A stretch of 64,000 nt of DNA from a virus (taxonomy: Duplodnaviria; Caudoviricetes). Below the pieces are notes generated by a model. The model was not told the origin of the DNA. It saw nothing but the letters and a program-made list of their open reading frames with translations, and did not search any database. The stretch is taken from IMG/VR virus record IMGVR_UViG_3300047160_036266, positions 160,001-224,000 of that record; one strand, 5' to 3'. Position 1 is the first letter of the stretch; each line of letters begins with the position of its first letter. Position numbers and translations under genes: made by a program. Below, piece after piece: positions 1 to 64,000 of this stretch.

Positions 1-831
1 GCCCCGCAGCACCAGCTTCATGACCAGGAAATCCTCTTCGGCGTCGAAGTCTTCCAGCCGGAAGCGCTGGCCGGTTAAGCCCCCATCCACCGTGCAGCCC
101 TCTTCGAGCTTTCGGTCGGGCGGGGCCGGGGCCACGGTCGGCTCGGCCACCGGGAGGCGTTCCAGCAGGGTTTCCATGCTCCCGACCGGGGGAGCCTCGG
201 CGCTCAGGCTGCACTTCATCTGGCTGCCCAGGCCGCCGCAGTTGAGATGTTGCGGGCCGGCGGTGCTACAGTAGGTTGTGCCGCCGTCATGGAGCGTGTT
301 GTCGGTGTAAGTGCCGCCGACCCACTGAGGCTGGTACGGATTGACGTACTTCCAGGGGGCCGGGCTGGGCGTAGGCACCGGCACAGGGTACGGATAGGGC
401 AGGGGAAGCGGCTGGGGCTGCTTGATCTTGCGGCTGCGTCGTGGCTGCTTGGGCAGGGGGAACTTGAGTCCTGGCTGCTCTTTCTCCAGGTAGAAGCGGG
501 CCTCGATGACGCCCTTGCTGCCGTCCTGGTTGTCGTTCTTGCCCGTGATCTCAGCCTCATCGGAGGTAAGTTCCACGAACTTCAGAGCCGCATCCACGTC
601 CACGCGACGGAAGATGTCCAGGTTGGCGTCCTGTTCGATGATGAAGCCGCCGCCGGAAATGTTCTCGTTGTCCACGAACAACTTGACTAACGCACGCCGG
701 TTTTTGTGGCGGTTGCGGCAGCGGATGCCGTATTCGCTGCCGAAGGGGATCGCCACCACGCCGTCAGTGCGTTCGGGGGCGATGTTGCCGTTGAGCAAAA
801 CGCTCAACACGAAACGACTTGAGTAAACCAT
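1..831 (-). CDS. Hypothetical phage protein, partial (runs off left edge; absent from ORF track)
   Basis: ATG at 831 with AAGGAG SD; open to position 1 (MVYSSRFVLSVLLNG...EGCTVDGGLTGQRF...MKLVLRG); sigma70-like promoter upstream. Confidence 0.8.
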   Translation of the reverse strand, partial: MVYSSRFVLSVLLNGNIAPERTDGVVAIPFGSEYGIRCRNRHKNRRALVKLFVDNENISGGGFIIEQDANLDIFRRVDVDAALKFVELTSDEAEITGKNDNQDGSKGVIEARFYLEKEQPGLKFPLPKQPRRSRKIKQPQPLPLPYPYPVPVPTPSPAPWKYVNPYQPQWVGGTYTDNTLHDGGTTYCSTAGPQHLNCGGLGSQMKCSLSAEAPPVGSMETLLERLPVAEPTVAPAPPDRKLEEGCTVDGGLTGQRFRLEDFDAEEDFLVMKLVLRG

Positions 832-916
832 CGTCAACTCCTTCTGTTGAAAACGCCCTAGTCCGCAATCGGGCAAAGGTTCACGGGTGGAGTCAACACC
901 CGCACGGACAATGTGT

Positions 917-945
917 ATAGTAGTGGGGAAGCGGCAAATTGTAAA
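917..945 (-). promoter_or_regulatory. sigma70-like promoter
   Basis: TTTACA-N17-TACTAT upstream of the 831 start. Confidence 0.55.
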
Positions 946-951
946 GTAAAA

Positions 952-1449
952 TCACCGTTTTCTGCCAACGATCACAAAGCTGTAGGGGTGGTCGTCCCAC
1001 TCAAAGATCGGGTCTACATTCAGTTCGTGGAACACCCACTTCATATGGTCGAGACTCATTCCTGGGCACTTGTGGGATTGGTTATATTCTTGTCCAGTCT
1101 TGTCGCAGTGTTCCCGGTACTTCATCTCGTGCGGCAGGCAGAGGATTAGGTTGCCTCCTGGCTTTAATACTCGGAGCCATTCGCGCACGACCTTGCGCGT
1201 AAGTACAAAGTCCTCCAAGAGATGGGAACTATAGATGTAATCCAGCACATCGTCTTTGAACCAGTAAAGATTGGTGGCGTCACCATACAGGTGTTGCGGG
1301 CTACTCCCTACGCTGGTGTATTTGTTGGGCAGGTCCACGGCGATGGCGGTCGGGCAAATGGGATCACCGCCGAAGCCCAGGTCGAGGCCATTTGACTTCG
1401 GCGGTATGAAACGCATGACGAACTTTCGGACATCTGCGGTTTCGCTCAT
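952..1449 (-). CDS. Class I SAM-dependent methyltransferase (type 11-like)
   Basis: GLDLGFGG motif I, DATNL, DYIYSSHLLED, WLRVLKPGG. Confidence 0.85.
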   Translation of the reverse strand: MSETADVRKFVMRFIPPKSNGLDLGFGGDPICPTAIAVDLPNKYTSVGSSPQHLYGDATNLYWFKDDVLDYIYSSHLLEDFVLTRKVVREWLRVLKPGGNLILCLPHEMKYREHCDKTGQEYNQSHKCPGMSLDHMKWVFHELNVDPIFEWDDHPYSFVIVGRKR

Positions 1450-1455
1450 GTTGAA

Positions 1456-2028
1456 TTATAATGCCGGCTTTTGTGCTACGCACTGGAACTTCGCACTTTC
1501 CTCCACAGAAAGTCCGGCCTCCCGAATGGCCCGTTCGACTCCCGGACAATGACCCCACAGCCAATCATCGAAAATCAGATAACCTCCCGGCACCAGCCTG
1601 GGCCAGAAGAATTGAATGGCATCTCGCGTGGTGGTGTAGAGATCGCCGTCGATGTGAACGCAGCAATAGGAAGTATCCACCGCCGTGGATGGAAAATAAC
1701 CGACCCGAAAAATAACATTTTGACCTTGAAGGAGGTTCTGCACATCCTCTAGGCGGGCGGTGAAGTCGCCTTTGTGGTGGGTATGTTCGCCAACGTCATC
1801 GCTCGGCAGACCCTCAAACGTATCATATAAGTATAGGGGTTTTGAAGGGACGGCCAGAGCGAGGACCAAGGCGGAACCGCCTTTGTAGACACCCAATTCC
1901 GCCATATTCCCCTCCAGGTGGGCGGCAGCCCTGGAGAATCTAATGAGTCCGTGTCGTTTGGATTGGTCTATGACGGCGTGATGATCTGTCCTGGCAATGA
2001 TTTCGTGCGGTTCCATTATCTTACTCAT
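1456..2028 (-). CDS. TylF/MycF-family sugar O-methyltransferase
   Basis: AELGVYKGGS, LYDTFEGLP, VHIDGDLY, GGYLIFDDW; start moved to 2028 (ATGAGTAA overlap with upstream stop). Confidence 0.88.
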   Translation of the reverse strand: MSKIMEPHEIIARTDHHAVIDQSKRHGLIRFSRAAAHLEGNMAELGVYKGGSALVLALAVPSKPLYLYDTFEGLPSDDVGEHTHHKGDFTARLEDVQNLLQGQNVIFRVGYFPSTAVDTSYCCVHIDGDLYTTTRDAIQFFWPRLVPGGYLIFDDWLWGHCPGVERAIREAGLSVEESAKFQCVAQKPAL

Positions 2029-2695
2029 AAAGCCGCCTGATAGTCTTTGACTCGCCATGAGTTACCTTAAAAAACTGCCGTGTAGGTGCCGATGGCCGAA
2101 TGGAATTAGCACTTATTACACCGCCCGTATAACGTATCAGATTGCGCATACATTCCGCAGAAGGATGCCATGTGTAGATATACTGGTCCCATGCCGGATA
2201 ATTAAGGAATTCGGCCACACTTCCCGGAAGTGAATTGATAGCCGTCTCGACTAATAGGCAGTCCTTCGTCTTGGCCATGCAGTTTTGCATGGCCAACACG
2301 GGGTTCTCGACATGATAAATTACGCCGAAAAGGAGAATAAGATCAAACCTGCGCCCTTTTAACCCAGGGTGATCGTCTAGGTGCTGCACATCAGCTTGAT
2401 GCACTGCGTATTCCAGGCCAAATGCCTTTTTGGTGAACTCGGTCTGGCGAACGAACAAAGGTTCATTGTCGATGGCCGTTACGGAGGCACCCATTTTCGC
2501 CAGTTCAACCGCCATATAACCACCATTGCAGCCGATGTCCAGTACACTTTTGCCGTGGACATCCGGGAGCAATGGCAATGCCTCATCCCACAGTACCTTG
2601 GGATAATGGGAGCCTGGAACAGTTTCGAGGCCGTTGGGGAAGGTGATATTTTGAAACCACCGACCATTGGCCTCGATTTCCTGTTGTGTGACCAT
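2021..2695 (-). CDS. Class I SAM-dependent methyltransferase (CmoB/DUF1698-like)
   Basis: WFQNITF N-terminus, VLDIGCNGGY, FDLILLFGVIYHVENP. Confidence 0.85.
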   Translation of the reverse strand: MVTQQEIEANGRWFQNITFPNGLETVPGSHYPKVLWDEALPLLPDVHGKSVLDIGCNGGYMAVELAKMGASVTAIDNEPLFVRQTEFTKKAFGLEYAVHQADVQHLDDHPGLKGRRFDLILLFGVIYHVENPVLAMQNCMAKTKDCLLVETAINSLPGSVAEFLNYPAWDQYIYTWHPSAECMRNLIRYTGGVISANSIRPSAPTRQFFKVTHGESKTIRRLYE

Positions 2696-2699
2696 GCCC

Positions 2700-2706
2700 T
2701 ATTTAG
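2700..2706 (-). promoter_or_regulatory. Putative phage late promoter (TANATA motif)
   Basis: CTAAATA-GGGC-ATG; the same 14-mer occurs at 26314-26327. Confidence 0.6.
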
Positions 2707-3263
2707 TGTACGTTGTCGATTCTTTTCATCGACTCGTAGGACAGAGTGAGCTTGTGGGTCAGCACGTCCGACCTGGCGTAGTCATATTCCACGAGATGGT
2801 CGTTTGGCTCGACGCCCTTGAAGTACAACATATAGAGCTTCCGCCCACAGCCGTCGAGGGCGGTGAGGGTTAGTTCGTGGTCCTTGTTCTGCGAATCGGC
2901 CAGATAGAGGAGGTAGTCGTGGGTCGTGAAATCGGGGTGTTCGTAGAGTTCCAGGTGGATGGTTTCTTCGTAGTAATTGATCGCGCAACGCTTTATCATC
3001 CACTTCATGTCCGGGTGGCTCTTCGGCTCGACAAGAAACCGGAACGTCCGGGGTATCGTCACATTCACCTGGGCAAAAGGGTGGCCGGCGAACCCCATAC
3101 TCTGTCCGGTTTCCTGGGGCTTCTGGCAGGACTGGAGCATGGCCTCTTTCAGCTTCTCCACTTCCTTTTGGGAGATAAAAGCCCCGCCCTTGCTGGGCTT
3201 ATCTTCGGTCTGGCCAATGCGCTCCTTCAGCGCTTCGGCTTGGGCGAGCCAATGGTTTTTCAT
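2703..3263 (-). CDS. Tail tube-like (gp19-fold) protein, divergent third copy
   Basis: LTLTALDGCG...YDYARSDVLTHKLTLSYE mirrors the C-half of the two tube genes; start 3263 has AGGAGG SD. Confidence 0.55.
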   Translation of the reverse strand: MKNHWLAQAEALKERIGQTEDKPSKGGAFISQKEVEKLKEAMLQSCQKPQETGQSMGFAGHPFAQVNVTIPRTFRFLVEPKSHPDMKWMIKRCAINYYEETIHLELYEHPDFTTHDYLLYLADSQNKDHELTLTALDGCGRKLYMLYFKGVEPNDHLVEYDYARSDVLTHKLTLSYESMKRIDNVH

Positions 3264-3280
3264 GTTCCTCCTTTGAGGGA

Positions 3281-4024
3281 TTAGAAGATTTGAAGTTGCA
3301 TCTTGTCGGTGATGTATAAGCACTCCCCCAACGCCAACTCGAACCAGATGTTGTATATGCCGCAGTCCATGTCGGTTGTGTCGAGGAGATAGTAACCGTA
3401 CCGCTTCTCACGGTAATCTACGGGCTGGTTGTCCACAATCAGCCGCAGGTCTTGCTCGCATGGCAGGCAGTCGCCGCATCGCTGCTCGATGGATATGTTT
3501 AGATCGGAAACGATGGCGAGGTTTTCGTAATATCTTGCTAAGTCGGTGCCTCTCGGTACATTCGGTGTTATTTCGCAAATGAGGTAGCGCTTGCTACCCT
3601 GTCTGATTTTGTTGGGGCGAAAGGTGATGCGGAAGTCATAGACGACTGGAATGGGCGTCGTGTACCAAAGGTCAGGATAAACCTGGAAGGGATTGGTGAC
3701 GGTCGCCGGACAGTCTTCATTCTCAAACAGAAGGGTCCACACGTCCCGGTAGTACCCAATGCAGTATTTCGGTTCATCAAGGCTAAGAGTGACGAGGTAG
3801 CGGCCCACGTCCTCCTGGGTGATGTTGGTGATCGTTTCGACCAAGCGCCAGTCGTTGGGGCAGTCCTGAACACAGGCGAGGGGTTGGTAGGAATCTCTGA
3901 AGTAAATATCCACCTTCTCGATGCCCGTGACGTTGGCCAGGTTATTGGAGTTGTAAACGAACAGCCGCAGATTAAGCTGGTCGCCTCCAATGGGATTCTG
4001 GTATCGTTCTTTAGTTGCCGCCAT
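3281..4024 (-). CDS. Hypothetical Cys-rich virion protein
   Basis: 247-aa beta-rich ORF in the tail operon, 10 Cys. Confidence 0.6.
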   Translation of the reverse strand: MAATKERYQNPIGGDQLNLRLFVYNSNNLANVTGIEKVDIYFRDSYQPLACVQDCPNDWRLVETITNITQEDVGRYLVTLSLDEPKYCIGYYRDVWTLLFENEDCPATVTNPFQVYPDLWYTTPIPVVYDFRITFRPNKIRQGSKRYLICEITPNVPRGTDLARYYENLAIVSDLNISIEQRCGDCLPCEQDLRLIVDNQPVDYREKRYGYYLLDTTDMDCGIYNIWFELALGECLYITDKMQLQIF

Positions 4025-4151
4025 GCTTCTTCAAATCCTTTTTGGGCTTCAAGGTTGCCTCGATGATATTTATGATCTGCTCCTCGTATCTTTTGAGGCG
4101 TTCCTTGAGTTTCTTCTTCTGGTTGATTTGATCTAGCCAGTGATTTTTCAT
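4011..4151 (-). CDS. Small 46-aa protein (not in ORF track)
   Basis: MKNHWLDQINQKKKLKERL...; ATGA overlap with upstream stop; N-terminus like the 3263 gene. Confidence 0.6.
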   Translation of the reverse strand: MKNHWLDQINQKKKLKERLKRYEEQIINIIEATLKPKKDLKKHGGN

Positions 4152-4387
4152 CGCTTAGCCCTTGCCTTTGCTTTACGCCGCTCTGATTCCATAGCGTCGT
4201 TTTCCTTCTGCTTCTGTTCGATAAACCGCTGAATGAGCCACTTCCTTTCCATAACCAACAGGCTCATGCTGTCCTTCTTCGACATATGTAGGTGGTATTG
4301 GAAAAAGAAGACCTCTTCTTCTAGCTGCTGCCAAAGTTCTACACTTGGGTCTTTTCCGCCTTCTTTCGCCGTGGGAAGAAAAAATTT
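4148..4387 (-). CDS. gp51-like / tail assembly chaperone -1 frame extension
   Basis: WQQLEEEVFFFQYHLHMS...MERKWLI resembles gp51/TAC C-terminal segments; no good own start; entered at the slippery site. Confidence 0.6.
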   Translation of the reverse strand, partial: KFFLPTAKEGGKDPSVELWQQLEEEVFFFQYHLHMSKKDSMSLLVMERKWLIQRFIEQKQKENDAMESERRKAKARAKR

Positions 4388-5418
4388 GCTTCGAGCGGTA
4401 ACTCGACCTCGAATTCCTGCATACAGCTTGGGCAATTGATCGGGATGGTGGTGTCCACGCCGAAGGGTGGTTCGTTGATACAGTTGCGAATAAAAGCAAC
4501 GTCCTGAATCGGCAGGTTCTTGACCAGGGTTTGAAGCTCACGTTTGTCGTTGATGCCCTCAATGTTTTCGAGGAGCAGAGCCGTCCGATAGGTGAGGGTG
4601 TCGTCGGGAGATGAATCCCCGAATATCTTGATGCGGCGGTCCCGGTACTCTTGAATCTCCTGCTCGTCCTTCCCTTTGGACAGGCGGTAGACGAAGCGGT
4701 AGCCAGTCTTTGGCAGGGTGTCGTGGAGTTCCGGTCCAAAGTCATCGGGGCATTGATCCACGAACAAGCTGTTCAGGTCGATGGCCGTGGAGAACTTCTT
4801 CTCGCACTCCGGGCACTTCACTTCCACGTCATATTCGGGCGTGTAGGAAATACCACGCAACCAGATGAGGAGGTAGGTGCGGTCGATGGTTAGCAACTCC
4901 TCGGCGCGAAAGCCTTCTTGCATACACCGCTGGAAAATCATGTTAATGGCCTGGCCCCTGCGGACAAAGCGGGGCGTGGCCAGGATTTGCTCCTCCTCAC
5001 CCGTCATGGCTCGAACGTGTATGACGCCATTGGCAGGACCATCATCGCCATCATAAAACCGTCCCTTGGAGGGAAGCTCCAGTGGCTCGAAAAGACCTTG
5101 CTGGCCCTTTAGGTCTTCCAGCAGCCGGGAAAGATCGGCACTGGAACCTTTCGGCACTATCGGCTCGTTCCTGGGCCGCTCACGCCCGTGGTGGGGCGTC
5201 TCCGTACCGGCCTTCTGCTGGCGGATGGCGTCCATAAAAGCCTTCGGTACGTTGCCGGAGATTTTCATGCCGGTTTCCGATTGCCGTTCCAGAGGATTGT
5301 CTTCGTCCCCGGCGTCCTTGGCGGCTGCCTTGCGCAGTGCCTCTCCAGCAGCCAGGGCCTCGTTAGCCGCCAAATCCTCTTGGTTGATCTTGCGGGGGCG
5401 GAATGTTTCTTCTGCCAT
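4339..5418 (-). CDS. T4 gp26-like baseplate hub / tail assembly chaperone
   Basis: LPSKGRFY, VRAMTGEEE, IDRTYLLIWLRGISY, CPEC and CPSC motifs, ends near FFF. Confidence 0.75.
   Translation of the reverse strand: MAEETFRPRKINQEDLAANEALAAGEALRKAAAKDAGDEDNPLERQSETGMKISGNVPKAFMDAIRQQKAGTETPHHGRERPRNEPIVPKGSSADLSRLLEDLKGQQGLFEPLELPSKGRFYDGDDGPANGVIHVRAMTGEEEQILATPRFVRRGQAINMIFQRCMQEGFRAEELLTIDRTYLLIWLRGISYTPEYDVEVKCPECEKKFSTAIDLNSLFVDQCPDDFGPELHDTLPKTGYRFVYRLSKGKDEQEIQEYRDRRIKIFGDSSPDDTLTYRTALLLENIEGINDKRELQTLVKNLPIQDVAFIRNCINEPPFGVDTTIPINCPSCMQEFEVELPLEANFFFPRRKKAEKTQV
4378..4387 (-). other. Putative -1 programmed frameshift site
   Basis: A AAT TTT TTC: two overlapping X XXY YYZ heptamers in the correct frame. 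Confidence 0.7.
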
Positions 5419-5468
5419 ATTGTCTCCTTAACTTACTACATTAGGGTAAGTGATTTTATTAGAGTACG

Positions 5469-5831
5469 ATGCACCTAAATATCCAAAACGTCGAAGAGCA
5501 TATTTTCATGGACAAAAAGGCCCAACTGGCGTTGCCCGACTTCAAACACCTATTCGACTCCTGGGCCTTGGCGACCCGAATAACGGCCCTGCGAAATCTC
5601 GGCAGGCGATCCCTCTTGGATTTCCTCAACGGCCTTAACGCTGACCACCTGCAAACGCTCTCCGACTTTTTCAAGGAAAGTGTCACGGTTGACAAATTGG
5701 ATTACCATGTCGTGCGCAACGTCGAGTGTTCGTTAGATGGGGTCGCTGAAGAAATGAGTAAATACGAGGGGTTCCTCGATGTAGCCGCATACAGGAAGGG
5801 CGACAATGTATATATTAGCTTTTGGAGGTAA
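5469..5831 (+). CDS. Hypothetical protein
   Basis: 120-aa ORF, first of a coupled 5-gene run. Confidence 0.65.
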   Translation: MHLNIQNVEEHIFMDKKAQLALPDFKHLFDSWALATRITALRNLGRRSLLDFLNGLNADHLQTLSDFFKESVTVDKLDYHVVRNVECSLDGVAEEMSKYEGFLDVAAYRKGDNVYISFWR

Positions 5832-5833
5832 TT

Positions 5834-6106
5834 TTGGACGAAATATTGGAACTGCACAAGAGAGACGAAGTGGAAGCCGAACCGGATGACTTTGTTACCT
5901 CGCGTAACGACGACGCCGAACTGCAAGGGCTGATCCTCTTCTATATCAACGTGGGCCAGATGCCGACACAGAAGGCCGAGAGCCTGACGCAACGCTGGAA
6001 GGAAAAGACCGAACGCGCATTCAGGAAGTTGCCGGAACGGTACAAAATCATCTGGATTCCCACCAGAGAATCGAAGACCAGGGTAGAATTCCTTCAGTTG
6101 CCGTAA
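5834..6106 (+). CDS. Hypothetical protein
   Basis: TTG start behind GGAGG. Confidence 0.65.
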   Translation: MDEILELHKRDEVEAEPDDFVTSRNDDAELQGLILFYINVGQMPTQKAESLTQRWKEKTERAFRKLPERYKIIWIPTRESKTRVEFLQLP

Positions 6107-6115
6107 GGAGGAGCT

Positions 6116-6445
6116 ATGGAAGTTGCAGCGGCTATTATCAACATCGTCCTGTTTGTCTTCGGCACCATTGGCCTAACCCACATCATCGTGGACAGCGCCA
6201 TTATGCAGAAGCCCAGGGATTGGCTGCGGGCGATCCTGCCAACCTACATCTTTCAGGTGTTCGAGTGTTACCAGTGTTGTGGCACCTGGGTCGGTTTCCT
6301 GTGCGGGTGGCTCTGCTTCGGACTTGGTTTCAAGGAGATATTCCTGGGCGGCATGGCAGGTAGCTTCCTGGCCTATTTGTCCGCCGCCCTCTTGACCTGC
6401 CTGGAGGCCAACTCCATCGTAGACGCCCCCAAGGAGGAAAAATGA
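6116..6445 (+). CDS. DUF1360-like membrane protein with CxxC
   Basis: Hydrophobic helices; CYQCCGTW motif; AGGAGG SD. Confidence 0.6.
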   Translation: MEVAAAIINIVLFVFGTIGLTHIIVDSAIMQKPRDWLRAILPTYIFQVFECYQCCGTWVGFLCGWLCFGLGFKEIFLGGMAGSFLAYLSAALLTCLEANSIVDAPKEEK

Positions 6446-6711
6446 GTATCAAGAACTACCAGTTCTACTGTGACTTTTGCGGCTATAAACGTCTTACCGA
6501 TGGCTCTGACGTACAGGATTTGGTGCCGGTCAAACAATCCCCCATTCCCGCCGGGGTGCCGTACCTGGACCCCGTGACCAAGAAAATCGTCACGCCCAAG
6601 GCGTTTAACCGGCCTAAGAAGTTCAAGTGCCCCAAGTGCGGCAGGGTTATCACCGCCCGCAAAATCATTACGGATACGAACCCCGATGCTGAAAAAGATT
6701 GGCTTGCTTGA
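6442..6711 (+). CDS. Zinc-ribbon protein
   Basis: CDFC...CPKC; ATGA overlap. Confidence 0.65.
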   Translation: MSIKNYQFYCDFCGYKRLTDGSDVQDLVPVKQSPIPAGVPYLDPVTKKIVTPKAFNRPKKFKCPKCGRVITARKIITDTNPDAEKDWLA

Positions 6712-7066
6712 AGTCAAGCAGGCGCTCCGGGACGGCAGGTTCCGAGAACGCCTTCCACCAGAACTGAACGAGGACATCCAAAAGTACCTCCAGAATCCCG
6801 GCTGCGCCTGCAACCTTCCCATCTATCGGCGTGTCATGCAATATGGCGGCGAACAACTCAAAGCCTATTTCCCCGATAAGGAACTGCCCAACATCGAGGA
6901 GGAAATCAAGAACCTTGCCCAGAACCACTGGCTGGTCATCAACTGCAATATCAGTGAACTGGAAGGACGGCTCACCAAACTCCCGCCCGGTCGCAAACAA
7001 ATCGCCGTCGCCCGCTATGAAGATCAAGTGACGGTCATCGTCAATGAGCTTGATTACCTTTACTAG
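6686..7066 (+). CDS. Hypothetical protein
   Basis: 126-aa ORF with PGCACN. Confidence 0.65.
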   Translation: MLKKIGLLEVKQALRDGRFRERLPPELNEDIQKYLQNPGCACNLPIYRRVMQYGGEQLKAYFPDKELPNIEEEIKNLAQNHWLVINCNISELEGRLTKLPPGRKQIAVARYEDQVTVIVNELDYLY

Positions 7067-8021
7067 CCACAATTAGTCGTGAATTACCGATCATCCTTTC
7101 ACAGCCCTCCAGCATTCTTTCGGGGTGGGACTTGTACTTCGGTATCTCCAGCGGCCAATCGTCCGACCGCAGCCGCCGGCTGCCCAGCACCAGGGCGTTC
7201 TTGTAGAAGATGCGGGCCTTTTCGTACTCCTTCTGGGCGTAATAGATGTCCGCCAGCAGGCACCAGAACTCAGCCATCAGCGGTTTGACCGCCAAGCACG
7301 TTATCACATTTCGTATTGCCTCCCGATAATCCTTCTTCACATGGGCCTGGACCTGCGCACAATAGTAGCGGGTCATGGTCATTGGCATCGCTGCGCTTGC
7401 GCTTTTCTCATGAAACAAATAGTAGTCGGCCAATTTCAAAAAATTGTCCCAACGGCGCTGGATGAGCATGACGCAACTCTGGTAGTAGTAAGGTTCTACG
7501 GCGAGCGGAAATCGCTCTTTCCATTTCTTTATAATTTCGAGCGCTTCCTGGGTGTGGTCTACGCTTTCCACCAGAATTACAGCGCCGAGGTCTTGGGCAG
7601 CGCCCGTAAGGGTTTCGTAGACCGGGTTTTGAAAAGCCAGGTTGGTTCGCTTGTTCCACAGGCGTATTTGTTTGGTGAGCATATCCCCCTGGACGCATGA
7701 CAGGTTGTAGGCGGTCTTGATCCTGGGAAGGGCGTCGAGGATGGTTTGGTGCCCGGTGGCCAACACTTCCCAGGGTTCGATGTACATTTGCCATTCCGAG
7801 TCACTGAGGGCGACCATTTCGTTGCGGACCTTGGAGTAGTCGTCGGACAGGCTGAGCCGGATGACTTCAGCCCTGTATTGCCGGCAAATCTTGTGGGTAC
7901 TATCCTTGCAGCCCAGGTCACAGGCGATGATATGGCAGCCCAGGGGCATCAGGGAGTCCAAGGCACGTTCGATGGTCTGTTCATTGTCCTTGAGGAGCAG
8001 GTGGCAAGTCAGGGGGTTCAT
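7041..8021 (-). CDS. GT2 glycosyltransferase-like domain fused to TPR repeats
   Basis: LLLKDNEQTIERALDS...IIACDLGCKDST...DYSKVRNEM; C-terminal TPR (AEFWCLLADIYYAQKEYEKARIFY). Confidence 0.8.
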   Translation of the reverse strand: MNPLTCHLLLKDNEQTIERALDSLMPLGCHIIACDLGCKDSTHKICRQYRAEVIRLSLSDDYSKVRNEMVALSDSEWQMYIEPWEVLATGHQTILDALPRIKTAYNLSCVQGDMLTKQIRLWNKRTNLAFQNPVYETLTGAAQDLGAVILVESVDHTQEALEIIKKWKERFPLAVEPYYYQSCVMLIQRRWDNFLKLADYYLFHEKSASAAMPMTMTRYYCAQVQAHVKKDYREAIRNVITCLAVKPLMAEFWCLLADIYYAQKEYEKARIFYKNALVLGSRRLRSDDWPLEIPKYKSHPERMLEGCERMIGNSRLIVASKGNQAH

Positions 8022-8169
8022 TTTTTCCGAAGCGTTGCTCTATTAGGAAGTTAAATGCACTCGCCTCGTGGACCATGCCGACCGACTCATAGTACACCTT
8101 GAGGTCACGGTAAATTTGCATGGCTTCGGGTCGTTGCAGGAGTTGGAAGTAAAGCTGGTATACGTCCAC
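7981..8169 (-). CDS. Small hypothetical protein
   Basis: 62 aa, GTG start, overlaps the GT2-TPR start. Confidence 0.5.
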   Translation of the reverse strand: MDVYQLYFQLLQRPEAMQIYRDLKVYYESVGMVHEASAFNFLIEQRFGKNEPPDLPPAPQGQ

Positions 8170-8186
8170 GGAGCTAATAGAGCAAA

Positions 8187-9035
8187 ATGCCGAGTAAATG
8201 TGAGATCGCTCCCATCAAGAATGCCTCTCCAGTCCAGAAACCCTGGGAGGGCAACTGCCACAAGAAACCGTGGGAATACCCAATCACCGCTGTTATTCCC
8301 TGCCTGAATACGTCGGAAACACTCCCCTTATGCGTGGAACTTCTCCGACTGCAAACCACCCCACCCTATATCCTGGTCATTGACACCGGCAGCAGTGAGG
8401 AGCATTTGGCCCAGGTCGAAGCTTTGCGCAGTGATGATCTGGAGGTACTGGCGCTACGGTTGAACGGGGTGCAACATCCATCCGACTTTGTTTCGATGGC
8501 GATGGACTGTGCCTTTACCATGTGCAGAACCGAGTTCCTGTTCGCCACCCACGCCGATTGCTTTCTCCGGCGGCGGGACTTCCTCGAAGAACTGATGGAG
8601 AAATGTAAGGTATCCCCGGTCGTTGGTTATGAGATAAGCCCCAGAGCGCACGCCGATTGGCATGGGATGCTTTCCCACACCGCCAGCATGTATCATATGC
8701 CGACGATGGACAGGATCGGCTTTGGTTGGAGCCTTCGACGCCTCTGCAACCTCTTTAACCTGACCGACCACAAACCCAACCCGTTACGCCCTGGCTGGCC
8801 GGACACCGAAATCCTGGGCAACTACATCCTCCGTCACCATAAGATCAAACCCCTCCTCATCGGTTCCGAACAGAACTTCTCCCGGCAGGTGGACGACAAT
8901 ATCGACCATTTCCGCAGCTATACGTCCGCCAAACTCTACAGTCCACAATTCTTCGCCCAGGCAAGCACATGGTTTGCCCTCGCCAAGAAAGAAGCACTCG
9001 AAAGAATAGAAGAATGGAAGAGGACATCAGCCTAA
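8187..9035 (+). CDS. GT2/GT-A glycosyltransferase
   Basis: ITAVIPCLNT, ILVIDTGSS, FATHADCFL (DxD-like). Confidence 0.8.
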   Translation: MPSKCEIAPIKNASPVQKPWEGNCHKKPWEYPITAVIPCLNTSETLPLCVELLRLQTTPPYILVIDTGSSEEHLAQVEALRSDDLEVLALRLNGVQHPSDFVSMAMDCAFTMCRTEFLFATHADCFLRRRDFLEELMEKCKVSPVVGYEISPRAHADWHGMLSHTASMYHMPTMDRIGFGWSLRRLCNLFNLTDHKPNPLRPGWPDTEILGNYILRHHKIKPLLIGSEQNFSRQVDDNIDHFRSYTSAKLYSPQFFAQASTWFALAKKEALERIEEWKRTSA

Positions 9036-9134
9036 TTCGCACCAATGTGCGCATAAAAATGAAATCGCTGATGCAGATATATAGATACCATTTTTTCACG
9101 CTTATTCCCTGTTAAGCCCAGGGAAAGGAGTTGG

Positions 9135-9677
9135 ATGTCGAGTGAATACCTCAACAACAAGGTCTTTGAGAATATCATCTCAAGGTTCCAGCAAGCGAAG
9201 CGAGAAAGGGCGAAGTACGAGTTATTGATTGAAGACATGCGTGAATGCGAGCAGCGGGTGAGGAGGAAGATGGATCGGACCTGGGTGCCGCCGACCTGGC
9301 TGGTGCGGCAGGAGGACTTTGAGGGCATCGTGAGTAACTTTCACGAATCCCAGAAGGAGTTGGCCAGTGCCTTTTACACTCTGTCGGAGAACATCGTGCG
9401 CTATGCGAAGTTCAACCTGATAGACGCCGACGACGCCATACAGGAGGGCGTTATGATCTGTTTCGAGAAGATCGACCGCTTTGATCCGGCCAAGGGTAAG
9501 GCTTTCAACTACATGACGACGTGTATCCTGAACCACTTCCGGCAGTTATACCGGACGGCTCGTAATTACAACGAGCTAAAGAAGAAGTACCACGATTTTC
9601 TTCAGCATCAGTTTGAGCAGACTCTCATCAAGAATGGCAAGGAGCGGCCTGCCTACAAAGGCTCACTGAAGGCATGA
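9135..9677 (+). CDS. Phage RNA polymerase sigma factor (gp55-like, region 2 only)
   Basis: DDAIQEGVMICFEKIDRFDPAKGKAFNYMTTCILNHF is a sigma region 2 signature; AAGGAG SD. Confidence 0.85.
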   Translation: MSSEYLNNKVFENIISRFQQAKRERAKYELLIEDMRECEQRVRRKMDRTWVPPTWLVRQEDFEGIVSNFHESQKELASAFYTLSENIVRYAKFNLIDADDAIQEGVMICFEKIDRFDPAKGKAFNYMTTCILNHFRQLYRTARNYNELKKKYHDFLQHQFEQTLIKNGKERPAYKGSLKA

Positions 9678-9701
9678 TGAACTATAATGATATGGGTGAC
9701 T

Positions 9702-9938
9702 ATGAAAGGAAACTTACTTGAAGTCTTGGAAAGGCAGGAGCTTATCCAGAAACTCATTGACCGAGGTTACGGCCCGATGATTGAAGCTTTCCTCATGAAT
9801 GAGGGGAAGGTTTACACCAAGAAGGGTCGGTTGAACAAGAGCGGCGCGTGCCGGGTACTCGGCTGGAAGCCGAAGGAACTGGAGGACGCCCTCAACAAAT
9901 GTCAAGAGATTCTGCGAAGCGACCTGCTCGAAGAGTAA
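9702..9938 (+). CDS. Small HTH-like protein (sigma region 4-like)
   Basis: NKSGACRVLGWKPKELEDALNKCQEILR. Confidence 0.55.
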   Translation: MKGNLLEVLERQELIQKLIDRGYGPMIEAFLMNEGKVYTKKGRLNKSGACRVLGWKPKELEDALNKCQEILRSDLLEE

Positions 9939-9944
9939 TATGAA

Positions 9945-9979
9945 CGGCGCATTCGGCAACGGGTGCGCCGATTTTGTTT
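9945..9979 (+). terminator. Intrinsic terminator
   Basis: CGGCGCATTCG-GCAA-CGGGTGCGCCG then ATTTTGTTT, between convergent genes. Confidence 0.7.
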
Positions 9980-10499
9980 ATATCTGGAAGTACGCCCGGT
10001 CATAGCGAAGGGTCAGTTCACAGACGACCACATCACTGGAACTCATTTCCAAGTCACCGAATTCGGCCACCTGGGGCCAGGCGTTGTCATAAATCCAAGT
10101 TTCGATGGTTTTGCCACAGCCGTCGAACAGCTTGAGGGTGGCCCTGCGCTTAAAGTTGCCGGAACAGGAAGGATTCCAACTGCCCTGCTGAGCATCATAG
10201 GCAATGCGAACCCAGGTCATTACGGGATTCATGCCCGTCGATACATCGTACAGCACCAGGGAGATGGGTTTCCAGTCTGGTTTGCTGGGGAAGTAGATGG
10301 TTTCATTCATGTGTTGGGCTTCTATTTCCTTGAAAGTCAGGCTGGGTCGTGCCGACTTCTGCGGCGGCAGGACGCTAACCTGCGCACCTGGGGTGCCGGA
10401 AACATTATTGATCTCCATTACCCAACGGAATTTGCGCCGCCAGCAAGCCTGGGAATTCCATCCCATGCCCATTTGTTGGCCCTGACACAGATCAGCCAT
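9978..10499 (-). CDS. Tail tube protein (gp19-like), copy 2
   Basis: RKFRW, YFPSKPDWKPISLVLYD, AWPQVAEFGDLEMSSSDVVVCELTLRYD. Confidence 0.85.
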   Translation of the reverse strand: MADLCQGQQMGMGWNSQACWRRKFRWVMEINNVSGTPGAQVSVLPPQKSARPSLTFKEIEAQHMNETIYFPSKPDWKPISLVLYDVSTGMNPVMTWVRIAYDAQQGSWNPSCSGNFKRRATLKLFDGCGKTIETWIYDNAWPQVAEFGDLEMSSSDVVVCELTLRYDRAYFQI

Positions 10500-10511
10500 A
10501 ATACTCCCGTG

Positions 10512-10558
10512 AAAAGGAAAACTCCCGCACCCGCCAGTGCGGACGGATACGGGAGTTT
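10512..10558 (-). terminator. Terminator/attenuator-like hairpin between the tube genes
   Basis: 15-bp stem AAACTCCCGTATCCG/CGGGTGCGGGAGTTT followed by TCCTTTT. Confidence 0.6.
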
Positions 10559-10580
10559 AATTTTGACCAGATGCGGGCAA

Positions 10581-11186
10581 TTAGCAGCCGTCGCAGCAAG
10601 GATTGATGGCTCCGCTGCAACCATTGAGTGGTTCGTACTTAACTTCGCTGAAGCGAAGGGTTAGTTCGACCGTGCATTCTTCGGAGGAGCTATAGTCAAG
10701 CTCGCCAAAGTTAATGGCCTGCGGCCACATATTCTTCATGGTCCACTTTTCCAGGCCCTTACCGCAACCGTCGTACAATATCAGGGTGCCGATGCCGGAA
10801 TAACCCGGTACATTGGGACCGCCAGTTTTGGACGACATGGAGAGGCACACCGGGTCCGTGAAGTTGTAGACCGTTGCCAACCAGGAAAAGAGCTTACCCA
10901 ATGCCTGGGCGGCGTTGCCAAGTCCGGCAATATCATAGTAAGTGACTGTGATAGTTTCCCAGGCCCCCTTGCCGGGTATCCACATTTTCCCGTGGAGGTA
11001 GTTGATTTCCGTTTCCTCAATAGTGAGGTTAGGACGGGCTGCCAGCTTTACGATAGAGGCCGGAACCGTATAATTGTTGCAGGCGGTCTGAATGGAGAAC
11101 GTCCATCTAAATTTCCGCTTGAATATGACATCGGCCAGGCCAAGGTCGCCCATGCCCATGTCTTGTCCTTTACAAAGTCCTGACAT
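10581..11186 (-). CDS. Tail tube protein (gp19-like), copy 1
   Basis: RKFRW, IPGKGAWETITVTYYD, WPQAINFGELDYSSSEECTVELTLRF; follows the sheath gene. Confidence 0.9.
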   Translation of the reverse strand: MSGLCKGQDMGMGDLGLADVIFKRKFRWTFSIQTACNNYTVPASIVKLAARPNLTIEETEINYLHGKMWIPGKGAWETITVTYYDIAGLGNAAQALGKLFSWLATVYNFTDPVCLSMSSKTGGPNVPGYSGIGTLILYDGCGKGLEKWTMKNMWPQAINFGELDYSSSEECTVELTLRFSEVKYEPLNGCSGAINPCCDGC

Positions 11187-11205
11187 ATTTTCTCCTTATA
11201 CGACC

Positions 11206-13641
11206 TTAGTTAAACGTAGGTGCGCCGGCACTGGTCCAGTCTCCGGTCCTGTGGATGGAGAACTCAATAAACATGAATTCTGCCGCTCGTGTGGGCTGAA
11301 TACCGATTCTGGCCCTAAATTCATTGCGGTCGATAACATCGGGTGTGTTGATCGTCGTGTCCGCTAGGATGATGTAGTCGTACAGACCACGGCCAACCTT
11401 TATCTCCTTCAGGATGTTGTCAGCCATCGTGGTGAACGTAGAGCGGAAGATGTCGTCGTTCGGGTCGAAGAGCATGATGCGGGATGCAGCACGAATCTTC
11501 TTCTCGCATACGAACATGCAACGCCGCACATTCACACGGTCCAGGGCGGTTGGCTGACGCTGGAGCGTCTTCTGGCCCCAGATCAGGAAGCCGTCAATAT
11601 CCACGAACTGGATAATCGGGTTGATGGCATTGCGGTTGCCGTACATCAGGTCGCGCTCGGCCAAGGTCGGGCGGTTGAATACGTCCGTGACCCCTGGCAC
11701 CACGCCACGGGTGACACCCGCAGGTGCGAACCACGGTGCGGAAAGGAAGTCCGACCGGGCAATGGCTGCCAAAACACCGCCGGATGGCGGAACCCACACG
11801 TCCACACGGTTATAGCTGTCGTTGATCTTGACCCACGGCCAGTACAAAGCCCCGAAGTCGGAGTCAAAGCGGCTGAGGTTCAAGGGGTGCGTACCGTTCT
11901 GCCAGGCGATGATCTCGTTGACCGTAAGGCCGAACGGAGGATCAATAATGGCCAGGCTGTCCATGCGGTAGTTCTGGCACACGTCCAACAGCGAGGTTAC
12001 TACTGCCGTTGAGGCGTGGCCGGGGCAGGCCAGCAGGTCAATATCCACCTGTTCTGGCTCGCTCAGAGCGTACATGCCGGTGAAGGCATAGGGGCTGCCG
12101 ATTAGCAGGGTGTCCTGAAGATCGGGGTCGGATGGGATGCCATCGCTGCCGCCGGTTAGCTGATAACCGGCCAGGCCACTGTCAGCCGGTGGGGCACCGA
12201 CGCTCACGTTATCCTGTACCCGGATGAAGTCCGACACCAGCGCCAGGAAGGTTTCCACATAGAACGTGCTGGAGGAGTCCTTGGTCAAGTTGCCCCAGGC
12301 TTCCAGTGGCACGCCGTTGTTGTAAACCGACATATTGAAGGTGCCGTCACGGGTGTTGTTCGTCACTACCACGGACGTAAGATTGCCGTCGAGTCCGGGC
12401 GAGTCGGCGGTGATCGTGAAGGAGGCAATGCCAGTTGTATTTGGCGCACCGTCCACGATGCCGGCCTGCTCGATGCCGGTGTCACCCGTCACCATGATTG
12501 GGCTAACGCCCACGGCGGTCAGGTTGTCAAAGCCAAAGATGTCGTTGGCCGTGCTGCTGGATTTGACCAGGAGGCGGGCGTCAACGCCGGTCGATAGCGT
12601 GCTGACGGTTAGCTGATCGCCAGTTGCCGAGAAGACAAAGCCACCCGGCAGATTGTTTGCTACATAGTCATTCAACTGAGTCACGATGGTGCCGATACTC
12701 TGCGGACCACCTTCGAGGCTCGCCATATCTACGGTCTGCATGATTTGGTCGATCAGTACGTTGTCAGTACCGTCAACCACGATCTGAAGGTTCAAACCCG
12801 TTAGACCGCTGAAGTCGAACGTACCAGCGGCCTGGTAGCCGTTGACCGGGAACTTCTGGTTAGCACCCGTGGTGCTGCCGGCGGTCATGCCCACGCCAAG
12901 GCCAGACACGTTGTTGCCTGGCGGGGTTGCCGATGGCGTCGAGCCACCGTACATGGCGTCTTGAACGGCCACCAACTCCAGAGAGGAGGTCGGGCCATAA
13001 GCCCAGGTTGTCTTCACGCCCAAATATTGCTGTGCGCCGTACTGCCGAACGTAGAACATGATGCCGTCGTGAATCAGGTCCAACTGTGAGTTCAGATCGT
13101 TGACCAGATCAGTAACCGACCAGGCTTGGTTCGTGTTTGGGGCAGGGCGGTTGGCGATGTTCAGGACCACGAGGGTCTTGGCGGACAATACGCCATTCAA
13201 ACGCCACCGGAAGAAATAGTCGTGTGGCGTGGTGCCGTGCATACCATCGAAGTAGTATGGGCCGGCGGTAGCCGTGAATATATCAATGGTGTCGCCCGCT
13301 GCCGGTGCCGGGCAGGATGCCGTCGTGGCCTGCTCGTCCGATACGGGGTCCACATCTGCCACTCGGACGACGTAGAGTTCACTTCCCGTCTGAAGATACA
13401 ACAGGCCGGCATAGATCAGGTATGGGTCGCCCACGTCAGGGTGCGGGAACCCGAACACCAAACTTAACTGGCGTGCAGTGTTAATCATGGTCGGTGAGTT
13501 GATCGGACCCTTGCTGGCAAAACCTACCAGGCCAGCACGGTGGAACGACTGCTCAGGAGCTATAAAGCTCAAATCTTTCTCTGCGATACGAACACTCGGA
13601 CTGATCGTGTTCGACGGCGGAAACCCCTGTAATATCGCCAT
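11206..13641 (-). CDS. Contractile tail sheath protein (gp18-like)
   Basis: SPSVRIAEKDLS, GLVGFASKGP, ALYWPWV, PWFAPAGVTRG, GQKTLQ...LDRVNVRR, PTRAAEF. Confidence 0.95.
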   Translation of the reverse strand: MAILQGFPPSNTISPSVRIAEKDLSFIAPEQSFHRAGLVGFASKGPINSPTMINTARQLSLVFGFPHPDVGDPYLIYAGLLYLQTGSELYVVRVADVDPVSDEQATTASCPAPAAGDTIDIFTATAGPYYFDGMHGTTPHDYFFRWRLNGVLSAKTLVVLNIANRPAPNTNQAWSVTDLVNDLNSQLDLIHDGIMFYVRQYGAQQYLGVKTTWAYGPTSSLELVAVQDAMYGGSTPSATPPGNNVSGLGVGMTAGSTTGANQKFPVNGYQAAGTFDFSGLTGLNLQIVVDGTDNVLIDQIMQTVDMASLEGGPQSIGTIVTQLNDYVANNLPGGFVFSATGDQLTVSTLSTGVDARLLVKSSSTANDIFGFDNLTAVGVSPIMVTGDTGIEQAGIVDGAPNTTGIASFTITADSPGLDGNLTSVVVTNNTRDGTFNMSVYNNGVPLEAWGNLTKDSSSTFYVETFLALVSDFIRVQDNVSVGAPPADSGLAGYQLTGGSDGIPSDPDLQDTLLIGSPYAFTGMYALSEPEQVDIDLLACPGHASTAVVTSLLDVCQNYRMDSLAIIDPPFGLTVNEIIAWQNGTHPLNLSRFDSDFGALYWPWVKINDSYNRVDVWVPPSGGVLAAIARSDFLSAPWFAPAGVTRGVVPGVTDVFNRPTLAERDLMYGNRNAINPIIQFVDIDGFLIWGQKTLQRQPTALDRVNVRRCMFVCEKKIRAASRIMLFDPNDDIFRSTFTTMADNILKEIKVGRGLYDYIILADTTINTPDVIDRNEFRARIGIQPTRAAEFMFIEFSIHRTGDWTSAGAPTFN

Positions 13642-13645
13642 AGTC

Positions 13646-13867
13646 TTATTCTCCCTTTCGCAACTTGTTTGGTATGTGCTTTGTGGAAATCAATCCCATT
13701 TCTTCTACACGCTGTATATAGGGCGTATTCCGTTCATCTTCCAAGAGATAAACATTTTTTCCCGAACCAACTCCCGGAATATTAAGCGTGGTAAATGCCC
13801 TTGGAGCCATCCGTGACCGGACGATCAATTGCACAGGAAACTTGTTCTTGTTCCGAATTTCTAGCAT
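13646..13867 (-). CDS. Small hypothetical protein in tail operon
   Basis: 73 aa between the gp15-like and sheath genes. Confidence 0.6.
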   Translation of the reverse strand: MLEIRNKNKFPVQLIVRSRMAPRAFTTLNIPGVGSGKNVYLLEDERNTPYIQRVEEMGLISTKHIPNKLRKGE

Positions 13868-14880
13868 TCAAGCTCCTTAACTGCTACTTCAAGTCTTCCG
13901 ATGACCTGTGTTATATCCTCTTCGGTCAATCCGTCTACGAACTCCGTTCTGACTTTCAAGACGGCTTTCCGTCTCACTATCGGTTGGGGTATATACGTCT
14001 CAGCTTTGATATTAAACTGGAATTTTATCACCCTCAACTGCTTGTCTCCCGGTTCCGTCTCCAAGTTATTAGCAACACTCTCCAGCTTCACGCCGACTTC
14101 CCAGGCGACTCCTCTTATGCGTATGTATGCAATGGGGCTGAATTTTAAGAAGACTTGTTCTAAAATTTGGTTCATGTCTTCGAGGTACAGCGTCCAGGCG
14201 TAGAGGGTGTACGAAATATCCACGGGCAGGCCCCTGGCCACGCCGAACACAGTGTCCCTCTCGTATTTCTCGCTCGCTGTAAAGGTAGGCTTGTCGTCGG
14301 GATTGCCGTCTGCGTCGGGGGCACCACGGAGGTAGTTGATGGCGTTGTGGTAGGTGTAACGATCTTGGTTGAACGCGAACTCGGTCGAAGAGATCGCCAA
14401 CATGGGCAGGCGGATGCGATCCACCACAATCGTCTCATCCTTGCGGATGTTCTCCTGAACCACGGCAAGGACCGCCCGCTCCTGGGTCGCCCAGATGATC
14501 GGTACTGGATGGGCCACACCGTCTTCGTCAATCACGACCACGTTGCGGAACAGGTCCATCACCGCCTCGTCGCAACCCCGGATCGCCTTGGAATAACGGT
14601 AGACCGTATTGCGTTGCGGATTGTCGAGGTCGTTAATAATCTGGCCCGTCTGCATCGGGTCACATAGACCGCTGGTGCCGAGGTCGATGCGTTTGCTCAG
14701 AATGTCTTCGAGCCAACTGTCTTTTTCCGTACCGGGGTCGCGCTGGTTGGGACACGGGGCGTCTGGGTCGGGACAGTATGGTGGCGGTGGGTCGATGTTC
14801 TCGGATTCTGGAAGTCCTGGGGGCTGACATTCCACCAGGCTCTTCTGCGGATCGGTTATATTGGGGCCAACGTCTCTCAT
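13861..14880 (-). CDS. Tail sheath stabilizer/terminator (gp15-like)
   Basis: VPIIWATQE, RLPMLAIS, PVDISYTLYAW, EDMNQILEQVFLKFSP. Confidence 0.8.
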   Translation of the reverse strand: MRDVGPNITDPQKSLVECQPPGLPESENIDPPPPYCPDPDAPCPNQRDPGTEKDSWLEDILSKRIDLGTSGLCDPMQTGQIINDLDNPQRNTVYRYSKAIRGCDEAVMDLFRNVVVIDEDGVAHPVPIIWATQERAVLAVVQENIRKDETIVVDRIRLPMLAISSTEFAFNQDRYTYHNAINYLRGAPDADGNPDDKPTFTASEKYERDTVFGVARGLPVDISYTLYAWTLYLEDMNQILEQVFLKFSPIAYIRIRGVAWEVGVKLESVANNLETEPGDKQLRVIKFQFNIKAETYIPQPIVRRKAVLKVRTEFVDGLTEEDITQVIGRLEVAVKELEC

Positions 14881-14924
14881 GGCAATCTCGCTATAATAGG
14901 GTAGTTAGGGTTAATAAGGCAAAA

Positions 14925-15761
14925 ATGGACAAGATCGAGTTAAAATACCGTAAGTGGTATAAGGGCATTCCTCCTCGACCTATTAAGTTGCAGATACCAG
15001 GCTGGGCCGGTGACTCGCACGGACATGACGATGGCGACAAGCCGCAGCCGTGGCACTGCCCGCCTTTTGTCGATGGCTCGACCTACGGCCTTGAGCTTAT
15101 ATATCCGTTTGAAACCGAATGTCGGGTAAAGAATATAGATGGGAGGGCAATATTCGAGGGGCGGTGGGAGGACGAACCCTCACCGGACGGAACCACATTT
15201 CCCCCGTTCCTTCAGTTCGCTCCTGGCCATTACGGCTTCACGTCGTCACTAGACATCAAGTGCCCGCCCGACTACGTTATCCGCATTGAACCCCACCCTC
15301 GCTTCTACACCGATACCACGGGCACCGTGCCTGTCACCGTTTGTGGACACATTCAAGGCGACTGGTGGCCGAAGGTGTTCTTTGTGGTTTTTCGCTCGCC
15401 CCGACCCGGCGAGACACACATCTTTCGCAAAGGGGAGCCGTATGCCCAAATTCTGGTGGTGCCCAGACGGGTGCTGTATAGCGTGAAGGAGATGGACCAT
15501 GCGGAGATGGCCAAGAGGAATGTCCGTGATGGTAGGATCGCCAAGTACGGCAAGGTGATCGCCAAGAATGCGTGGAGCGACCACAAAAGCCAAGGCTTCG
15601 ATGATAAATATAAGGTACTGAGTTCCATCTATGCCAAGGGTGGAGAAGCCGCCGTGGACCGTTACCTAGAAGAAGTGGAGAAGGAAGAGGAACAACGCCG
15701 GCTCGACCAGAGCGCCCAGGTGCGCCAGAAAATGCCTCGAACCCTCGTCAGGAAAAAATGA
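14925..15761 (+). CDS. Hypothetical protein, DUF6065-like
   Basis: WHCPPFVDGSTYGLELIYPF, EPYAQILVVPR; start moved to 14925 to avoid overlap with the gp15-like gene. Confidence 0.5.
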   Translation: MDKIELKYRKWYKGIPPRPIKLQIPGWAGDSHGHDDGDKPQPWHCPPFVDGSTYGLELIYPFETECRVKNIDGRAIFEGRWEDEPSPDGTTFPPFLQFAPGHYGFTSSLDIKCPPDYVIRIEPHPRFYTDTTGTVPVTVCGHIQGDWWPKVFFVVFRSPRPGETHIFRKGEPYAQILVVPRRVLYSVKEMDHAEMAKRNVRDGRIAKYGKVIAKNAWSDHKSQGFDDKYKVLSSIYAKGGEAAVDRYLEEVEKEEEQRRLDQSAQVRQKMPRTLVRKK

Positions 15762-15878
15762 AAGCCTTTCGTATCAAGAAGCGTGACCAACGCCTTCCGA
15801 TCTTTATTCAGGAGGTTCGCACGCCCCTGTCACGCCCTCACTTCAGTCGGGTGATTTTCTTTCAAGTTCACCCGCCGA

Positions 15879-16358
15879 TTACATTCCCCCAGGTTGCTGC
15901 TGCGCCGGGGACACATTCATCCCCGCTGCCTGCGGAGCGTTGTTAGCACTGGCCTGACCCGGCGGACCCATTGCCGACTTATTCTGTTGAGCCATATTCT
16001 GCATACCCTGCTTGTCCTGGCCCTCTTGGGGTTTCTCTTTCGCCAGGGCATCGGCCATTTGGCCGACCTGCTGCTTCATGAGATTGAGTTGGTCAATGAA
16101 GGGCTTGACCATTTGCTGGTTGGGGTTCCCTTGGAAGTTCTGGATCGCGTTGTCAATCTCCTGCTCCAGATTGTCCACTGGCGATGGTTCGTGTGCCGGT
16201 GGGGCCGGTTGGTTGGGCATGGGTGCTGCGCCTTTACTGGCTCCCGCTGTGGGTAGTTGTGGCGGCGCTCCCGTCCCCTGGTCATTCGTGGTCGTACCCT
16301 GAGAGGGTGCGCCGTTTTCTTCCTTGAGCAACTTGTAAAACTGGTAGAACGACTTCAT
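15879..16358 (-). CDS. Q/P/A-rich hypothetical protein with N-terminal FxxF..E signal
   Basis: MKSFYQFYKLLKEE; starts 8 nt after the gp14-like stop. Confidence 0.7.
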   Translation of the reverse strand: MKSFYQFYKLLKEENGAPSQGTTTNDQGTGAPPQLPTAGASKGAAPMPNQPAPPAHEPSPVDNLEQEIDNAIQNFQGNPNQQMVKPFIDQLNLMKQQVGQMADALAKEKPQEGQDKQGMQNMAQQNKSAMGPPGQASANNAPQAAGMNVSPAQQQPGGM

Positions 16359-16366
16359 CTGGCCCC

Positions 16367-16900
16367 TTATACGATCTTGTAGTCGGTAGTCTTTTGAGGA
16401 ACCTTGCCCTCGCCCGTGGTGGTGGATTCCTGGTAACGCTGACAGAGCAACTGAATGTGGAGAACCGACCACATCTTGAACTCCGCAAGGTTGCGCTGAA
16501 TGATGACCCAATTCTCTTTCAAGAACGGGGTGAACAGACGACTGCCTATCTTCGGCGGGTAGCCAACGGCGTCGAGCGTTGCCTTGTAGTTCAACTCGAA
16601 CATCATCTCATCGGGGGCGTCGATGCCAAACGCCGTCTGGGCGTTCTGGGACGGGATCGGTTCGTAGTAGCACCAAAGCTGAATCGGGTTATTGGAGAAC
16701 AGCTTGCCCCTGGCCTCCAAATACATGGGGTCGATGGTGTTGCTGTCTACAAAGCATTCGTAGTAATAGATGGGGGAGCCACCCATTTGAATGGCCTCTT
16801 GGTCCCACTGGTTGAAGAGGTCATGCTCCGGTGCAGTATCGTCAAACTGCTGCTTACTGCCAAGAGTGCTGTAAGGTGTGCCGTCTGGCTTGAGTATCAT
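16367..16900 (-). CDS. Neck protein (gp14-like)
   Basis: QEAIQMGGSPIYYY, DPMYLEA, FGIDAPDEMMF, PKIGSRLF. Confidence 0.75.
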   Translation of the reverse strand: MILKPDGTPYSTLGSKQQFDDTAPEHDLFNQWDQEAIQMGGSPIYYYECFVDSNTIDPMYLEARGKLFSNNPIQLWCYYEPIPSQNAQTAFGIDAPDEMMFELNYKATLDAVGYPPKIGSRLFTPFLKENWVIIQRNLAEFKMWSVLHIQLLCQRYQESTTTGEGKVPQKTTDYKIV

Positions 16901-17849
16901 GCTCATATATAGAAAGCCATTGGCGGAATTCTTCGAGGGCCAGCCGTACCGATTCCTGCTGTTCCTCGCCTAACGCTTTCCGCTTGGCCCTCTCTATAAT
17001 TTTGATGAATTGCCGCCTTCCTTCTCCTGTGGGGATGTCCGCCAGTTCGGGGATTTGGGCCAGGATTTCGGCGGTGGGTATCCAGGTCATCGGAATGGCC
17101 ATCTGCCGCCGCACAATTTCCAACGCCCATTGATACCTGGCAACTTCTTTCTGATAATTGGTGCCGCTACCGCCCCGCATTCTCAATTCGTCCAATTCGT
17201 CTTGAATGTTGGCAAGAACGGCTCGTCTCAGGTCATCCCACTCCATATTCTCCCAGGACTCGTCGCCACTGGCTGCTGGGTCCAGGCCCTTCTTTTCAGG
17301 CTTTTCCAACTGGCTCATTTGTACCGTCCGCCTGCCCGCCCGGCGCTTCTGCATGGCGCGTGCGTAGTTGGCCGTGGCATTATAAGCTCGCTTGCGAAGG
17401 GTGCCTCGAATGCCCTTCTGCTCTGCCGATCCGGGATTCAAGGTTTCCCAGGTCACATCCGGTTGCTCGAACAGTTTGGGGTTGAGGGTATCCATCCAGA
17501 TTTGTCCGTTGGCTTCCTCAGCCGCTTGCAAAATGTCAGCGCCGGTCATTTCGGCGGCACCGCCCCTGGCCGCTTTCATCAAAGCCTGGGCATAGGGGAA
17601 ATAAGTCCCCGTGTGATCGTCAACTATGGCCTTAGCTTCCGCTGCGTTGCGTGGGTCGGCAAACTTATTCATTTTGAGAAGTTGGCCAATCATGGAGCGC
17701 ATCATTTGATTGGTAGAATCAATGAACTCCTGCTCGCCTTCGTCGTACCCTGCTCGTCCGCCGCCACGACGAAGTGCCTCCATTAACGGGATGGACGGCA
17801 AGTGCAGTCTGACCTCTACCACAAATGCCCATTCAACAAAACTTAGCAT
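16854..17849 (-). CDS. Hypothetical protein, possibly a degenerate sigma-like factor, with N-terminal FxEW signal
   Basis: MLSFVEW...; TATATA 8 nt upstream; sigma2- and sigma4-like helical pattern seen by eye. Confidence 0.65.
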   Translation of the reverse strand: MLSFVEWAFVVEVRLHLPSIPLMEALRRGGGRAGYDEGEQEFIDSTNQMMRSMIGQLLKMNKFADPRNAAEAKAIVDDHTGTYFPYAQALMKAARGGAAEMTGADILQAAEEANGQIWMDTLNPKLFEQPDVTWETLNPGSAEQKGIRGTLRKRAYNATANYARAMQKRRAGRRTVQMSQLEKPEKKGLDPAASGDESWENMEWDDLRRAVLANIQDELDELRMRGGSGTNYQKEVARYQWALEIVRRQMAIPMTWIPTAEILAQIPELADIPTGEGRRQFIKIIERAKRKALGEEQQESVRLALEEFRQWLSIYEHDTQARRHTLQHSWQ

Positions 17850-17873
17850 AGTGAAGGTATATAAGCCCCAAAT

Positions 17874-17909
17874 GCAAAAAACCCAGGCGTTCATTCCTGG
17901 GTTTTTTGC
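17874..17909. terminator. Intrinsic terminator (bidirectional shape)
   Basis: GCAAAAAACCCAGG-N8-CCTGGGTTTTTTGC. Confidence 0.85.
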
Positions 17910-17921
17910 GATATGGTAAAT

Positions 17922-18311
17922 TTAGTCTAAGGTAATAGTTGGGGTTACTGCGACCTGCCCGCCGCCATTTGGCAACGCGAAGGGGCCGTTGGAAAATATT
18001 TCCACCCACAATAAAGAGCCGCTTAATGTAGTAATGTAGTAACCAACAAGGGTAATTGCAGTGCTAAAGGTGAAAGTCACTTCGGGGTAGGATGCGGTTG
18101 TGACTCCGGCCACCTGAGTGATCGTCCAGTTTGGTCCGTGAAGAGTTGCCGGGGTGTAGCCGGTCGCTTCGGTCAGGTTTTGAAGGGTGGTGGACTCGCT
18201 GGGAACGTAGTTGTTGGTGTACAGGTGAAGTATGCGGTCGTCCGGCACTTGCTGGTTGACAATATACTTCAGCAAAATAATCTCAGCTACGTCAGGCACA
18301 ACTAGGGACAT
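17922..18311 (-). CDS. Putative virion structural protein
   Basis: LHLYTNNYVP...LTEATGY...YPEVTFTF, a Thr-rich beta pattern common in phage tail proteins; GGAGG SD. Confidence 0.65.
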   Translation of the reverse strand: MSLVVPDVAEIILLKYIVNQQVPDDRILHLYTNNYVPSESTTLQNLTEATGYTPATLHGPNWTITQVAGVTTASYPEVTFTFSTAITLVGYYITTLSGSLLWVEIFSNGPFALPNGGGQVAVTPTITLD

Positions 18312-18353
18312 CAAACCTCCGACTGTATTTTAGCTGCTAACGGTATATACTGC

Positions 18354-18977
18354 ATGGCTCTGAAAAATAAAGATGGTTCCGCCTATCGTCTCCGAGGTCC
18401 GAACCCGCTCATGCGCGAGCAGGAACTCTGGAAGGAATTCAGGTTGCACAACTTTGAATTCAAGGGCGTTGTGATGGCGGACACTACCGAAGTGGTTCCT
18501 TTTGAGAGTCCCTTGCAAGTAAATGAATTCATCGGAGAACTGGAAGCCACCAAAGGGGAACCCACTGTAATTGAGAGACAGGTGCGCGAATTCTACGGCC
18601 ACAACGACCAAAACCCGGTGGAAAGGCCGGTCGTGGTCATCCCCGATTTTCGTGAACAAGACAAGGCCGAACCCAAACCAGTCTTTCATTGTCTCCCGGC
18701 GATAATCCGTCGCCACCGGGACGCCCTCTACGGGGAAACCTATGCCACGGTCAAATATGACTCGCCGTTCACCTTCGAGGCATACGTCGTGGACCAGACC
18801 GACTTCAACCTGTTATTCTGGACCAGTGGACCGGCAGCCGAGAAAATTAGCGAGGGGTCCGTTGTGTACCCGAAGCTGATGGAGAAGCGCTGGTGGAAAG
18901 TGGTGTCACGGGAGGAGAAATCCGGCGGCTGGCTTTATAGGTCCATTCCATCCGACTATCAGCCCAAATTCAAGTAG
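18354..18977 (+). CDS. Hypothetical protein
   Basis: 207 aa; TATATA-CTGC-ATG start. Confidence 0.7.
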   Translation: MALKNKDGSAYRLRGPNPLMREQELWKEFRLHNFEFKGVVMADTTEVVPFESPLQVNEFIGELEATKGEPTVIERQVREFYGHNDQNPVERPVVVIPDFREQDKAEPKPVFHCLPAIIRRHRDALYGETYATVKYDSPFTFEAYVVDQTDFNLLFWTSGPAAEKISEGSVVYPKLMEKRWWKVVSREEKSGGWLYRSIPSDYQPKFK

Positions 18978-19239
18978 CCTTCTTTTCGGGCACGACAGCC
19001 ACCTTCAGGCCCAGCTTGCTTAGTTGTTCCCTGTAGTCATTGACGGCCTTGAGGTAGCCCGTCTCGTAGATGGCGGCGATCAGTTGGTTAAATTCGTTGA
19101 AGTCCCTTTCGGTCAGGATCGTATTGGCCATGCGTTCCACAATCTGTTCGTGGTCGGGATATTTCTGTTGCAGTATCTCGAACATATACTTCTTGATGGC
19201 AAACGTCTTGGGGTTGGTCATGGACTGAAAATAGTTCAT
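18970..19239 (-). CDS. Hypothetical protein
   Basis: MNYFQSMTNP...; ATGA overlap with the upstream small gene. Confidence 0.65.
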   Translation of the reverse strand: MNYFQSMTNPKTFAIKKYMFEILQQKYPDHEQIVERMANTILTERDFNEFNQLIAAIYETGYLKAVNDYREQLSKLGLKVAVVPEKKAT

Positions 19240-19427
19240 TGCTTCTTCTGGCCCTTTCTTTCCGCCTTCTTGATTTTTACTGGTCCGACCGACTTGAGGG
19301 TGCCTCCAGCAGCGGCCCCTTGCCAGGTTCCCTCGCCAGGGAACTGTGGTATTTCCGTACCGTCTTCGCCCGCCGTGCCAGCCACGGCGGCTGCCTCCAC
19401 CAACTTGAGCCATTCCTTAAATGTCAT
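19236..19427 (-). CDS. Small protein with FKEW signal
   Basis: MTFKEWLKLVE; TAAATA plus AAGGA upstream. Confidence 0.7.
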   Translation of the reverse strand: MTFKEWLKLVEAAAVAGTAGEDGTEIPQFPGEGTWQGAAAGGTLKSVGPVKIKKAERKGQKKQ

Positions 19428-22221
19428 AAGTCTGTCCTTTATTTATGCTCTGAGGCAGCCGATTTAGCAAGGAGATGGCGGCGCGATCAACGCCCGTCGC
19501 CGTTCCTTGCGCCACCTTCTGTTCCAGTCGCTTCAGCAACCCCATGACCATTCGTGGGGTGGCCCGCCGCTGGAACCTGCCGTGGAATGCGATATTGGCC
19601 CACTCTCCCCGGCGGAAATAGTCATCCAGTTCCTCGTCAGCCAATGGCGAGGCCGGAGTCGGCCCTGGCAGAGCCGGTCCCCGTGGTTGCAACAACTTCT
19701 CCGGCGGTCGGGGTGGGATGGCGGTGGGCTTCATCGCTTTGACACGCTCCCGCAATTCCTCCATTGCCGGCCTGAGCGATGGGTATTGACGGACCATTTC
19801 TTCGGCAGCCTGCGTTATGGATGGGTCCGCCAGTTTTCTTGCCGCCTGTTCCGGGTCTTGCAGGATATATTGCTCGAATTCCTTCCACTTCAGCATCACA
19901 TCCGCTGCCGGCTCATCCATCTTGGGAGGTTCAGCGCCTCCCTGTTTGGACAGGTGTTCTACCAGGCCCCGCACCCGGCCCACTACGTCCTTCGGCTCTT
20001 TCTCCTGTGTTCTGATTTGCAGAATATCTTCCTGGGCCTTGGCCTCTGCCTCAGCCGGGTTCATGCCCATGTTCTCGTAGGTCATGGCCAGGGCGTAGAA
20101 GCACATATATGTGACGTTGCGCTCTTCGGTCAACGCTTCCATCTTCAGGCGGGCATCACCCGTCCTGTCGGCCTTGGTCTTTTCGGCCTCTGCTTTTTCG
20201 GAATCCTTGGCGGCGTCCCGGAGAAGTTCGTCGTGCAGTACCCGGAGGTTGTATTTGAAGGCACAGTATCCCGTCTGCAACGCCCTGGACCCTCGTAGAT
20301 CGCAGCCCTTGGTCTGAGCTTCCGTCTGTTGCTCTTGAATCGCTCGCGCCTTAATCCGCTCCATGTAGGCGTGGAGGTCTTCGCCGCCTGGTTCGATGCC
20401 TGGACGCTCGCCACGCAGACGCCGGGTGCCACGGCTCCAGTCCTGCTGGGCGTAGTTGCTGACCAGGGTTTTGATCTTGTTGTACCGGGTCCGTTGTTTG
20501 AAAATATATGGATCGTCAAGATTTTCCAGCAGCATGTCCCAGGCAAGGGCGTATAGCTTCTTGGTCATGCTCTTGAGTACCCGTTGTTCAAAAGTCTCTG
20601 CGCCGCCGACTCGTTCCCCCAGCGCCCCTTCAATTGACTTCACAATCTCGGCGTAATACTGGCCGTGAGGGTTGGACTCGAAATTAAAATCGTCATCCAG
20701 GTCGCCCCGTCCTCCGTTGTTGAGGAGAGACTTCTCCAGGCGTGCCAGCCGGTCAGGAAAATCTGGGTGGGCCGGGTCCAGGTACTTCCGGCCCGGTGTA
20801 TTTTGGTTGGGGTGGAAGGCACCGGCGCGAATATGGTTCGTGCCCTGCCAGCCCGGCTTGCTGAAATCGCCCTCGTCTCCCTCTTCTTCCTGGTCAATAT
20901 CTGGGAAATCGCCTACCTCGACATAATCTTTCTCGTGGCCCAACCTCATGTCTTCGGGCAAAGCCGCCATCTCGTCGTCAGTAAGTTTGCGCAGGAACTT
21001 GCCCGGCAGGAGAACCGGCACTTCATGCTCTTCCTGGGTCCGCTCGCCGGTGTGTGGATTTAGGCGTGTCACCTGGACCTTCTTCTTCGGCAGGTGCAAC
21101 TCCGGGGAGATTACCTCGTACCTTGGTTGGGTTGTGGGCTTTTTTGGCTTTTTCTCGCCGGGTTTGGGCTTGGGTGGTGGCCTGGGAGGCAGTTTGTTTA
21201 CTTGCACTACCTGGCCCTGGGGGTGGCCCGGCGAGGGCGGCGAGCGCAGTTTGCCCTGTTGGGCAAGGTGGTAAATATCGTCCCATGCAAGTTCCTCAGC
21301 CAGCTTGCGGCGCAAGCTACTCCTGGTCTTAATGTCGCTCTCGCTCACCGGCTCGTTCGGGAATATTTGGTCCCACTTTTCTTTCACAAATGGGTCGCCC
21401 GGTATATTCATCCAGTGGGTCTTGGCCATTTCCTTGCGTATCTTATCGACGGTAAAGGTGTCCCGTATTTCTGACTGTCCAAGGCCGATGCCCCGATCCG
21501 GCCCCCACGTCTCCGGGGGATGAGGCAGTTCGCCCAACATGCGGTGAGCAGTGTAATTCATCCAGTCGCTCAGCCGCTCGGAGGCAGTGTGCTTCTTCAT
21601 GAAATTCATACCACGAGTGGCGCTATGCAGCTTGTCGGAGCGCGAAACACGAGGGTTCCACAAGTCATAGCCGTTTGCCACGCCCGTATCCCCTTCGATC
21701 TTGTGAATCAGGGACTCCATCTGCGGTTTGGCGACAATAACGTGTGGCTCGCCGCCGCCGGGGACTCGGAACGAATAATTCTTCTCTTCGGGATACTTGA
21801 TGTGCGGTACTTTCCGTTCAGCGTACAGTTCGGCTTCATGCGAAGCTCGTGAGGCAGCCCGGCGTTTCGCTATGTCGGCGTTGTGTTCCCGGCCCTCTTC
21901 GTCCAGATACCTGGGGAAGAGTTCGTTGTATTTCTCGTCGTAGGCAGGCTTGCGAGCCTCCTCGCGCGCCTGGAGGGCTTCGAGGAGGTCGTCGTGGTAG
22001 CGCTTGAGAAGAGCTTCCTTCCAAAACCGGCGTGGGAATTGATGGAGGAAGGCAATGTCGCCCTCATCAAACTTGATCGGCTGCTTGAATATGTGCATCC
22101 GCTTGGCCATTTCGTCCAGGCGGAACTTTGTGTAAGCCTGGTCCTTGCCATAATACGCCGTGTTGAAAAAGCGGGCAAAGGAGCGAGGCTCTACAAAATG
22201 TGTTTCCGTGTGCATTACCAT
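19417..22221 (-). CDS. Large hypothetical protein (934 aa)
   Basis: Long ORF with Pro/Lys-rich linker, divergent from the gp13-like gene. Confidence 0.8.
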   Translation of the reverse strand: MVMHTETHFVEPRSFARFFNTAYYGKDQAYTKFRLDEMAKRMHIFKQPIKFDEGDIAFLHQFPRRFWKEALLKRYHDDLLEALQAREEARKPAYDEKYNELFPRYLDEEGREHNADIAKRRAASRASHEAELYAERKVPHIKYPEEKNYSFRVPGGGEPHVIVAKPQMESLIHKIEGDTGVANGYDLWNPRVSRSDKLHSATRGMNFMKKHTASERLSDWMNYTAHRMLGELPHPPETWGPDRGIGLGQSEIRDTFTVDKIRKEMAKTHWMNIPGDPFVKEKWDQIFPNEPVSESDIKTRSSLRRKLAEELAWDDIYHLAQQGKLRSPPSPGHPQGQVVQVNKLPPRPPPKPKPGEKKPKKPTTQPRYEVISPELHLPKKKVQVTRLNPHTGERTQEEHEVPVLLPGKFLRKLTDDEMAALPEDMRLGHEKDYVEVGDFPDIDQEEEGDEGDFSKPGWQGTNHIRAGAFHPNQNTPGRKYLDPAHPDFPDRLARLEKSLLNNGGRGDLDDDFNFESNPHGQYYAEIVKSIEGALGERVGGAETFEQRVLKSMTKKLYALAWDMLLENLDDPYIFKQRTRYNKIKTLVSNYAQQDWSRGTRRLRGERPGIEPGGEDLHAYMERIKARAIQEQQTEAQTKGCDLRGSRALQTGYCAFKYNLRVLHDELLRDAAKDSEKAEAEKTKADRTGDARLKMEALTEERNVTYMCFYALAMTYENMGMNPAEAEAKAQEDILQIRTQEKEPKDVVGRVRGLVEHLSKQGGAEPPKMDEPAADVMLKWKEFEQYILQDPEQAARKLADPSITQAAEEMVRQYPSLRPAMEELRERVKAMKPTAIPPRPPEKLLQPRGPALPGPTPASPLADEELDDYFRRGEWANIAFHGRFQRRATPRMVMGLLKRLEQKVAQGTATGVDRAAISLLNRLPQSINKGQTYDI

Positions 22222-22248
22222 TTTTCCAATCCTGACTCTATATATGAC

Positions 22249-23160
22249 ATGCCTTCATCTTCTTGCAACCAGGACACTTTGCTAATTTGCCGCCCGACTG
22301 CCCAGACGGCTCAACAACAGCAACAGCAGGGCTGCCCATCTACCTGCGGTAACAACCTGGGCGTTTCCGACCCTCTGAACAGGAATCAACTCAGCCCACG
22401 TCCCAATCGCAGTAAGGTTCGGGGACAGATAAAGGACTACATTCTATTGATGCTCGGCGCTCCAGTTGTCAGCATCGAATTGGATGAGCAGCAGGTGGAC
22501 GCCGCTGTGGACCTGGCTCTCCAGATATTTGAGGACTACGCCCCCAGGGAATACTTCCAGTATTACGTCTTCAATACGATCCCCGGCAAGAGCGTTTACG
22601 AGTTGCCGCCCGACGTGGGCATGGTCCGCAACGTATTCTACAAGCAGACCGGCACCTTTGCCTTTCAGTCGTCCGACCTGGGCGGTGCCATCCCCGTGGA
22701 GTATTTCTACCCTGGCGGTGCCTATGGCAGTATTACCGGCGGTCTGATTGACCCGGTGCAGCCGATCTGGGGTCGCATGGGCGAATGGGTGTTGTACAAG
22801 CAATACGAGCAGATGTATTCGCGCATCGCCTCGAACCTGGGCGGCTGGGAGTGGGTTGGCGGCTTCAACCACATTAAGATATATCCTATTCCGTTCCGGG
22901 TCCATCAGGTCATTGTCCATTATCTCCAGAAGCACACCGACTGGCAGCAGGTAACACAAGCCATGCAGGAGGGGGCGCTGGCTTTCGCCAAGATCATGCT
23001 GGGTCGTATCCGTAGCAAGATCAAGAACCCGCCTGGTCCTAACCAGGGCGTGCAGTTGGATGGGGATACGCTTCTTCAGGAAGGAAGGGAAGATAAGGAG
23101 AAATGGGAAGAGCGACTGTTGGTTCGCTTCGGAGATATTCTGCCAATTACTTTGGGATGA
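22249..23160 (+). CDS. Neck protein (gp13-like)
   Basis: IKDYILLMLGAPVVSIELDEQQ...ALQIF, GVQLDGDTLLQEG...LPITLG; start moved to 22249. Confidence 0.85.
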   Translation: MPSSSCNQDTLLICRPTAQTAQQQQQQGCPSTCGNNLGVSDPLNRNQLSPRPNRSKVRGQIKDYILLMLGAPVVSIELDEQQVDAAVDLALQIFEDYAPREYFQYYVFNTIPGKSVYELPPDVGMVRNVFYKQTGTFAFQSSDLGGAIPVEYFYPGGAYGSITGGLIDPVQPIWGRMGEWVLYKQYEQMYSRIASNLGGWEWVGGFNHIKIYPIPFRVHQVIVHYLQKHTDWQQVTQAMQEGALAFAKIMLGRIRSKIKNPPGPNQGVQLDGDTLLQEGREDKEKWEERLLVRFGDILPITLG

Positions 23161-23192
23161 TGCTGCTTATATATTGGAAATGAGGGGTATAC

Positions 23193-23624
23193 ATGAATGA
23201 CTTTCAATCCATCTTGAGATTACTTATTGAAAAAGACGAGGGGGAGGCGGGAGCCGAGGGCGAAGGCGAAGAAGCTGCTGCGGCAGCCGGAGGCACACCC
23301 CAGCCCACTCAAAGTATGGACAAGGCAACTGATCCTGAGATGGCCTTCCGGCTGTATAGGAAGGAGTACGATGGCTTGGTGGGACAACTTAATGGTGTCG
23401 TGAGCCAGCACTTGCGAAGGTTGGAGGATTTGCGTACTCATGCAATGGCTAAGCTTGGTGATGTGGAGTCTCTGGAAGATATGAAGGCACGCCATGCGGC
23501 ATTGCGGCCAACCATGCAGCGGCCTGATATTAGCAAAATTGCCGGTAGGCGAGCAGCAGTTCAGCAGGCATACACTACGCCCCCGCAGCAGCAGCCTGGG
23601 ACCGCTACTGGAGGAACACAATGA
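23193..23624 (+). CDS. Hypothetical protein
   Basis: 143 aa, acidic N-terminus MNDFQSILRLLIE. Confidence 0.65.
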   Translation: MNDFQSILRLLIEKDEGEAGAEGEGEEAAAAAGGTPQPTQSMDKATDPEMAFRLYRKEYDGLVGQLNGVVSQHLRRLEDLRTHAMAKLGDVESLEDMKARHAALRPTMQRPDISKIAGRRAAVQQAYTTPPQQQPGTATGGTQ

Positions 23625-24337
23625 GGAAAATATATCGAGAGACAAATGGTACAACTGGTACGGCTGCCGCCGGGGGCACTGCCAAGCCTGAGACTGCCAC
23701 TCTAAATCAGATATTGCAACAGGCTCAGAACGCCATTAAAGCCGCAATGAAACACTTTACGGACGGTATGGACGGGTTAAACGAGCGGCTGCTGGCGAAA
23801 ATGATTGACCTGGCGAAAACGCACCGTACTATGGCAGACAGGGTTGAGGATTTGACCACCCAACTTGCAACTGCCCAGGAAAATTATCGCCAATTGGATG
23901 GCCGAGTAACCAATCTGAATACTCAGATACAACAACTTGGTGTGGAAAGCGGTGTCGCTCAAGCAACAATACAAAGGTTGCAGGATGAGGCTACGAAGTT
24001 GCAGGAAGACATCCGAACGGCAACTCAGGAACTCGCCCAGGCGGAAACTCAGTTGAAACAGCACAAGGCAGGGCGCACATTATCCGATCAGCTTATCTCG
24101 GACCTCCAGCAAATGCTGCAAGACCAGGATACGCTTATCAGCCAGTATCAGCACAATGTTGAACAACTGGAAGCCAAGTACGAGGAATTGCAGAGACACA
24201 CCAAGAGTATTGGAGGTCCGGTGTCCCTGACTCAACAAAATGCACACACTCAGCACTTTGGAGTTAATCTCCGTGAACACCTGGAACGCGCCAGGAAGGT
24301 TGACGAACAGAAATATGGCCGACAAGGCAAGTTCTAA
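23621..24337 (+). CDS. Coiled-coil hypothetical protein
   Basis: Heptad-rich Q/E/L sequence; ATGA overlap. Confidence 0.7.
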   Translation: MRKIYRETNGTTGTAAAGGTAKPETATLNQILQQAQNAIKAAMKHFTDGMDGLNERLLAKMIDLAKTHRTMADRVEDLTTQLATAQENYRQLDGRVTNLNTQIQQLGVESGVAQATIQRLQDEATKLQEDIRTATQELAQAETQLKQHKAGRTLSDQLISDLQQMLQDQDTLISQYQHNVEQLEAKYEELQRHTKSIGGPVSLTQQNAHTQHFGVNLREHLERARKVDEQKYGRQGKF

Positions 24338-24344
24338 GACGAAG

Positions 24345-24368
24345 AACCCTGCTCCGGCGGGGTTTTTT
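24345..24368 (+). terminator. Intrinsic terminator
   Basis: AACCCTGC-TCCG-GCGGGGTT-TTTT. Confidence 0.8.
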
Positions 24369-24391
24369 GTTGCGCTCCACTACATAATATG

Positions 24392-24997
24392 ATGAATACC
24401 TGGCTGGAGCATCGTCGCAAGCTCGCTGAAGAAGCCCTGAACGTAGTCGAGTACCGTGAGCTTTCCAAGGAAGAGTTCGAGGAACTGGCAGTCAACTACT
24501 GCGCCGCCGCACTGCGGCAGCCCCGTCTGCTGGAATGCGCCCACGCCAGCAACCAGGCTTTTATGGAAGCCGCCGAGGCATCCCGGTATGCCATCGAAGT
24601 CAACTACCGCACGACCATCAAGGACGCCCAGGAAGGTTTCGCCAAGATTGCAATGGGTTATGCCTCCGCAGCTTTGAAGGCTCACGGATACCACGTCAAG
24701 ATGGTCCTCACCGAAAAGCCCATGCGGTTGCTGGTGTCCAGCCGGAATTGGGACGATGGCGAGTGGGTCGGGATGATCTCGTACAACCCGGACCACAACT
24801 GCTTCATCTTGTCCAAAGGCTTTTACAACCGAGAACGGCGGACTGTCTCGGTGCAAAAGAGTGAAAAGTGCAGCGGTGACTCCGGCGCATCTTTGGCCAA
24901 TGACCTGAGAAATATGATGCACGCCCTGAAGAATGAGCCAGACGCCCACCAGGAGAAGCTGAAGCCGGTGCCTTTGAAGCGTGGTCCGAAGTCGTAA
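24392..24997 (+). CDS. Hypothetical protein
   Basis: ~200 aa behind TACATA. Confidence 0.7.
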   Translation: MNTWLEHRRKLAEEALNVVEYRELSKEEFEELAVNYCAAALRQPRLLECAHASNQAFMEAAEASRYAIEVNYRTTIKDAQEGFAKIAMGYASAALKAHGYHVKMVLTEKPMRLLVSSRNWDDGEWVGMISYNPDHNCFILSKGFYNRERRTVSVQKSEKCSGDSGASLANDLRNMMHALKNEPDAHQEKLKPVPLKRGPKS

Positions 24998-25006
24998 GGA
25001 GAACCA

Positions 25007-25201
25007 ATGGCCTGCATTTTGAACTTGCCGATCCCCCAACCGCCGCCGCCAGGTCCGCCACCGCAGGGCATCATGCGGCCCGTCAACCCCACTAACAAGG
25101 GGGTGTGCTACGTTACTTCGCTTCAGACCCAGGTGACGGCTCTCCTCCCGAAAGTTACTTGCGACCACCCTCCGATTGACCTGACGAAGTGCCCTTGTTG
25201 A
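25007..25201 (+). CDS. Small Pro/Cys-rich protein
   Basis: AAGGAG SD; ends CDHPPIDLTKCPC. Confidence 0.6.
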   Translation: MACILNLPIPQPPPPGPPPQGIMRPVNPTNKGVCYVTSLQTQVTALLPKVTCDHPPIDLTKCPC

Positions 25202-26243
25202 CGGTTCCCTGAAGCGGGAATTCTTTCACACCCATCAGCCGCTTAATGGCAGGGGCGAACTCCTTATTCTTGATGATAGCGGCCAAGCGATCATATTCCG
25301 TGTCCAGCGCCGCCAGTTGCCCACGAAGTTTCACCCGCTCGTCCTCGATGGCGTCCAGGCGACGACCAATATCGGCAAGCTCCTGGGCCTTGCTGGTAAA
25401 CTGGCGAAGCAGGAGGCCAAGGTCGATTTCCTCTTCCGGCTCTGGGGGCTGCTGCTGGACTTCAGGGACCGGGTGGCCCATCAGCGTATGACCCGCCGCT
25501 GTCAGGTCGTAACCGACGATAGCCGTGCCGCTGCGAATCTCCTCGACGTATTCAAACTTCAGAAGTTCGCTGATGACCCGGCTGACAGTGCGCAGAAGGT
25601 GACTACTCCAGTCACACTCTTGTTGAAGGGTTTTGATAAAGTCGTTCTTGGTCCGGGACCGACCTCCCTCGTTGATCTTCTGAATCTTCTCCAGCACGAA
25701 TTTCAACTTGTCCGGCTTGTTGATAATCCCCCGCAGGTGAGAGAAGTCCAACTCGGCCTGCTCCTCGCTCGCTTCCTCAGATGGAACCGGCTCCTCCACA
25801 GGCGTGTCCCGAAGGGCTAACGGGATAGAAGGGATGACGGCGACTTCTTCCGGCGGCATGGTGGCTACAGTCACGGTTTCCTCCAGACGCTCGTGGCGCA
25901 GTTCTTGCCGCCAGTGGCGCGATATTGACTTGCAGCAGCCCTTGAGTTGGTTGAAGAGATTTTCGGCAGAGTAGCCAGAGCCATCAGGGATGAGTAGGGT
26001 CATCTGATGGTCCTTTGTGTCGTTCGGGCCGGGCTTGACCCGAAGGTAAACTCCGAAGTCTTTATATCCGATGACCCTGATAGGGGAGGAGATGGAGTCA
26101 CAGTGCTTCATCTTGTCGATGCGGCATGACCAGGCCAGGTCTTTGGTGTAGCCTGCCTTGGTCAGAAGCATCTCGACCAGTTCGGCGGCTCCCTTGGGGT
26201 CGGAGTGGAAGTGGTCGCCCGCTGCGTACACTTCAACTTTCAC
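25155..26243 (-). CDS. Hypothetical protein with winged-helix-like segment and coiled coil
   Basis: GTG start with AGGAG SD; TTGACA-N18-TAGAGT upstream (26281-26310). Confidence 0.7.
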   Translation of the reverse strand: MKVEVYAAGDHFHSDPKGAAELVEMLLTKAGYTKDLAWSCRIDKMKHCDSISSPIRVIGYKDFGVYLRVKPGPNDTKDHQMTLLIPDGSGYSAENLFNQLKGCCKSISRHWRQELRHERLEETVTVATMPPEEVAVIPSIPLALRDTPVEEPVPSEEASEEQAELDFSHLRGIINKPDKLKFVLEKIQKINEGGRSRTKNDFIKTLQQECDWSSHLLRTVSRVISELLKFEYVEEIRSGTAIVGYDLTAAGHTLMGHPVPEVQQQPPEPEEEIDLGLLLRQFTSKAQELADIGRRLDAIEDERVKLRGQLAALDTEYDRLAAIIKNKEFAPAIKRLMGVKEFPLQGTVNKGTSSGQSEGGRK

Positions 26244-26324
26244 GGCGGAATCTCCTTTGGGGGCAAGGTTTTCCGACTCTACTCTACTGCCCGGAGAAAA
26301 CGGTTGTCAAGGGCTAAATAGGGC

Positions 26325-26804
26325 ATGATGTTGACTGAGCAATTCCATCGCATCGGCACCAACGGCAAGAAATATTATGGCCTCTGGGGTGCTGGCATCC
26401 TCTTCACCGATGGCGACCGAATTCTGTTGCTCCGGCGAAATACTCCGTCCGATTGTCCCAGCAAATGGGGATTACCAGGAGGGAGGGCCGAGAAGGGCGA
26501 GTCGGCCATTGACTGTGCGCGACGGGAGGCGAAGGAGGAGTGCGGCACACTCACCGGCACCCGCTTCGCCAACTTCGAGGAGATCGACGGTAAGCACCGC
26601 TTTTATGTCTTCCTTTATGCAGTTGATTCCCCCTTTGAGGTTAAATTGACCAAGGAACACGACAAGTCGGAGTGGGTGCCGCTGGGGGATTTAGACAAGT
26701 ATGACCTGCATCCTCGTCTGGAGAAGCAGATGCCGTATTATCGGAAGGCCATTTCTCGTAGATTCCCCCCTAAAAAGTTCACCGAATGGTTGGCGTGTCG
26801 ATAA
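26325..26804 (+). CDS. NUDIX hydrolase
   Basis: Nudix box GGRAEKGESAIDCARREAKEECG. Confidence 0.92.
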   Translation: MMLTEQFHRIGTNGKKYYGLWGAGILFTDGDRILLLRRNTPSDCPSKWGLPGGRAEKGESAIDCARREAKEECGTLTGTRFANFEEIDGKHRFYVFLYAVDSPFEVKLTKEHDKSEWVPLGDLDKYDLHPRLEKQMPYYRKAISRRFPPKKFTEWLACR

Positions 26805-26810
26805 ATCCAG

Positions 26811-26838
26811 TTGACAGTTGGGCGAAATCAATTAAAAT
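26811..26838 (+). promoter_or_regulatory. sigma70-like promoter
   Basis: TTGACA-N16-TAAAAT. Confidence 0.6.
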
Positions 26839-27000
26839 TCTGGAGGCGACCAAACGCTGCCGCATTTGCCCGCTGCCGGAATTTGCCTGCCTGACCGAAT
26901 TTTCCGTTACCGAAATCGGCATGTGAGTTGCAGAATCATTCCTCGAACGAGGAGGAACGCCATAGTGTTGTATCTGAACCCACGACGAAGGAGTAGTCCG

Positions 27001-27252
27001 ATGATCGCGTTACTCGAACACCACCAACCTGCCAGGATGACCGACCTGGAGAAGTTCCTCGAAGACGTTATCCGCACAAGCTCAAAGGGCCTGCGGTTGC
27101 ACGAATTCGTGTTGAAAGCCCTCCATCACGGCTACCGGGGCGAGGAACGGGGCGAACTCACCAAGAACATCCATCGGTCCCTCAAGCGTCTGGTCCGCCG
27201 GGGCGTGATCCGCCGCACGGAAGATGAAAACGCCGTGGAATTCGTGGCCTGA
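27001..27252 (+). CDS. Small putative DNA-binding protein
   Basis: AAGGAG SD; NIHRSLKRLVRRGVI is winged-helix-like. Confidence 0.6.
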   Translation: MIALLEHHQPARMTDLEKFLEDVIRTSSKGLRLHEFVLKALHHGYRGEERGELTKNIHRSLKRLVRRGVIRRTEDENAVEFVA

Positions 27253-27274
27253 CACTGTAAACGCCCCTATACAC

Positions 27275-27309
27275 ACTGCCCAGCGGCTTGGCCGCTGGGC
27301 AGTTTTGTT
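27275..27309. terminator. Intrinsic terminator
   Basis: Perfect 13-bp stem ACTGCCCAGCGGC-TTG-GCCGCTGGGCAGT then TTTGTT, between convergent genes. Confidence 0.85.
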
Positions 27310-28682
27310 TACACCTTGGCGCGCTCCCTCACTTCCTCGAATGTCCATTCTCGCAACACTTCCCCGTTGCGAAATACCTCAACCAGCACATCTTCCCCAG
27401 GCCCGACCATCGGTAGGGTCTTATAACCGCCTCCCTGCCGCACCAATTTCATGCGCCCGGCCTTGCTGGCTTTCCCCTGATCGGTGACGGGCTGCTTGTA
27501 AACCTCCCGCTCCTGTCCATTGACAGTCACCGCTGCACACTTGAAGGCGAACTTGAGCGTGTCCCGATTCAGCTTTTGGAGTAAACCCCCGCCAGAACCA
27601 AAAGCAATGTTGTCGCCAGACCAGCCCCGATTCTTCATCGCCAGCAGGATCGCTCCCAAGGTGTCGAAGTCGATCCCATCGCCCTGGATGATACGGACGT
27701 GCGGATTTAACACCTTGAATCCCTTGGAGTTCCTTTCGTAGCCGAAAGCCTCTCCCAGCACATCCAGAACGGTGGGCACCACGGTGGTAGGCTCCCCGGA
27801 ATCAGGCCGGATCACCACCGTGCCGTTGCGCCCCAGGACCATCTGACGGAGTTCCTGGCCCCAATACTTCTCGCACGCCTGGAAGATGTTGAAGGAGTCG
27901 CTGACGACGGCCACCAGGCCCTCCGGGAACTGCTCCAGCATGTTGCGGAAGGCAGCTACCTCGAAATCCTTACCCCAGGACGTGATCGTGGAGTGTTCGG
28001 CGGCGGGAATTGAAAAACCGGCCATGTTGCAGCCGTAGTAATCACGGGCGACCTGCGGCCCTGCGAGCGTGTCTGTGCCAAGGAAGCTCACCAGATGTGC
28101 GGCACCGCCCACTCCGGCTGTCTCCACGGAGGAAACACCACGGAAACCGAAGTCATGGAGCTTGAATCCAACCAGGGCTGGATCGCCCGTTTCCCGCAAG
28201 TTATCGAGGAGAATCCTCTTCATCTCCCGGCTCTGGGTGGCCACCGTGCAGCCATACCAGACCTGTACCAGAAGAGTCTCCAGGTAGTTGGTCAGCCAGT
28301 AGCACTTGGGGTCGGTATTTTCGATGGTCATGAGGACGTTGTGGTTAGGAACCACCGTCCCTTCAGGCACCGCTTTGATGCTGACCGGCAACATGCCGTG
28401 GTGCTTCTTCAGGATATATTCCCAGCCCTCCCGGTTGAAGAGCTTGGCGTTGCCGAAGTGTTTGGCGAAGAAGTCTTCCGCCTGGTCGATGAAAACGGGC
28501 CAGATGCGGACGTTCTGAAGGTAGGTCTTGAGATAATACTGGAGGCCGAAGAAAACGACCTCCTTCCAGCGCCCGCCCCGTGATTCGTAGTAGGAGTACA
28601 CCGTCTCGGTGCCGGGCGGGTACTGCTTGTGGTGGCTCACCTTGTAAGAGTCGGTGAGCAGGATGATGTTGTTGGCGTTCAT
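27309..28682 (-). CDS. nadV: Nicotinamide phosphoribosyltransferase (NAMPT)
   Basis: LTDSYKVSH, LHDFGFRG, PAAEHSTITSWG, VSDSFN, IRPDSG, IIQGDG, FGSGGGLLQ. Confidence 0.95.
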   Translation of the reverse strand: MNANNIILLTDSYKVSHHKQYPPGTETVYSYYESRGGRWKEVVFFGLQYYLKTYLQNVRIWPVFIDQAEDFFAKHFGNAKLFNREGWEYILKKHHGMLPVSIKAVPEGTVVPNHNVLMTIENTDPKCYWLTNYLETLLVQVWYGCTVATQSREMKRILLDNLRETGDPALVGFKLHDFGFRGVSSVETAGVGGAAHLVSFLGTDTLAGPQVARDYYGCNMAGFSIPAAEHSTITSWGKDFEVAAFRNMLEQFPEGLVAVVSDSFNIFQACEKYWGQELRQMVLGRNGTVVIRPDSGEPTTVVPTVLDVLGEAFGYERNSKGFKVLNPHVRIIQGDGIDFDTLGAILLAMKNRGWSGDNIAFGSGGGLLQKLNRDTLKFAFKCAAVTVNGQEREVYKQPVTDQGKASKAGRMKLVRQGGGYKTLPMVGPGEDVLVEVFRNGEVLREWTFEEVRERAKV

Positions 28683-28725
28683 GTAACCTCCTTGGCCCAA
28701 TTGTACGTCAGGAAAGCTTCACTGT

Positions 28726-29154
28726 TTAGTCAAGGTCCAGACGCAGGCCCAGGTTGTACCGACGAAAGCCGACCTTCTCGTAGAACGGGGCGACTTCTTC
28801 TGTGCAGTCGAGAGTGAGCTTGTAACAGCCGTTCGCTTTTGCCAGTTCCACGGCTCTTTCCATGAGCTTCTGGCCGATGCCCTCTTTTTGAAATTCCCGA
28901 TGTACTGCCACGTCCTCGACGTGTCCCACCTTGCCGCACCCGTGAATGTACTTTTGTTCAATGAACAGGGTAAGGGTGCCAACAATGCGCTCGCCCAGCT
29001 TAGCGACGAGGGTATGATACCCCCAGCGGTGGTTATAGGCCACTGCGGCGAGGGAGTAATCAGCGGGTTTGGTCGGTGTCAGGGCATTCAGACACTCCCA
29101 AAAATCCTGGCTGGTCACGTCCTTATAATCTGCCGGTTCTATGGACAGGTGCAT
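28726..29154 (-). CDS. GNAT acetyltransferase, glucosamine-6-phosphate N-acetyltransferase (GNA1)-like
   Basis: LFIEQKYIHGCGKVGHVEDVAV...GCYKLTLDC...FYEKVGF. Confidence 0.82.
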   Translation of the reverse strand: MHLSIEPADYKDVTSQDFWECLNALTPTKPADYSLAAVAYNHRWGYHTLVAKLGERIVGTLTLFIEQKYIHGCGKVGHVEDVAVHREFQKEGIGQKLMERAVELAKANGCYKLTLDCTEEVAPFYEKVGFRRYNLGLRLDLD

Positions 29155-29726
29155 TTAATCTTCTCCACGACTTGCTTCATGTCTGACCAGACCAGGCCCT
29201 TGCATTCTTTCTGCAAATCGGGGTCTTGGAAGCGGAGGAGATAGGCGGGGTGAAAGGTCGGCATCACGGGGATGCCGTTGTACTCTTTCCAGAGGCCCCG
29301 CAGTCGGCTAATGGGCGTATCCACCTGGAGGAGATACTGTGCAGCCGTCGCCCCCAGACAGACGATCACCTTGGGGTTGATGGTGCGGATTTGTAATTTC
29401 AAAAATCCAGAGCAGTTGTCGGCCTCCTCCGGTTCCGGGGCGCGATTGCCTGGAGGGCGGCATTTGACGATGTTCGCAATATAAACATCGTCGCGTTCCC
29501 AGCCGCACGCCTTGATGATGTTGTTGAGAAGCTTTCCGGCCCGGCCCACAAAGGGTCGGCCCTCCTTGTCTTCATTCTCGCCCGGCCCCTCGCCAATAAA
29601 CATGACGTGGGCCGAACAGTTCCCTTCGCCAAACACGGTCTGGGTCCGGGAGGCCACCAGTTCGGGACATTTGGTACACTCACAGACCTTTTGCTCTACG
29701 AGGGAGAGCGCTTCATATTTTTTCAT
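29139..29726 (-). CDS. Uracil-DNA glycosylase family 4
   Basis: CTKC, GEGPGENED, FVGRAG, KCRPPGNR, TFHPAYLLR. Confidence 0.95.
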   Translation of the reverse strand: MKKYEALSLVEQKVCECTKCPELVASRTQTVFGEGNCSAHVMFIGEGPGENEDKEGRPFVGRAGKLLNNIIKACGWERDDVYIANIVKCRPPGNRAPEPEEADNCSGFLKLQIRTINPKVIVCLGATAAQYLLQVDTPISRLRGLWKEYNGIPVMPTFHPAYLLRFQDPDLQKECKGLVWSDMKQVVEKIKCTCP

Positions 29727-30453
29727 CGCGTTTTCGGAATTTAGAAGCCTGGATGCAACTCTGCAAATAGCAGTCGATGCTTTCCCCGCAGTCGGCCCAA
29801 TAACCCTTGATGCGATGCGCCCTGAGCCGGCCCTGCGCCAAATATCGGTTGTTCAAGTCCGTGATTTCAAGCTCGTTGCGCTTGGACGGCTTGAGCGAGC
29901 GAATGAAATCCCAGACCCCGCTATCGTACATATAAAGGCCAATAGCAATCAAGTTCGATTTTGGCTCCTTTGGCTTTTCCACTATTTCCAATACCCGATC
30001 CTGGTCGTCTACCAATACCACGCCGTACCATTCGGGGTGAGCTACTTCGGTCAGGAAAATGCGTGCCCCTTCGGGGTTGGCCACAAAGTCCTGCACTGCT
30101 TCGGTGAATGGTTCTTCCAAAATGTTGTCGGCCAGGAGGACACAGATAGGCTCGCCGCAGGCCCATTCTTCGGCCAGGCCCAGGGCGTGGGCGATACCGG
30201 CTGCCTCTTTTTGATAGGTGTAAGCGACGTGCTTGAGGCCGAATTCCTCGCCGTTGCCGACGATTCTCAAAAACTCGCCCACGGCGTTGCCGCCACAGAC
30301 CAGCAATATATCGCGCACCCCGCTGTCCACAAGGGACTGGATGGGGTAGTAGATCATCGGTTTGTCATAAACCGGCAACAGGCATTTGTTGGTCACTTTG
30401 GTGAGTGGGTACAGTCTGGTCCCCAGCCCACCGGCAAGAATAATTCCACGCAT
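29713..30453 (-). CDS. rmlA: Sugar-1-phosphate nucleotidyltransferase (short RmlA/SpsI-like)
   Basis: GIILAGGLGTRLYPLT...LLPVYDKPMIYYP, EKP, ELEITD. Confidence 0.9.
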   Translation of the reverse strand: MRGIILAGGLGTRLYPLTKVTNKCLLPVYDKPMIYYPIQSLVDSGVRDILLVCGGNAVGEFLRIVGNGEEFGLKHVAYTYQKEAAGIAHALGLAEEWACGEPICVLLADNILEEPFTEAVQDFVANPEGARIFLTEVAHPEWYGVVLVDDQDRVLEIVEKPKEPKSNLIAIGLYMYDSGVWDFIRSLKPSKRNELEITDLNNRYLAQGRLRAHRIKGYWADCGESIDCYLQSCIQASKFRKRDEKI

Positions 30454-30476
30454 ACCCTCATTATAGCTGCCACATA

Positions 30477-30512
30477 AAAGAAAACGCCACGGTTGCCCGT
30501 GGCGTTTTCTTT
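30477..30512. terminator. Intrinsic terminator
   Basis: Perfect 16-bp stem AAAGAAAACGCCACGG-TTGC-CCGTGGCGTTTTCTTT. Confidence 0.85.
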
Positions 30513-30715
30513 TAGTCGTGCTGGTTTTCCACCTTCTGCATGGCCTCCTGCCAGGCATTGAATACCGGGGCGGTCATCGCCAGGCGGTATAACTCAGCCC
30601 GGTCAGCGCCATTCTGGAGCCAATGCTCAAAGACCGGGGCCAAGGCAGCACGCAGGTCACGCTCCAGAAGCTTGCCGTCTTCGGTCCAGTTGCCATTATC
30701 CAAGAACAGGTTCAT
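30512..30715 (-). CDS. Small hypothetical protein
   Basis: 67 aa; AAAGGAAAG upstream; overlaps the Thg1 end. Confidence 0.6.
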   Translation of the reverse strand: MNLFLDNGNWTEDGKLLERDLRAALAPVFEHWLQNGADRAELYRLAMTAPVFNAWQEAMQKVENQHD

Positions 30716-31529
30716 CGGCTTTCCTTTCCACCACTGGCTCGGCAGCCTCGAAGATGACCGCTGGCCTGTTGGTGACTTTGCCGAACGGCGGCATGTCGAT
30801 CTGGACGTATTCCGTCCGTTCGATCATCAGTTCCGGGTTGGACCGGGCCTGGTGACGCTCCGGCAGCTTGTCCAGTTCTTCGGCGCTGAACTTGCGGCTG
30901 CGCACCCGCCGCTGGATGAACGTGCCCCGTTTGAAGAACGCCGGGTAGTCGTTCCAGTTGATGTTCTTCTGGCTCCACAGCATCTCCTGCATCTCCGGGC
31001 CGCTCTTGTTGTCCACTTGATTGTGGCTGAAATAAGCCCGTGCGGCCATCGAGATGGAGTTCTTGGTGGCGTCCTTTTCGCGCCACAGGAAGACGTTGGC
31101 CCCTTCATCGAGATTGGGGACGTTCCACACCCGGCAGTCGAAATTGGCCAGGTCGTCCGCCGTTTCCCCGAAGAAGCACAAATACTTCATGTTGAAATAG
31201 GTCGCGCACATCGAGGCCAGCACCGACACCATCTTCTGGATGCGACCGTCGAAGAAAATCTGGCTGGAGTAATCCGGGGCCAGCCAGGCGAGCGTAATCT
31301 CGTCCGATTGCGTGTAGCCCATGCAGGCGTTCGTCTCGCGCACCAGATAAAGCGTGGTGTCGATCATGAGATCGGAGAGGCGCTTGTCGTAGGGCCGCTC
31401 CATGTGCCGGGTGAACTTGTGGAATGCCTTGCCGTCCAGGCGGGCGCAGGCGGGCAGCAGTGGCATGAGCTTCCGCCCTGCCTCCGCACCTTCGTAGAGT
31501 TTCATCCGGTCGCCAAACTCATCGTTCAT
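30696..31529 (-). CDS. tRNA(His) guanylyltransferase Thg1-like protein
   Basis: RMKLYE, RLDGKAFHKFT, YTQSDEI, FDGRIQK, FDCRV, WREKDATKNSISM. Confidence 0.93.
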   Translation of the reverse strand: MNDEFGDRMKLYEGAEAGRKLMPLLPACARLDGKAFHKFTRHMERPYDKRLSDLMIDTTLYLVRETNACMGYTQSDEITLAWLAPDYSSQIFFDGRIQKMVSVLASMCATYFNMKYLCFFGETADDLANFDCRVWNVPNLDEGANVFLWREKDATKNSISMAARAYFSHNQVDNKSGPEMQEMLWSQKNINWNDYPAFFKRGTFIQRRVRSRKFSAEELDKLPERHQARSNPELMIERTEYVQIDMPPFGKVTNRPAVIFEAAEPVVERKADEPVLG

Positions 31530-31557
31530 TTTTCGTCTCCTCGCTGGTAGATAGTGT

Positions 31558-32139
31558 ATGAACTTCAGACAGTGGTTAGAGAATAACCAAACCGCCGCAG
31601 ACATTCAGAAAGCCCTTGGGGGTATGGCGGGTGGACTTAAAATTGGTGCCCTCGTCAAAGCTGCCGTTCTATTCGTTCAGGGGCGTGATGCCGAGATGAA
31701 CTCCTTTATGGTAGGCTTCGACCAAAAGAGAAAACAGCAATTTCTGGACTTCTTGAAGACGCATCTCCCACAAAAACACCCTGGGCTTAGTAGTTCCCAG
31801 GTTTATGGCGACCCTGGCTTCGACAAATTCCGCAAGACCGCCCTGGAGCCTTTTATCGAAAAACTGTTTGGGGAACAGGACGCCGAAAAGCAGGCCCCGA
31901 AGCAGTTCAGCATTATTGGCTACCTGAAGAGTCAAGGGGTTGAGGTTGAACAAAGTCCCGATGGTATCATTTATACCAAAGGACCGCCACCCTGGGGCAA
32001 TCATGCCTTTCATATCAGGAGCGGGACCGTTGGGGTTCGCAACCGTGCTACCGGCAAGATGGTTTACCTCCCTCCAGTAAAGACTCCCCAGGAAGCCGAA
32101 GATGCAATCAAGCGAATTATTACCGGCGGTGCTATATAA
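31558..32139 (+). CDS. Hypothetical protein with FRQW signal
   Basis: MNFRQWLE; TAGATA-GTGT-ATG. Confidence 0.7.
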   Translation: MNFRQWLENNQTAADIQKALGGMAGGLKIGALVKAAVLFVQGRDAEMNSFMVGFDQKRKQQFLDFLKTHLPQKHPGLSSSQVYGDPGFDKFRKTALEPFIEKLFGEQDAEKQAPKQFSIIGYLKSQGVEVEQSPDGIIYTKGPPPWGNHAFHIRSGTVGVRNRATGKMVYLPPVKTPQEAEDAIKRIITGGAI

Positions 32140-32155
32140 ACTCGGAGGTTGAAAT

Positions 32156-32599
32156 ATGCAAACATTCCTTGAGTGGGCGGATGATAACGGTTTATTGTTG
32201 GAAGCCGCTTTGGTTAAGTATTTATTTCCCAAGCAGTGGGGTAAGTCCGCCGATGACATGGGACAGAAGGGGTTCGCCATCTATGGCGTACCGATAAATC
32301 CCCAAACCATGAAGCCGGCTGGCTCAACAATCGCCGTGTGGGCCAAGGACATCCGGCGAGCCACCCAGGAGGAAGGCCAGTTCGGCAACAACTTCGTCCT
32401 GCAAGTCGTGCCGGACCCCAGGTTTGTTCGACAGGCCGGCAACATTCACATGCTCATCCTGGGCGCTGAGAGAGCCAACCAGTTGCTCGATGAATTTGAA
32501 TCCTTCCAGAAGCAGCAAGCGATGGCGCAAGCTCAAAGTCAGGTTCGTCGTGTGCCTGGCAGCCGGGGCATGTTCCTTGGGAGAACCGGAACCGAGTAA
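32156..32599 (+). CDS. Hypothetical protein with FLEW signal
   Basis: MQTFLEWADDNGLLLE; TATATA and GGAGG upstream. Confidence 0.7.
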   Translation: MQTFLEWADDNGLLLEAALVKYLFPKQWGKSADDMGQKGFAIYGVPINPQTMKPAGSTIAVWAKDIRRATQEEGQFGNNFVLQVVPDPRFVRQAGNIHMLILGAERANQLLDEFESFQKQQAMAQAQSQVRRVPGSRGMFLGRTGTE

Positions 32600-32610
32600 C
32601 TATATACGGC

Positions 32611-33210
32611 ATGTGGCGATTCCGTGAATATGTTGAATCCAGGGACAAATCCTTTAGCGAACTATGGCAACGGAGTGCGGGCTTACTCGGCTCCAAACAG
32701 GCCAAGCTCGCCCCTCCGTCAGCCCAACCTGCCGCAACAGCCCCAGCACAACAAAAAAACTGGCTGACGCCTGTGCCGCAGCACACGGGCGGGCACCTTA
32801 CACTTTACCGTGGCATCGGCGGTGACTTCGATCCACATTACTACAGCGCCCAACAAGCGTGGAGCATGGACCTAGAAACCGCCTATGAGTATGCCCTCAA
32901 AAACGCCAATGCCCAAGACACCCTCCCAACCGTTGTAAAAACGACGTTGCCAGGACATCTTCTCGATCCAAACCGTATAGGCATACCCACGGACAAAGCA
33001 GTTATGCACGCCAGCGGAACCGCCATTGTAGACATACCGCCGCCCGTATTACAAAAGCTGAAGGTCGAAGTTATCCCCCAACAGGAATTGGACCATAAAT
33101 TTCCATACAACGCTAAATGGGCGTACCAATTACGACAAGCGGCCCACCGGGCTGCTCATGGTATGGACCCCAATGCGGAGGAAGACTGGATGATTTCGGT
33201 GGACGATTAG
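32611..33210 (+). CDS. Hypothetical protein with ADP-ribosyltransferase-like motifs and FREY signal
   Basis: MWRFREYVE; LTLYRG...WSMDLETAYEYA; TATATA-CGGC-ATG. Confidence 0.55.
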   Translation: MWRFREYVESRDKSFSELWQRSAGLLGSKQAKLAPPSAQPAATAPAQQKNWLTPVPQHTGGHLTLYRGIGGDFDPHYYSAQQAWSMDLETAYEYALKNANAQDTLPTVVKTTLPGHLLDPNRIGIPTDKAVMHASGTAIVDIPPPVLQKLKVEVIPQQELDHKFPYNAKWAYQLRQAAHRAAHGMDPNAEEDWMISVDD

Positions 33211-34463
33211 TGATATTCGGTCCCTTCCTTCCGCTCCAGGTACTTGAAGTTGATCGCCTTCACCGCAGCCCGGTCGAAGAACTTGCTTGGATGGTTCTCA
33301 GTGCGTTCCTGGGTCGTGACAATAACGACACCCTCACGCTCCTTAAAGCTGCCGGCCTGTTCCGGGGCGCACATGGTCGTAGCCCCGCCGACATATTCAT
33401 CGACCTTGGCCCGTGAGTACGGACCACGGTAAATCTCCGGCACCATGCCGACCCGGAACCGCTTGGTGGCGGCGAGCAGATCGTCATAGCCCAGGTACTT
33501 GCCATCAACCGTGATGGCGAACACCCGGAAATCCCACTGACCGTTCTGGAAGCCGTAGGCCATGTCCTGCACCCCGGAGCCGAAAACCTCTCCGAAGCAG
33601 ACGATGTTGTGCTGACCGTTGCACAGATGCAGCAGCAGATCACGGATACCTGGCCGGTCCAGAACCTCGAAGAACTGGCTCCGCTTAGTGATCTCGAAGA
33701 ACCACTCCTTCTCCTGCTCGACCAGAGCCTCTTCCCCGGTGGGCTTGCCGCTTTCATCACGGACAGGCTTCATCACCTGTTCCATGACCACCATGCCGTC
33801 CGGGCCGTATTCGGTGCGGCGCTTTCGCTGGGTCTGCATCTCCTTCCGGCGCACGTCATGGCTCCCGGCCATGAACCGCCAGATCGGGGTGCCGTCGTCC
33901 TTGGTGTCCCGGATCAGGCCGACACGGCAGTTCTTACCGTGCAATTTTTCGGTGAACACCACTTCCTCGCCGTCTTTGAGAACGTCGGGGAAGTTCATGA
34001 TGTTTTCCAGGGTGAAGTACCTGTGGAACGCCGGGTGGTCGCGCTCGGCGTCACCGTCCGTGCAGTCCAGAGGCGGTTCCCACTTGCTCAGGTTGTAGTG
34101 GTCCACCACGCTCTGGCCCACCGGCCAGTCCGGGTTTTCCAGGGCCATCGGGAAGCCGTAGGACGGCTCGCCCCGCAGGCGGGCCACCTTGACGCGCACC
34201 CCGATCACATCGCCGCTCTGCTCGTCCTTGACGGGCGAGCCGTACTTGGTGACGTTCAGGCGGTCGGCTAGGGCCAGCGGCAGGATCGTGTCCGGGGGAA
34301 TGTAAACGATCTTATCCCCCTCCACGAACTGCGTCTTGCCGGTCTTGTCATCCCGCTGGATGCAGGTGCGCCAGCCCTTGACCGTGGCGATTGCCATTCG
34401 GTCGGCGTTCGGGTGCTTCTCTACCTTGTCCACCCGACAGACTTCAACGATCAGACTGGACAT
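33207..34463 (-). CDS. RNA ligase (DRB0094/Rnl2-like, N-terminal OB domain)
   Basis: KHPNADRM, TEKLHG motif I, FGEVFG, EREGVVI motif IV. Confidence 0.9.
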   Translation of the reverse strand: MSSLIVEVCRVDKVEKHPNADRMAIATVKGWRTCIQRDDKTGKTQFVEGDKIVYIPPDTILPLALADRLNVTKYGSPVKDEQSGDVIGVRVKVARLRGEPSYGFPMALENPDWPVGQSVVDHYNLSKWEPPLDCTDGDAERDHPAFHRYFTLENIMNFPDVLKDGEEVVFTEKLHGKNCRVGLIRDTKDDGTPIWRFMAGSHDVRRKEMQTQRKRRTEYGPDGMVVMEQVMKPVRDESGKPTGEEALVEQEKEWFFEITKRSQFFEVLDRPGIRDLLLHLCNGQHNIVCFGEVFGSGVQDMAYGFQNGQWDFRVFAITVDGKYLGYDDLLAATKRFRVGMVPEIYRGPYSRAKVDEYVGGATTMCAPEQAGSFKEREGVVIVTTQERTENHPSKFFDRAAVKAINFKYLERKEGTEYH

Positions 34464-34663
34464 GCTTCTTCCAACCTCACTTCCTCGATCTTCTTGACCT
34501 TGCAGACGGGAGGGACGACTGCCATCCCGTCCACGGTATCCACCGCCACCATCACTTCGTCGTCGTCCACACTCACGACGGTGCCGGCGTAATCGACTTC
34601 GATGACCATGCAGCGCTTGTGGCCCAGGTCTTCGCTAAACGTCACCCGCTGCCCGACCATCAC
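34451..34663 (-). CDS. Small hypothetical protein
   Basis: 70 aa; GGAGAGG SD. Confidence 0.55.
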   Translation of the reverse strand: MMVGQRVTFSEDLGHKRCMVIEVDYAGTVVSVDDDEVMVAVDTVDGMAVVPPVCKVKKIEEVRLEEACPV

Positions 34664-34997
34664 TCCTCTCCTTCATCGCTTGCAAAATAAGACCCTCCAG
34701 TTCGGTCCATTTCTGCTTGTTGTAAGTGGGGGTTTCCTGGTCCTTGCCCCACAGCCGGTGGAAGGCTCCCCACAGTTTTTCCTCCGTGGTGGGCTGGTCG
34801 GTTTCCACAGGCCCGACCCCGACCTGGGCCACCCGGCCACACTGGCACAGGTAAAAACCGGGCAAGCCATCCTCGTACTCCTTGGGCTGCAAGAGCCGCA
34901 GGGGGCGCTTGCAGACAGGACACTTGCTGCCCTCGCACTGGATGACGATATATTTCGCCTTGCAACGATGCCTCCAAGCCATTGCGTCGTCAATCAT
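34635..34997 (-). CDS. Zinc-ribbon hypothetical protein
   Basis: CPVC...CQCG. Confidence 0.6.
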   Translation of the reverse strand: MIDDAMAWRHRCKAKYIVIQCEGSKCPVCKRPLRLLQPKEYEDGLPGFYLCQCGRVAQVGVGPVETDQPTTEEKLWGAFHRLWGKDQETPTYNKQKWTELEGLILQAMKERSDGRAAGDV

Positions 34998-35283
34998 TGG
35001 GTTCCTCTATTTTGGGTCCGAAGCGAAGACTCGTATCCACACCCCATCTGCCCTGCCAGTCCCACCCTTTGAGTTCGGGACCACCGTGGTTGGGGCCTGC
35101 CACCCAGGTATCGTTATACGCCGAGTGAACATGCACCCCACGGTCTTTGAACAGCGTGATAAAAGCAGGGCAGACGGTGATCTTGTTCCGCTTGTTGCGG
35201 TATTTTATCCAGTACCAGCCCTCCTCAGCGGGTGTTTTCTTGCTCCACCTGACTTTCACAAACTTCCTCCGGGGCCGGGCCAA
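34990..35283 (-). CDS. Hypothetical protein
   Basis: 97 aa; WSKKTPAEEGWYW motif. Confidence 0.55.
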   Translation of the reverse strand: MARPRRKFVKVRWSKKTPAEEGWYWIKYRNKRNKITVCPAFITLFKDRGVHVHSAYNDTWVAGPNHGGPELKGWDWQGRWGVDTSLRFGPKIEEPND

Positions 35284-35515
35284 CCGGGCGTGACCCCCAA
35301 TACGCCCACACTTCCGCCTTCAGGCCCAGGTAAAGGCTCTCCGGCATGGCGTTGTACTCATTTCGGTAGTGTACTGCCATTCGGTGGTCGCCGTAAATCG
35401 CCAACCGCATTTTTCCGAAAGGGCGTTGTCCGACTTCAAAATAGGACAAACAACGCCCGCCGGGCAGCCTCAGCCGGTACTGGTAGCGGCGCTTGCGTTT
35501 ACGTCGAAGGTTCAT
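35225..35515 (-). CDS. Hypothetical basic protein
   Basis: ATGA overlap with upstream stop; overlaps the next gene by ~60 nt. Confidence 0.45.
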   Translation of the reverse strand: MNLRRKRKRRYQYRLRLPGGRCLSYFEVGQRPFGKMRLAIYGDHRMAVHYRNEYNAMPESLYLGLKAEVWAYWGSRPVGPAPEEVCESQVEQENTR

Positions 35516-35991
35516 AGCCGCAAGCACTCCGGGTAGCCGGGCAGGGCCGGCTCGTCGCCGTCCTCCATCATCTCACGAGCCGCCAGGGCCATCTCGTGCC
35601 AGAACATCGACCGGCGGGCACCGATGTCGTGTGGGTCTTGCCAGTCCATCTTCCCGCACTTGGAGCAATTCCAGTTGCCGCCAATGCGGATTCGGGCCTC
35701 GTAGCGCTCACAGGCCCACTTCAACTCGTCCCAGGCCAGCATGAACTCGTTTTGCTCCAGGTACTCGTTGAACGACCAGCCGCCCTTGCCCATGTGCCTG
35801 GTAATCAGGCCGGGGGCGTTTTCTTTCTTGGCCTTCTTCGCCTGGTTCTGCTTGACGATCTCGGCCATCCGCTCGTCCGTAAGCGGCAGAACCAGGCGAG
35901 CGTGCTTCAGGTGCTTAATGATCCGTTCCCATTTGGTATCCTCCTTGCGGGGAATCAGCTTGCCGGCCTTCAGGTCTTCTAGCCAGGACAC
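35512..35991 (-). CDS. Hypothetical protein
   Basis: 159 aa, GTG start, CSKC motif. Confidence 0.6.
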   Translation of the reverse strand: MSWLEDLKAGKLIPRKEDTKWERIIKHLKHARLVLPLTDERMAEIVKQNQAKKAKKENAPGLITRHMGKGGWSFNEYLEQNEFMLAWDELKWACERYEARIRIGGNWNCSKCGKMDWQDPHDIGARRSMFWHEMALAAREMMEDGDEPALPGYPECLRL

Positions 35992-35995
35992 GGTA

Positions 35996-36439
35996 TTACT
36001 CCTTGGGTTCGGACTCCAGCTTCTTGAAAACGGCGTGAGCCTTCTGCACGTCTTCCTGCTTGCCGCAGTGGGGGCAGGTGACGACGAACTCGCATTGGCT
36101 CAAGTCCCACTGTATATTCTTATTGAGGGCGGCGTCCACTGTAAAGCGCTTCTTGCACTTGCACTCGTACACGTCGCGCCGGGAAATCTTGAAAATGTTC
36201 CCCTTGACCTTCGAGAGAATATGCTCGTCCATCGCCCGGTGGAAGACCCGGCCCTTGCCCAGCCAGTGCCGCTTCTGGGCCTTCTTCTTAAATTGCTGGG
36301 CCTTGCCCCAGGCAATATTGGAGAACGCCAGCATCAGGCGGTCCCAGGAGACGCATTCGAGCATCACCTGAGCGAAATCCTGGGGTGTCGCTTGGGCAAG
36401 CAGCTTCTTCAGCCGCCGCCTGGTGATCGGCTTCGTCAT
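35996..36439 (-). CDS. Zinc-ribbon hypothetical protein
   Basis: CKC...CPHC; AGGAG SD. Confidence 0.65.
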   Translation of the reverse strand: MTKPITRRRLKKLLAQATPQDFAQVMLECVSWDRLMLAFSNIAWGKAQQFKKKAQKRHWLGKGRVFHRAMDEHILSKVKGNIFKISRRDVYECKCKKRFTVDAALNKNIQWDLSQCEFVVTCPHCGKQEDVQKAHAVFKKLESEPKE

Positions 36440-36466
36440 GGCTTGGTGGCTCCTAGACGGTGGGGG

Positions 36467-36658
36467 TTAGATTTTTCCTGAATGCCCACTCAGGGACGGT
36501 CTGGTTTGACTGCCCCCGGTATAACGTCCAGTCCAGTGACTTACTATGGGGGCAACCCTCCCCACAGAAGCAGGTTGGACCGCTGGTGGACTCGCCGCCT
36601 GGACTGTAGCCGGCGGGGTGGAAGTTGCTCCAGATACGGGCTTTTTAGTGTCTGTCAT
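36467..36658 (-). CDS. Small Pro/Thr-rich protein
   Basis: MTDTKKP...; GGAGAG SD lies inside the upstream mini-ORF. Confidence 0.45.
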   Translation of the reverse strand: MTDTKKPVSGATSTPPATVQAASPPAVQPASVGRVAPIVSHWTGRYTGGSQTRPSLSGHSGKI

Positions 36659-36690
36659 TTTGGGTACTCTCCATGTACGGGGTAATCCAT
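36655..36690 (-). CDS. Putative 11-aa leader mini-ORF (MDYPVHGEYPK)
   Basis: TAGATA 6 nt upstream; stop overlaps next ATG (ATGA). Confidence 0.35.
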   Translation of the reverse strand: MDYPVHGEYPK

Positions 36691-36773
36691 CGTCTGTATC
36701 TAGTTGTTTTCTCAAAATATCTTGGCCCGGTTGGGGGCCTCCACCAGTATAGGTACGGCTGGGACGGAAGCGG

Positions 36774-37286
36774 TCAAGATTTTTTCGGACGGCGCACGCT
36801 GATGTTTGGGACTACCGCCCCCTGAACGACCATCATTTTTTGGGGGGCCGGCTTGCGTTTTTGGATGTATTCCGGTGGTTGTGTGTCGGGAAGATTTTCT
36901 GGTTCGTCCGGCACGCTTGCGAATTCTTCAAGGTGACGGCAAATAGTAATGGCGGCAACCCAGCCATTATTGACATATTGCATGGTGACGGGGAAGGGTT
37001 CTTCGTCCAAGTCCGTCAGACAGGCAAAGGCATGACCATACCGCAGGTATGAGTGTAGCTGCATAGTGGCCTCTGCGTTCAGCAGAAGTACACAGTCGTG
37101 AACAACATCCGCAACTGCCTGGGCTGTTGCCTCTATAACCATTGCAGCCTGGCAGTCGAGGTTCACACTGGCGAACGGGTCGAAGGTCGTTTCCCCACCC
37201 ATAGCAATATCGCAGACGTAAGCGACATTGGCAAGTGCTGCCGCTGTGGTTTCTGAGAATATGAGAACTTCTCCGTCAACTTCCAT
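36774..37286 (-). CDS. Hypothetical protein
   Basis: TATATA-CGGT-ATG start just after a terminator. Confidence 0.65.
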   Translation of the reverse strand: MEVDGEVLIFSETTAAALANVAYVCDIAMGGETTFDPFASVNLDCQAAMVIEATAQAVADVVHDCVLLLNAEATMQLHSYLRYGHAFACLTDLDEEPFPVTMQYVNNGWVAAITICRHLEEFASVPDEPENLPDTQPPEYIQKRKPAPQKMMVVQGAVVPNISVRRPKKS

Positions 37287-37306
37287 ACCGTATATACCTT
37301 TGTGCA

Positions 37307-37341
37307 AAATAAAACCCCGGCCTGCAAAGCAAGCCGGGGCT
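37307..37341 (-). terminator. Intrinsic terminator
   Basis: AGCCCCGGCTTGC-TTT-GCAGGCCGGGGTT then TTATTTT. Confidence 0.75.
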
Positions 37342-37370
37342 GGATACATGCCAGGGTTGAACTGACAAGT

Positions 37371-37817
37371 TTACTCCAAAATAATCTCAACACCGCTCAT
37401 CGGGTCTTCTGTAATGAGGACATCGGGTTCAGGCTGGGCCTTACCCTTGCCCTCGTGCAGTGGCGTCTTCTTGACCGGGAGGACATGCTCAACACGGCCT
37501 GCCTCCGTCACGGTGTCGGGTTGATCCAATATGAGTTTCTGTTCCATGTTTGCCTCCCTTTCCGCCTCTGGCGTCTGAATAGTTTCGATCAGCCTCAATT
37601 CGTTCGACCGAACCATGCCGAAATAGTAGCTATCCCCTTGGAAGCGTCCCTTCGGTCCTACCCGCCGCACGCCACTCTTGGTGGGCCTGGGCAGGGTGAG
37701 GTCGGCCTTGTCGTTGGCGTTCTCGAAGATATATACACCCTCGCCGTGCATATTCTTTGCCAACTCCTTTTCCCGGTTCTCTTTGCGTTGCCATTTGTTG
37801 AATCGTTGTCGGGCCAT
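37371..37817 (-). CDS. Hypothetical protein
   Basis: ~149 aa, AAGGTG SD. Confidence 0.7.
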   Translation of the reverse strand: MARQRFNKWQRKENREKELAKNMHGEGVYIFENANDKADLTLPRPTKSGVRRVGPKGRFQGDSYYFGMVRSNELRLIETIQTPEAEREANMEQKLILDQPDTVTEAGRVEHVLPVKKTPLHEGKGKAQPEPDVLITEDPMSGVEIILE

Positions 37818-37944
37818 AATCACCTTATTTTTCGGCTTCCGAATGCTATAATACTACGGGCGGCAGCCGCATTCAAAGCCTGGAAGTCCAGTTCTGTCGC
37901 CCAAATATAGTAGTGTTGCACGGCCCCGTTTTTGGAGACGAAAT

Positions 37945-38268
37945 ATGAAGCCTAAGAAGTGGAGTGAGGTATATCCCCAAGGCACCAAGGAAGGCGACGA
38001 GGAGCAGAAATTCTTCATCGTGTTGGCCCGGCATCCAAAGTGGACCTGGCGAAGCACATCGGCCATCGCCAAAGAGGCCAACCTGACCAAAGAGCGTGTC
38101 GAAGAAATAATCGCCAAGTATTTCAAGAAGCACATGGTCTTCCAGAACCCCCAGAACGAAGACCAATGGGCCTATTGGGAACGAGTGCCGGAAATGTTGC
38201 CCAAGGACCAGGGAACCATCACGGAAAAAGATCAGAAGGACAGGATCAAGAAAGCGATCAAGCCGTAA
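37945..38268 (+). CDS. Small HTH-like protein
   Basis: WRSTSAIAKEANLTKERVEEII. Confidence 0.7.
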   Translation: MKPKKWSEVYPQGTKEGDEEQKFFIVLARHPKWTWRSTSAIAKEANLTKERVEEIIAKYFKKHMVFQNPQNEDQWAYWERVPEMLPKDQGTITEKDQKDRIKKAIKP

Positions 38269-38271
38269 AAT

Positions 38272-38297
38272 AAGAAAGCCCCTTTCGGGGCTTTCTT
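38272..38297. terminator. Bidirectional intrinsic terminator
   Basis: AAGAAAGCCCC-TTTC-GGGGCTTTCTT. Confidence 0.9.
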
Positions 38298-38298
38298 G

Positions 38299-38583
38299 TT
38301 ATTCTGTCTCGTATTCCTTGCCCGGCTCCTCACGGGTGCCGCCTTCCGGCCCGATGGCATAGTCGGGCGGCGTCTTGTGATGAACGTGGTGCTTATATTT
38401 GGTGAACGGCGGGCCGGGTGCCATCTTTTGGATGGCATCGGCAGCGCTGGGGATGAACCAGAGATCGGGGTAGTGGGAGCGTATATATCCATCCGGGTAC
38501 GCCCACCAAGCGATGCCGGCACGCTTGGTGCTTTCATCCAACTCCAGGTTGTGCCCTTCGACCCAATGGAAAAACGTATCCAT
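38299..38583 (-). CDS. Small protein, tandem paralog A
   Basis: MDTFFHW...ESTKRAGIAWWAYPDGY; AAGGAG SD. Confidence 0.75.
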   Translation of the reverse strand: MDTFFHWVEGHNLELDESTKRAGIAWWAYPDGYIRSHYPDLWFIPSAADAIQKMAPGPPFTKYKHHVHHKTPPDYAIGPEGGTREEPGKEYETE

Positions 38584-38591
38584 CAATCTCC

Positions 38592-38810
38592 TTACGGGGC
38601 TTCGTCAGAAGGTGCCTTGCGGCTAGGCTGATGCTTGCCCATCTTCTGTAGGGCGTCGGCAGCGTGGGGCATGAAATAACCGTCCGGGTACTGCTGGCGA
38701 ACATAGGCATCGGGGTAAGCCCAATGAGCAATACCGGCCCGCTTGGTGTCTTCACTGACTGCGGGGATTTCCAGCTTGTTCTCTTCGGCCCATGCGATAA
38801 ATGTCTTCAT
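38592..38810 (-). CDS. Small protein, tandem paralog B
   Basis: MKTFIAW...EDTKRAGIAHWAYPDAY; GAGG SD. Confidence 0.75.
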   Translation of the reverse strand: MKTFIAWAEENKLEIPAVSEDTKRAGIAHWAYPDAYVRQQYPDGYFMPHAADALQKMGKHQPSRKAPSDEAP

Positions 38811-38879
38811 ATTACCTCTCGTAGTTTTGGCCAAACTATGATTTTATAGTAGTCTGCATCGCGCAGACCTGGAGTAGTT

Positions 38880-39581
38880 ATGCACGCCGCTGGCAAATTT
38901 AACATTCGTCCTGTCAAGATTTTGGCCCTGCCCGAACTCAATAATGGGGAACTATCCGATAAAGTGACCCGCCAGTGCGATTTCTGTCGCAAGGACGTGG
39001 AAGTGACCCTATTCAACCGGGCGCTGCTTGAGGCCCTGTCTGGTGCCAAGAACTTCTACTGTCGCTTCTGCCTTCAGCACGGGCTGCACACCCGCAACAA
39101 CCGCAACGTCTTGATTCTTAGTTTCCGAAGCATCCTGGGCTACTACTATTACGAGTTCTACCTGGGGGCCTCGATCAACCGGCACAGGATGAGCTATTCC
39201 GAGATCGAGGATTATGTACTGACCCACCAGGCGGTGGGCAGCCAAAACCCCATCTTCATCTTCGACCCCGAAACCTTCTACTGGTTCGTAGATTTCAACC
39301 GAGTCGGCGGCGGCGGAAAGAAGGTACGGGTGGAGGAGGTCCACAAAACCGTGCTGAATATCCTGACCTGCTTCAACCTGTGGGACGTGCCCAACATGCA
39401 GATGCACTCGCTTTACGAGAAGTACCGGACGGCGATTGAAGCCTTCTACCAGAAGCGTTTTCGCCCGGAGGGAAAACGCATCCTGTTGCCGTCCCTGGTC
39501 GGCTGTGGACTTCATGAACCCGTGAAGGGGCTGTTTGAAAAGACCAGGGGCTTCTCCAGCAAACAAATGTGCCTAAAATGA
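38880..39581 (+). CDS. Hypothetical protein with Zn-binding motif
   Basis: CDFC...CRFC. Confidence 0.7.
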   Translation: MHAAGKFNIRPVKILALPELNNGELSDKVTRQCDFCRKDVEVTLFNRALLEALSGAKNFYCRFCLQHGLHTRNNRNVLILSFRSILGYYYYEFYLGASINRHRMSYSEIEDYVLTHQAVGSQNPIFIFDPETFYWFVDFNRVGGGGKKVRVEEVHKTVLNILTCFNLWDVPNMQMHSLYEKYRTAIEAFYQKRFRPEGKRILLPSLVGCGLHEPVKGLFEKTRGFSSKQMCLK

Positions 39582-39602
39582 TGGAGTCATCATGAAGTTT
39601 TC

Positions 39603-39631
39603 TTGACTTCACACTAGCTTAGTGATATTGT
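39603..39631 (+). promoter_or_regulatory. sigma70-like promoter (extended -10)
   Basis: TTGACT-N17-TATTGT with TG at the extended -10 position. Confidence 0.6.
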
Positions 39632-39676
39632 GACTGAGTTGCGGTCAAGAGGACATCAAACAAGAAAGGAAAAGTG

Positions 39677-39976
39677 ATGAGCAAATTATCAGTGAAAGTC
39701 GTCCAGCGGAAGTCGGACGGCGAGGAATGGTACGAGGGATCGGTGACGATCCCCGGCCTCAAGGGCAATGTGCGACTCGCCCGCAAGTCGGACGGCAACA
39801 CCAAGTTCGCCACCCGCAGTGCCGTCAATGGCGCTGCCAAGAGCCTCGTGACGACCCTGAACGGGTTTACCGAGGTTGACTTCGGCCAAGACACCACAAA
39901 GGCCAAGAAAGCAGCCAAGAAGACTGCCAAGAAGTCGGCTCCCGCCACGACAGCGACCGCTGCCACGTCAGGCTAA
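39677..39976 (+). CDS. Hypothetical protein with histone-like K/A tail
   Basis: KAKKAAKKTAKKSAPA C-terminus. Confidence 0.7.
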   Translation: MSKLSVKVVQRKSDGEEWYEGSVTIPGLKGNVRLARKSDGNTKFATRSAVNGAAKSLVTTLNGFTEVDFGQDTTKAKKAAKKTAKKSAPATTATAATSG

Positions 39977-40028
39977 GCCGTATTTGACGCTGCAAGGCGT
40001 TGGGCACAGGCAACTAAAGCCGCAGTGG

Positions 40029-40868
40029 TTAGCTGGACCTTGAAGCGGCCTCGCGTTCCTTACGCGAGGCCGCTTCTTTTTCCAACGTGTGTAGCAACCC
40101 CACCAGCTTCAGTTTGTCGTCTTGATAACGCTGTTGTAACGAAAGCGCCATCGACGCCGATTCCGGGCTGATGTCCAGAATGCGTTCCAGGGTTTCCATG
40201 ACGAGGTAATCCATCGCCCAATCTTCAATCAGACAGTTGCCGGCGAGGGTTGAGTGGCCGAGATCACAGTGGACCGCCGCCCCAGGAATGCAGGTGGCAA
40301 TCTTACGCAACTGTTCGCGCAACTCGGTGAACAGCGCTTCGCACGAAGGGGCTTCTTCTTCCGTCCACTTCATCCACGTCTCCCAATCCTGGCGTAAGAC
40401 TTCGGCGGTGGTGGCGAATGTCATCCGGGTGTCCTCCGTGTATCGCCAATGGCTGGCCATCGTCCGCCGCACCTGACTGGTTTCCCCATAGCCATACCCT
40501 GGTCCGTACTTGGCGGGATCGTCGTAGAGGGTGACATATTCTGCCAGTGACAGGCCCTCTGTGATGAGGAGCGGTGCCGCCTCACGATGAATATAATCGT
40601 CCTCCACGAAATATATGTTGCCGTTTAACTCGCAGGCGATCTCCAGGGCACGCCGCATCGACCCGCTGTTGCCGAGGCTGGTGATCTCATATTCCAAGCC
40701 TTGCTCGGACAATAGGGCGTAGGTGCCACCCTCGCAGTTGTCCGCAATTATTTTCAAATTGTCCCTGCCGAATATCTGAAGGTAGTTCTTGAGACACACT
40801 CCCTGAACCACGCCCGGAATGCGGTCTTCGGCCTTGCCTTTATTGCTGATTCGATATATCGCGTTCAT
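40029..40868 (-). CDS. GT-A-type glycosyltransferase-like protein
   Basis: IIADNC, SLGNSGS, IYFVEDDYIH (DxD-like), VTLYDDPAKY. Confidence 0.7.
   Translation of the reverse strand: MNAIYRISNKGKAEDRIPGVVQGVCLKNYLQIFGRDNLKIIADNCEGGTYALLSEQGLEYEITSLGNSGSMRRALEIACELNGNIYFVEDDYIHREAAPLLITEGLSLAEYVTLYDDPAKYGPGYGYGETSQVRRTMASHWRYTEDTRMTFATTAEVLRQDWETWMKWTEEEAPSCEALFTELREQLRKIATCIPGAAVHCDLGHSTLAGNCLIEDWAMDYLVMETLERILDISPESASMALSLQQRYQDDKLKLVGLLHTLEKEAASRKEREAASRSS
40042..40081 (+). terminator. Intrinsic terminator inside the 3' end of the convergent gene
   Basis: Perfect 15-bp stem GAAGCGGCCTCGCGT-TCCTT-ACGCGAGGCCGCTTC then TTTTT. Confidence 0.8.
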
Positions 40869-40980
40869 GCTTCTATTTTAGCGGATGGGCTGCGCGTAAC
40901 AATGAATCTTTTCCATAGTGTCAGTTTGTTCACTATGCAAAAGATTTATTTCTTCCTGGGGCGGCATACATAAATAAGGT

Positions 40981-41139
40981 ATGGAGGCCAAGGAAACGCC
41001 GAAGGAAACACCGAAGGCACCAGAGCCGGAGCAGGGTGGCTGCGGCTGCCGCAAGGCACCGCCGGGGAACCCTCGTGTTATCGTTCAACGGCCCGTGCGT
41101 CCGGTACAGCGTCCTCTCCGCAAGAAGACTTATTTATAA
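40981..41139 (+). CDS. Small 52-aa protein with GCGCRK (not in ORF track)
   Basis: TAAATA-AGGT-ATG; MEAKETPKETPK...GGCGCRK. Confidence 0.55.
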   Translation: MEAKETPKETPKAPEPEQGGCGCRKAPPGNPRVIVQRPVRPVQRPLRKKTYL

Positions 41140-41147
41140 GGGGTAAT

Positions 41148-41366
41148 ATGCCTTGTGGGTGCAAAAAGTTTAACCGCCAGCCTTCGAGGGTCATCACCCC
41201 CGGCTCAAGAGGCACTTTACAGTCGGGACGGACGCCGCCGGCTATTCCGACGCAGTTGCGTTCGACTGGCCCGGTGGTTACGCGCAGCAACAGTGGGATG
41301 ACATTAGAAAGGCGAATGATCGAGAAAAAACGCCGTGATGCAATTCGTGGCGCTTTGGGTCGCTAA
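41148..41366 (+). CDS. Small basic protein with PCGCKK
   Basis: 72 aa, starts 8 nt after the previous stop. Confidence 0.6.
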   Translation: MPCGCKKFNRQPSRVITPGSRGTLQSGRTPPAIPTQLRSTGPVVTRSNSGMTLERRMIEKKRRDAIRGALGR

Positions 41367-41415
41367 ATTTGGCGGACCAGACATATATAACCAAAAGTTT
41401 CAAAGGGAGATATAC

Positions 41416-42423
41416 ATGCTAGGATATTCACAGTGGAAGAAGCTGAACGAGTCGTTCGCTGGCGCGATCCCTCTCGGTGTTTCCAGTCCCAACAGCCTGG
41501 GCGTTCGTGGTGGCATCGAGGGCACTCGCATTGCCCTGGAGGAAGCTCGCAAGAAGTCCAAGAAATATGCCGACGTGGATGTTGAGGACGAAGGCGGCGA
41601 TGACGTAATGAATCCAGACACCGACGAGGACGAAGGTGGCTGCAAGTTCTGCGGCAAGTCCAAGAAGAACGCAGCCAAGAAGTCCGTGAAGCGATCCAAG
41701 AAATACATGGGTGCCGATATGGACCTGGGCGGCGGCGATTTTGAGGACGCCGGCCCGCCCCCACCCCACCACAAGCTGGGCAAGGGCAAGCCCTTTGGCA
41801 AGGGCAAGCACCCCCTCCATCCCGACCATCTCGGCGGTGGCGATGATGATGACCTGGGTGGTCTGGGTGGCGATGATGACGACCTGGGCGGTCTGGGTGG
41901 CGATGATGATATGGGCGGCGACCTGGGCGGCGGCGATGATGATATGGGCGGCGACCTGGGCGGCGGCGATGACGATATGGACATGGGCGGCGACCTGGGT
42001 GGACCTCCCGGACACCCCGACCTCCACCATCCTGGTGGTCCCCTCAACAAGCATTCCGCCATGCACAAGAAGCCTTTCCACCCCGGCAAGGGTGGCGACC
42101 TGGATATGAAGATGGCTGCGGCCATGATGAAGAAGAAAATGGCGAAGCGAATGAGGAAGGAAGCCTTCCTGCACGACGATGACGAATGGCTGGCAAGCGT
42201 GAAGTCGATGTTGACGCCCCAGAATGTGAAGTATGGTGACGGTTGGACCGAATATCAGGAGGAGGCGCTATTGCCGCCCTCCGATCCCAATGCGGCTGTT
42301 ACCGATAGGGAGCCTCAGCCCGGCGAACCCGGCTTTGCGCCGGTCGGACGGGTAGGCCCGCCTCTGGGTGGCAACGCCGTTGACGGGTTCAATGAATGGC
42401 GCAGACAGAATCGCAAGCGGTAA
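41416..42423 (+). CDS. Gly/Asp-repeat, intrinsically disordered protein (possible head core/scaffold)
   Basis: MLGYSQWKKLNE; GGGAG SD; alternating basic and acidic blocks. Confidence 0.75.
   Translation: MLGYSQWKKLNESFAGAIPLGVSSPNSLGVRGGIEGTRIALEEARKKSKKYADVDVEDEGGDDVMNPDTDEDEGGCKFCGKSKKNAAKKSVKRSKKYMGADMDLGGGDFEDAGPPPPHHKLGKGKPFGKGKHPLHPDHLGGGDDDDLGGLGGDDDDLGGLGGDDDMGGDLGGGDDDMGGDLGGGDDDMDMGGDLGGPPGHPDLHHPGGPLNKHSAMHKKPFHPGKGGDLDMKMAAAMMKKKMAKRMRKEAFLHDDDEWLASVKSMLTPQNVKYGDGWTEYQEEALLPPSDPNAAVTDREPQPGEPGFAPVGRVGPPLGGNAVDGFNEWRRQNRKR
41833..42000 (+). repeat. Coding tandem repeat (GGDDDDLGGL / GGDDDMGGDL)
   Basis: 27-33 nt units; exact 33-nt duplicate at 41902-41967. Confidence 0.9.
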
Positions 42424-43309
42424 CGTAAGATCGTATTCCCTCTTTGATACTTACTTTAGGCTCGAACCCCAAGTGGGTTCGAGCCTTTTTCATGTCGCAC
42501 TCAGTATAGCTCTGATAGGTCTTTTCGTAGGGGTTGTCGATCCACAGGGGGCCGCTCAGGTTGTAGGGAGCGTAATACATCGCGTCGGCAATATTGTGGT
42601 ATATGTCAATAAAACTGGTGGCCGTCCCGCCGCCGCAGTTGAAGATGTCGCTCTTGTCATATTCCCAGGCCCGCAAGTTGGCTTCCACGGCATCGTCAAT
42701 ATGGATATAATCTCGACGTTGTTCGCCATATTTGAAAAGCTTTGGCGGGGTGCGATTGCGCATCTGCACGATTATCTGATAAATCATGCTGGCCCGGTGT
42801 CCTTTATGGGACTCGCCCGGCCCGTAGACGTTGCAGTACCGTAGACCCACCATTTGCACGTTATTTTCTTCAGCGAACATCGTGGCCGCTTCTTCGAGAA
42901 TGGCCTTGGATTCTCCGTACCAGTTGAGGGGGCTGAGCAGGGTTTTGTCCTCAACATAGGGCGCTGGTTCGTTTCCATAGACGGCAGTGCTGGAGGCGTA
43001 AATAAACTTTCGGCAGCCAGCCTTGAGGCATTTTTCAAAAAGATATTCCGATGCTTCGACGTTGGCTCGCATCATAGCGTCCCGGTCGGTGCAGAGGGTG
43101 TCGTTGTTGGCAGCCAGGTGGAAGGTCACGTCAATATCATGTATTTGCCGCCAGTCGATACCCAGCAGGCTAGGTTCCAATATTTTGCCAACTCCGACTT
43201 GTTGCTCCGTTTGGTTGCCGGTTATAATTACCTCGTGTCCGAGGGCCAGCAGGCGGCGGGTCAAGTTCGATCCGATAAAGCCGGTGCCGCCCGTTACCAA
43301 TGCTCGCAT
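42389..43309 (-). CDS. NAD-dependent sugar epimerase (ADP-heptose 6-epimerase HldD-like)
   Basis: TGGTGFIGS, YASSTAVYG, YGESK, RYCNVYGPGESHKGHRAS, RRDYIHIDD. Confidence 0.88.
   Translation of the reverse strand: MRALVTGGTGFIGSNLTRRLLALGHEVIITGNQTEQQVGVGKILEPSLLGIDWRQIHDIDVTFHLAANNDTLCTDRDAMMRANVEASEYLFEKCLKAGCRKFIYASSTAVYGNEPAPYVEDKTLLSPLNWYGESKAILEEAATMFAEENNVQMVGLRYCNVYGPGESHKGHRASMIYQIIVQMRNRTPPKLFKYGEQRRDYIHIDDAVEANLRAWEYDKSDIFNCGGGTATSFIDIYHNIADAMYYAPYNLSGPLWIDNPYEKTYQSYTECDMKKARTHLGFEPKVSIKEGIRSYVTACDSVCAIH
42458..42490 (+). terminator. Intrinsic terminator inside the 3' end of the convergent gene
   Basis: AGGCTCGAACCC-CAAGT-GGGTTCGAGCCT then TTTT. Confidence 0.75.
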
Positions 43310-43328
43310 ATTACCTCCTGGTGAGAAT

Positions 43329-43469
43329 ATGAAACTCAAGAATTTCTGGCTTCAGAAAATCCGAGAGAAGTCCCTCCTTAAAATAGTCGAGTGGGCGCAA
43401 AAGAACGGCAAGAAGGTGGAAGACCTTTCCCGTGATGACGTGCGCGAGGCCATCGTTTCGCAGCGCTAA
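43329..43469 (+). CDS. Small 46-aa protein
   Basis: MKLKNFWLQKIRE...; true start lies inside track ORF 43023. Confidence 0.5.
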   Translation: MKLKNFWLQKIREKSLLKIVEWAQKNGKKVEDLSRDDVREAIVSQR

Positions 43470-43649
43470 CGCCACAGCTTATTCGACACGCCCGTGGGCG
43501 ACCAATCGTGGGTGTCGGGGGTTGTATTTCCCGAAGGTCGAAGGTCACGAACCTTATCCAGCCGCCGGCGCTTGTCGGCGGACAGGTCTTTGGTTGCCTT
43601 CTCGGTACGTTCTAACCAGGCTTTGAAGCATAGTTTCACGAGAATATCT

Positions 43650-44384
43650 ATGACAACCCTGGAGTATTTCGACCTGTATACCGACTTCGGACTCCAGGTG
43701 ATACCCCTGTTTCCAGGGAGCAAAATACCCGTTTGGTCGCGTTGGAACCAGGATTGGGACCACGCCCGCTGCCGTTCTTATATTAAGGCCCAACCCGCTT
43801 GCAACATCGGCTTGTTGTTGGGCAAGTACGTCGATGTGGAGGGCGACACCGAGGAGGCCGATGAAGAGATCAAGCGCCTGATAGGCGAGTGTCCGCATCC
43901 GTCCTGGCGAAGTGCTAAATCCACCCACCACCTTTTCTTGAACCCGGACCCACGGCTAACCAGCACCCGTTTCAGCGGCATGGAATTCCGGGCACACAAA
44001 CATCAGTCCGTTATTCCCCCCAGCATCCATGCCCAGGGTGTCAAATACCACTGGCAGAGCTTGCACGTCATTCCTGCCATGCCGCAGGCCCTCTTCAACT
44101 ATTACCTGGCCAGCCGCCGCAAGAAGAAGCGCCACAGCGGGTACATGCTGACCGAGTGCAAGTCCTGTGGCGGCAAGGAGTCGATCCATGTCAAACGCCT
44201 ACTGCTGGAAGTACGGGCTTTCCGTGAACTTGGCCTCTTGTGGCAATGTCATAAATGTCGTAAAGTGGACGTTCGCCCGGCCTGCCGCCGGCTGCGGTCA
44301 CTTCTCCGCACTGTGCCGCCAGTCCTGGTAGCCCAGCCGCCCCGAAAGAAATATGGCGGCTTGCACAACATCCTGGGAGGTTAG
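43650..44384 (+). CDS. Bifunctional primase-polymerase (Prim-Pol) domain with C-terminal Zn ribbon
   Basis: GLQVIPL...KIP, NIGLLLG..VDVEGD, HHLF, SVIPPSIH..G..YHW; CKSC...CHKC. Confidence 0.8.
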   Translation: MTTLEYFDLYTDFGLQVIPLFPGSKIPVWSRWNQDWDHARCRSYIKAQPACNIGLLLGKYVDVEGDTEEADEEIKRLIGECPHPSWRSAKSTHHLFLNPDPRLTSTRFSGMEFRAHKHQSVIPPSIHAQGVKYHWQSLHVIPAMPQALFNYYLASRRKKKRHSGYMLTECKSCGGKESIHVKRLLLEVRAFRELGLLWQCHKCRKVDVRPACRRLRSLLRTVPPVLVAQPPRKKYGGLHNILGG

Positions 44385-44957
44385 GCCGTGGGTAATCGCC
44401 GGGTTGGTGGCTTCAATCGTGGAAACTGAGTAACCCCGCTTGAGCAGTGCCTTTTTCATGGGGAGGTAACGCTCGTGCCAACTGAAACAGGTATCATTCT
44501 CGTTGTGCATCAGGAGGAAGGGCGTGTTGAGAAAGCGCGCCGGTGGGGTTTTGCGTGGTTGGAGAATGGCCCCCGAATGCGCTACTACCCCCGCCAACTC
44601 CTCGTCGCTGCGGAACGCGCACTGAAGTGCCATTACCGCACCAGCCGAGAAACCGACGAGGGCGATCTGGCGACTGTTATAGCCCAAGTGACGCTGTACC
44701 AGTCCGATGTTGCGTAATAAAGCCTTGCGGGCCTTTTTCATTCCGTGGACGGCGTTGGCTTGGTCGCCCACGCCGTTGGGGATTGGATACCATTCGACCT
44801 CTGGTTCCATGCCCACGAGGGCGGTGTTGTTTAATTCAGCGTCCTGGTAGGCACGCATCAAGGCGAGGGCGCTGCCTTCTCGCCCTGGAAACAGGATGAT
44901 GCAGCCCTGCGATCTGCCCTTGCCACAAATGAATGTCCTTATCAATCCAGCCCCCAT
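44298..44957 (-). CDS. Alpha/beta hydrolase (phospholipase/carboxylesterase-like)
   Basis: LVGFSAGA nucleophile elbow, HNEND, TH. Confidence 0.85.
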   Translation of the reverse strand: MGAGLIRTFICGKGRSQGCIILFPGREGSALALMRAYQDAELNNTALVGMEPEVEWYPIPNGVGDQANAVHGMKKARKALLRNIGLVQRHLGYNSRQIALVGFSAGAVMALQCAFRSDEELAGVVAHSGAILQPRKTPPARFLNTPFLLMHNENDTCFSWHERYLPMKKALLKRGYSVSTIEATNPAITHGLTSQDVVQAAIFLSGRLGYQDWRHSAEK

Positions 44958-45859
44958 TCCGTATAAAACCCCTGCGATTCCTGGCTTTCGTTGACCCGGC
45001 GGAACAAGTCGGCGGGCATGAATTGTTCCACGATTATCATGAACTTGCCGGCCAGTTCTTTGTCGCAGGTGTTAATTGCTTTCTGAAGCGCCGCCTTGTC
45101 ATAACCGAAGCAACGATAGGCCACCGAAGGGTCATCCTCCTCCAAAAGCTCCTCGTTAAGCTCCCAGAACCGGCGGTAGCCGCCCTTGTTCACGAAATGG
45201 AGGACGAAATCACAAATGTCCCAGACCAGCCCAACCTGGCGGGGTGACTCCAGCCAGAAGGCGCTCAAGGGACGATATTCCAGGCCATAGTCCTTTTCCC
45301 GGTGGCTGCCGGCCAGACCGTAAACGCTGCGCCGGTCCTTACTCGTCTTATCTTGCTCCATGAAGACGGACGGGATGCCCAGGAACAAGTCGAGCATATA
45401 AACCACGAACGGCTTTTCCCATGAGTTTTGCAGGACTCCTCCACCGCCCAAATGGATATGTCCGCCCGCCGTGCGGAAATTCGACTTCTTTATTACCCCC
45501 TTGGGCGGCTCGATCACCTGAAGGGTGTAAGCGTCCCATTCTTCCACGCAGCCGACCTCTCGTGCCTCCTTGGTCTGCATCTGACTCTCCGGGAATTCCT
45601 GAGATGCCTGGATGTGCAGTTTGTAAGGCTTCACCATTTTGGTGTAGAGGGTGAAACAGTCTTGGAAGTTCTTGAGGACTTCCGCACGGTTTTTCCCTGG
45701 TTTTATGGCGCATTCAGCCAGCACGTTGTCGTAGTAGAATTGGTGCCCGCCCATGTCGAGCCGGTATTGCCGGTCGCCCTTGACGATGCCGATGGCGCTG
45801 TAATACTTCCCGCCCTTCATCAGAAGGAACTCAGGATCACTGCCGAAGGTAAACCCCAT
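44942..45859 (-). CDS. phiEco32-like COOH-NH2 ligase type 2 (amidoligase)
   Basis: GSDPEF, DNVLAE, RTAGGHIH, YGLAGSHR..YGLEYRPLSAFW. Confidence 0.88.
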   Translation of the reverse strand: MGFTFGSDPEFLLMKGGKYYSAIGIVKGDRQYRLDMGGHQFYYDNVLAECAIKPGKNRAEVLKNFQDCFTLYTKMVKPYKLHIQASQEFPESQMQTKEAREVGCVEEWDAYTLQVIEPPKGVIKKSNFRTAGGHIHLGGGGVLQNSWEKPFVVYMLDLFLGIPSVFMEQDKTSKDRRSVYGLAGSHREKDYGLEYRPLSAFWLESPRQVGLVWDICDFVLHFVNKGGYRRFWELNEELLEEDDPSVAYRCFGYDKAALQKAINTCDKELAGKFMIIVEQFMPADLFRRVNESQESQGFYTEWGLD

Positions 45860-45871
45860 AAGACCACTCCT

Positions 45872-46681
45872 TTAGTAACGGTGCCAGTAGGGTATGTAGA
45901 GCTTGGTCGCTTCATTCGAGAACGACACAATGCCCATCTCGTTGTGCATCGTGTCGATGTCCATGTCCTCTGGGTAGTTATCAAAGATGTCCCGGTGGAA
46001 GAGCCGGCGGGGTCCATAACGCATGATCTTCTGAATGCCGTCTTTGGCCTCTTCCAACTGCGTCTTGTCCGACGTGTAGCGACCTTTCTGGTACGACTCC
46101 ACAATGCCGGTGCGGACGTGACTAATGGTGAAGTTCCACGGCGACCCGACCTTATGAGCAAAGCCCACCCGGATGAACAAGGTGTACAACGACAGCATGG
46201 GTGGGGCAATTTGCCAGAGGCGGCTGCCCTCGAAAAGCCAGACCCCGCACTTCTGATATTTGCGGGGCGTTGGCAGGCAGCGGGTGCAAGTGGTCTTACG
46301 GAGTTTCAAACGAGCCTCGATTTGATTCAGGAAGTCGAGGCACGGCGCTATTTTGTTGCCGAAATCACTGTCTCGTGAGTTGGTTATAAGGATGCGCGTC
46401 CGCCGCAGGTCAATCGGCGGATGCTGGGACGGGTCGTACTCGAACCCGTAGGTTTCTTTTCGTGTATCGTATAAGTAGCCCTGGATGGCGTCTTGTAGGA
46501 AGTCCTTGCACCAGACGAAGTAGCAGCACTGGCGGTTGTCGGCAGAGAGCAGGGAATATTCCAAACCCTGGCGATAAACCTGGAGAATGCGAGGTTTATC
46601 CGCTTCCCTCGATATAAGCCACTGGACTTCGATTGGTTGGCGCATATTGTTGAGGCTATCAGCAAAATAAAGCCGGGTCAA
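45872..46681 (-). CDS. Hypothetical protein
   Basis: 269 aa, same strand and directly upstream of the ligase; start uncertain. Confidence 0.7.
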   Translation of the reverse strand: MTRLYFADSLNNMRQPIEVQWLISREADKPRILQVYRQGLEYSLLSADNRQCCYFVWCKDFLQDAIQGYLYDTRKETYGFEYDPSQHPPIDLRRTRILITNSRDSDFGNKIAPCLDFLNQIEARLKLRKTTCTRCLPTPRKYQKCGVWLFEGSRLWQIAPPMLSLYTLFIRVGFAHKVGSPWNFTISHVRTGIVESYQKGRYTSDKTQLEEAKDGIQKIMRYGPRRLFHRDIFDNYPEDMDIDTMHNEMGIVSFSNEATKLYIPYWHRY

Positions 46682-46698
46682 GCCTAAATATTGTAGTC

Positions 46699-46986
46699 AT
46701 GAACAGCTTCAAAGAGTTTTTCTGGGACGGGGAGGTTATTGGCTTGTACCTCAACCGCCAGGATTTGAAAATATCCGAGATCGCCCGCCACTGCTCGAAG
46801 TCCCAGGCCGAAATATATCGCATCCTGCACGACAACGGCATCAAGCCCAACCGGCTGAAGACCGGCCACGAGGCCGTGCAGCAGCTTGCCGAACGGGGCT
46901 GGACGGTGGGCGAAATTGCCAACATGACCGGCTACACGGATCGGAACGTCCGCTATATTCTCTCCAAGATGAGGCTGAGCGAGTGA
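46699..46986 (+). CDS. Tandem HTH protein
   Basis: ISEIARHCSKSQAEIYRIL and TVGEIANMTGYTDRNVRYIL. Confidence 0.75.
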   Translation: MNSFKEFFWDGEVIGLYLNRQDLKISEIARHCSKSQAEIYRILHDNGIKPNRLKTGHEAVQQLAERGWTVGEIANMTGYTDRNVRYILSKMRLSE

Positions 46987-47804
46987 TTACCAACAACGAT
47001 ATTGTCTTCGTTCTCTCCGGCGGTCCCAGCAATACCGATCCCAACGCCTCGCTGGGTGGGGAGCCGTCGTCGCACCAAGTAGCCCCCGGCATGGACAATC
47101 TTTTTGACGACATCACCGACCCCCAGGCTACCCAGGGTCGCACGGACTACCGCTGTTTTTATATTTTCAACAACAGCGCCACGGACAACTTCTTCAATAC
47201 GGCCCTGTGGATCGACTCCGTGACGGCGGGCAGCGGCGATATTTTCTTGGGTTTGACGTTGGCCAACGACCTGCAACAGATCGTCGTTACCGGCACCATC
47301 ACCGGCGGCTCCCTCGCCATCACCTACGAAAGCAGCACCGTAACCTGGAACTGGTCCTCGTCCCTGACGCAGTGGGCCTTGAACCTGCAAAATGCCCTGA
47401 ATACCATTACCAACCCGCCGTTGACCGGCGTGGCCGTCACAGTCAGCCAGTTGGGCCTGAATACCACCTTCCAGGTCCAGTTCGCCGGAAACGACGCCAA
47501 TCGCTATCAGCCTCTCCTAACCCACGGTAATATCAACACCCTGTTCGGTTGCACCGCCGTCGCCATCACCAAGATCGTGGACGGTGGCCCCATCAATTCC
47601 ATAGCCAATACCATCGACGTGGCCACCACCGTACCCTTCGGCATCAACTTCAGCCAACCGTCGATGTCCAGCCCCATTGCCCTGGGTGCCCTGCGCCATA
47701 CCGATGGCTTTCCCGTCTGGGTCCAGCGCAGCATTGCTCAGGGTTCCGGGGCAGTAGCCGGTGCGGGATTTGTCGCCCGCTATAACGGAAGCCCTATTTC
47801 CTGA
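46983..47804 (+). CDS. Putative virion structural protein
   Basis: LSGGPSNTDPNASLGG...NLFDD...DYRCFYI; Thr/Ser/Gly-rich. Confidence 0.65.
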   Translation: MITNNDIVFVLSGGPSNTDPNASLGGEPSSHQVAPGMDNLFDDITDPQATQGRTDYRCFYIFNNSATDNFFNTALWIDSVTAGSGDIFLGLTLANDLQQIVVTGTITGGSLAITYESSTVTWNWSSSLTQWALNLQNALNTITNPPLTGVAVTVSQLGLNTTFQVQFAGNDANRYQPLLTHGNINTLFGCTAVAITKIVDGGPINSIANTIDVATTVPFGINFSQPSMSSPIALGALRHTDGFPVWVQRSIAQGSGAVAGAGFVARYNGSPIS

Positions 47805-47855
47805 TTCTCACTTCCGGTTATAATTAGGCATGTCTCTAACCCTGAAAGGAACGCC

Positions 47856-48518
47856 ATGAAAATGCTGTTGCCTATTTTTGTTTGCCTGCTGGGATTGTGC
47901 CAAGCCCCTGCCCAAGAGGAAAAGAAGCCCGTTCGCAAGCCCACCTTGGGCGACTATGAGAAGGTGCTGAAATACTTCACCACCTGGAGCGACAACCTCA
48001 GCAACCCCGAACATTGGAAGAAGGTCACGTTTACCAACCGGAAGACCAAGGAGGTCAGGAAGTTCACCGACCTGTCCGACTATGAAAAGCACATCTTCTA
48101 TTTCATGTCCGCCGAAAAGCTGAGCAACGAGATGAAGCGCATGTCGGGCTTCTGGGAGGACGAATTGAAGAAGTTCAAGGCCCCCAAGGAAAAACCAAAG
48201 GACAAGGACGACGAGGACGAGGATCAAACCAAGGCCGATAAGAAGGAGCCTAAGAAGGAAGAAAAGAAGGACGAAAAGGACACCAAGAAGGAAGAAAAGA
48301 AGGACGACCCACTGGCCAAGGAAGCCACCAAGGCCGACGTGGAAAAATATTGCAAGCAACTGCTGGACATCCGCAAGAAGACTGCCGTGCGCTACGAGGC
48401 CCTGGCCGATAAACTGTTCACCACCTTTAAGGAAAAGTTCACCAAGGAAGAGATCGAACAGACCATGAAGCAGATTCGGGACTTCCACGACAAGGAAAAA
48501 CTCATCGAGCGGAAGTAA
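47856..48518 (+). CDS. Secreted, highly charged protein
   Basis: Signal peptide MKMLLPIFVCLLGLCQAPA; KKEEKKD repeats. Confidence 0.7.
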   Translation: MKMLLPIFVCLLGLCQAPAQEEKKPVRKPTLGDYEKVLKYFTTWSDNLSNPEHWKKVTFTNRKTKEVRKFTDLSDYEKHIFYFMSAEKLSNEMKRMSGFWEDELKKFKAPKEKPKDKDDEDEDQTKADKKEPKKEEKKDEKDTKKEEKKDDPLAKEATKADVEKYCKQLLDIRKKTAVRYEALADKLFTTFKEKFTKEEIEQTMKQIRDFHDKEKLIERK

Positions 48519-48519
48519 T

Positions 48520-49152
48520 ATGGAGAAGTGTCCTCTGACCGGGCTGGCATGTCCAAATCGAAAGCATATTCACGTCACTGATGTCACCAAGGAAGGTGTC
48601 ACATCACTCAGTTTGTGTGAAGTGTGCGCCCCAACTTTCCTGGGGGAAGCCAAGAAGCCCTCGCCGCCCGAACAACTATTGCAGAAGCATAAGGAAATGC
48701 TGCTGGAGCTTTTCCAGCAGCTTTTCCTTGCGCCGCTCAAAAAAGCTGCACCGCCCACTCCCCAGCCAGAGCCGATAGCCGACCCAGGCTGCCCGGAATG
48801 CGGTATCACTATCAACGAAATAGCGCAGACAGGGCGACTCGGCTGCCCGCACTGCTACGAACATTACAAACAGGAACTCCTGGGTGTCTTGCAGCACGCC
48901 CACGGTAGTATCCGGCACGTCGGCAAAGTGCCAAAGAATTGGCTCAAGAATAAACAAGAGCAGGAGGCCCAGGCCCAGGAAGAGGCCGTCAAGAAACAAC
49001 TACAAATCAATCCAGGCGAACTGATCGAGGACCAAATTCATCGCCTGGAGGCCGAGTTGGCTGAGGCCGTCAAACGAGAACATTACGAAGTCGCCGGCCA
49101 ACTGCGCGATGCCATCAAGGCCCTCCGGGAGCAGGCTCCCCCGGCGGAATAG
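48520..49152 (+). CDS. mcsA: McsA-like protein (Zn fingers plus UVR domain)
   Basis: CEVCA, CPECG...GRLGCPHCY...H.GK.P, AVKREHYEVAGQLRDAIK. Confidence 0.88.
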   Translation: MEKCPLTGLACPNRKHIHVTDVTKEGVTSLSLCEVCAPTFLGEAKKPSPPEQLLQKHKEMLLELFQQLFLAPLKKAAPPTPQPEPIADPGCPECGITINEIAQTGRLGCPHCYEHYKQELLGVLQHAHGSIRHVGKVPKNWLKNKQEQEAQAQEEAVKKQLQINPGELIEDQIHRLEAELAEAVKREHYEVAGQLRDAIKALREQAPPAE

Positions 49153-49870
49153 GCGATAATTCCCCCTCATTCCAGAGCCAATTGAACGTGTCCAAATAAA
49201 GGGGCCGATAAGGTTGTGGTATCCCTTCGTGGTATTTATTGTAAATGAGTTCTTTGATGACTACCGCTTCCTTCCTTCCCGATTTGGTCGTGGCCCATAC
49301 CGTTGAGCCTATATCGTACTTGAAATAGACGTTCCAGGGTCGCACCGGCAAGACCGGCATCACCGGGAAGTGTTCGAGCAACCAGTCCCAATACTGGTTG
49401 AAGCACTGGACCAAATAATTGGCTGTATCTTCGTCGCACAGTTCATCGCCATTGTATAGGGCGTTCAAGGTGTCCGTAATCAAGTAGCCCTCGTTGCCCA
49501 TGTCCTCAATGCACTTGATGGTGATAGTTTCCAACTTGCCCCAGCGGGCCTTGTATGCCAGGTAGACCGTATCCCCCACTTCAAATCGGTAATCCGTGTA
49601 GCCGCCATCGTAACTGTCGTAGGGAGTGGGTTGCGTGTCGCCGCAGCCATCGGGCTGCGGCCCGTATTCCTCTTCCTCCTCCTGCATGTACTGTTCATAC
49701 TGTTCAATCAAAGCGAGTGCTTCGGCCTCACTGCACAGTTCGTAGCTGTTATACAGGGCATTGAAGGTATCCGTAATCAAAGAGCCGTTGATGCACTTGA
49801 TGGTAATGGATTCCAACCGGCCTCTGCGGGCCTTGTAAGCAAGGAAGAAGGTATCACCGACTGCAAACAT
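49115..49870 (-). CDS. Protein with three internal ~55-aa repeats
   Basis: FAVGDT.. / FEVGDT.. / YDIGST.., each ending in (I/L)xDTxNxLxNxxEL; GGAGG SD. Confidence 0.75.
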   Translation of the reverse strand: MFAVGDTFFLAYKARRGRLESITIKCINGSLITDTFNALYNSYELCSEAEALALIEQYEQYMQEEEEEYGPQPDGCGDTQPTPYDSYDGGYTDYRFEVGDTVYLAYKARWGKLETITIKCIEDMGNEGYLITDTLNALYNGDELCDEDTANYLVQCFNQYWDWLLEHFPVMPVLPVRPWNVYFKYDIGSTVWATTKSGRKEAVVIKELIYNKYHEGIPQPYRPLYLDTFNWLWNEGELSPIPPGEPAPGGP

Positions 49871-49871
49871 A

Positions 49872-52800
49872 TTACCTCCTTCTGCCCCGTTGTTTGTTGG
49901 CCTTGGTTTGCTGCATATTGACCCTCTCCACCGGGGCGGTGCGGGTCGAACTGGATACGGCACGTCCGGCCTTCACGGGGGTGTGCTTCCCGCTGACCCT
50001 CTGGCTCTGGCCCGACCGTCCCGGTACATGCTTGTGGACGTAAGGGGTTGGTATCAAGACTGTGGGCGGTGGGTAACGGCCAACCGGAACGTCCTGTGGC
50101 GGCACCGGAACCGGCGGGGTGGTCGGAACATGCGTCAGGTTCATGAACTGTGAGGGGTGGGTCGGCGCTACGGCCTTAGCGGGGGCTAATGTATAGTTGA
50201 CGCACCCGAAGGCATTGTAGTTGCGAATCGTCTTCCCGTTTTGGGTGGCGGTAATATTGCTCTCGCCGTAGTGTGAAGCCCCACCTTCCAAAGCCTTTTG
50301 AAATGTCATTGCCTGGTAAATCGGGTACTGGTACACCACGCTGAGCATGTCCTCCCGGAAGATACGCCCGGATACCATGACGTAGACGTTCTGCTGGGCC
50401 GTCATGTGGACGGATTCCACAACCTCGACCCGGCAACCTTGCCCCTGGGCGTATACCCATGTTCCCGGCGGGTAAAGGATCGTGCGGCTGGGCAGAGCAA
50501 CAATTTGACCGATGCCATTGACCACCGCATAACCTACCGACGTGCCGGTGGTGTTCAGGATGTACCACGGCTTCGGAGTGAGCTTGGTTGTGCAGGAAAT
50601 ATTCGCCGCCGCAACCCAATGGGCATTGGCATAGGCACCTACCGTGGTATTGCCCGCCAATAGTGCATTGCCAGCAGAAATAACATCCGCATCCGCACCA
50701 AAGTACCATTCGCAAACCACGGACGCAATCCCTCCCAGGATCACGCCGGCAAATGCACCCGTCGTGGTTACGGCCTGCATGTGGCAGACACCGGCTTCGA
50801 TGGCCACGTTGAAGGCTATCAACGTCGTGTCGGCTGCCAATAGGGCCGTTCCACGCAAGGTCATCTGAGCAGTGGACGCCAGGGTGGTGTCGGACGTGAG
50901 GGTGGCTGCGGCGACATAATCAACAATCGCATAGGCAGATAGGGACGCCACGCTCTGAATGGACACCCCCGAAACATGCGCCGTCCAACCCGTGACCAGA
51001 GTGGTTGTGATTGCCCCCAGGCTCGCTTGCCCGTCGAAAATTTCCGACTCCACTGCCGTCAACGTCGTCGTGGAGACGAGTGCGGCCCCAGCAGTGTGCA
51101 GAACGGTAGTAGGTGCCGTCAAGCTGGTGATGCAGGTGAGGATTCCTCGTGGGCCGACGTAGGCGGCTGGGACCAGCGTGGTCTGTGCCGTTATAAGGGC
51201 GACTGCATTGTGGACCGTCAGGCCGGTAGCTGTCACGCTGCTGGTGGCCGTTATATTGGTCACGCCGTTGTGCATTACAGCAGCAGTCGAGGCTACGGTG
51301 GTCACATCGGTCAGCAAGGCGTTTGCGCCCAATATCGTGTCTGCTTGGGCGAGGAACACGGTCGTGGCCGTCATCATGACGTTGCCGACTATAGTGCCGA
51401 CCGTGGCGGCGATGATGGTTGTCTTGCCTCGCATGACAGCGGCAGCCTTGCGGGCGACCTGCGACGTGGCAGCCAGTGTCGTTTTCGCTACTATCGTGGC
51501 TGCGGCGGGCTGAATGGCCAACCCCGCCATCGCCGTGAGCGTGGTATTGACGAGGATTTGGGTGCTGGCTATGTGCGCTACCACGCCCGAAGCGGTCAGC
51601 ATCGTAAAGGCTTGCAAGCCGCCAGCAGCATTGCGAACCGGGTTGCTGGTGGCCGAAACGAGCGTCGTGGCAGCCAATATTGCGGTGCCTGATCGCACCG
51701 ACGCTGGGGTTGCCCCAACGGTAGTATTTCCGATTATATTGCTTCCGCCAGCGTAGACGGCGTTGGCGGCAGCACCAACCGTCGTAACATCCATCAAGTT
51801 GGCAACGGCCTCGTGAGCGATACGACCGGATGAAGTGAAGGTGGTGATCGCCAGTATGTTGACGTGGGCCACCATTGTCCCGGACGTGGCTGCTGTAATT
51901 GTGGTCTTGGCGGTAAGAACCGCAGCGCCCAGGTGGATTGTCGTGCCGGTTACTGTCAAGGAGGAATCGCCCACGATAATGCTCGTGGCATTGTGCGTGA
52001 CAGCACTCGTGCTGGCAAGTGTTACAGTTGCTCCAAGCACAACCGAGGCGGGACGAGAGACTGAGGCGACCGGCAGCAACTTGGTCTGGCTGGTTATATT
52101 GGCGATAGCGTTGTGGAGTACCACGCCCGTACTGGTCAGGGTGGACGTGGCAACGATAAATGCCGCCCCCATGCGTACAGGTGCCGAGTTGGCCATCAGC
52201 AGCGTGATGGCGCTCATGTCGCTCGTAGTGTTGTGCCTGACGGCAGGAGTTATTGCAACAGTTGATACATCGACCAGGGCTGCTGAGGCCCCCATGTTTA
52301 CTTCGGCAATGCCACCCACCAGAGTGCTGCAACTTAACGTAGCCCCGCCGACCACCCGGCGTGATGTGGCGGCTGTAATTGTGGTGATGGAATCCAGTGC
52401 CGCCACGGCGTTGTGGGCCAGGCTGACTTGGGGCGAAACCGTGGTTTGCACGGCCATGTTGCAAGCGCCGGCATGAGTTACTACGCCCGTGCTTAGGAAG
52501 GTGGCGGTTGCGGGTATCAATATCGCCGCTGGACGGATAGCCGATGCGTTGGCTGCAACCGAGGTAACAGCCACAAGATAGCCTATGCCAGTGTGGACTG
52601 CTGCGCCGTTTACGGTAGTGGTGCAGATACCCGTCAGCGATACAGAACCACCGAGGTTGACATTTGGCACTGCCCCAAAGGTCGTGCTACACGTTATCAC
52701 CGCATGACCGACTTTTGTACCCGATGTGGCCAAGACCATCGTAGTCTGGGCGGTCAGGGTCGCAGCCCCATTGTGGACAGGACTTGCAGCGACCATCACG

Positions 52801-55800
52801 GCTGACTGCGCCAGCATGGCACTGGAGCCGATATGATCTACCACTCCCGTCACTAACAGGGTTGTTGTTGCACCTATGGTAGCCGCTCCGTTGCGGGTTG
52901 GAGCGGCAACCGCCATAACCAGAGCAGTGCTGACGATATGGCACGTCGCCCCTTGAGTTACGGCAGCGGTGGTCCCAACGGTAGCAATATCCGTCAAGGA
53001 AGCCGATGCCCCCAACTCGACACTTGGCACCGCCCCCATAACCGTGACACAGCTTAACGATGCTTCGACGGCTACTTTGTTCGACGTGAACGCCGTTATG
53101 GTGGATATGGCCGCTAGGTTTGCAGTGCCACTGTACACCGGGTTGGCGGCAGGGAGAACTGTCGAAGTGGCCACCAAGGCGACTGCGGCTGTATGCGTGA
53201 CGGCGGCACTTGCTGTTACCTGGGTGCTACCCTTTATGGCTGTACCGGCACCGTAAAGTGTCTTGCCAATTGAGGTCACGGTGACAGTGGCGGCTATTGC
53301 AGCAGCCGCCGGTCGTGCTGCCACCGAAGTTGCCGCCAAAGTCGTCACTGCCCCCATATTGGCAGTACCAGTATGCGTGGCACTCCCGACTGCCAGGACG
53401 CTCGAAACGATGTGCAGGCGGGTATCGGCGTTGCGGATCGCCCCGGCAAAGCTCGTGACGACGGTGTTGACCGTAAAGATTACATCGCCAACAAGCGTGC
53501 CTGACGTGGCAGCCGATATTGTGGTCCTGGCGGTCATGCTGACTGCGCCCACATGCGACACTGCTGCCATACTTGTTACGATGGCGTTGCCGACCAACAA
53601 GGCATGGGCAGCGTGCGACACAATGCCGGTGGTGGCGAGCGTTGTGTCTGCCTGCAATGACAGGACTGCGTTGCGGGCGGCAATGGCAGTGCCGGAAACA
53701 GTCAAATCGGATGCCAACAGGGCAGTGGCGGAATAGGCTACCCTGCCAGCATCCGTCAATGTCGTTCTTGCAACCAAAGCAGCAGCGTCCCAGCGAATAG
53801 CAGCCGGCGTTGCGGCCACTATTGTTTGGGCAGCCAAGCTGGCGGCAGCATTATGCGTGACCGTGCCGGTGGGCTGGGCTACCTTAGTCAGCACGCTGAA
53901 GTTGTCCCAGATCGGGTTGGGGTCCGAGACGCTACACAAGCCAACTCTAGTGTCGGTTAAGGTTGCGGTCTGAGTGGCCCCTGTGTGCGTGCCCTTTAGG
54001 ACACCATTGAGGTAAACGTCAACGGTGTCACCGGATACGGTGATCCCAATTGTGTCACCATTGACCGGCGTATATCCCAGGTCAAGGTACAGTGTGCCGG
54101 CGTTGCTAATTACCTCGTAGAGTTTACCCTTGATGCCCCATATCCACAGGTTGTTTGTGTCGATGATGCGGAAGATAAGGCCGTTGTCATTGACGCCGGG
54201 GTTGACGAACGTGATTTGGGCGCTGTAATGGGTGGTGCCGGTATTGGCCCAGGCATAACCGTTCCCACCCAGATTGTTAAGCTGGTTGTTCTGGATATAC
54301 CATGTGCCGGCTGCGACGGTCCATGCTTGCCCCGAATCCATCGTGTGGTTTTGCAGGTAAGTCGAATTCACGTCGGTGAAGTGGTCGAGCAGTTGGACGC
54401 TGACACCGTTCGTGGTGGAAATCAAAGTGGCACCCGCATGGCGGACGGCGGCAGGGATTGCGACAACAGCCGTCGTGGCCTGGATGCTAACAGCACCGGG
54501 TCGGGCAACCGCCGCTGGCGATATGAGGGTGCTTAGAGCCGCCAGGAGGGTGGTCCCGTTGTGGGTAACGGTGGTCGTAGATGCTGTGGTACTGATCGCC
54601 GTTATACGACAGACACCGGCAGCGGTTATACAGCCAACACCACCAAAGCTGGTATCGCCCTGTAACATGACATGGCCGACCAGGGTGCCGGATGTGGCCG
54701 CTGTAATGGTGGTGGTCGCCGTAAGGGTGGCGGCAGCATTACGGGTAACAACCGCCCTTACCCAAGCCGACGCATTGCAGACAAATGACGTTACGCCCGT
54801 ATGGAAGACGGCAGCCTGCCCGATCACGTTGGTAGTGCCGGACAGCAAGATTGCAGCACTGGACTGTGTTCTGCCCGTTCCAACCAGCAGGGAGTTTGCC
54901 GACAATGCGGCAATGGCATTATGAGTGACCATCACCGGGTTGCCGACCTGCATTCCGCCGTTGATGGGACCAGCATTGATTGGCTGGGAGTCAATCATAC
55001 CGAGGTAGCTGTACCTCAGAGCCAGCGTGGCGTTGGCCTCAAGTGCCGCCCCGGCACGCATTGTACCCTGGCTTGTAGCCGCCAAAGTGGCACTTGCTGC
55101 AAGGGTGCTAACTGCATTGCGAATGCAGCGTCCCGTCGTCGCCAGGTGAGTAGTGGCCGATATAAACGCGATGCCCCGGTGTTTGGATGCTGCTTTCGCG
55201 CCAACCGTGGCCCTATTCGTGAGGCTGGCAAAGCCGGGTCGCAATGCTGCCGACCGTGCGATTATGGTGTTCAATGCACGCATGACCGCCGAGGCCACAT
55301 GGGTAACTGCGGCGGTAGCCGCCGTGGTGGTGACGGCAACAAGATTCGCTGTTGCGTTGTGGGTAAGTTTGGCCGTCACCGCAAGCGTCGTATTGGCCTG
55401 CAATACGGCATGGCCCACTAAAGTGCCACTTGTTGCCGCCGTAATGGTGGTAGTGGCCGTCAACATTGCCCCAGCGACACGGGTGGCGACGGCTCTGGCC
55501 AAAACTAGCGTATTGCCAGTGAGTAAGCTGGCAGCCACATGAGTCACCCGACCGGCGGCGACTAGGCTCGATCCCGCAATTATCGTAGTCGTTGCACTGT
55601 GGACGATCACACCCGTAACCAGGGTTGTGGTTGTCGCCAGGAGTGGGGCCACCGCATGATGAACGACCAAGCTCGTTCCGGCAAATGTCGTATTCGCTGC
55701 GATATTAAAGACGGCGTTGCGGACAGGACTGGCCGTGGCAGCCAGCGTGGTCTTGGCCGATATATTGGCGACGGCATTGTGTGCCGTGCTGGCGAATGCG

Positions 55801-58800
55801 CCCAGGACCGTCCTGGCCGATATATTAGCGACGGCATTGTGTGCCGTGCTGGCGAATGCGCCCAGGACCGTCCTGGCCGATATATTGGCGACTGCGTTAC
55901 GAACCGGACTTGCTGTTGCACCAAGCGTGGTTCTGGCCGATATATTGGCCACGGCGTTGTGCGTCGTGGTGGCGAGCGCCCCCAGGAGGGTTCTCGCAGA
56001 GATGGTGACGACGCCGTTGCGTATCGGGCTTGCTTTTGCGCCCAGGCTGGTCATGCCGGCAAGTTGCGCAGAAGCAGCTAAGGTGGAGGTTTCGTTTGCG
56101 GCCAGGGTGGCGACAGCATGGATGGCACTTCCGCTGACATAACGGACTGCTGCTCGTGTGGTCAACGTGGATGCGCTGACCATTTGCGACAGGCCAGGGC
56201 GGATGACTCCTGTGAAGGAGATAACCGTCGTAAGATCGGTGATGAAAACCCTGCCCGTTACCGTGCCCAAAAGAGTGGACGAGACAGTGGTTTTACCTGT
56301 GAGCGTGGCAGTGCCGGCGCGAGTGACAGCGCTGGTGGCACCAAGCGTTGACCGGGCAGCTAGGAGTCCTACGGCATTACGCGCCGCCGCACCCCTGGCG
56401 GTGATTGTCGTAATGTCTGCCAGGTGGCTGGTCGCCACATGGACCACTGCTGCTGTGCCGGCGAGTGTAGTAGCTGCCTGTAGCGTGGCTGCGGCAACGT
56501 GGACCGTGAAGCCCGTTGCTGCGAGCTTCGTGGCAGCCACCATTGAGGTTTGGCCGATATGGGTTATGGTTGCACTGGTGGGCGTGAAGCTGACATTACA
56601 CCGAAGTGCAGCCGAATCACTTCGGACAGCACGGGACACAAACAATGTGGTGGTCGTGCTATTGAGGAGAGCAGCGGCCCCGTAATTGGTTCTTGCTTTC
56701 GCCGTGATGGTAACGCCAGCAGCCAGTGTTGCCGTGGCACTACGAATAAGAGCGGCGGTTGGAACAACAGTTGATACCGCTGTAATGTTCGCAACCGCAT
56801 TATGCGTAATGATGACGGCCTGGCCGGTGACTCCACCGTAGTCAATTTCAAAGGAGTTTACTTCGCTGGAGTCAATTTCGCCTATCTGCGTGTTTTGAAT
56901 AGTGAACGCCGTCGCAGCGACGAGTGCAGCACTTCCATTAACGAACTTCTTGGCCGCAGCAGTCACCGTGCAGACTGCCGCCAGCGGGGCACTGATCTTG
57001 GCCGTTGTTTGGGACGTGCCCGTGAGCTTGGAGGAAGCAGTTAATGCTGCCTGACCATTACGGTATATTTTTCCGCCAACAACAGTCGTGGCCACGGCGG
57101 CAAGTGCCGCCGCTCCATTGCGGAACCTAATGCCACTGAACGTCGTCGTGCAGGAACCTGCCAAGGACGCTTTGCCTTGGTGAGTGCCTGCGGCAGTAAA
57201 GGTTGTTTTCGCAGCAGCGGCAAGGAAAGCTCCACCGACACCGTTCTTGCCTGCCTTGGGAGTTATGGTGCAGACACCAGCCAGGTTCGCAATTGCATTG
57301 TGCGTAACGGTGTAAGGAACGCCAAGGATTTTGCCCCCGTCGATGGGCATGACATCCACTGGCATCGAATCAATCGCCCCTTTTCGCTTAAATGGCAGCG
57401 ACAGGGTGGTTTTCGCCGCTAACGCCGCAGTCGCCTGGTGGACCAAAGGTGCATTGGTCAGCATCGAGGTCGATGCCTGGAGGCTGGAGGCACCCTGAAC
57501 TAATGTTGTAAAGACGGTGAAGTTATCAAACCAAACGTAGTTGGTCGTTGAAACGGCTCGGATTCCATGCTTGGTGGCCGTGGCAAACGTCGGGTCGTTC
57601 CAGGTCGCAACGGGATTGGCATTGACGTAAAACGTCATCTGACTACCCAGGAGGCTAATTTGCATTAGCCAGGGATTGTTGATGTTTACGCCTACGTTCC
57701 AGTTGGTAACTTGTACGGGAGCGCCACCATTAGCCTGGTAGAGTATGTATTGAGCCGGCGATCCTCCATAGTTCATGAGCATCCAGTAATGAGTGCTATC
57801 AACATAACGGAAGACCAGTCCGCAAACCGCATTGGAAAGTGTCAGCGTGGCGGGTCCGCTGCCTGCCTCGCTGTACATATTGCACTTGATCGTGCAGTCG
57901 CTCATCGAGCTATCGACTACATAGCCGGCGTAGCCGGTTGTGTCGATGGTCGTAGGTACGGCAGCAAAGCTCGGCCACACAAAAACCGACCCAGGTGCCG
58001 CCGCCGTAACCATCATGCAGTTGGGGTCCACCCTCGTCCACCCTGGTCCCGCATCCATGATGTGGGTTAGCAGGTCGGTATTGGCAGCGTCAGTAAAGGA
58101 ATCGAATATCTTGAGCTTGAGCGGTCTTGCGGACAAGCTCGATTGGCAGGTAAGTGAAGCCGATGCCAGCTTGATCGGTGGGCCAGGAACGTAATCGACC
58201 ATCAGGCCGGTCCACGTCATTTTGGTCTTGGCGGTGGCCGATAGTTCCTGTGCGCCCGTTTGCACGTTATCAAGGCCCTGTACCAGCCACGGTTGGGTGG
58301 TGGCGGGGTCCACATCACTGATGAGGCCCATCAGTGTATAAGTTGCGGTCTGGCTCGCTCCACCGCCTAAAAGGTTGGTCGTGCCGGATCGCAGTACGAC
58401 ACCGACGTTGGCCCCGGCGGCGCTTTGAGCGCAGGTGGCGGCAGCCATGACGGAGTTGACCGTTCCGTATAGGCCGGCGGCTTCATGGCCCTGAAAGGCT
58501 TCCGTTTCCAGATCGCCCACATGCCCGGTGGATAATAGGTAAGTCGTGTCGCCGTTCGGTGGGCGTTCGTTGACCTGTTGGTAATTGCTGCCGCTGCCCG
58601 CACCAATGGACCACTGCTGATAAGAACCAGGAGCATAGGGCAGGACGCATCTGCAACCACCGGCTCCTGGGTAGCCGGCCATCGTTACCAACAGATCGTC
58701 AAAGCTGAAAGTGAGTGCCCCGGTATTTGAACCCCAAAACTTGCCCACCGCCACAGAGCCGGTGGGGTTGGAGGTAAGGTTGGCAGTTGTGGAATTGCCG

Positions 58801-59531
58801 TCAACTGTACCGTTGATTTTCCATTGGACATTAGCGGCGGGGCCGGTGCCTACCATGCACTCGAAACGATACCATGTGCCGGTGCTTAATGTGGTAGTGC
58901 CGGTTACTACCGCCCCGCTGCTGGGGTAGCAGTATATTTTTCCAGTATTGTCTACGCCGAAATAGCACTTTTGTGATGCGGAACTTCCTTTTTGCAAAGG
59001 AGCCAAAAAACAGGCGGGTGTGCCGGCATTGACTGGATACGAGTCTATCCGTAACATGAGTCGGCAGTAGACCGTGCCTGCACTCATCGCATTGTTTGCT
59101 GTCGTGCCATTACTAGCCCTGCCGCCTATTAAAACATAAGCCGTGTTGGCAGCCGTGGGCGATATTTGCATACCATAGCTGGACCAAGAACCGGGGGTGG
59201 TCGTTATTATGGTTGGCGTACCATTCACCAGGAACGCTTCAGACAAATCGCCAGTTTCCCAGCCGCAAATGATTTGCGTTCCGCTCGGCTTGAAGCCGGT
59301 GGCTGTTATGGTTGTGTTGGCAACCAGCATAGCTTGCGGGTATGAAGGCGAAGTCAGATATAGGCTTCCCAGAGGCTCACCGGCCAGGGGCGCTGGCACG
59401 GTGTTGACCGGGTTGAGTTTACTTAGCTGAGATGTGGACGTAAAGGACGTAACGGCAGCCAGCACAGCTTGAGGCTGTGTGCTGAGTAGACTGGCTTCCG
59501 CATTGCCCGCAATGGGCAGTTGTCCCTGCAT
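49872..59531 (-). CDS. Giant (3219 aa) repeat fibre/adhesin-like virion protein
   Basis: A/T/V/G-rich 20-aa repeats interrupted by beta-sandwich-like domains; coupled to the fibre paralogs. Confidence 0.8.
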   Translation of the reverse strand: MQGQLPIAGNAEASLLSTQPQAVLAAVTSFTSTSQLSKLNPVNTVPAPLAGEPLGSLYLTSPSYPQAMLVANTTITATGFKPSGTQIICGWETGDLSEAFLVNGTPTIITTTPGSWSSYGMQISPTAANTAYVLIGGRASNGTTANNAMSAGTVYCRLMLRIDSYPVNAGTPACFLAPLQKGSSASQKCYFGVDNTGKIYCYPSSGAVVTGTTTLSTGTWYRFECMVGTGPAANVQWKINGTVDGNSTTANLTSNPTGSVAVGKFWGSNTGALTFSFDDLLVTMAGYPGAGGCRCVLPYAPGSYQQWSIGAGSGSNYQQVNERPPNGDTTYLLSTGHVGDLETEAFQGHEAAGLYGTVNSVMAAATCAQSAAGANVGVVLRSGTTNLLGGGASQTATYTLMGLISDVDPATTQPWLVQGLDNVQTGAQELSATAKTKMTWTGLMVDYVPGPPIKLASASLTCQSSLSARPLKLKIFDSFTDAANTDLLTHIMDAGPGWTRVDPNCMMVTAAAPGSVFVWPSFAAVPTTIDTTGYAGYVVDSSMSDCTIKCNMYSEAGSGPATLTLSNAVCGLVFRYVDSTHYWMLMNYGGSPAQYILYQANGGAPVQVTNWNVGVNINNPWLMQISLLGSQMTFYVNANPVATWNDPTFATATKHGIRAVSTTNYVWFDNFTVFTTLVQGASSLQASTSMLTNAPLVHQATAALAAKTTLSLPFKRKGAIDSMPVDVMPIDGGKILGVPYTVTHNAIANLAGVCTITPKAGKNGVGGAFLAAAAKTTFTAAGTHQGKASLAGSCTTTFSGIRFRNGAAALAAVATTVVGGKIYRNGQAALTASSKLTGTSQTTAKISAPLAAVCTVTAAAKKFVNGSAALVAATAFTIQNTQIGEIDSSEVNSFEIDYGGVTGQAVIITHNAVANITAVSTVVPTAALIRSATATLAAGVTITAKARTNYGAAALLNSTTTTLFVSRAVRSDSAALRCNVSFTPTSATITHIGQTSMVAATKLAATGFTVHVAAATLQAATTLAGTAAVVHVATSHLADITTITARGAAARNAVGLLAARSTLGATSAVTRAGTATLTGKTTVSSTLLGTVTGRVFITDLTTVISFTGVIRPGLSQMVSASTLTTRAAVRYVSGSAIHAVATLAANETSTLAASAQLAGMTSLGAKASPIRNGVVTISARTLLGALATTTHNAVANISARTTLGATASPVRNAVANISARTVLGAFASTAHNAVANISARTVLGAFASTAHNAVANISAKTTLAATASPVRNAVFNIAANTTFAGTSLVVHHAVAPLLATTTTLVTGVIVHSATTTIIAGSSLVAAGRVTHVAASLLTGNTLVLARAVATRVAGAMLTATTTITAATSGTLVGHAVLQANTTLAVTAKLTHNATANLVAVTTTAATAAVTHVASAVMRALNTIIARSAALRPGFASLTNRATVGAKAASKHRGIAFISATTHLATTGRCIRNAVSTLAASATLAATSQGTMRAGAALEANATLALRYSYLGMIDSQPINAGPINGGMQVGNPVMVTHNAIAALSANSLLVGTGRTQSSAAILLSGTTNVIGQAAVFHTGVTSFVCNASAWVRAVVTRNAAATLTATTTITAATSGTLVGHVMLQGDTSFGGVGCITAAGVCRITAISTTASTTTVTHNGTTLLAALSTLISPAAVARPGAVSIQATTAVVAIPAAVRHAGATLISTTNGVSVQLLDHFTDVNSTYLQNHTMDSGQAWTVAAGTWYIQNNQLNNLGGNGYAWANTGTTHYSAQITFVNPGVNDNGLIFRIIDTNNLWIWGIKGKLYEVISNAGTLYLDLGYTPVNGDTIGITVSGDTVDVYLNGVLKGTHTGATQTATLTDTRVGLCSVSDPNPIWDNFSVLTKVAQPTGTVTHNAAASLAAQTIVAATPAAIRWDAAALVARTTLTDAGRVAYSATALLASDLTVSGTAIAARNAVLSLQADTTLATTGIVSHAAHALLVGNAIVTSMAAVSHVGAVSMTARTTISAATSGTLVGDVIFTVNTVVTSFAGAIRNADTRLHIVSSVLAVGSATHTGTANMGAVTTLAATSVAARPAAAAIAATVTVTSIGKTLYGAGTAIKGSTQVTASAAVTHTAAVALVATSTVLPAANPVYSGTANLAAISTITAFTSNKVAVEASLSCVTVMGAVPSVELGASASLTDIATVGTTAAVTQGATCHIVSTALVMAVAAPTRNGAATIGATTTLLVTGVVDHIGSSAMLAQSAVMVAASPVHNGAATLTAQTTMVLATSGTKVGHAVITCSTTFGAVPNVNLGGSVSLTGICTTTVNGAAVHTGIGYLVAVTSVAANASAIRPAAILIPATATFLSTGVVTHAGACNMAVQTTVSPQVSLAHNAVAALDSITTITAATSRRVVGGATLSCSTLVGGIAEVNMGASAALVDVSTVAITPAVRHNTTSDMSAITLLMANSAPVRMGAAFIVATSTLTSTGVVLHNAIANITSQTKLLPVASVSRPASVVLGATVTLASTSAVTHNATSIIVGDSSLTVTGTTIHLGAAVLTAKTTITAATSGTMVAHVNILAITTFTSSGRIAHEAVANLMDVTTVGAAANAVYAGGSNIIGNTTVGATPASVRSGTAILAATTLVSATSNPVRNAAGGLQAFTMLTASGVVAHIASTQILVNTTLTAMAGLAIQPAAATIVAKTTLAATSQVARKAAAVMRGKTTIIAATVGTIVGNVMMTATTVFLAQADTILGANALLTDVTTVASTAAVMHNGVTNITATSSVTATGLTVHNAVALITAQTTLVPAAYVGPRGILTCITSLTAPTTVLHTAGAALVSTTTLTAVESEIFDGQASLGAITTTLVTGWTAHVSGVSIQSVASLSAYAIVDYVAAATLTSDTTLASTAQMTLRGTALLAADTTLIAFNVAIEAGVCHMQAVTTTGAFAGVILGGIASVVCEWYFGADADVISAGNALLAGNTTVGAYANAHWVAAANISCTTKLTPKPWYILNTTGTSVGYAVVNGIGQIVALPSRTILYPPGTWVYAQGQGCRVEVVESVHMTAQQNVYVMVSGRIFREDMLSVVYQYPIYQAMTFQKALEGGASHYGESNITATQNGKTIRNYNAFGCVNYTLAPAKAVAPTHPSQFMNLTHVPTTPPVPVPPQDVPVGRYPPPTVLIPTPYVHKHVPGRSGQSQRVSGKHTPVKAGRAVSSSTRTAPVERVNMQQTKANKQRGRRR
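55754..55993 (-). repeat. 60-nt coding tandem repeat (about 4 units)
   Basis: TGGCCGATATATT recurs every 60 nt; unit NAVANISARTVLGAFASTAH. Confidence 0.9.
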
Positions 59532-59534
59532 TCC

Positions 59535-60713
59535 TTACCCCCAGATAGTCCCTGTGACGCCACCCGCAAGCTGATTGGTGTAAAAGTCATAAAAAGTGAT
59601 GACGTTGCTTCCTGTGATGTACTCGACGGGCTGCAAGTAGTGATAGCCAATCCCCGGAAATTGATTGTATTCGGCAGTTATCATACCTTCGATAGCTGAT
59701 GCTGTCCCACCAAACTGAGGGATATAGGAGTCGGTAAAGCTCGGCGCTCCGGTTCCGTCGAGAGTTAGTCCTAAACTCCCGAAGGTGTTTACAGCACAGG
59801 AGAGTATGCACGAGGCCCGCACATTGACCACCCGCACGGGCGGGGTGAGGCCGTATACAAATTCCACGGCTCGGACTTTGGTAACGTCACCGTTTTGACC
59901 ACGCCAAGCCAAAGGCCCGGTGACATTCCAGCTTCCGGTCTGTGGGAAGTTTGCGATCCGGCGTGGTAACTGGTTGTAGAAGTTCCAAACGAAGCGCTGT
60001 TTTGGAGCATCAGCCGTCGTGGTTGCGCTGGTAGGGTAGATTGTTCCCAGATAGCGCCAGCCATTGGTAACTACGCTGACCATCGGTATGCCGTCCACAT
60101 AATTGATAGCCGTCTGCCGGGTGGTTGCGGTTTGCCATTGGGCGTAGTTCAACTGTAACCCAGCGTTATCTACGACGAACACATCGTAGGGTAAACCGGC
60201 TGTTAAACCCGATAAAGACAAGCTCAGTTCGGTGAAATCAAAAATTCTCCACTGACCCGCTCCCTGCGTTTGTGGCTCCGGTATGGCGATCTGGCCCCCT
60301 GCCAGGGGCGTAAAGTAGAGAGTGGAACCGCTCGTGGAGTCCGCACCTGGCTGTCCGCTGACCAATCCCAAACGTCCTTCGCAGAGAGAAGGTCGCACAC
60401 GGGGCAGATACGCACTTATTGCTGTCAAGAACACATCTTTGTTGCCGCCAGAAAAATTGGTGAACGATCCTGTCCCCACGCTGCCATCAAGGACATAGCT
60501 CCTTGTCAGGGTGGCGCTGCCGCTGTCGATGCTACCGACGCCCGTTTCCCAATCCCCGGCGGTTTGGTGGGCGATGCAGTAGGTGGTCTGGAGGGCAGCG
60601 CCGGTGGTGTTCAACTGCTTCCAGGGGCCGGTGGCGGCATTGAGAGTGAAATTGCCCGTCCCGGTTGACGTTGACGTTTGCTTGCGGCGGTCGTAGTACA
60701 GGGGATTCGGCAT
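59535..60713 (-). CDS. Tail fibre/spike-like protein, paralog 3
   Basis: DRRKQTSTSTGTG...WETGVG...LTR...NFSGGNKDVF; CEGRL...TLYFTP. Confidence 0.75.
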   Translation of the reverse strand: MPNPLYYDRRKQTSTSTGTGNFTLNAATGPWKQLNTTGAALQTTYCIAHQTAGDWETGVGSIDSGSATLTRSYVLDGSVGTGSFTNFSGGNKDVFLTAISAYLPRVRPSLCEGRLGLVSGQPGADSTSGSTLYFTPLAGGQIAIPEPQTQGAGQWRIFDFTELSLSLSGLTAGLPYDVFVVDNAGLQLNYAQWQTATTRQTAINYVDGIPMVSVVTNGWRYLGTIYPTSATTTADAPKQRFVWNFYNQLPRRIANFPQTGSWNVTGPLAWRGQNGDVTKVRAVEFVYGLTPPVRVVNVRASCILSCAVNTFGSLGLTLDGTGAPSFTDSYIPQFGGTASAIEGMITAEYNQFPGIGYHYLQPVEYITGSNVITFYDFYTNQLAGGVTGTIWG

Positions 60714-60746
60714 TTATACCCTCCCGTGGTCATAGAATGCGCTCAT
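60714..60746 (-). CDS. 10-aa leader mini-ORF MSAFYDHGRV
   Basis: TACATA 5 nt upstream; TAA abuts the next ATG. Confidence 0.45.
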   Translation of the reverse strand: MSAFYDHGRV

Positions 60747-60784
60747 ACCCGTATGTAGTTCTTTTAGATGCAAACCTGCGTGGA

Positions 60785-61981
60785 TTACGCCCAGATGGTG
60801 CCAATGACGCCGGTGGCGTTGCGATTAGCAACGCTGTCATACCATATCACGCCATAGGCTCCTACTGAGATGTCCTCCACGGGTTGCAAATAATGATAGC
60901 CAACGGTTGCTGGAATTTGGTTGTATTCGGCTGTGGCCGTGGTCTGCGCGAAATAGGAGTTGTTGTAAGCGCTACACTCTATTACAACGGAATCGGTATA
61001 GCTCGGCGCTCCGGTTCCATCCAAGGTTAGGCCAAGTCCGACCCAGGTGCCTGTTGTTCCAAGGACGACATAGATCGTAGCGCGAGCGTTGACAGGTCGA
61101 AAGGGTGCCAGGCCGAGGACAAATTCCAGGGCGCGTGCTTTGGTGGCGTCGGCATTCTGAGCGCGCCAGGCCAACAGGCCAGTTGCGGACCAGCTTCCGG
61201 TGCCTGGGAAATTCGCCATTCGCCGTGGCATCTGGTTGTAATAATTCCACACGAATCGCTGTTTGGGGCTGTCAGCCGTGTTGGACGTGTTAGCGGCGTA
61301 AAAGGTGCCCAGGTAGCGATAGCCTTGGGTCGCTGGTCCGACCATTGGAATGCCGTCTACATATGTAATTGCCGATGAGCGGGTCGTTGCGTTGGTCCAC
61401 TGGTTTGCGCCAAGGGACAAGGTGCCGTTGCTATCCCCCACAAAAATATCGTAGCACATGCCGGCAGTAAGACCAATCACACCTAAACTGATGCTCATTT
61501 CAGTGAAATCGTACAGTTTCCACTGGCCGGTTCCCAAAGTAGGTTCCGGCATGGCGATCTGGTTCCCCATGTAAGGGGTAAAATACAAAGTTGACCCGCT
61601 CGCTGAGTCGGCACCGGGCGACCCGCTAACCAGTCCCAACCGTCCCTCGCAAATCCCAGGTCTTACGCGAGGTAGGTACGAACTAATGGCCGTTGAGAAC
61701 ACATCCTTGTTCCCACCCGAAAAATTGGTAAATGTACCGGGGCCGGCGCTGCCATCGAGGGCGTAAGTTCTAGTTAGCGTGCTGCTTGTACTGTCAACGC
61801 TGCCCACGCCTGTCTCCCAATCCCCTGCTGTCTGGTGGGCTATACAGTAGGTGAGGGTGAGAGCAGCGCCGCTGGTGTTCAGTTGCTTCCAAGGGCCTGT
61901 CGGAGCCGTGAGAGTAAAGGCACCCGTCCCGGTAGTAATGGAAGGTTGCTTGCGGCGGTCGAAGTAGACGGGATTGGGCAT
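60785..61981 (-). CDS. Tail fibre/spike-like protein, paralog 2
   Basis: Same motifs end to end as its neighbours. Confidence 0.75.
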   Translation of the reverse strand: MPNPVYFDRRKQPSITTGTGAFTLTAPTGPWKQLNTSGAALTLTYCIAHQTAGDWETGVGSVDSTSSTLTRTYALDGSAGPGTFTNFSGGNKDVFSTAISSYLPRVRPGICEGRLGLVSGSPGADSASGSTLYFTPYMGNQIAMPEPTLGTGQWKLYDFTEMSISLGVIGLTAGMCYDIFVGDSNGTLSLGANQWTNATTRSSAITYVDGIPMVGPATQGYRYLGTFYAANTSNTADSPKQRFVWNYYNQMPRRMANFPGTGSWSATGLLAWRAQNADATKARALEFVLGLAPFRPVNARATIYVVLGTTGTWVGLGLTLDGTGAPSYTDSVVIECSAYNNSYFAQTTATAEYNQIPATVGYHYLQPVEDISVGAYGVIWYDSVANRNATGVIGTIWA

Positions 61982-61998
61982 TTTTTCCTTTCTTTGAA

Positions 61999-63171
61999 TT
62001 AGGCCCAGATCGTACCTTGAACGCCGCCGACAAAGCGGTTGGCATAATAATCGTACCAGCCTACGGTTCCCGTGCCGACCTGGATGGCTTCTGTGGGCTG
62101 AAGGTAGTGATACCCGATAGGTGGAATTTGATTATATTCGGCAGTCATAAAACCTGACTGGTTGCCGCCACCTTCCACTGTGAACGCATCAGTGAGGCTA
62201 GGTGTCCAGTTTGCCGATGAAGCATCTAGTGTCAGCCCTAGTTCTGGGAAGGTGCCTGCGGGTGTGTTGTAGTAAATCGCCGCACGGACATTAACAGGTC
62301 GCAGCGGAGGCGTTAGGCCGATAACGAACTCAACGGCTCGTGCTTTGGTGGTATCGGTGTTTTGTCCCCGCCATGCCAGGTTGCCCACTCCGCTCCAGGT
62401 TCCGGTGGCAGGAAAGTTTCCCATTCGGCGTGGTATCGAGTTGTAGTAATTCCACACAAACCTCTGTTTGGGGTAGTCCGCCGTGGTAGTCGCAGTAACC
62501 GGGTTGATCGTACCCAGGTAGCGGTAATTACCTATCAATGGAATCCCGTCCACAAAAGTAATTGCCACCGAACGCGCTGTTGCACTGGCCCATTGTTGAG
62601 TGCTTAAACCTAAAACGCCGTTGGTATCAACGAGAGAAACGTCAAATGGGATGTTTGCAATTTGCCCGGAAATCGGAGTGCTGATTTCGGTAAAGTCATA
62701 CAGTTTCCACTGGCCGGCTCCCATACTGGCGGTTTCAGGCATGGCGACCTGAGTGCCTTGAAATGGGGTAAAGTACACTGTCGAACTACTTGTTACGTCT
62801 GTGGTGGGCGAGCCGCTTTGCAGTCCCAGGCGTCCATGACACGTCCAGGGGTTGACGCGAGGCATATAGTTTGCCAGCGGCGTGATGAAAACGTCTTTAT
62901 TGCCGCCGGAGAAATTAGTAAGATTACCCGCCCCGGCGCTGCCATCAAACACTGTACTCCGTGTGAGGGTCTGACTAAGGTTGTCCACACTGCCCAGGCC
63001 GACTTCCCAATCACTGGCGGTCTGGTGGGCAATACAATAGGGAATAGCAAGAGTCGAAGGCGTTGTATTCAGGGCCTTCCACGGGCCGACCACGGGATTA
63101 AGCGTGAAAGCGCCCTGTCCCGTGCTTGTAGACACCTGCTTGCGGCGGTCGAAGTAGATGGGATTGGGCAT
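61999..63171 (-). CDS. Tail fibre/spike-like protein, paralog 1
   Basis: Same motifs end to end as its neighbours. Confidence 0.75.
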   Translation of the reverse strand: MPNPIYFDRRKQVSTSTGQGAFTLNPVVGPWKALNTTPSTLAIPYCIAHQTASDWEVGLGSVDNLSQTLTRSTVFDGSAGAGNLTNFSGGNKDVFITPLANYMPRVNPWTCHGRLGLQSGSPTTDVTSSSTVYFTPFQGTQVAMPETASMGAGQWKLYDFTEISTPISGQIANIPFDVSLVDTNGVLGLSTQQWASATARSVAITFVDGIPLIGNYRYLGTINPVTATTTADYPKQRFVWNYYNSIPRRMGNFPATGTWSGVGNLAWRGQNTDTTKARAVEFVIGLTPPLRPVNVRAAIYYNTPAGTFPELGLTLDASSANWTPSLTDAFTVEGGGNQSGFMTAEYNQIPPIGYHYLQPTEAIQVGTGTVGWYDYYANRFVGGVQGTIWA

Positions 63172-63204
63172 TTATACCCTCCTTTGGTCGTATAAAGCGC
63201 TCAT
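63172..63204 (-). CDS. 10-aa leader mini-ORF MSALYDQRRV
   Basis: TACATA 5 nt upstream; TAA abuts the next ATG. Confidence 0.45.
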   Translation of the reverse strand: MSALYDQRRV

Positions 63205-63257
63205 ATACCTATGTAGGTCCACCAGCCACAATTGTCGCAGGAACACTCCCTTAAACC

Positions 63258-64000
63258 ATGAATGTCATAAAACACTGCCGTAGCGGCCTGATGCTTTTCA
63301 ACAGTAACGACGCTTATATCGGCAAATCCTTTCTGGAATATGGCGAGTTCTCCCAGGGAGAAGTGGACTTATTCGAGGCGATCATCAAGCCGGGCATGAC
63401 CGTCTTGGACATCGGGGCCAATATCGGCGCTTTCTCCATTCCCTTCGCCCAGATGGTCGGGCCGCAAGGCACCGTCTTTGCCTACGAGCCACAACGCATG
63501 TGCTACTATCTCCTTTGTGCCAACGTGGCTCTGAACAACCTGACCAACGTGATCTGCCTCCAGAATGCCGTAGGCAAGGAGGGTGGTCGTATTGACGTTC
63601 CAGAGCTTGATTTCGGCAAGCCAGCTAACTTTGGTGGCCTGGAGCTTGGCAAGGATTACCCGGAGGCTCGCAGCAAATGTTCGGTGAAACTCATCAAGTT
63701 GGACGAAACGGGCTTTGCCAAGGTGGATTTCATCAAGATCGACGTGGAGGGGATGGAGCCAGATGTGTTTATGGGAGCGAGGGAACTTATCCGGCGGGAC
63801 CGCCCCTTTATCTACATGGAATGCGACCGGGGCGAGAATATGAGCCTGCTGGTCAAACTCGCCAAGGCGGCGAGTTATGACATCTATTTCCATGCCCCGC
63901 AATTGTATAATTCTGACAACTATCTCCGCAACCCTCGCAATGAATTCGGCCCGATTTCCTCCATCAACATGCTTTGCTGGCCCCAAGAGGTCGCGTTCCC
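63258..64000 (+). CDS. FkbM-family methyltransferase, partial (not in ORF track)
   Basis: D.YIGKS...YGEFS..E, VLDIGANIG, VFAYEPQ, DFIKIDVEGME. Confidence 0.9.
   Translation, partial: MNVIKHCRSGLMLFNSNDAYIGKSFLEYGEFSQGEVDLFEAIIKPGMTVLDIGANIGAFSIPFAQMVGPQGTVFAYEPQRMCYYLLCANVALNNLTNVICLQNAVGKEGGRIDVPELDFGKPANFGGLELGKDYPEARSKCSVKLIKLDETGFAKVDFIKIDVEGMEPDVFMGARELIRRDRPFIYMECDRGENMSLLVKLAKAASYDIYFHAPQLYNSDNYLRNPRNEFGPISSINMLCWPQEVAF

What the first reader, a model, noticed from the sequence alone, without database searches (positions are those of the whole stretch)
952..64000. Dispersed sugar-nucleotide, glycosyltransferase and O-methyltransferase toolkit: a candidate phage virion glycosylation system
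Seen: GT2-TPR (7041), GT2 (8187), a GT-A-like gene (40029), RmlA-like (29713), HldD-like epimerase (42389), GNA1-like (28726), TylF sugar O-MTase plus two SAM MTases in one operon (952-2695), and FkbM (63258). Several sit in or beside structural modules. The GT pair lies between the tube and baseplate-chaperone genes, the MTase operon follows the tube-like gene under the TANATA motif, and FkbM abuts the fibre genes. Known: TylF methylates sugar hydroxyls, GT2-TPR fusions often glycosylate proteins, and giant eukaryotic viruses glycosylate fibrils with their own enzymes. Inference: the phage builds a methylated glycan and attaches it to virion proteins, with the very Thr-rich 3219-aa fibre as the obvious acceptor.
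Basis: partly seen in the sequence, partly recalled or inferred. Interest (0 to 1): 0.8.

Follow-up and report, generated by a model that had tools for sequence, protein, structure and literature searches.

The report
Megaphage protein-glycosylation toolkit, acceptor unproven
An uncultured giant phage carries a real, scattered set of sugar-activating, sugar-transferring and methylating enzymes whose closest characterised relatives glycosylate proteins. It therefore probably sugar-coats proteins of its own particle, but no target has been shown.

Summary
FkbM (63258) is the first domain of a 735-aa FkbM-TPR-glycosyltransferase. Its C-terminal domain folds as a GT9-like GT-B, and its best Swiss-Prot match by far is FlmG/FlbA, the TPR-guided flagellin O-glycosyltransferase. 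The family-less gene at 40029 folds as a GT-A with an invariant E-D-D.

Gene neighbourhood in other phages ties the dispersed genes together. Of 80 IMG/VR loci holding a 40029 homologue, 25 have a TPR-GT9-like gene just upstream. An HldD-like epimerase lies within 10 kb in 23 and an RmlA-like gene in 17. FkbM, TylF-type or SAM methyltransferases abut the homologue in single loci.

GT2-TPR (nearest: ThuS, GmaR, SunS) keeps its place in the tail module in three diverged lineages. The methyltransferase trio is a variable insert. A relative with a 70%-identical enzyme keeps the pairing of the FkbM-TPR-GT gene with a giant Thr/Ser/Ala-rich 20-residue-repeat protein, but the 25 more distant loci do not.

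Protein glycosylation is well supported; a virion target is plausible; the fibre as acceptor is weakly supported. This scan found similar systems on at least eight other genomes.

The parts
952..1449 (-). SAM-dependent methyltransferase, third gene of the methyltransferase trio
   Evidence: Pfam Methyltransf_11/23. An 82%-identical homologue sits at the same place in relative L007; it is absent from L008 and L009-12. A homologue abuts a 40029-type GT-A in L101.
1456..2058 (-). TylF-family (sugar) O-methyltransferase
   Evidence: PF05711, 65.8 bits against a cut-off of 23. It is the only copy in the record. The nearest PDB sequences are NovP and MycF. It is absent from the nearest relative L007. 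A TylF-type or Methyltransf_24 gene abuts the GT-A homologue in L066 and on the P0123 contig.
2021..2695 (-). SAM-dependent methyltransferase, first gene of the trio; overlaps the TylF gene by 38 nt
   Evidence: Pfam Methyltransf_23/25/11 and TIGR04290-like at 109 bits, below cut-off. A 52%-identical homologue is in L007.
2700..2706 (-). CTAAATA promoter-like motif, 11 nt upstream of the methyltransferase trio; it overlaps the stop codon of the tube-like gene 2703-3323
   Evidence: 42 of 104 CTANATA sites lie in upstream zones, against 6.8% expected. The motif also precedes the sheath gene, the 390-aa paralogues and a 4154-aa gene.
7041..8021 (-). GT-A (GT2-like) + TPR glycosyltransferase, a conserved gene of the tail module
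   Evidence: TPR by Pfam. GT half by PHROG 13126, NCBIfam SunS (weak) and PDB ThuS/GmaR/SunS. It keeps the same position in L007 (70%), L008 (43%) and L009-12 (38%).
8187..9035 (+). GT2 glycosyltransferase, immediately upstream of the gp55-like late sigma gene (9135-9677) on the same strand
   Evidence: PF00535, 30.4 bits. Homologues are in L007 (80%) and L008 (67%); it is absent from L009-12. Sigma factor: PHROG 234.
29713..30558 (-). RmlA-like sugar-1-phosphate nucleotidylyltransferase; the true start is probably the Met at about 30453
   Evidence: PF00483, 188 bits; TIGR01207, 224 bits, below cut-off. It lies in an operon with UDG4 and NAMPT, next to Thg1. An RmlA-like gene lies within 10 kb of the GT-A homologue in 17 of 80 loci. 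N-terminus read.
40029..40868 (-). GT-A fold glycosyltransferase of a mostly viral family with no Pfam model; likely glycan extender
   Evidence: Model pLDDT 97. Foldseek: POMGnT1, LH3 GT domain, TarP, GnT-I, SpsA, ExoW, PglI. E89 is invariant; D90 and D91 are nearly invariant. There are 467 IMG/VR relatives.
42389..43339 (-). HldD-like (ADP-heptose 6-epimerase-like) SDR epimerase
   Evidence: TIGR02197, 238 bits (cut-off 275); next best GalE, 106. It stays near the GT-A homologue in relatives. HldE lies elsewhere in the genome.
49872..59531 (-). 3219-aa Thr/Ser/Ala-rich protein with 20-residue periodicity; candidate acceptor (inferred)
   Evidence: T 15.1%, S 7.9%, A 17.0%. Identity at lag 20 is 0.205 against about 0.09 background. 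Homologue P0251 (3585 aa) lies beside the 70%-identical FkbM-TPR-GT in a relative. No family or PDB hit.
59535..63171 (-). Three paralogous ~390-aa genes (59535-60713, 60785-61981, 61999-63171) upstream of the giant gene; tail-protein-like; candidate acceptors or partners
   Evidence: 59-65% identical to each other. The Atlas model matches a Phage_tail_beta (PF27114) cluster at TM 0.70. A homologue follows a 2233-aa ORF in L013. CTACATA lies upstream of two of them.
63258..64000 (+). Start of the 735-aa FkbM methyltransferase + TPR + FlmG-like GT-B protein (ends at 65465, outside the window), divergent from the fibre-like operon
   Evidence: Pfam FkbM and TPR, GT9 at 19 bits. C-terminal model pLDDT 93. 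PDB: GT9 3tov, TibC, WaaF, WaaC. Swiss-Prot AFDB: FlbA/FlmG, E 6.8e-13, next hit 2e-7.

Best explanation
The phage encodes a cytoplasmic protein O-glycosylation system whose genes are scattered over the genome.

Donors (by homology): an HldE outside the window plus the HldD-like epimerase (42389) would make ADP-heptose. The RmlA-like enzyme (29713) would make an NDP-hexose.

Transfer (inferred): the FlmG-class enzyme (63258-65465) docks on a protein through its TPR domain and puts the first sugar on Ser or Thr. The GT-A (40029) is its operon partner in many other phages and extends the glycan. A second pair, GT2-TPR (7041) and GT2 (8187), sits inside the tail module and probably modifies a tail component.

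Tailoring (inferred): the fused FkbM domain, the TylF-like enzyme and two further SAM methyltransferases O-methylate the sugars.

Acceptors (inferred, least certain): proteins of the phage particle. The leading candidates are the 3219-aa Thr/Ser/Ala-rich 20-residue-repeat protein and the three ~390-aa tail-like paralogues, which are transcribed divergently from the FkbM-TPR-GT gene.
For: Enzyme identities.

Folds: the GT9-like GT-B domain (pLDDT 93) has FlmG/FlbA as its best Swiss-Prot match, at E 6.8e-13 against 2e-7 for the next hit. FlmG is an experimentally shown TPR-guided flagellin O-glycosyltransferase (PMC7591256). The 40029 protein has a GT-A fold with an E-D-D motif.

GT2-TPR: its nearest solved sequences are ThuS, GmaR and SunS, all protein or peptide glycosyltransferases.

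Functional linkage: in 25 of 80 IMG/VR loci a TPR-GT9-like gene lies just upstream of the GT-A homologue; it abuts or overlaps it in 23. The epimerase is within 10 kb in 23 loci and RmlA-like in 17. FkbM, TylF-type or SAM methyltransferases abut the GT-A in L061, L066, L101 and the P0123 contig.

Structural context: GT2-TPR keeps its place between the tube/sigma genes and the baseplate hub in three lineages whose sheath proteins are 35-78% identical.

Acceptor pairing: a relative with a 70%-identical FkbM-TPR-GT keeps the divergent pairing with a homologous 3585-aa protein that shares the composition and the 20-residue period. A 35%-identical homologue sits among genes of 737 aa (Beta_helix), 1014 aa and 1172 aa.

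Other: no enzyme has a membrane segment. The methyltransferase trio follows a CTANATA motif shared with the sheath and fibre-like genes. Phage virion glycosylation has precedent in mycobacteriophages (Freeman et al. 2023, as cited in PMC12619734).
Against: - No glycan, acceptor or expression time has been observed.
- The 3219-aa protein and the 390-aa paralogues match no known fibre family. Their virion role rests on an Atlas structure lead and on context in other phages.
- None of the 25 more distant loci holding the TPR-GT/GT-A pair has an ORF of 1200 aa or more within 10 kb. There the pair lies in a non-structural block with Prim-Pol, RNA ligase, Thg1 and NAMPT. Fibre adjacency is therefore recent and lineage-specific.
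- Much of the neighbourhood signal could be inherited synteny, and several loci are near-duplicates.
- RmlA-like is co-transcribed with UDG4 and NAMPT, not with structural genes.
- GmhA and GmhB were not found, so heptose supply would depend on the host or on the unseen part of the genome.
- FlmG transfers pseudaminic acid, not heptose, so the donor is uncertain.
- HldD, RmlA, GT9 and SunS all score below their curated cut-offs.
Confidence: 0.5

Rival explanations
1. The enzymes remodel a host envelope glycan (LPS core or O-antigen, teichoic acid, capsule) during infection, for example to block superinfection or destroy receptors. They would not act on phage proteins.
For: The GT9 fold, HldE and HldD are the LPS-core heptose toolkit, and WaaC and WaaF are among the structural hits. 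The GT-A model also matches the prophage teichoic-acid transferase TarP and lipid-linked glycan extenders such as ExoW, PglI and AglG. The ancestral position of the TPR-GT/GT-A pair is non-structural.
Against: Both key transferases carry TPR protein-binding domains, and their best characterised matches are protein or peptide glycosyltransferases. None of the 13 sugar enzymes tested (ten in the window, three in the 24-44 kb island) has a membrane segment, but flippases, polymerases and Gtr-type proteins were not searched for. GT2-TPR is a conserved gene of the tail module.
Confidence: 0.17
2. The genes do not form one system. GT2-TPR/GT2 serve the tail. The TPR-GT/GT-A/epimerase set modifies some non-virion protein, either host or injected. 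RmlA-like and the methyltransferases have unrelated substrates such as small molecules, RNA or proteins.
For: The genes sit in four or more separate transcription units and contexts. The methyltransferase trio is a variable insert. Two of its members are generic SAM methyltransferases. RmlA-like always travels with UDG4, Thg1 and NAMPT. FlmG-class enzymes in bacteria target flagellins.
Against: Each enzyme family recurs next to the GT-A homologue in at least one other phage, and the TPR-GT/GT-A adjacency persists at 34-45% identity. A TylF-type gene overlaps the GT-A start in a close relative.
Confidence: 0.2
3. The sugar enzymes hypermodify phage DNA (glycosylated bases) to evade restriction.
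For: RmlA-like lies in an operon with a family-4 uracil-DNA glycosylase, among nucleotide and RNA-repair genes. Phage glycosyltransferases are known to glycosylate DNA (Pyle et al. 2024, as cited in PMC12619734). The sheath's best phage match is Bacillus phage SP-15; from my own knowledge, unchecked here, SP-15 has glycosylated DNA.
Against: No thymidylate-synthase-family hydroxymethylase is in the 343-kb record. TPR fusions and the FlmG/GmaR/SunS likeness point to protein acceptors. The record is incomplete, so this is not excluded.
Confidence: 0.06

Closest known systems
FlmG (FlbA, P21296) of Caulobacter, the TPR-guided flagellin O-glycosyltransferase (PMC7591256)
   Same: An N-terminal TPR domain is followed by a C-terminal GT-B domain. 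FlmG residues 304-593 are the best Swiss-Prot structural match of the phage domain, at E 6.8e-13 and TM 0.60. Both are cytoplasmic and soluble.
   Different: The phage protein has an extra N-terminal FkbM methyltransferase. Identity is only 19%. No flagellin and no pseudaminic-acid pathway genes were found; the phage instead encodes HldE and an HldD-like enzyme. The gene sits beside a giant repeat protein.
Bacterial autotransporter heptosyltransferases TibC/Aah (BAHT; PMC4358343, PDB 4rap/4rb4)
   Same: A GT9-like GT-B catalytic fold. ADP-heptose is a plausible donor. The acceptor idea is also similar: a long repetitive Ser/Thr-bearing protein.
   Different: There is no N-terminal beta-barrel (TPR instead) and no conserved four-Cys iron finger. 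TibC and Aah score about seven orders of magnitude worse than FlmG. This is not a BAHT member.
GT2-TPR protein/peptide glycosyltransferases GmaR (Listeria flagellin O-GlcNAc), SunS and ThuS (glycocin S-/O-glycosylation)
   Same: The 7041-8021 protein has the same GT-A plus TPR order, and these are its nearest solved sequences. SunS is also its best NCBIfam model.
   Different: The matches are weak: E 3e-6 to 0.02, and 30 bits against a 350-bit cut-off. They cover only the nucleotide-binding half. The gene is a fixed part of a phage tail module.
Mycobacteriophage virion glycosylation (Freeman et al. 2023, Cell Host Microbe; cited in PMC12619734)
   Same: Phage-encoded glycosyltransferases lie next to structural genes. 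In that system glycans were found on capsid and tail-tube C-termini.
   Different: That system is experimentally shown in actinobacteriophages with small genomes. This one is a prediction in an uncultured megaphage, with FlmG-class and GT9-like enzymes, its own heptose activation, several methyltransferases and dispersed genes.
TylF/NovP/MycF deoxysugar O-methyltransferases
   Same: The Pfam TylF domain scores over its cut-off, and the nearest PDB sequences are NovP and MycF.
   Different: The phage protein is shorter (200 aa against 250-280 aa). Those enzymes act on antibiotic sugars; the substrate here is unknown.

Membership tests
TylF (PF05711) sugar O-methyltransferases | Pfam TylF domain above the gathering score | tested here: met
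   65.8 bits against 23; 62.6 bits in the genome search.
TylF (PF05711) sugar O-methyltransferases | Acidic metal-binding and catalytic motifs (D-x-D...D-D), as recalled for NovP and MycF | tested here: inconclusive
   The sequence reads HIDGDLY ... IFDDW. No residue-level alignment to NovP or MycF was made; the motif is from memory.
FlmG-class flagellin O-glycosyltransferases | N-terminal TPR domain plus C-terminal GT-B domain | tested here: met
   TPR at residues 297-412. GT-B model of residues 416-735, pLDDT 93. FlmG residues 304-593 are the top Swiss-Prot hit.
FlmG-class flagellin O-glycosyltransferases | Flagellin acceptor and a nonulosonic (pseudaminic) acid donor | tested here: not met
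   No NeuB or CMP-sugar synthetase family is in the record. The neighbours are a giant repeat protein and tail-like genes, not flagellins. The record is incomplete.
BAHT (TibC/Aah) | N-terminal beta-barrel and four-Cys iron-finger insertion (PMC4358343) | tested here: not met
   TPR precedes the catalytic domain. None of the invariant or nearly invariant columns of alignment A1 is Cys.
GT9 (PF01075) heptosyltransferases | Pfam GT9 above cut-off; GT-B fold of the GT9 type | tested here: inconclusive
   Sequence: 19 bits against a 22-bit cut-off. Fold: the top PDB hits are GT9 3tov, TibC, WaaF and WaaC at TM 0.5-0.57.
GT2 (PF00535) | Pfam GT2 above cut-off | tested here: met
   8187-9035 scores 30.4 against 23.3. 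For 7041-8021 the Pfam model gave no hit at E 0.01; only PHROG, NCBIfam and PDB gave weak matches.
SunS family S-glycosyltransferases (TIGR04195) | Score above the equivalog cut-off | tested here: not met
   30.2 bits against 350.
HldD, ADP-glyceromanno-heptose 6-epimerase (TIGR02197) | Score above the equivalog cut-off | tested here: not met
   237.7 bits against 274.6. It is still the best model by more than 130 bits over GalE, hence 'HldD-like'.
ADP-heptose pathway (GmhA, HldE, GmhB, HldD) | All four steps encoded | tested here: not met
   HldE is present at genome 33687-35081, and an HldD-like enzyme is present. GmhA and GmhB were not found. The record is about 69% complete, or about half of a 670-kb contig.
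RmlA, glucose-1-phosphate thymidylyltransferase (TIGR01207) | Score above the equivalog cut-off; partner genes RmlB, RmlC and RmlD | tested here: not met
   223.6 bits against 360.65. No RmlC was found.
GNA1 (glucosamine-6-phosphate N-acetyltransferase) | A specific family match beyond the GNAT fold | tested here: not met
   Only generic GNAT hits. The gene is absent from the syntenic block of a relative.
Phage virion glycosylation (mycobacteriophage type) | Glycan detected on virion proteins | not testable with these tools
   The phage is uncultured and no proteomic data exist.

The most novel reading that the evidence does not exclude
The phage runs two separate virion-glycosylation systems.

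(i) A FlmG-class TPR enzyme with a fused methyltransferase, together with its GT-A partner, lays a methylated heptose-containing glycan on giant 20-residue-repeat fibres. This pair is widespread in large phages.

(ii) The SunS/ThuS/GmaR-like GT2-TPR, a fixed gene of the tail module, glycosylates the Cys-rich C-terminal tails of the tube protein. These tails are found on tube paralogues in all three lineages and are of the type C-x(5-8)-CC-x-x-C. The linkage could be S-linked, which would be the first S-glycosylated virus particle.
Probability: 0.1. Interest if true: 0.85.

Novelty: new variant of a known kind. Interest (0 to 1): 0.58.

Why it matters
Sugar coats on phage particles are known experimentally only from mycobacteriophages, where they blunt antibody recognition. 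If the prediction holds, a large clade of environmental jumbo phages and megaphages carries a different system. At least 25 of 80 sampled loci, out of 467 relatives in IMG/VR, share it. Its core is a flagellin-glycosyltransferase-like TPR enzyme paired with a phage-specific GT-A, and the phage supplies its own activated sugars and methyl caps. That would bear on phage stability, receptor binding, immune or defence evasion, and how giant fibres are built. It would also supply new soluble protein glycosyltransferases for glyco-engineering. The work further gives a function lead for a large viral protein family that has no Pfam model.

Tried and rejected
- Near and protein searches of the phage collection found no close relative. 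Only the sheath matched, at 38% or less.
- The search for related loci with the single FkbM-TPR-GT protein found nothing in viral contigs.
- The search for homologous proteins on residues 1-700 of the giant protein returned nothing.
- Pfam, PHROGs and PDB sequence searches gave nothing for the giant protein, the 390-aa paralogues, 41335-42423, or the 382-aa gene downstream of FkbM that another note called GT9-like. The GT9 reading of that gene is not supported.
- Complex prediction of GT2-TPR with the tube protein returned 'no answer'. It is not used either way.
- An HMM-based count of the 20-residue repeats recovered only 8 clean units. I therefore rely on the autocorrelation.
- BAHT membership was considered and rejected.
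- The GNA1 reading of the GNAT was rejected.
- The Freeman 2023 paper could not be opened; it is cited through PMC12619734.

Full report
**What the window is.** It is bases 160001-224000 of a 343,421-bp IMG/VR virus record with 55.8% G+C. CheckV puts the record at about 69% complete. Two of its proteins, the FkbM-TPR-GT and the 40029 GT-A, are also on record on a 669,797-bp contig, so the phage is probably a megaphage of which this is roughly half. No close relative exists among deposited phage genomes. The 811-aa protein at 11206-13641 is a tail sheath, at most 38% identical to any known one. I called genes with a codon-usage model trained on the genome itself.

**Check of the observation.** All ten ORFs exist, and nine carry the stated kind of domain.
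- The trio at 952-2695(-) is translationally coupled. It consists of a SAM methyltransferase, a TylF-family enzyme (65.8 bits against a 23-bit cut-off) and a second SAM methyltransferase. The nearest solved sequences of the TylF-family enzyme are the deoxysugar O-methyltransferases NovP and MycF.
- 8187-9035(+) is GT2, above cut-off.
- 29713-30558(-) is a sugar-1-phosphate nucleotidylyltransferase closest to RmlA, but below the equivalog cut-off.
- 42389-43339(-) is an SDR epimerase. Its best model by more than 130 bits is ADP-heptose 6-epimerase HldD, again just below cut-off.
- 7041-8021(-) shows only TPR in Pfam. Its N-terminal half matches a PHROG glycosyltransferase, the SunS model and the PDB sequences of ThuS, GmaR and SunS.
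- 40029-40868(-) matches no family. With an alignment of 57 homologues it folds at pLDDT 97 into a GT-A, with E89 invariant and D90 and D91 nearly invariant.
- The FkbM gene continues to 65465 and encodes FkbM + TPR + a C-terminal domain.
- The "GNA1-like" gene is only a generic GNAT.

**Context.** The tail module is confirmed. It comprises a sheath stabiliser (13861-14880), the sheath, two tube paralogues (10581-11186 and 9978-10499), a gp55-like late sigma factor (9135-9677) and a baseplate hub (4339-5418). GT2-TPR and GT2 lie inside it. The methyltransferase trio follows the gene at 2703-3323. By eye, the C-terminal half of that gene's product resembles the two tube proteins, though it matched no family.

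CTAAATA lies 11 nt upstream of the trio. Genome-wide, 42 of 104 CTANATA sites lie 7-120 nt upstream of same-strand starts. Position alone predicts 6.8%, and composition-matched control motifs gave 6-23%. The motif also precedes the sheath gene, two of the 390-aa paralogues and a 4154-aa gene. It also precedes a NUDIX gene, so "late" timing is an inference.

By contrast, RmlA-like is co-transcribed with a family-4 uracil-DNA glycosylase, the GNAT and NAMPT, next to Thg1, an RNA ligase and NUDIX. The GT-A and the HldD-like gene lie among Prim-Pol, an esterase and a COOH-NH2 ligase. These four genes are therefore not beside structural genes.

**The FkbM-TPR-GT protein.** Its C-terminal 320 residues, folded with 63 homologues (pLDDT 93), form a GT-B of the GT9 type. 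PDB neighbours are a Veillonella GT9, TibC, WaaF and WaaC at TM 0.5-0.57.

Against Swiss-Prot models the best hit by far is FlbA/FlmG of Caulobacter, residues 304-593, at E 6.8e-13. The next hits are LPS heptosyltransferases at 2e-7, and TibC and Aah at about 7e-6. I took the FlmG lead from two earlier reports of this scan and tested it here.

FlmG is the experimentally shown flagellin O-glycosyltransferase. Its N-terminal TPR domain binds the substrate, and its C-terminal GT domain alone is insufficient (PMC7591256). The phage protein has the same TPR-then-GT order, with an FkbM methyltransferase added in front.

It lacks the defining BAHT features, namely the beta-barrel and the four-Cys iron finger (PMC4358343), because alignment A1 has no conserved Cys. 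It is therefore FlmG-like, not a TibC/Aah member. Homologues with FkbM, TPR and this domain in various orders are common in metagenomes and in Proteobacteria.

**Are the dispersed genes one system?** This was the most informative test.
- The GT-A of 40029 has 467 relatives in IMG/VR. I analysed the best 80 loci, each with 10 kb of flank.
- In 25 loci a gene matching my HMM of the FlmG-like domain lies on the same strand just upstream of the GT-A. In 23 it abuts or overlaps the GT-A start; in 2 it is 1.4 kb away.
- In L019 and L020 that upstream gene is a 516- or 552-aa TPR protein that matches the HMM at E 1e-89 to 1e-95.
- An SDR epimerase similar to the HldD-like enzyme lies within 10 kb in 23 loci, and an RmlA-like gene in 17.
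- Single loci have an FkbM gene (L061), a TylF-like gene (L066) or a homologue of the 952 methyltransferase (L101) directly next to the GT-A.
- In a 69%-identical relative a Methyltransf_24 (TylF-type) gene overlaps the GT-A start.

In our phage the TPR-GT gene has moved 23 kb away, gained an FkbM domain and landed next to the giant gene.

Caveats: several loci are near-duplicates. Much of the region is syntenic across the clade, including Prim-Pol, RNA ligase, Thg1 and NAMPT. Part of the signal may therefore be inherited gene order. The operon-like TPR-GT/GT-A junction at only 34-45% identity, and the rearranged but still linked layout in L043 and L044, argue for real coupling.

**The tail-module pair.** GT2-TPR keeps its exact place in three lineages: L007 at 70%, L008 at 43% and L009-12 at 38% identity. 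Their sheath proteins are 35-78% identical to ours. GT2 is present in two of the three lineages. The methyltransferase trio is variable. L007 has two of the genes but no TylF; L008 has none. In L009-12 the position holds unrelated genes (VWA, an RNA ligase, a histidine kinase).

**The acceptor.** The 3219-aa protein has 15.1% Thr, 7.9% Ser and 17.0% Ala, and is poor in acidic residues. It shows a clear 20-residue periodicity: identity at lag 20 is 0.205 against about 0.09. It matches no family or solved structure.

Its N-terminal module (residues 85-453) is a widespread, mostly stand-alone ~370-aa domain with 1471 hits. Other giant proteins with this module also show a 20-residue period. One lies near capsid genes and another near a GT8 gene.

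In a relative whose FkbM-TPR-GT is 70% identical, that gene is again transcribed divergently from a 3585-aa gene. The 3585-aa protein aligns to 2520 of the 3219 residues at 25-33% identity and has the same composition and period. The enzyme is conserved while its neighbour diverges fast, as receptor-binding proteins do.

A 35%-identical enzyme sits among genes of 737 aa (Beta_helix), 1014 aa and 1172 aa. A 51%-identical one sits inside a sugar island.

The three ~390-aa paralogues resemble a Phage_tail_beta cluster by structure at TM 0.70, which is a lead only. One homologue follows a 2233-aa ORF in another phage.

Against the fibre idea, none of the 25 distant loci with the TPR-GT/GT-A pair has an ORF of 1200 aa or more within 10 kb.

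**Donors.** The genome encodes a bifunctional HldE next to a 760-aa GT9-containing protein and a GT2, in addition to the HldD-like enzyme. GmhA, GmhB, RmlC, NeuB, CMP-sugar synthetase and thymidylate-synthase-type hydroxymethylase were not found in this incomplete record. Heptose and a hexose are thus the likeliest phage-supplied sugars, but the donor of each transferase is unknown.

**Other points.** None of the enzymes has a hydrophobic segment typical of membrane proteins. By eye, none begins with the N-terminal motif shared by 32156, 38299 and 38592, which may be the capsid-targeting leader described in another report on this genome.

**Verdict.** A protein-directed glycosylation and methylation system is the best reading (about 0.5). 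Virion proteins are plausible acceptors, and the giant protein is one candidate. The rivals are host-envelope remodelling, several unrelated functions, and DNA modification. The kind is known from mycobacteriophages (Freeman 2023, via PMC12619734), and this scan has met similar heptose/FlmG-like or TibC-like systems beside fibres in at least eight other phage genomes. I found no paper on phage-encoded protein heptosylation or on FlmG-class enzymes in phages in two literature searches. I therefore rate this a new variant of a known kind.

Noticed in passing
window 9978-11186; loci L007-L009: The tube paralogues of the 10581 type carry a Cys-rich C-terminal tail after the tube fold, and it is conserved in all three related lineages. 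Examples are NGCSGAINPCCDGC, CPSGSIDKCPCTPC and LCPEFTPEACCSGCG. This could be a metal or disulfide knot, or a modification site for the neighbouring SunS/ThuS-like GT2-TPR.
   Followed up: partly
window 7981-8169 (-): A 62-codon ORF overlaps the start of GT2-TPR by 41 nt. It is conserved in L007 (68%) and L008 (31%), and its sequence looks like a TPR-type helix pair. It is either a small partner protein or a sign of a mis-called or frameshifted start.
   Followed up: partly
window 27309-34463: A conserved block of NAMPT, (GNAT), family-4 UDG, RmlA-like, Thg1-like and an RNA ligase, with NUDIX nearby. It recurs in relatives. Pairing a sugar nucleotidylyltransferase with a UDG is unusual and unexplained.
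   Followed up: partly
whole genome; window 2706, 24380, 26314, 32600, 46684: The CTANATA motif very often starts exactly 11 nt before the start codon. That leaves only 4 nt between motif and ATG and no room for a Shine-Dalgarno sequence. It suggests leaderless or near-leaderless transcripts, or a combined promoter and translation signal.
   Followed up: partly
window 49872-59531, residues 85-453: The N-terminal module of the giant protein is a very common phage domain with 1471 hits. It is mostly a stand-alone protein of about 370 aa and has no Pfam model.
   Followed up: partly
L065, L083, L086, L094, L095: Homologues of the 40029 GT-A also occur on contigs labelled as giant-virus (GVMAG) bins. 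On L065 the GT-A match lies inside a 1470-aa ORF; on L083, L094 and L095 an ORF of 1572-1850 aa lies close downstream.
   Followed up: no
whole record: The FkbM-TPR-GT and the 40029 GT-A are on record on a 669,797-bp contig. The 343-kb IMG/VR record, labelled 'provirus', is therefore probably about half of a megaphage genome. Absences reported here hold only for this half.
   Followed up: no
genome 283121-283555 (outside the window): A weak Maf/MptE-like match (E 1e-3, below cut-off) lies directly downstream of a 1237-aa Pro/Thr/Ser/Val-rich repeat protein. This is possibly a second fibre and glycosyltransferase pairing.
   Followed up: partly
window 29713-30558: The longest ORF of the RmlA-like gene adds 35 basic residues in front of the canonical MRGIILAGG start. 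The real start is probably near 30453.
   Followed up: no

Follow-up and report, generated by a model that had tools for sequence, protein, structure and literature searches.

A TAnATA box 4–5 nt before ATG in a giant soil phage, a likely phage-specific promoter for leaderless mRNAs

In a giant soil phage (343-kb record, GC 56%), about 46 of 422 genes (~11%, about one in nine) have a TAnATA box fused to the start codon, that is, a −10-type element a few nucleotides before the ATG with no space for a Shine-Dalgarno (SD) sequence. We consider it fairly probable that this box belongs to a phage-specific promoter, read by a phage sigma factor, whose transcripts have the A of the AUG as their first nucleotide and are thus leaderless; which protein reads the box, where exactly transcripts start, when the genes are expressed and whether translation is leaderless are points that we infer from the patterns presented here. 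No paper on such a box-to-ATG design was found in the literature.

The stretch of DNA analysed (the window; 64,000 nt, positions counted from its first letter) contains 14 boxes at short distance from an ATG that had been listed in an earlier note, and all of them were recovered: eight at 4 nt (N4), four at 5 nt (N5), and two at 6 nt (N6; ATG 23180 and 36690 (−)). The sites with longer spacing (19427 (−), 32156, 41416, 22221 (−), 17849 (−), and 46699) are also as the note described them, as are the identity of CTAAATAGGGCATG at 2693–2706 (−) and 26314–26327 and the palindromic TATATA at 22239–22244 between divergent genes with ATG 22249 (+) and ATG 22221 (−). The 14 short-spacing sites had all been taken as starts; four of them (23180, 36690 (−), 60746 (−), 63204 (−)) open mini-ORFs rather than genes. 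The sites are given by coordinates and strand:

2693–2705 (−): TAAATA-N4-ATG, start of the 224-aa methyltransferase-like gene 2021–2695
16898–16911 (−): TATATA-N5-ATG, start of the 177-aa gene 16367–16900
17847–17863 (−): TATATA-N8-ATG, ATG 17849
18344–18356 (+): TATATA-N4-ATG, start of the 207-aa gene 18354–18977
19425–19445 (−): TAAATA, 12 nt with a weak SD, ATG 19427; 63 aa, capsid-tag-like N-terminus MTFKEWL
22219–22251 (both): region of divergent genes with the palindromic TATATA (22239–22244)
22239–22244 (+): TATATA, 4 nt, ATG 22249; neck/adaptor protein, 303 aa
22239–22244 (−): TATATA, 17 nt, ATG 22221; 934 aa
23168–23200 (+): TATATA-N6-ATG 23180; mini-ORF of 6 codons, with the SD (GAGGGG) inside it, overlapping the true start 23193
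24381–24394 (+): TACATA-N5-ATG, start of the 201-aa gene 24392–24997; terminator T-run upstream
26315–26327 (+): TAAATA-N4-ATG 26325, start of a 159-aa NUDIX gene
31548–31560 (+): TAGATA-N4-ATG 31558; 193-aa protein, capsid-tag-like N-terminus MNFRQWLE
32133–32158 (+): TATATA, 17 nt with SD GGAGG, ATG 32156; short-leader form, MQTFLEW
32601–32613 (+): TATATA-N4-ATG 32611; 199-aa protein, N-terminus MWRFREYV
36655–36702 (−): TAGATA-N6-ATG 36690; 11-codon mini-ORF, its stop overlapping (ATGA) the SD-led start 36658
37284–37296 (−): TATATA-N4-ATG, start of the 170-aa gene 36774–37286; terminator T-run doubles as A/T block
40971–40983 (+): TAAATA-N4-ATG 40981; 52-codon ORF
41384–41418 (+): TATATA, 26 nt with SD, ATG 41416; leadered form
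46685–46701 (+): TAAATA-N8-ATG 46699; 95-aa protein, N-terminus MNSFKEFF
60714–60757 (−): TACATA-N5-ATG 60746; 10-codon mini-ORF with SD, its TAA abutting ATG 60713 of a 392-aa fibre-like gene
63172–63215 (−): TACATA-N5-ATG 63204; 10-codon mini-ORF with SD, its TAA abutting ATG 63171 of a 390-aa fibre-like paralog

The window has 8 matches to TAnATA-N4-ATG, where dinucleotide shuffles give 0.46 ± 0.69, and 4 to TAnATA-N5-ATG, where they give 0.66. Over the whole record, the histogram of TAnATA-N{k}-ATG peaks at k = 4 (21 sites) and k = 5 (28 sites) above a background of 5.5 per bin; these 49 sites compare with ~11 expected from the internal spacing control (Poisson P 4e-17). The positional enrichment that the earlier note had named as its test is present in the genome minus the window (37 sites vs 8.5; P 5e-13). 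Among gene starts called without use of the motif, 23 lie at k = 4–5, vs ~1 per other bin, each coinciding exactly with a box-N4/5-ATG site, and 38 of the 49 sites open ORFs of at least 45 codons with a positive coding score. A chance or compositional origin in AT-rich intergenic DNA is therefore exceedingly improbable: coding DNA is indeed poorer in A/T than intergenic DNA, and further A/T words are seen ahead of starts, but this origin was rejected by the shuffles, the spacing control, control words of equal composition (no spacing peak), and replication in 65 related loci. The AT content, put at ~42% in the note, was measured as 44%. The spacing peak is specific to ATG, being absent for TTG, CTG, ATC, and ATA in the record-wide histogram; GTG gives a small bump at most at k = 4–5 (7 + 5), with one case at genome position 261551 (−). 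Such limitation to ATG is what recognition of a 5′-terminal AUG requires.

That the box acts as a promoter element is supported by its enrichment in non-coding DNA, a positioned A/T block, and conservation before orthologues in relatives of very different GC content. Non-coding DNA makes up 10.6% of the record and holds 154 of the 322 boxes (4.5-fold enrichment). The signal has two parts, an A/T block 15–18 bp upstream and (C)TAnATA, followed by 4–5 nt ending in a pyrimidine and by ATG. Positions −18 to −15 from the box are A or T in 82–88% of leaderless sites, 68–78% of leadered sites, and ~52% of coding controls; C stands directly before the box in 57–67% of sites, and the third box base is free (T>A>C>G). 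Boxes located 9–60 nt upstream of starts have no clear strand bias (27 sense vs 20 antisense), and many serve divergent genes. The base directly before ATG is a pyrimidine at 36 of 38 sites, vs 60% of all genes. Bacterial RNA polymerase prefers Y(−1)R(+1) at its start sites; this pyrimidine and the fixed distance of 4–5 nt thus fit transcription starting at the A of ATG.

The genome also has another, less numerous leaderless class, with a true TATAAT or TAAAAT 5–6 nt before ATG, which is set apart by a T-rich patch at −23 to −21. Compared with this TAnAAT class, TAnATA stands 1 nt closer to the ATG, and the A/T block lies 5 bp nearer than the T-rich patch; neither a TG extension nor a −35-type signal at 17 bp was seen at TAnATA sites. 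Separate TTGACA-type promoters, proposed earlier, were not enriched in a scan of window positions 1–20000 (14 vs 11.2 expected) and are weakly visible as TAnAAT with the T-rich patch at 17-bp spacing. The existence of the TAnAAT class, by which the host polymerase apparently makes leaderless mRNAs too, speaks for an otherwise unlikely alternative in which the host primary sigma recognises TAnATA as a −10 variant, the genes being leaderless without forming a phage-sigma regulon and not necessarily late. The presence of non-structural genes in the box-led set and of a box upstream of the phage sigma gene itself would agree with this alternative. The box ends in A, where the −10 hexamers of primary sigmas almost always carry T, and the differences in spacing, upstream element, and TG/−35 signals noted above also count against reading by the host sigma, as does the co-occurrence of box and phage sigma across relatives with GC of 27–60%.

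The phage-sigma reading that we prefer draws on two neighbouring genes in the window:

9135–9677 (+): 180-aa sigma of the gp55 family with region 2 only, proposed to read TAnATA
9702–9938 (+): sigma-region-4-like HTH protein, 78 aa; candidate for reading the A/T block

The product of 9135, named as a sigma in the note, belongs to the gp55 family: profile and fold indicate region 2 only, and it is the sole sigma detected in the record. It matches Pfam Sigma70_r2 at 3.4e-8 (the one sigma region 2 match in the record) and phrog_234, the family of T4 gp55, at 6.6e-8 (T4 gp55 against the same profile: 2.9e-69); pairwise BLASTP with T4 gp55 is weak (E 0.001), and sigma region 4 has no Pfam match anywhere in the record. 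Its fold matches sigma domain 2 (Z 9.6) and T4 gp55 (7d7d_F; Z 8.8, rmsd 2.4 Å over 94 residues). Homologs number >1,200, with an almost invariant region 2. In the alignment made here, N8, Y126, and T128 correspond to T4 gp55 N13, Y97, and T99, which line base pockets (PMC7892883); nothing equivalent to the T4 clamp-binding motif SLDFLYEAND is seen in the C-terminus, which varies and is basic. By analogy with T4, the 9135 sigma is the probable reader of the box.

Of the relative loci, 14 have both the 78-aa gene and the sigma gene. The two adjoin in every one of these, the 78-aa gene following immediately on the same strand in 12, with 46–74% identity. In an unbiased search of 48,161 PDB chains with the predicted structure (pLDDT 89.5), most of the top 25 were sigma region 4 domains, matched over the full length with modest Z (4.7–6.1); Foldseek E-values are >1 and there is no Pfam match. 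The A/T block is probably read by some partner of the sigma; this protein is the most plausible one, and it may help the 9135 sigma. The promoter is not "−10-only", as the earlier note has it for T4 gp55, in view of the A/T block and of this gene directly after the sigma gene.

TAnATA would then be the core of a promoter composed of an A/T block (−18 to −15 from the box), 14 bp, (C)TAnATA, 4–5 nt ending in C or T, and ATG. Host core RNA polymerase carrying the phage gp55-family sigma (9135–9677) would melt the DNA at the box, with the partner (the 9702 protein being the best candidate) on the A/T block, and would initiate at the first purine after a pyrimidine, 5–6 nt downstream of the box. 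In ~46 of 422 genes the starting purine would be the A of the start codon, so that the mRNAs would begin with AUG and be translated without an SD leader. In other units the same promoter would give a very short leader beginning at the SD, or a leaderless mini-ORF of 1–11 codons ending on the real start codon.

The T4 late promoter is an 8-bp TATAAATA at −13 to −6, which leaves 5 nt before +1, and in phage Aeh1 a C replaces A at −12 (PMC2988020). The soil-phage system resembles that of T4 in its small region-2-only sigma of the same profile family and fold, in an A/T box of the pattern TA-A-ATA roughly a helical turn ahead of the presumed start, in a k = 5 spacing equal to the 5 nt that T4 leaves between box and +1, and in the presence of morphogenesis genes among the targets. 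The C before the box resembles that of Aeh1, and in this register (C)TAnATA would agree with the final six T4 positions apart from the free base at −9. When TAnATA is instead aligned to T4 −13 to −8 (first A in the conserved Y126 pocket), T4 geometry would put +1 past the ATG, which counts against the reading preferred here. T4 differs in having no upstream element, whereas an A/T block is positioned 15–18 bp upstream here, and T4 ATAAATA-N3–7-ATG is not enriched for box-start fusion (4 sites vs 7 in the control). T4 gp33 is described as structurally unrelated to sigma region 4 (PMC7892883). Its profile phrog_254 has no match in the record and five relatives (two complete), which a very divergent homolog could escape; for the gp45 clamp, PF02916 and phrog_223 have no match in the record, and phrog_223 none in the five relatives (two complete). 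The T4 activation mechanism is thus not simply transferable, and with gp33, gp45, and a clamp-binding tail all not found in the record or in two complete relatives, the soil-phage system is no "−10-only" copy of T4.

Leaderless mRNAs such as lambda cI from PRM and the abundant ones of mycobacteria (PMC4633059) likewise have a −10-type element a few bases before AUG, no SD, and a strong need for AUG over GUG/UUG; the proposed system differs from them in having a phage-specific promoter class and sigma for a whole regulon, capsid-targeted cargo included, and in a design conserved across a giant-phage clade whatever the GC. The split sigmas SigO-RsoA of B. subtilis, gp33/gp34 of SPO1, and Sig7-Sig8 of Tn916 (PMC10141391; bioRxiv 10.64898/2026.10.01.756105) also consist of a sigma-2 and a separate small sigma-4-like protein side by side and use a two-part promoter. 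The likeness of the candidate pair 9135/9702 to them is one of layout, and the upstream element here differs in being a short A/T block nearer to the box than a canonical −35.

Some ATGs beside the box open just a mini-ORF or a start-stop (ATG TAA) ahead of an SD-led gene. The mini-ORFs of 6–11 codons at 23180, 36690 (−), 60746 (−), and 63204 (−) run up to, or into, the start codon of the actual SD-led gene. At least five mini-ORFs have a stop codon that touches or overlaps the main start codon, which fits translation. Because the ATG beside the box is not always a gene start, the signal could act without the mRNAs being truly leaderless: transcription might start a few nucleotides upstream or elsewhere, an ATG near +1 reflecting an initial-sequence preference, or the motif might be an RNA processing or translation-enhancing site. 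An alternative register of the box on the T4 gp55 pockets, which shifts +1 downstream, would suit this, but we rate this reading as quite improbable: most of the 49 sites open long ORFs and 23 match independently called starts, the mini-ORF stops are placed at the main starts, and any start within the 4–5 nt after the box gives a leader of ≤3 nt without SD, which is functionally leaderless. The phased A/T block and the palindrome shared by divergent genes argue for a DNA signal rather than an RNA signal.

Returning to the phage-promoter reading, capsid-tag-like N-termini occur in 15 of 46 leaderless, 5 of 33 short-leader, and 13 of 343 other genes, and the box also precedes terminase, neck, and fibre genes. 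A regulon so rich in morphogenesis genes is probably of the late class. The late transcription proposed in the note agrees with this enrichment in capsid-targeted, neck, fibre, and terminase genes; as the box is also found before helicase, NUDIX, and methyltransferase genes, and a weaker one before a primase gene, late timing is only partly supported.

The same box and spacing peak were found in 65 related phage loci, in all GC classes (GC 27–60%), with the same A/T block and a pyrimidine before ATG in 37/38, 35/39, and 71/81 sites; the orthologous neck gene has kept the box in most of the 65 relatives, 4–8 nt before ATG or as box plus SD. Across these relatives the box travels with the almost invariant phage sigma. 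Our broader proposal, which is possible but tentative, is that in a large clade of giant phages the genes for morphogenesis and capsid cargo form a regulon under a two-part promoter that needs no clamp, served by a split sigma (a gp55-like sigma-2 and a free sigma-4-like protein) and starting on the AUG, so that phage-private leaderless late mRNAs, some of them mini-ORF-coupled, bypass SD initiation. If true, a phage-specific promoter would supply leaderless mRNAs for about a tenth of the genes in a widespread clade of 0.3–0.7-Mb phages, a regulon-scale leaderless translation by a virus that T4, the model for the sigma family, does not have, and late protein synthesis could be separated from SD-dependent initiation, e.g., where host or early phage factors alter ribosomes. 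The arrangement would also offer a simple, portable promoter/5′-end design and a candidate new split sigma pair. For annotation, box + N4–5 + ATG fixes true start codons missed by gene callers, and several were corrected in the record.

The fixed distance between the TANATA box, a promoter-like motif, and ATG is not a product of chance. In the window, TANATA-N4-ATG occurs 8 times against 0.46 +/- 0.69 in dinucleotide shuffles and TANATA-N5-ATG 4 times against 0.66; the short-spacing sites all lie where the earlier note had placed them, as do those with N6 spacing, 23180 and 36690 (-), and with longer spacing. Its AT content of 42% was too low (measured, 44%). Over the whole record, TANATA-N{k}-ATG is found 21 times at k = 4 and 28 times at k = 5, with a background of 5.5 per bin (k = 9-40; Poisson P 4e-17). 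Lack of enrichment elsewhere in the genome had been named beforehand as counting against the motif; with the window excluded, 37 sites are found versus 8.5 (P 5e-13). The peak is confined to ATG over the whole record, with none for TTG, CTG, ATC, or ATA and at most a small bump for GTG (7 + 5 vs. about 8). A rare candidate for a non-AUG leaderless start is TAAATA-N4-GTG at genome 261551 (-), before a capsid-tag-like gene (VNFKEWLRLDE).

The record comprises 343,421 bp (GC 55.8%), of which the window spans bases 160001-224000, and a myovirus tail sheath is encoded in the window; tblastn with the sheath protein gave distant myoviruses as sole cultured relatives, and megablast of a 3,219-aa gene against cultured phages gave zero matches. 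Genes (422) were called by a codon-bias model using neither the motif nor ribosome-binding sites as input. At these independently called starts, the box stands at k = 4 for 13 genes and at k = 5 for 10, with about 1 per other bin; no comparable peak appears for control words matched in composition. A GGAG-type Shine-Dalgarno sequence (SD) is centred at -9..-7 in about 60% of called starts, so the phage is not SD-free in general.

Although only 10.6% of the record is non-coding, 154 of the 322 TANATA occurrences fall there. Alignment of 37 good sites on the box revealed a second element at -18 to -15 from the box T (82-88% A/T; hereafter A/T block), with GC-rich flanking positions and A favoured at -20; C directly precedes the box in 57-67% of sites. 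The A/T block is also present at boxes 9-45 nt ahead of SD-led genes (68-78% A/T) and is missing at boxes within coding sequence (about 52% A/T). In 36 of 38 sites a pyrimidine directly precedes ATG (C in 29), versus 60% of all genes. This fits the classical preference of bacterial RNA polymerase for a -1 pyrimidine and a +1 purine, and would place +1 on the A of ATG. Where boxes lie farther from the gene, the SD starts about 5-10 nt past the box (e.g., TATATAgaaaaggagg and TATATAcaaggagg); leaders would be very short there if transcription began at the same point. Non-palindromic boxes lying 9-60 nt ahead of starts had no significant strand bias.

The best explanation, which we consider probable, is a two-part promoter (A/T block plus TAnATA) that would be directed by the phage sigma factor, with transcription beginning on the A of AUG to yield a leaderless message. 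A second rival, in which the messages would not be leaderless in the strict sense or the signal would work in the RNA, is given a low probability, below that of the main rival. A search of RNA runs for window 16400-26390 found none containing the sequence; only two shared 6-7% of its words, as contigs that cannot show 5' ends. At several sites an intrinsic terminator hairpin has a T-run that doubles as the A/T block for the promoter that follows [window 24350-24386 (+) and 37296-37330 (-); genome 148322 (-) and 57391 (+)], so that terminator, promoter, and start codon fit within about 45 nt.

The box design is confirmed for the whole genome and for a clade of giant phages. Relatives of the neck/adaptor gene at 22249 (phrog_211) were found in 65 IMG/VR loci (53-87% amino-acid identity; GC 27 to 60%), most of which carry TAnATA 4-8 nt ahead of the orthologous ATG despite fully diverged surrounding DNA; in a subset, the box is kept farther upstream, with AGGAGG between box and ATG. 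Over about 1 Mb of these loci, every GC class has its spacing peak at 4-5(-6) nt. At box-N4/5-ATG sites with ORFs of at least 60 codons, the relatives again have an A/T block (-18..-16) and a pyrimidine directly ahead of ATG (37/38, 35/39, and 71/81).

The sigma factor encoded at 9135-9677 (+), here the 9135 sigma, matches Sigma70_r2 only in Pfam, and phrog_234, the family that includes T4 gp55 (the late sigma); the record holds this one region 2 match and zero region 4 matches. Structural alignment of its AlphaFold model (pLDDT 84) gave matches to sigma domain 2 structures (Z 9.6 for 4x8k) and, at Z 8.8 and rmsd 2.4 A over 94 residues, to gp55 in 7d7d. Foldseek gave weak E-values only (0.03-0.3), every match being a sigma factor; phmmer against PDB sequences gave no match. 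Contigs of up to 673 kb carry more than 1,200 homologs (60-96% identity), with residues 76-152 almost invariant among phages with GC 27 to 60%; the protein is conserved far more strongly than structural proteins. In our own alignment N8, Y126, and T128 correspond to gp55 N13, Y97, and T99, which line the pockets for flipped bases -9, -12, and -8 [PMC7892883]. The T4 late box lies at -13..-6, hence five bases before +1, and phage Aeh1 has C at -12 [PMC2988020]; both fit (C)TAnATA-N5-ATG with +1 at A. From these correspondences we infer that the 9135 sigma reads the TAnATA box. TATATAGATA at window 9078-9087 (+) forms two overlapping boxes, A-rich upstream, some 50 nt ahead of the sigma gene and its SD, and this gene may be auto-activated.

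Right after the sigma gene, 9702-9938 (+) encodes a 78-aa protein that adjoins the sigma in 14 of 14 relative loci holding both. Pfam and Foldseek gave nothing significant for it, and its profile met only spurious designed-repeat matches among PDB sequences. Among 48,161 PDB chains, the 25 closest to its model (pLDDT 89.5) are mostly sigma region 4 domains, matched over the protein's full length at modest Z (4.7-6.1); they include SigB, CnrH, SigH, WhiG, SigL, SigD4, SigK, and SigE region 4 on -35 DNA. Split sigmas are known [SigO-RsoA, SPO1 gp33/34, Tn916 Sig7-8; PMC10141391; bioRxiv 10.64898/2026.10.01.756105]. The conserved neighbour with its region 4-like fold suggests a reasonable but unproven model, in which sigma-2 and a free-standing sigma-4-like protein, together a split sigma, would read the two-part promoter.

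A smaller, second predicted leaderless class has host-type TATAAT/TAAAAT before the start.

Starts with TATAAT/TAAAAT 5-6 nt before ATG
Window 1449, minus strand, ATG without SD
Window 30453, minus strand, ATG without SD
Window 40868, minus strand, ATG without SD
Genome 45934, minus strand, ATG without SD
Genome 79371, plus strand, ATG without SD
Genome 238107, minus strand, ATG without SD

Non-coding TAnAAT sites have a T-rich patch at -23..-21, equivalent to a -35 at 17-bp spacing. The separate TTGACA-type promoters proposed earlier are only weakly visible, through this patch; in window 1-20000 a generic TTGACA/TATAAT (sigma-70) scan gave no excess over shuffles. The two classes differ in upstream element and, by one base, in spacing to ATG, which argues for two different holoenzymes and bears on the main rival, that the box is read by the host's primary sigma; we regard this as unlikely.

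The phage-sigma promoter favoured here departs from T4 late transcription. Profiles of the T4 co-activator gp33 (phrog_254) and sliding clamp gp45 (phrog_223, PF02916) had no match in this record, nor had phrog_254 and phrog_223 in five relatives, two of them complete with terminal repeats (572 kb, 511 kb). Whereas gp55 ends in the clamp-binding SLDFLYEAND, the 9135 sigma lacks it and has a variable, basic C-terminus; T4 late promoters have no upstream element [PMC2988020], in contrast to the A/T block, and T4 has no box-ATG fusion (4 ATAAATA-N3-7-ATG sites vs. 7 for the reversed control). Our literature search found no publication on leaderless mRNAs from gp55-type late promoters; the AR9 paper remarks in passing that phage transcripts are often leaderless.

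Of the 14 short-spacing ATGs in the earlier note, four, at 23180, 36690 (-), 60746 (-), and 63204 (-), open mini-ORFs of 6-11 codons instead of genes. With genome 317294 (-), the range is 1-11 codons.

Mini-ORFs with ATG 4-6 nt after the box
Window 23180-23200, plus strand, mini-ORF
Window 36690-36655, minus strand, mini-ORF
Window 60746-60714, minus strand, mini-ORF
Window 63204-63172, minus strand, mini-ORF
Genome 317294, minus strand, mini-ORF

These mini-ORFs include the SD for the gene that follows, and their stop codons either adjoin or overlap that gene's start codon (TAAATG, ATGA, ATGTAATG, ATGAATGA). In this arrangement leaderless mini-ORFs would seem to couple translation into genes led by an SD, two fibre paralogs and a 4,154-aa gene among them. 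Three tandem fibre-like paralogs (390-398 aa) occupy window 59535-63171 (-); a box with a 10-codon mini-ORF of its own precedes the first and the third, but not the middle one.

Box-guided starts define 46 leaderless-class genes and 33 more with a box within 45 nt. N-termini like the T4-type capsid-targeting sequence (M-x-x-F-x-E/Q-W/F) are found in 15/46 of the leaderless class, 5/33 of the short-leader genes, and 13/343 of the remainder. A box leads the genes for the large terminase, the neck protein, a pair of fibre-like paralogs, and the 4,154-aa giant protein, and also a helicase gene, a NUDIX hydrolase gene, and a methyltransferase-like gene; a weaker box precedes a primase gene. The late regulon proposed earlier is thus morphogenesis-enriched, not morphogenesis-exclusive. 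PHROG annotation left most of 20 box-led genes without assigned function. The box may aid start-codon correction in this phage clade; composition-based and box-guided starts differ at window 16906 vs. 16900 (-), 24389 vs. 24392 (+), 32773 vs. 32611 (+), and 41335 vs. 41416 (+).

Follow-up and report, generated by a model that had tools for sequence, protein, structure and literature searches.

In phage T4, capsid targeting of the internal proteins (IPs) is carried by residues 4 and 7 of the leader and processing by residues 8 and 10, and the IPs co-purify with gp22 (PMC9026906, PMC3012670). T4 also packages the ADP-ribosyltransferase Alt, whose N- and C-terminal propeptides are cut by gp21 (PMC9026906). 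In the giant phages phiKZ and SPN3US, ejection or inner-body proteins carry propeptides that the prohead protease cuts off (PMC5694885, PMC7411985, PMC10052503). The late promoter of Aeh1, among the T4-like phages, is CTAAATA at -12 to -6 (Nolan et al. 2006, PMC1524935).

The genome analyzed here, IMGVR_UViG_3300047160_036266, was a 343-kb record of an uncultured giant soil phage, 69% complete, and the window was a stretch of 64,000 nucleotides from it (positions 160,001 to 224,000), to which the coordinates below refer. About 10% of the proteins of this phage (about 43-48 carriers in 343 kb) shared an N-terminal peptide of about 10 residues with the consensus M-K-T-F-[RK]-[EQ]-[WFY]-[LV]-(x0-3)-E. 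The analysis suggests, with moderate confidence, that this “tag” directs proteins to the capsid in the manner of the T4 internal-protein leaders and that the phage head is probably loaded with a very large and rapidly changing set of proteins for injection.

The N-terminal peptide and its enrichment

A sequence-only reading of the window had claimed ten such N-terminal peptides, and all ten were found at their start codons. The peptides were real, but the catalogue covered only the local portion of a genome-wide and clade-wide feature. The relative LR756511 had the same tag, as did about 39 IMG/VR contigs, whose GC contents ranged from 30 to 54%. Among the 10 largest IMG/VR contigs bearing the tag, 7 had an S77 protease, including both complete ones.

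The pattern ^M.{1,2}[FY]..[WFY] matched 38 of the 424 predicted N-termini versus 35 of 2350 internal Met positions. A motif-free count showed that F was enriched 2.0-fold at residue 4 and W 2.7-fold at residue 7. When a scoring matrix trained solely on LR756511.1, a 595-kb phage, was applied to the N-termini of the present genome, 31 reached at least 10 bits versus 0.9 expected from internal blocks (35-fold), so the motif was commoner at N-termini than internally, contrary to the outcome that the earlier reading had named as its refutation. At 8 bits or more, 39 N-termini were found versus 2.5 expected, and the N-terminal enrichment was 6- to 35-fold across the counts. A Glu lay 5-10 residues past the first aromatic residue in 40 of 43 tagged proteins versus 129 of 378 controls (34%), in agreement with the trailing Glu proposed for the motif. 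The first aromatic was residue 4 in 20 of the 43 tags and residue 3 in 10, and the second was followed by [LVIM] in 35. Some high-scoring N-termini, those of the DnaG-like primase and the terminase gp17, are probably intrinsic sequences rather than tags; the N-terminus of the primase falls inside a zinc-ribbon domain profile.

Copies of the motif had also been proposed at C-termini. A weak enrichment was seen, with five F.[EQ]W matches among the C-terminal 30-residue segments (a rate of 0.44 per 1000 aa versus 0.16 internally), but four of these five proteins were tagged N-terminally as well. The sole one without an N-terminal tag was the Nudix protein (26325-26804), in which a weak and isolated tag-like KFTEWL was located at 26775-26792 (plus strand).

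Tagged genes of the window and their predicted late promoter

Under the cross-trained matrix, the proteins starting at 31558, 19427, 32611, 32156, 46699, and 16358 scored strongly, those at 17849 and 38810 moderately, and those at 38583 and 41416 weakly. On the minus strand, the tagged genes between 15879 and 19427 were sited between the sheath/gp15 and gp13 genes. The 159-aa ORFan at 15879-16358 (8.1 bits) started with MKSFYQFYKLLKEE, which contained F4, F7, and L-K-E13, and its body was rich in Q and P. The 331-aa ORFan at 16854-17849 started with MLSFVEWAFVVE and carried a C-terminal tag-like EFRQWL at 16914-16931; its start was backed by a TATATA box at 17858-17863 (minus strand), 8 nt ahead of the ATG. 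Neither protein matched a Pfam or PHROG family. The 63-aa mini-protein at 19236-19427 (15.4 bits) started with MTFKEWLKLVE followed by AAAV, with L-V-E at residues 9-11 and a low-complexity body, and was preceded by a TAAATA box at 19440-19445 (minus strand) and then an SD-like aagga.

Three consecutive tagged genes on the plus strand were led by a 193-aa ORFan at 31558-32139 (MNFRQWLENN, 19.2 bits), with a TAGATA box at 31548-31553, 4 nt ahead of the ATG, and no SD. It was followed by a 147-aa ORFan at 32156-32599 (MQTFLEWADDNGLLLE, 10.1 bits), with a TATATA box at 32133-32138 and then an SD (GGAGG); no Pfam or PHROG family was matched by either protein. The third, a 199-aa protein at 32611-33210 (plus strand) starting with MWRFREYVE, consisted of the tag helix, a disordered linker (residues 26-60), and an ADP-ribosyltransferase-like domain (residues 61-182). 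Its remote homologs had differing linkers and canonical tags, and one homolog was without a tag.

Two paralogous small proteins (54% identity over 56 aa) were encoded on the minus strand at 38299-38583 (94 aa, MDTFFHWVEGHNLELDE, with an SD and no box) and 38592-38810 (72 aa, MKTFIAWAEENKLE). The latter belonged to a large phage-metagenome family, in which 105 of 115 database clusters had MK[TS]F..W-like starts, and its ortholog in LR756511 started with MVKTFMQWAEE. The tag at 38583 was accepted despite its weak score because of this paralogy, and that at 41416 because of its homolog family. The 335-aa protein at 41416-42423 (plus strand) started with MLGYSQWKKLNE followed by S, with Y4, W7, and L10-N-E12, behind a TATATA box at 41384-41389 and an SD. 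All 13 database homologs started with MLSYKQWKxLNES at the same residue, with Y4 and E12 invariant, which ruled out the start at 41338 chosen by the gene caller. Its long middle part was of acidic and basic low complexity, and its conserved C-terminal part contained GFNEW at 42385-42399; F[NT]EW was conserved at the C-terminus within this family. The 95-aa protein at 46699-46986 (plus strand), which started with MNSFKEFFWDGE, was a double helix-turn-helix DNA-binding protein (Pfam HTH_5 and HTH_IclR, PHROG DNA-binding families) with a TAAATA box at 46685-46690, 8 nt ahead of the ATG, and its ortholog in LR756511 started with MDGFKEFFAE.

A TANATA box was thus found within 34 nt upstream of 7 of the ten window genes, as the claim that most of them carry one had implied. 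What had not been recognized is that the box, judged from its sequence and placement, is a T4-family late promoter of the Aeh1 type (CTAAATA); this identity and the abutment of the box on the start codon are new here. The box was found upstream of gp4, gp18, scaffold, portal, and gp17 and was absent upstream of gp41, gp46, and gp47. It was also found at 22239-22244 (plus strand), 4 nt ahead of the start codon of a gp13-like neck gene that lacks the tag (22249-23160; PHROG head-tail adaptor Ad2), which indicated that it marks late or structural genes in general. A box within 30 nt was found for 27 of 43 tagged genes versus 44 of 376 others (P 5e-13), a count in which the box had been used in gene calling; without this use, the numbers were 16 of 40 versus 21 of 384, and the link was repeated in LR756511 (32 of 40 versus 123 of 941). 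In about 40 genes the box lay 4-5 nt from the ATG, and many late mRNAs are therefore predicted to be leaderless.

Proposed cargo, head machinery, and competing explanations

The proteins had been described as unrelated, and 47 of the 48 tagged bodies indeed had no detectable relative in the set beyond the single homologous pair 38299/38592. Tagged proteins turned over fast between relatives, with homologs in LR756511 for 15 of 48 versus 175 of 376 untagged proteins. Orthologs retained the tag. A domain had been re-used after a new tag, since residues 306-471 of g238140 matched a 170-aa protein starting with MNFSGWLNE. Tagged genes were adjacent more often than by chance (11 pairs versus 4.2, P 0.0014). 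Several were located within structural modules, among them the genes at 15879-19427 described above and four sited between portal and terminase. Outside the window, tagged proteins included an Acb1-like 2H phosphoesterase, a C39-like cysteine peptidase, a UvrD-like helicase, a PolyA_pol-type nucleotidyltransferase, and a radical-SAM protein. The longest carriers reached 887 aa, and one copy of every tagged protein would amount to roughly 1.2 MDa. The cargo is probably large and made up for the most part of orphan proteins with quick turnover, enzymes among them; on sequence grounds, it would form the “catalogue of injected effectors” proposed earlier.

By homology, the head module of the genome is of the T4 type, with a gp21-type protease (Peptidase_S77, 90 bits; PHROG head maturation protease, 163 bits) and homologs of the gp23-type capsid protein, the gp20-type portal, and gp17. 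The gene at the gp22 position was located between the protease and capsid protein genes, and its product had no recognizable family in the PHROG search. In the proposed mechanism, the tagged genes would be transcribed late from the T4-family promoter (C)TA[A/T]ATA, of which the box and spacing were seen and the late timing and start site are predicted. The first 10 or so residues would form a short amphipathic helix, whose aromatic residues 4 and 7 may dock onto the prohead scaffolding core as extrapolated from T4. The gp21-type prohead protease would then cleave after the nearby Glu to release the cargo within the head, and the cargo would leave the head into the host along with the DNA.

Several observations did not favor capsid targeting. 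The strict [LIVM]-x-E was often missing, with Glu at +5/+8 rather than +6, and the motif was shifted by 1-5 residues in 13 of 43 tags. The number of carriers and their summed mass were very high, and packaging is not obviously useful for a helicase, a nucleotidyltransferase, or a radical-SAM protein. Homologs of gp55 and gp33 were not found by single-sequence search in the 69% complete record, and the gp22-position protein was without a family. Some of these points would equally suit a real peptide signal that leads somewhere other than the prohead core or to another partner. It could be recognized by a chaperone common to the tagged proteins, by a site at the membrane or in an assembly factory, or by a late-metabolism hub protein, or it could mark the proteins for timed degradation by a protease of the phage or the host. 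The selection seen at the peptide level does not by itself identify the partner, several tagged nucleic-acid enzymes could work in the infected cell without packaging, and the number of tagged proteins is far above any known packaged set. Such an alternative destination or partner is nevertheless rather unlikely, since the motif matched the experimentally defined T4 targeting determinants residue for residue and co-occurred with the S77 protease, no result pointed to an alternative partner, and fast turnover and tandem arrays are more in keeping with an arms-race payload than with core metabolism.

The strong link between the tag and an ATG-abutting box, repeated in LR756511, could instead mean that the conserved start is a translation requirement, with the initial codons or the emerging peptide helping ribosomes to begin on leaderless late mRNAs. 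Yet about one third of the tagged genes had no box within 60 nt, the tag followed strong SD sites as well as the box, with classical SD sites at many genes (e.g., 32156, 38583, 38810, and 41416), and about half of the genes with a box 4-5 nt from the ATG were untagged, such as the gp13-like, Nudix, and UvsW-like genes. Conserved tag residues were encoded by synonymous codons (TTT/TTC, GAA/GAG/CAA/CAG, CTG/TTA/TTG), and in T4 the same peptide is encoded by IP mRNAs that have an SD, the late box being 23-28 nt away from the ATG. We regard a translational role as improbable. An artefact of chance, composition, cherry-picked starts, or hidden paralogy might be suspected from the loose pattern, the one paralogous pair, and the starts at 17849 and 41416, which differed from the first gene call. 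It was tested and rejected as highly implausible by the cross-trained matrix, the independent support for both disputed starts, the unrelated bodies, and the tags of relatives across a wide GC range.

Comparison with known systems

Capsid targeting of the T4 type is best judged against the IPs themselves. The leaders in the T4 record, MKTYQEFIAE in IPII and IPIII and MKTFKEFTST in IPI, fit the tag consensus. The regular expression M.{1,2}[FY].[EQ][FWY] derived from the present phage matched five T4 gene starts, including all three IPs; the two others, gp61.1 and gp46.2, are unexplained look-alikes. Both systems share an N-terminal peptide of about 10 residues, M-K-T-[FY]-x-E-[F/W]-[I/L]-x-E, whose two conserved aromatics coincide with the T4 targeting positions 4 and 7 and are followed by a hydrophobic residue and Glu. 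In both, the proteins that bear the peptide evolve fast and are otherwise unrelated, their genes lie behind a T4-family late promoter, and a gp21-type protease and a gp23/gp20 head are encoded. The proposed analogy to the T4 targeting peptide held well for the consensus, the aromatics, the head genes including the protease, and the late promoter, but less well for the cleavage site, since the canonical [LIVM]-x-E within 12 residues was found in only about 35% of tags versus 16% of controls. There were about 43-48 carriers here versus 3 IPs in T4 plus the two look-alikes, and these reached greater lengths and included enzymes. The second aromatic was mostly W, Glu peaked at +5 and +8 rather than at +6, the register was further from Met than in T4 in about 30% of tags, and the promoter was 4-5 nt from the ATG in many genes rather than 23-28 nt.

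The box of this phage and the Aeh1-type late promoter have the same heptamer with C at -12, are not accompanied by a conserved -35 element, and precede orthologs of late or structural genes. They differ in the distance to the start codon, with the predicted leaderless mRNAs, and in the gp55/gp33 homologs not found in the partial record. The ADP-ribosyltransferase-like fold at 32611-33210 recalls Alt, a head-carried, injected enzyme, and the four tagged proteins with a weakly enriched C-terminal motif recall its two propeptides. The sequence of the 32611-33210 protein did not resemble Alt or ModA, and Alt itself starts with MELITELFDE, which does not follow the IP pattern.

As in phiKZ and SPN3US, a giant phage head would contain many different proteins (more than 50 gene products in SPN3US), which a T4-related prohead protease would process before their ejection into the cell. 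The cleavage motif in those phages is described as S/A/G-x-E, and a short N-terminal address peptide common to their proteins is not known to us. The present clade is T4-like in its head genes. The tag system would thus be a greatly expanded variant of the known T4 system.

A shared N-terminal peptide on unrelated proteins

All ten N-termini picked out by the sequence-only reading in the window (proteins 16358, 17849 [ORF 16854-17849], 19427, 31558, 32156, 32611, 38583, 38810, 41416 and 46699) were present as described. The pattern proposed there was indeed concentrated at protein starts, with matches at 38 of 424 N-termini vs 35 of 2350 internal Met positions. Independently of any model, F was enriched at residue 4 (2.0-fold) and W at residue 7 (2.7-fold), and E was also enriched at residues 6 and 9. 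To avoid circularity, a matrix was trained solely on the N-termini of LR756511.1, an uncultured relative of 595 kb (981 genes called) with 69% DNA identity to the present phage over the head genes, and was then applied to the present genome. At a threshold of at least 10 bits, 31 tagged N-termini were found vs 0.9 expected, which was 35-fold over internal blocks. The reverse experiment, with training on the present genome and application to LR756511, gave 40 vs 2.2. An artefact as the explanation of the tag has a negligible probability in our judgement. The genes were taken from an ORF caller built on codon usage (424 genes, 90% coverage of this record), whose start codons were imperfect: the capsid gene was truncated at an internal Met and the 41416 gene was mis-started. 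The IMG/VR record that carries the window was 343,421 bp in length with a completeness of 69% (CheckV); since an identical protein was present on a contig of 669,797 bp, the complete genome probably measures about 670 kb. Of the sequencing runs listed as containing the stretch, all were soil metagenome DNA runs and none was an RNA run.

The consensus common to both genomes was M-[K]-[T/S/N]-F-[R/K]-[E/Q]-[W>F>Y]-[L/V]-E/x-L-x-E. About 43 tagged proteins were counted once five probable false positives had been removed. These five high-scoring N-termini (the gp17 terminase, a DnaG-like primase, a 645-aa head-cluster protein, g197371 and g35078) were discarded as probably intrinsic or chance matches, because their orthologs lacked the tag or the segment lay inside a known domain. 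By construction, all tags contained an invariant F and a W/F/Y three residues on; the motif core began at residue 3 or 4 in 30 of the 43. The second aromatic was directly followed by [LVIM] in 35 of 43 tags, and Glu stood at +5 to +10 in 40 of 43 vs 34% of controls, while a strict [LIVM]-x-E inside 12 residues occurred in 35%. The carriers were otherwise unrelated, as had been proposed: comparison of the bodies past residue 20 gave one homologous pair among 48, from the adjacent genes 38299 and 38592. The further claim that the motif also occurs at C-termini held only as a weak excess (five cases, 2.7-fold over internal positions), but four of the five proteins were N-tagged as well. A C-terminal F[N/T]EW was conserved across the family of protein 41416.

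Late-promoter-like boxes at the start codons

The spacing between TA-N-ATA and ATG peaked sharply at 4 and 5 nt, with 21 and 28 cases vs about 5 at other spacings, and an identical peak was found in LR756511. The box read TA[A/T/C]ATA with C favoured immediately upstream (57%); the composition was flat further upstream, with no conservation at -35. The T4 late promoter is TATAAATA at -13 to -6, and in the T4-like phage Aeh1 the late promoter is CTAAATA, from -12 (Nolan et al., PMC1524935). The Aeh1 promoter and the present box thus share the same heptamer, CTAAATA. Among the genes inspected, which were a small sample, the box was located at most 90 nt upstream of gp4, gp18, the scaffold, the 645-aa gene, the portal and gp17, and within the same distance it was not found upstream of gp41, gp46 or gp47. 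Its distance was 16-75 nt for gp4, the sheath, the scaffold, the portal and the terminase.

The association of TANATA with the tagged genes, already suspected from the sequence, was borne out by the counts: a box lay within 30 nt in 27 of 43 tagged genes vs 44 of 376 others (P 5e-13), and in LR756511 it accompanied 32 of 40 tagged genes vs 123 of 941 others. Head cargo requires late expression. The arrangement was not confined to tagged genes, as the box also abutted the start codon of an untagged window gene, the one for the gp13-like neck protein. CTA[A/T]ATA was found 4-5 nt before ATG, without a Shine-Dalgarno sequence, at window positions 22239-22251, 18344-18356, 26315-26327, 31548-31560 and 32601-32613, and at about 40 sites genome-wide. 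With the last A of the box at -6, a 5-nt spacer places +1 on the A of ATG, so leaderless late mRNAs are predicted for about 40 genes. In T4, which does not have this arrangement, the box-to-ATG spacing peaks at 23-28 nt. With a promoter so close to the start codon, these genes may represent a class of late mRNAs without leaders, of which no description was found for T4-like phages.

Carriers, their neighbours and their spread

Nine of the ten window proteins had no Pfam or PHROG family; the tenth, 46699, was a double helix-turn-helix protein. Atlas look-ups of 31558 and 16854 returned nothing usable. Elsewhere in the genome, the tag was carried by a UvrD-like helicase, a PolyA_pol-type nucleotidyltransferase, a radical-SAM protein, a C39-like peptidase, a 2H/Acb1-like phosphoesterase and a DUF3293 protein. 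The tagged genes clustered, with 11 adjacent pairs vs 4.2 expected, and were often embedded in structural modules. The first three in the window lay inside such a module, since they were flanked by the tail sheath (gp18-like) and gp15-like genes (window 11206-14880, minus strand) and by the gp13-like neck gene (window 22249-23160, plus strand).

The evolution of the carriers was cargo-like. A homolog in LR756511 was found for 15 of 48 tagged proteins (31%) vs 175 of 376 untagged ones (47%), and the LR756511 orthologs nearly always kept the tag (e.g. MVKTFMQWAEE, MDGFKEFFAE, MLEFRQWFEA, MLEFKEFIDKKE and MRTTFLEFMGLKE). In LR756511, the C-terminal domain of a 472-aa tagged protein recurred as a protein of 170 aa that carried a tag of its own. 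In the 14 sequences of the 41416 family (window 41416-42423, plus strand, and 13 homologs), Y4 and E12 of M-L-S-Y-K-Q-W-K-x-L-N-E|S were invariant. The body was poorly conserved, highly charged and of low complexity, with an extreme alternating run of acidic (D/G) and basic (K) segments (alignment A1). The body resembles the acidic tail of gp67, a core protein of the T4 prohead, and by this analogy the protein may be a core or scaffold component rather than an effector.

The tagged protein at 32611-33210 contained a putative ADP-ribosyltransferase-like domain. The fold of these enzymes is defined by the split β-sheet NAD-binding core, as in diphtheria toxin, exotoxin A, Tpt1, Arr, RES and ParT, and the catalytic center by an R-S-E or H-Y-E signature. 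Across six homologs, Y66-R67-G68, S79, D141 and H133 were invariant, and there was no invariant Glu. BLASTP against T4 Alt and ModA gave nothing significant. In distant homologs (27-30% identity) the linkers differed and the tags were canonical (MNFREWLLIE, MRFKDWLTLSEE and MRFKQWLFLEE), and one homolog had no N-terminal extension at all. A metabolic island adjoined the tagged genes at window 26325-31529; as read from the translations and the annotated BLAST neighbours, it encoded a Nudix hydrolase, a nicotinamide phosphoribosyltransferase, a GNAT acetyltransferase, a family-4 uracil-DNA glycosylase, a glucose-1-phosphate thymidylyltransferase and a Thg1-like tRNA-His guanylyltransferase. The first two form an NAD salvage pair, located 4 kb from the ADP-ribosyltransferase-like protein.

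When IMG/VR was scanned for exact matches to DNA encoding MKTFx[E/Q]WLE, 45 sites were returned, spread over about 39 contigs whose GC contents ranged from 30 to 54%; 40 of the sites were open for at least 40 codons, and 20 had a box 3-9 nt upstream. Peptidase_S77 was present in seven of the ten largest tag-bearing contigs; the two complete contigs of this set (572 kb and 194 kb) were among the seven. Pattern counts were 21 vs a control of 1 in the present genome and 31 vs 6 in LR756511, whereas those of the cultured T4-like phages Aeh1, KVP40, Syn9 and S-PM2 were near controls. The expansion is therefore a feature of an uncultured branch of T4-like phages with mostly large genomes, and the search yielded no cultured stand-in for which a virion proteome has been published. 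Searches of the phage collection by DNA similarity likewise gave no cultured close relative, the only relative being the uncultured LR756511.1. No published description of such a tag expansion was found.

A second shared N-terminus, M-K-N-[H/Y]-W-[L/I], was observed on seven otherwise dissimilar small proteins of the present phage (window 2703-3263 and 4011-4151; genome 21568, 45934, 63844, 244978 and 245329; all on the minus strand) and on three of LR756511 (307348, 307488 and 535233). At genome 245132-245329, this start was followed by a copy of the N-terminal propeptide of the capsid protein (..LLEGQRLQNE). The motif may be a second address tag or may mark a family of mini-proteins.

Head machinery and the T4 internal proteins

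The morphogenesis genes of the phage are T4-like by sequence. BLASTP with T4 proteins detected homologs of gp23, gp21, gp20, gp17, gp18, gp15, gp6, gp25, gp4, gp41, gp46, gp47 and UvsW, and PHROGs gave a head maturation protease, a major head protein and a gp13-like adaptor. A gp21-like protease (genome 251141-251824) with a Pfam Peptidase_S77 match (90 bits) and homologs of gp23, gp20 and gp17 were all present in the tag-bearing genome. The scaffold (gp22) was assigned from its position, without a family match. At 1e-3, BLASTP found no separate homolog of T4 gp55, gp33, gp22, gp67, gp68 or gp24 in the 69%-complete record; the sole match of the gp24 search was the gp23-like capsid gene. A genome search with T4 gp55 was also empty; for gp55, both were single-sequence searches for a fast-evolving protein. 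The major capsid gene (genome 248780-250216, minus strand) encoded an N-terminal propeptide like that of T4 gp23, about 51 residues long and terminating in ..ENQRLMNE|VSTD. A conserved R-L-[MF]-N-E|[VI] occupied the place of the T4 gp23 cut, L-T-E|A. This propeptide with its conserved N-E|[V/I] makes cleavage after Glu plausible in the clade.

The tag is probably a capsid targeting signal. By this mechanism, the tagged proteins would dock to the scaffolding core, the tag would be cleaved, and the carrier would then be injected. A complex prediction for the protein at the gp22 position with a 63-aa tagged protein (19236-19427) scored 0.00 in a run without controls, and so speaks neither for nor against docking. 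That the same peptide serves a partner other than the prohead seems rather unlikely to us. A translation-linked role of the conserved start is less likely still: the conserved residues varied freely in their synonymous codons, and the tag occurred behind strong Shine-Dalgarno sites and at starts without them alike, so the signal lies in the peptide rather than in the DNA.

If the capsid targeting signal has the function it has in T4, the capsid-borne proteins of huge uncultured phages, which act in the first seconds of infection, could be predicted by a simple rule on sequence, and this would yield a catalogue of candidate anti-defence or host-takeover proteins, most without a known family. 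An address peptide of ten residues that is known from three T4 proteins could then organise about a tenth of a proteome. In practice, the tag is a testable handle. More tentatively, and with less confidence than in targeting itself, we suggest that a clade of huge soil phages might run a dedicated "cargo regulon". It would comprise about 10% of the genes (about 45 in the 343-kb part and perhaps about 90 in a genome of about 670 kb), expressed late and largely leaderless, whose products share one T4-like address peptide and would be packaged in the capsid for injection. Among this payload would be the ADP-ribosyltransferase-like protein, an Acb1-like cyclic-nucleotide phosphodiesterase, a C39-like protease, a UvrD-like helicase, a nucleotidyltransferase and a radical-SAM protein. 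If true, this pre-packaged arsenal of effectors and anti-defence proteins would far exceed, in both size and diversity, any other described for a bacterial virus.

The leaders in the T4 record are MKTYQEFIAE for the internal proteins IPII and IPIII and MKTFKEFTST for IPI, with aromatics at Y4/F7 or F4/F7. The expression M.{1,2}[FY].[EQ][FWY] matched 25 of 424 starts in the present genome, 40 of 981 in LR756511 and five annotated gene starts in T4, namely IPI, IPII, IPIII, gp61.1 and gp46.2. The last two, of unknown function, had IP-like leaders: MKTFKEFIKEDM in gene 61.1 (NC_000866 18966-19130, minus strand) and MTFDEFKNVMM in gene 46.2 (NC_000866 35168-35431, minus strand). The T4 internal proteins co-purify with gp22, and Alt is trimmed at both ends (PMC9026906); as an analogy and a lead, the C-terminal motifs of the present phage recall this double trimming. 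Packaging of IPIII needs only the first ten residues, with targeting chiefly via residues 4 and 7 and processing via residues 8 and 10 (PMC9026906). Residues 4 and 7 are equivalent to the two aromatic positions conserved in the present tag. On T4, the full 9-column matrix from the present phage gave low scores for IPI-III (-0.8 to 4.9 bits), owing to small pseudocounts and to differences in the columns past the second aromatic; the T4 internal proteins were recovered only by a 6-column matrix and by the regular expression. The likeness is therefore confined to the targeting half, the first seven or eight residues, whereas the processing half differs, with Glu at +5 or +8 from the first aromatic here vs +6 in T4.
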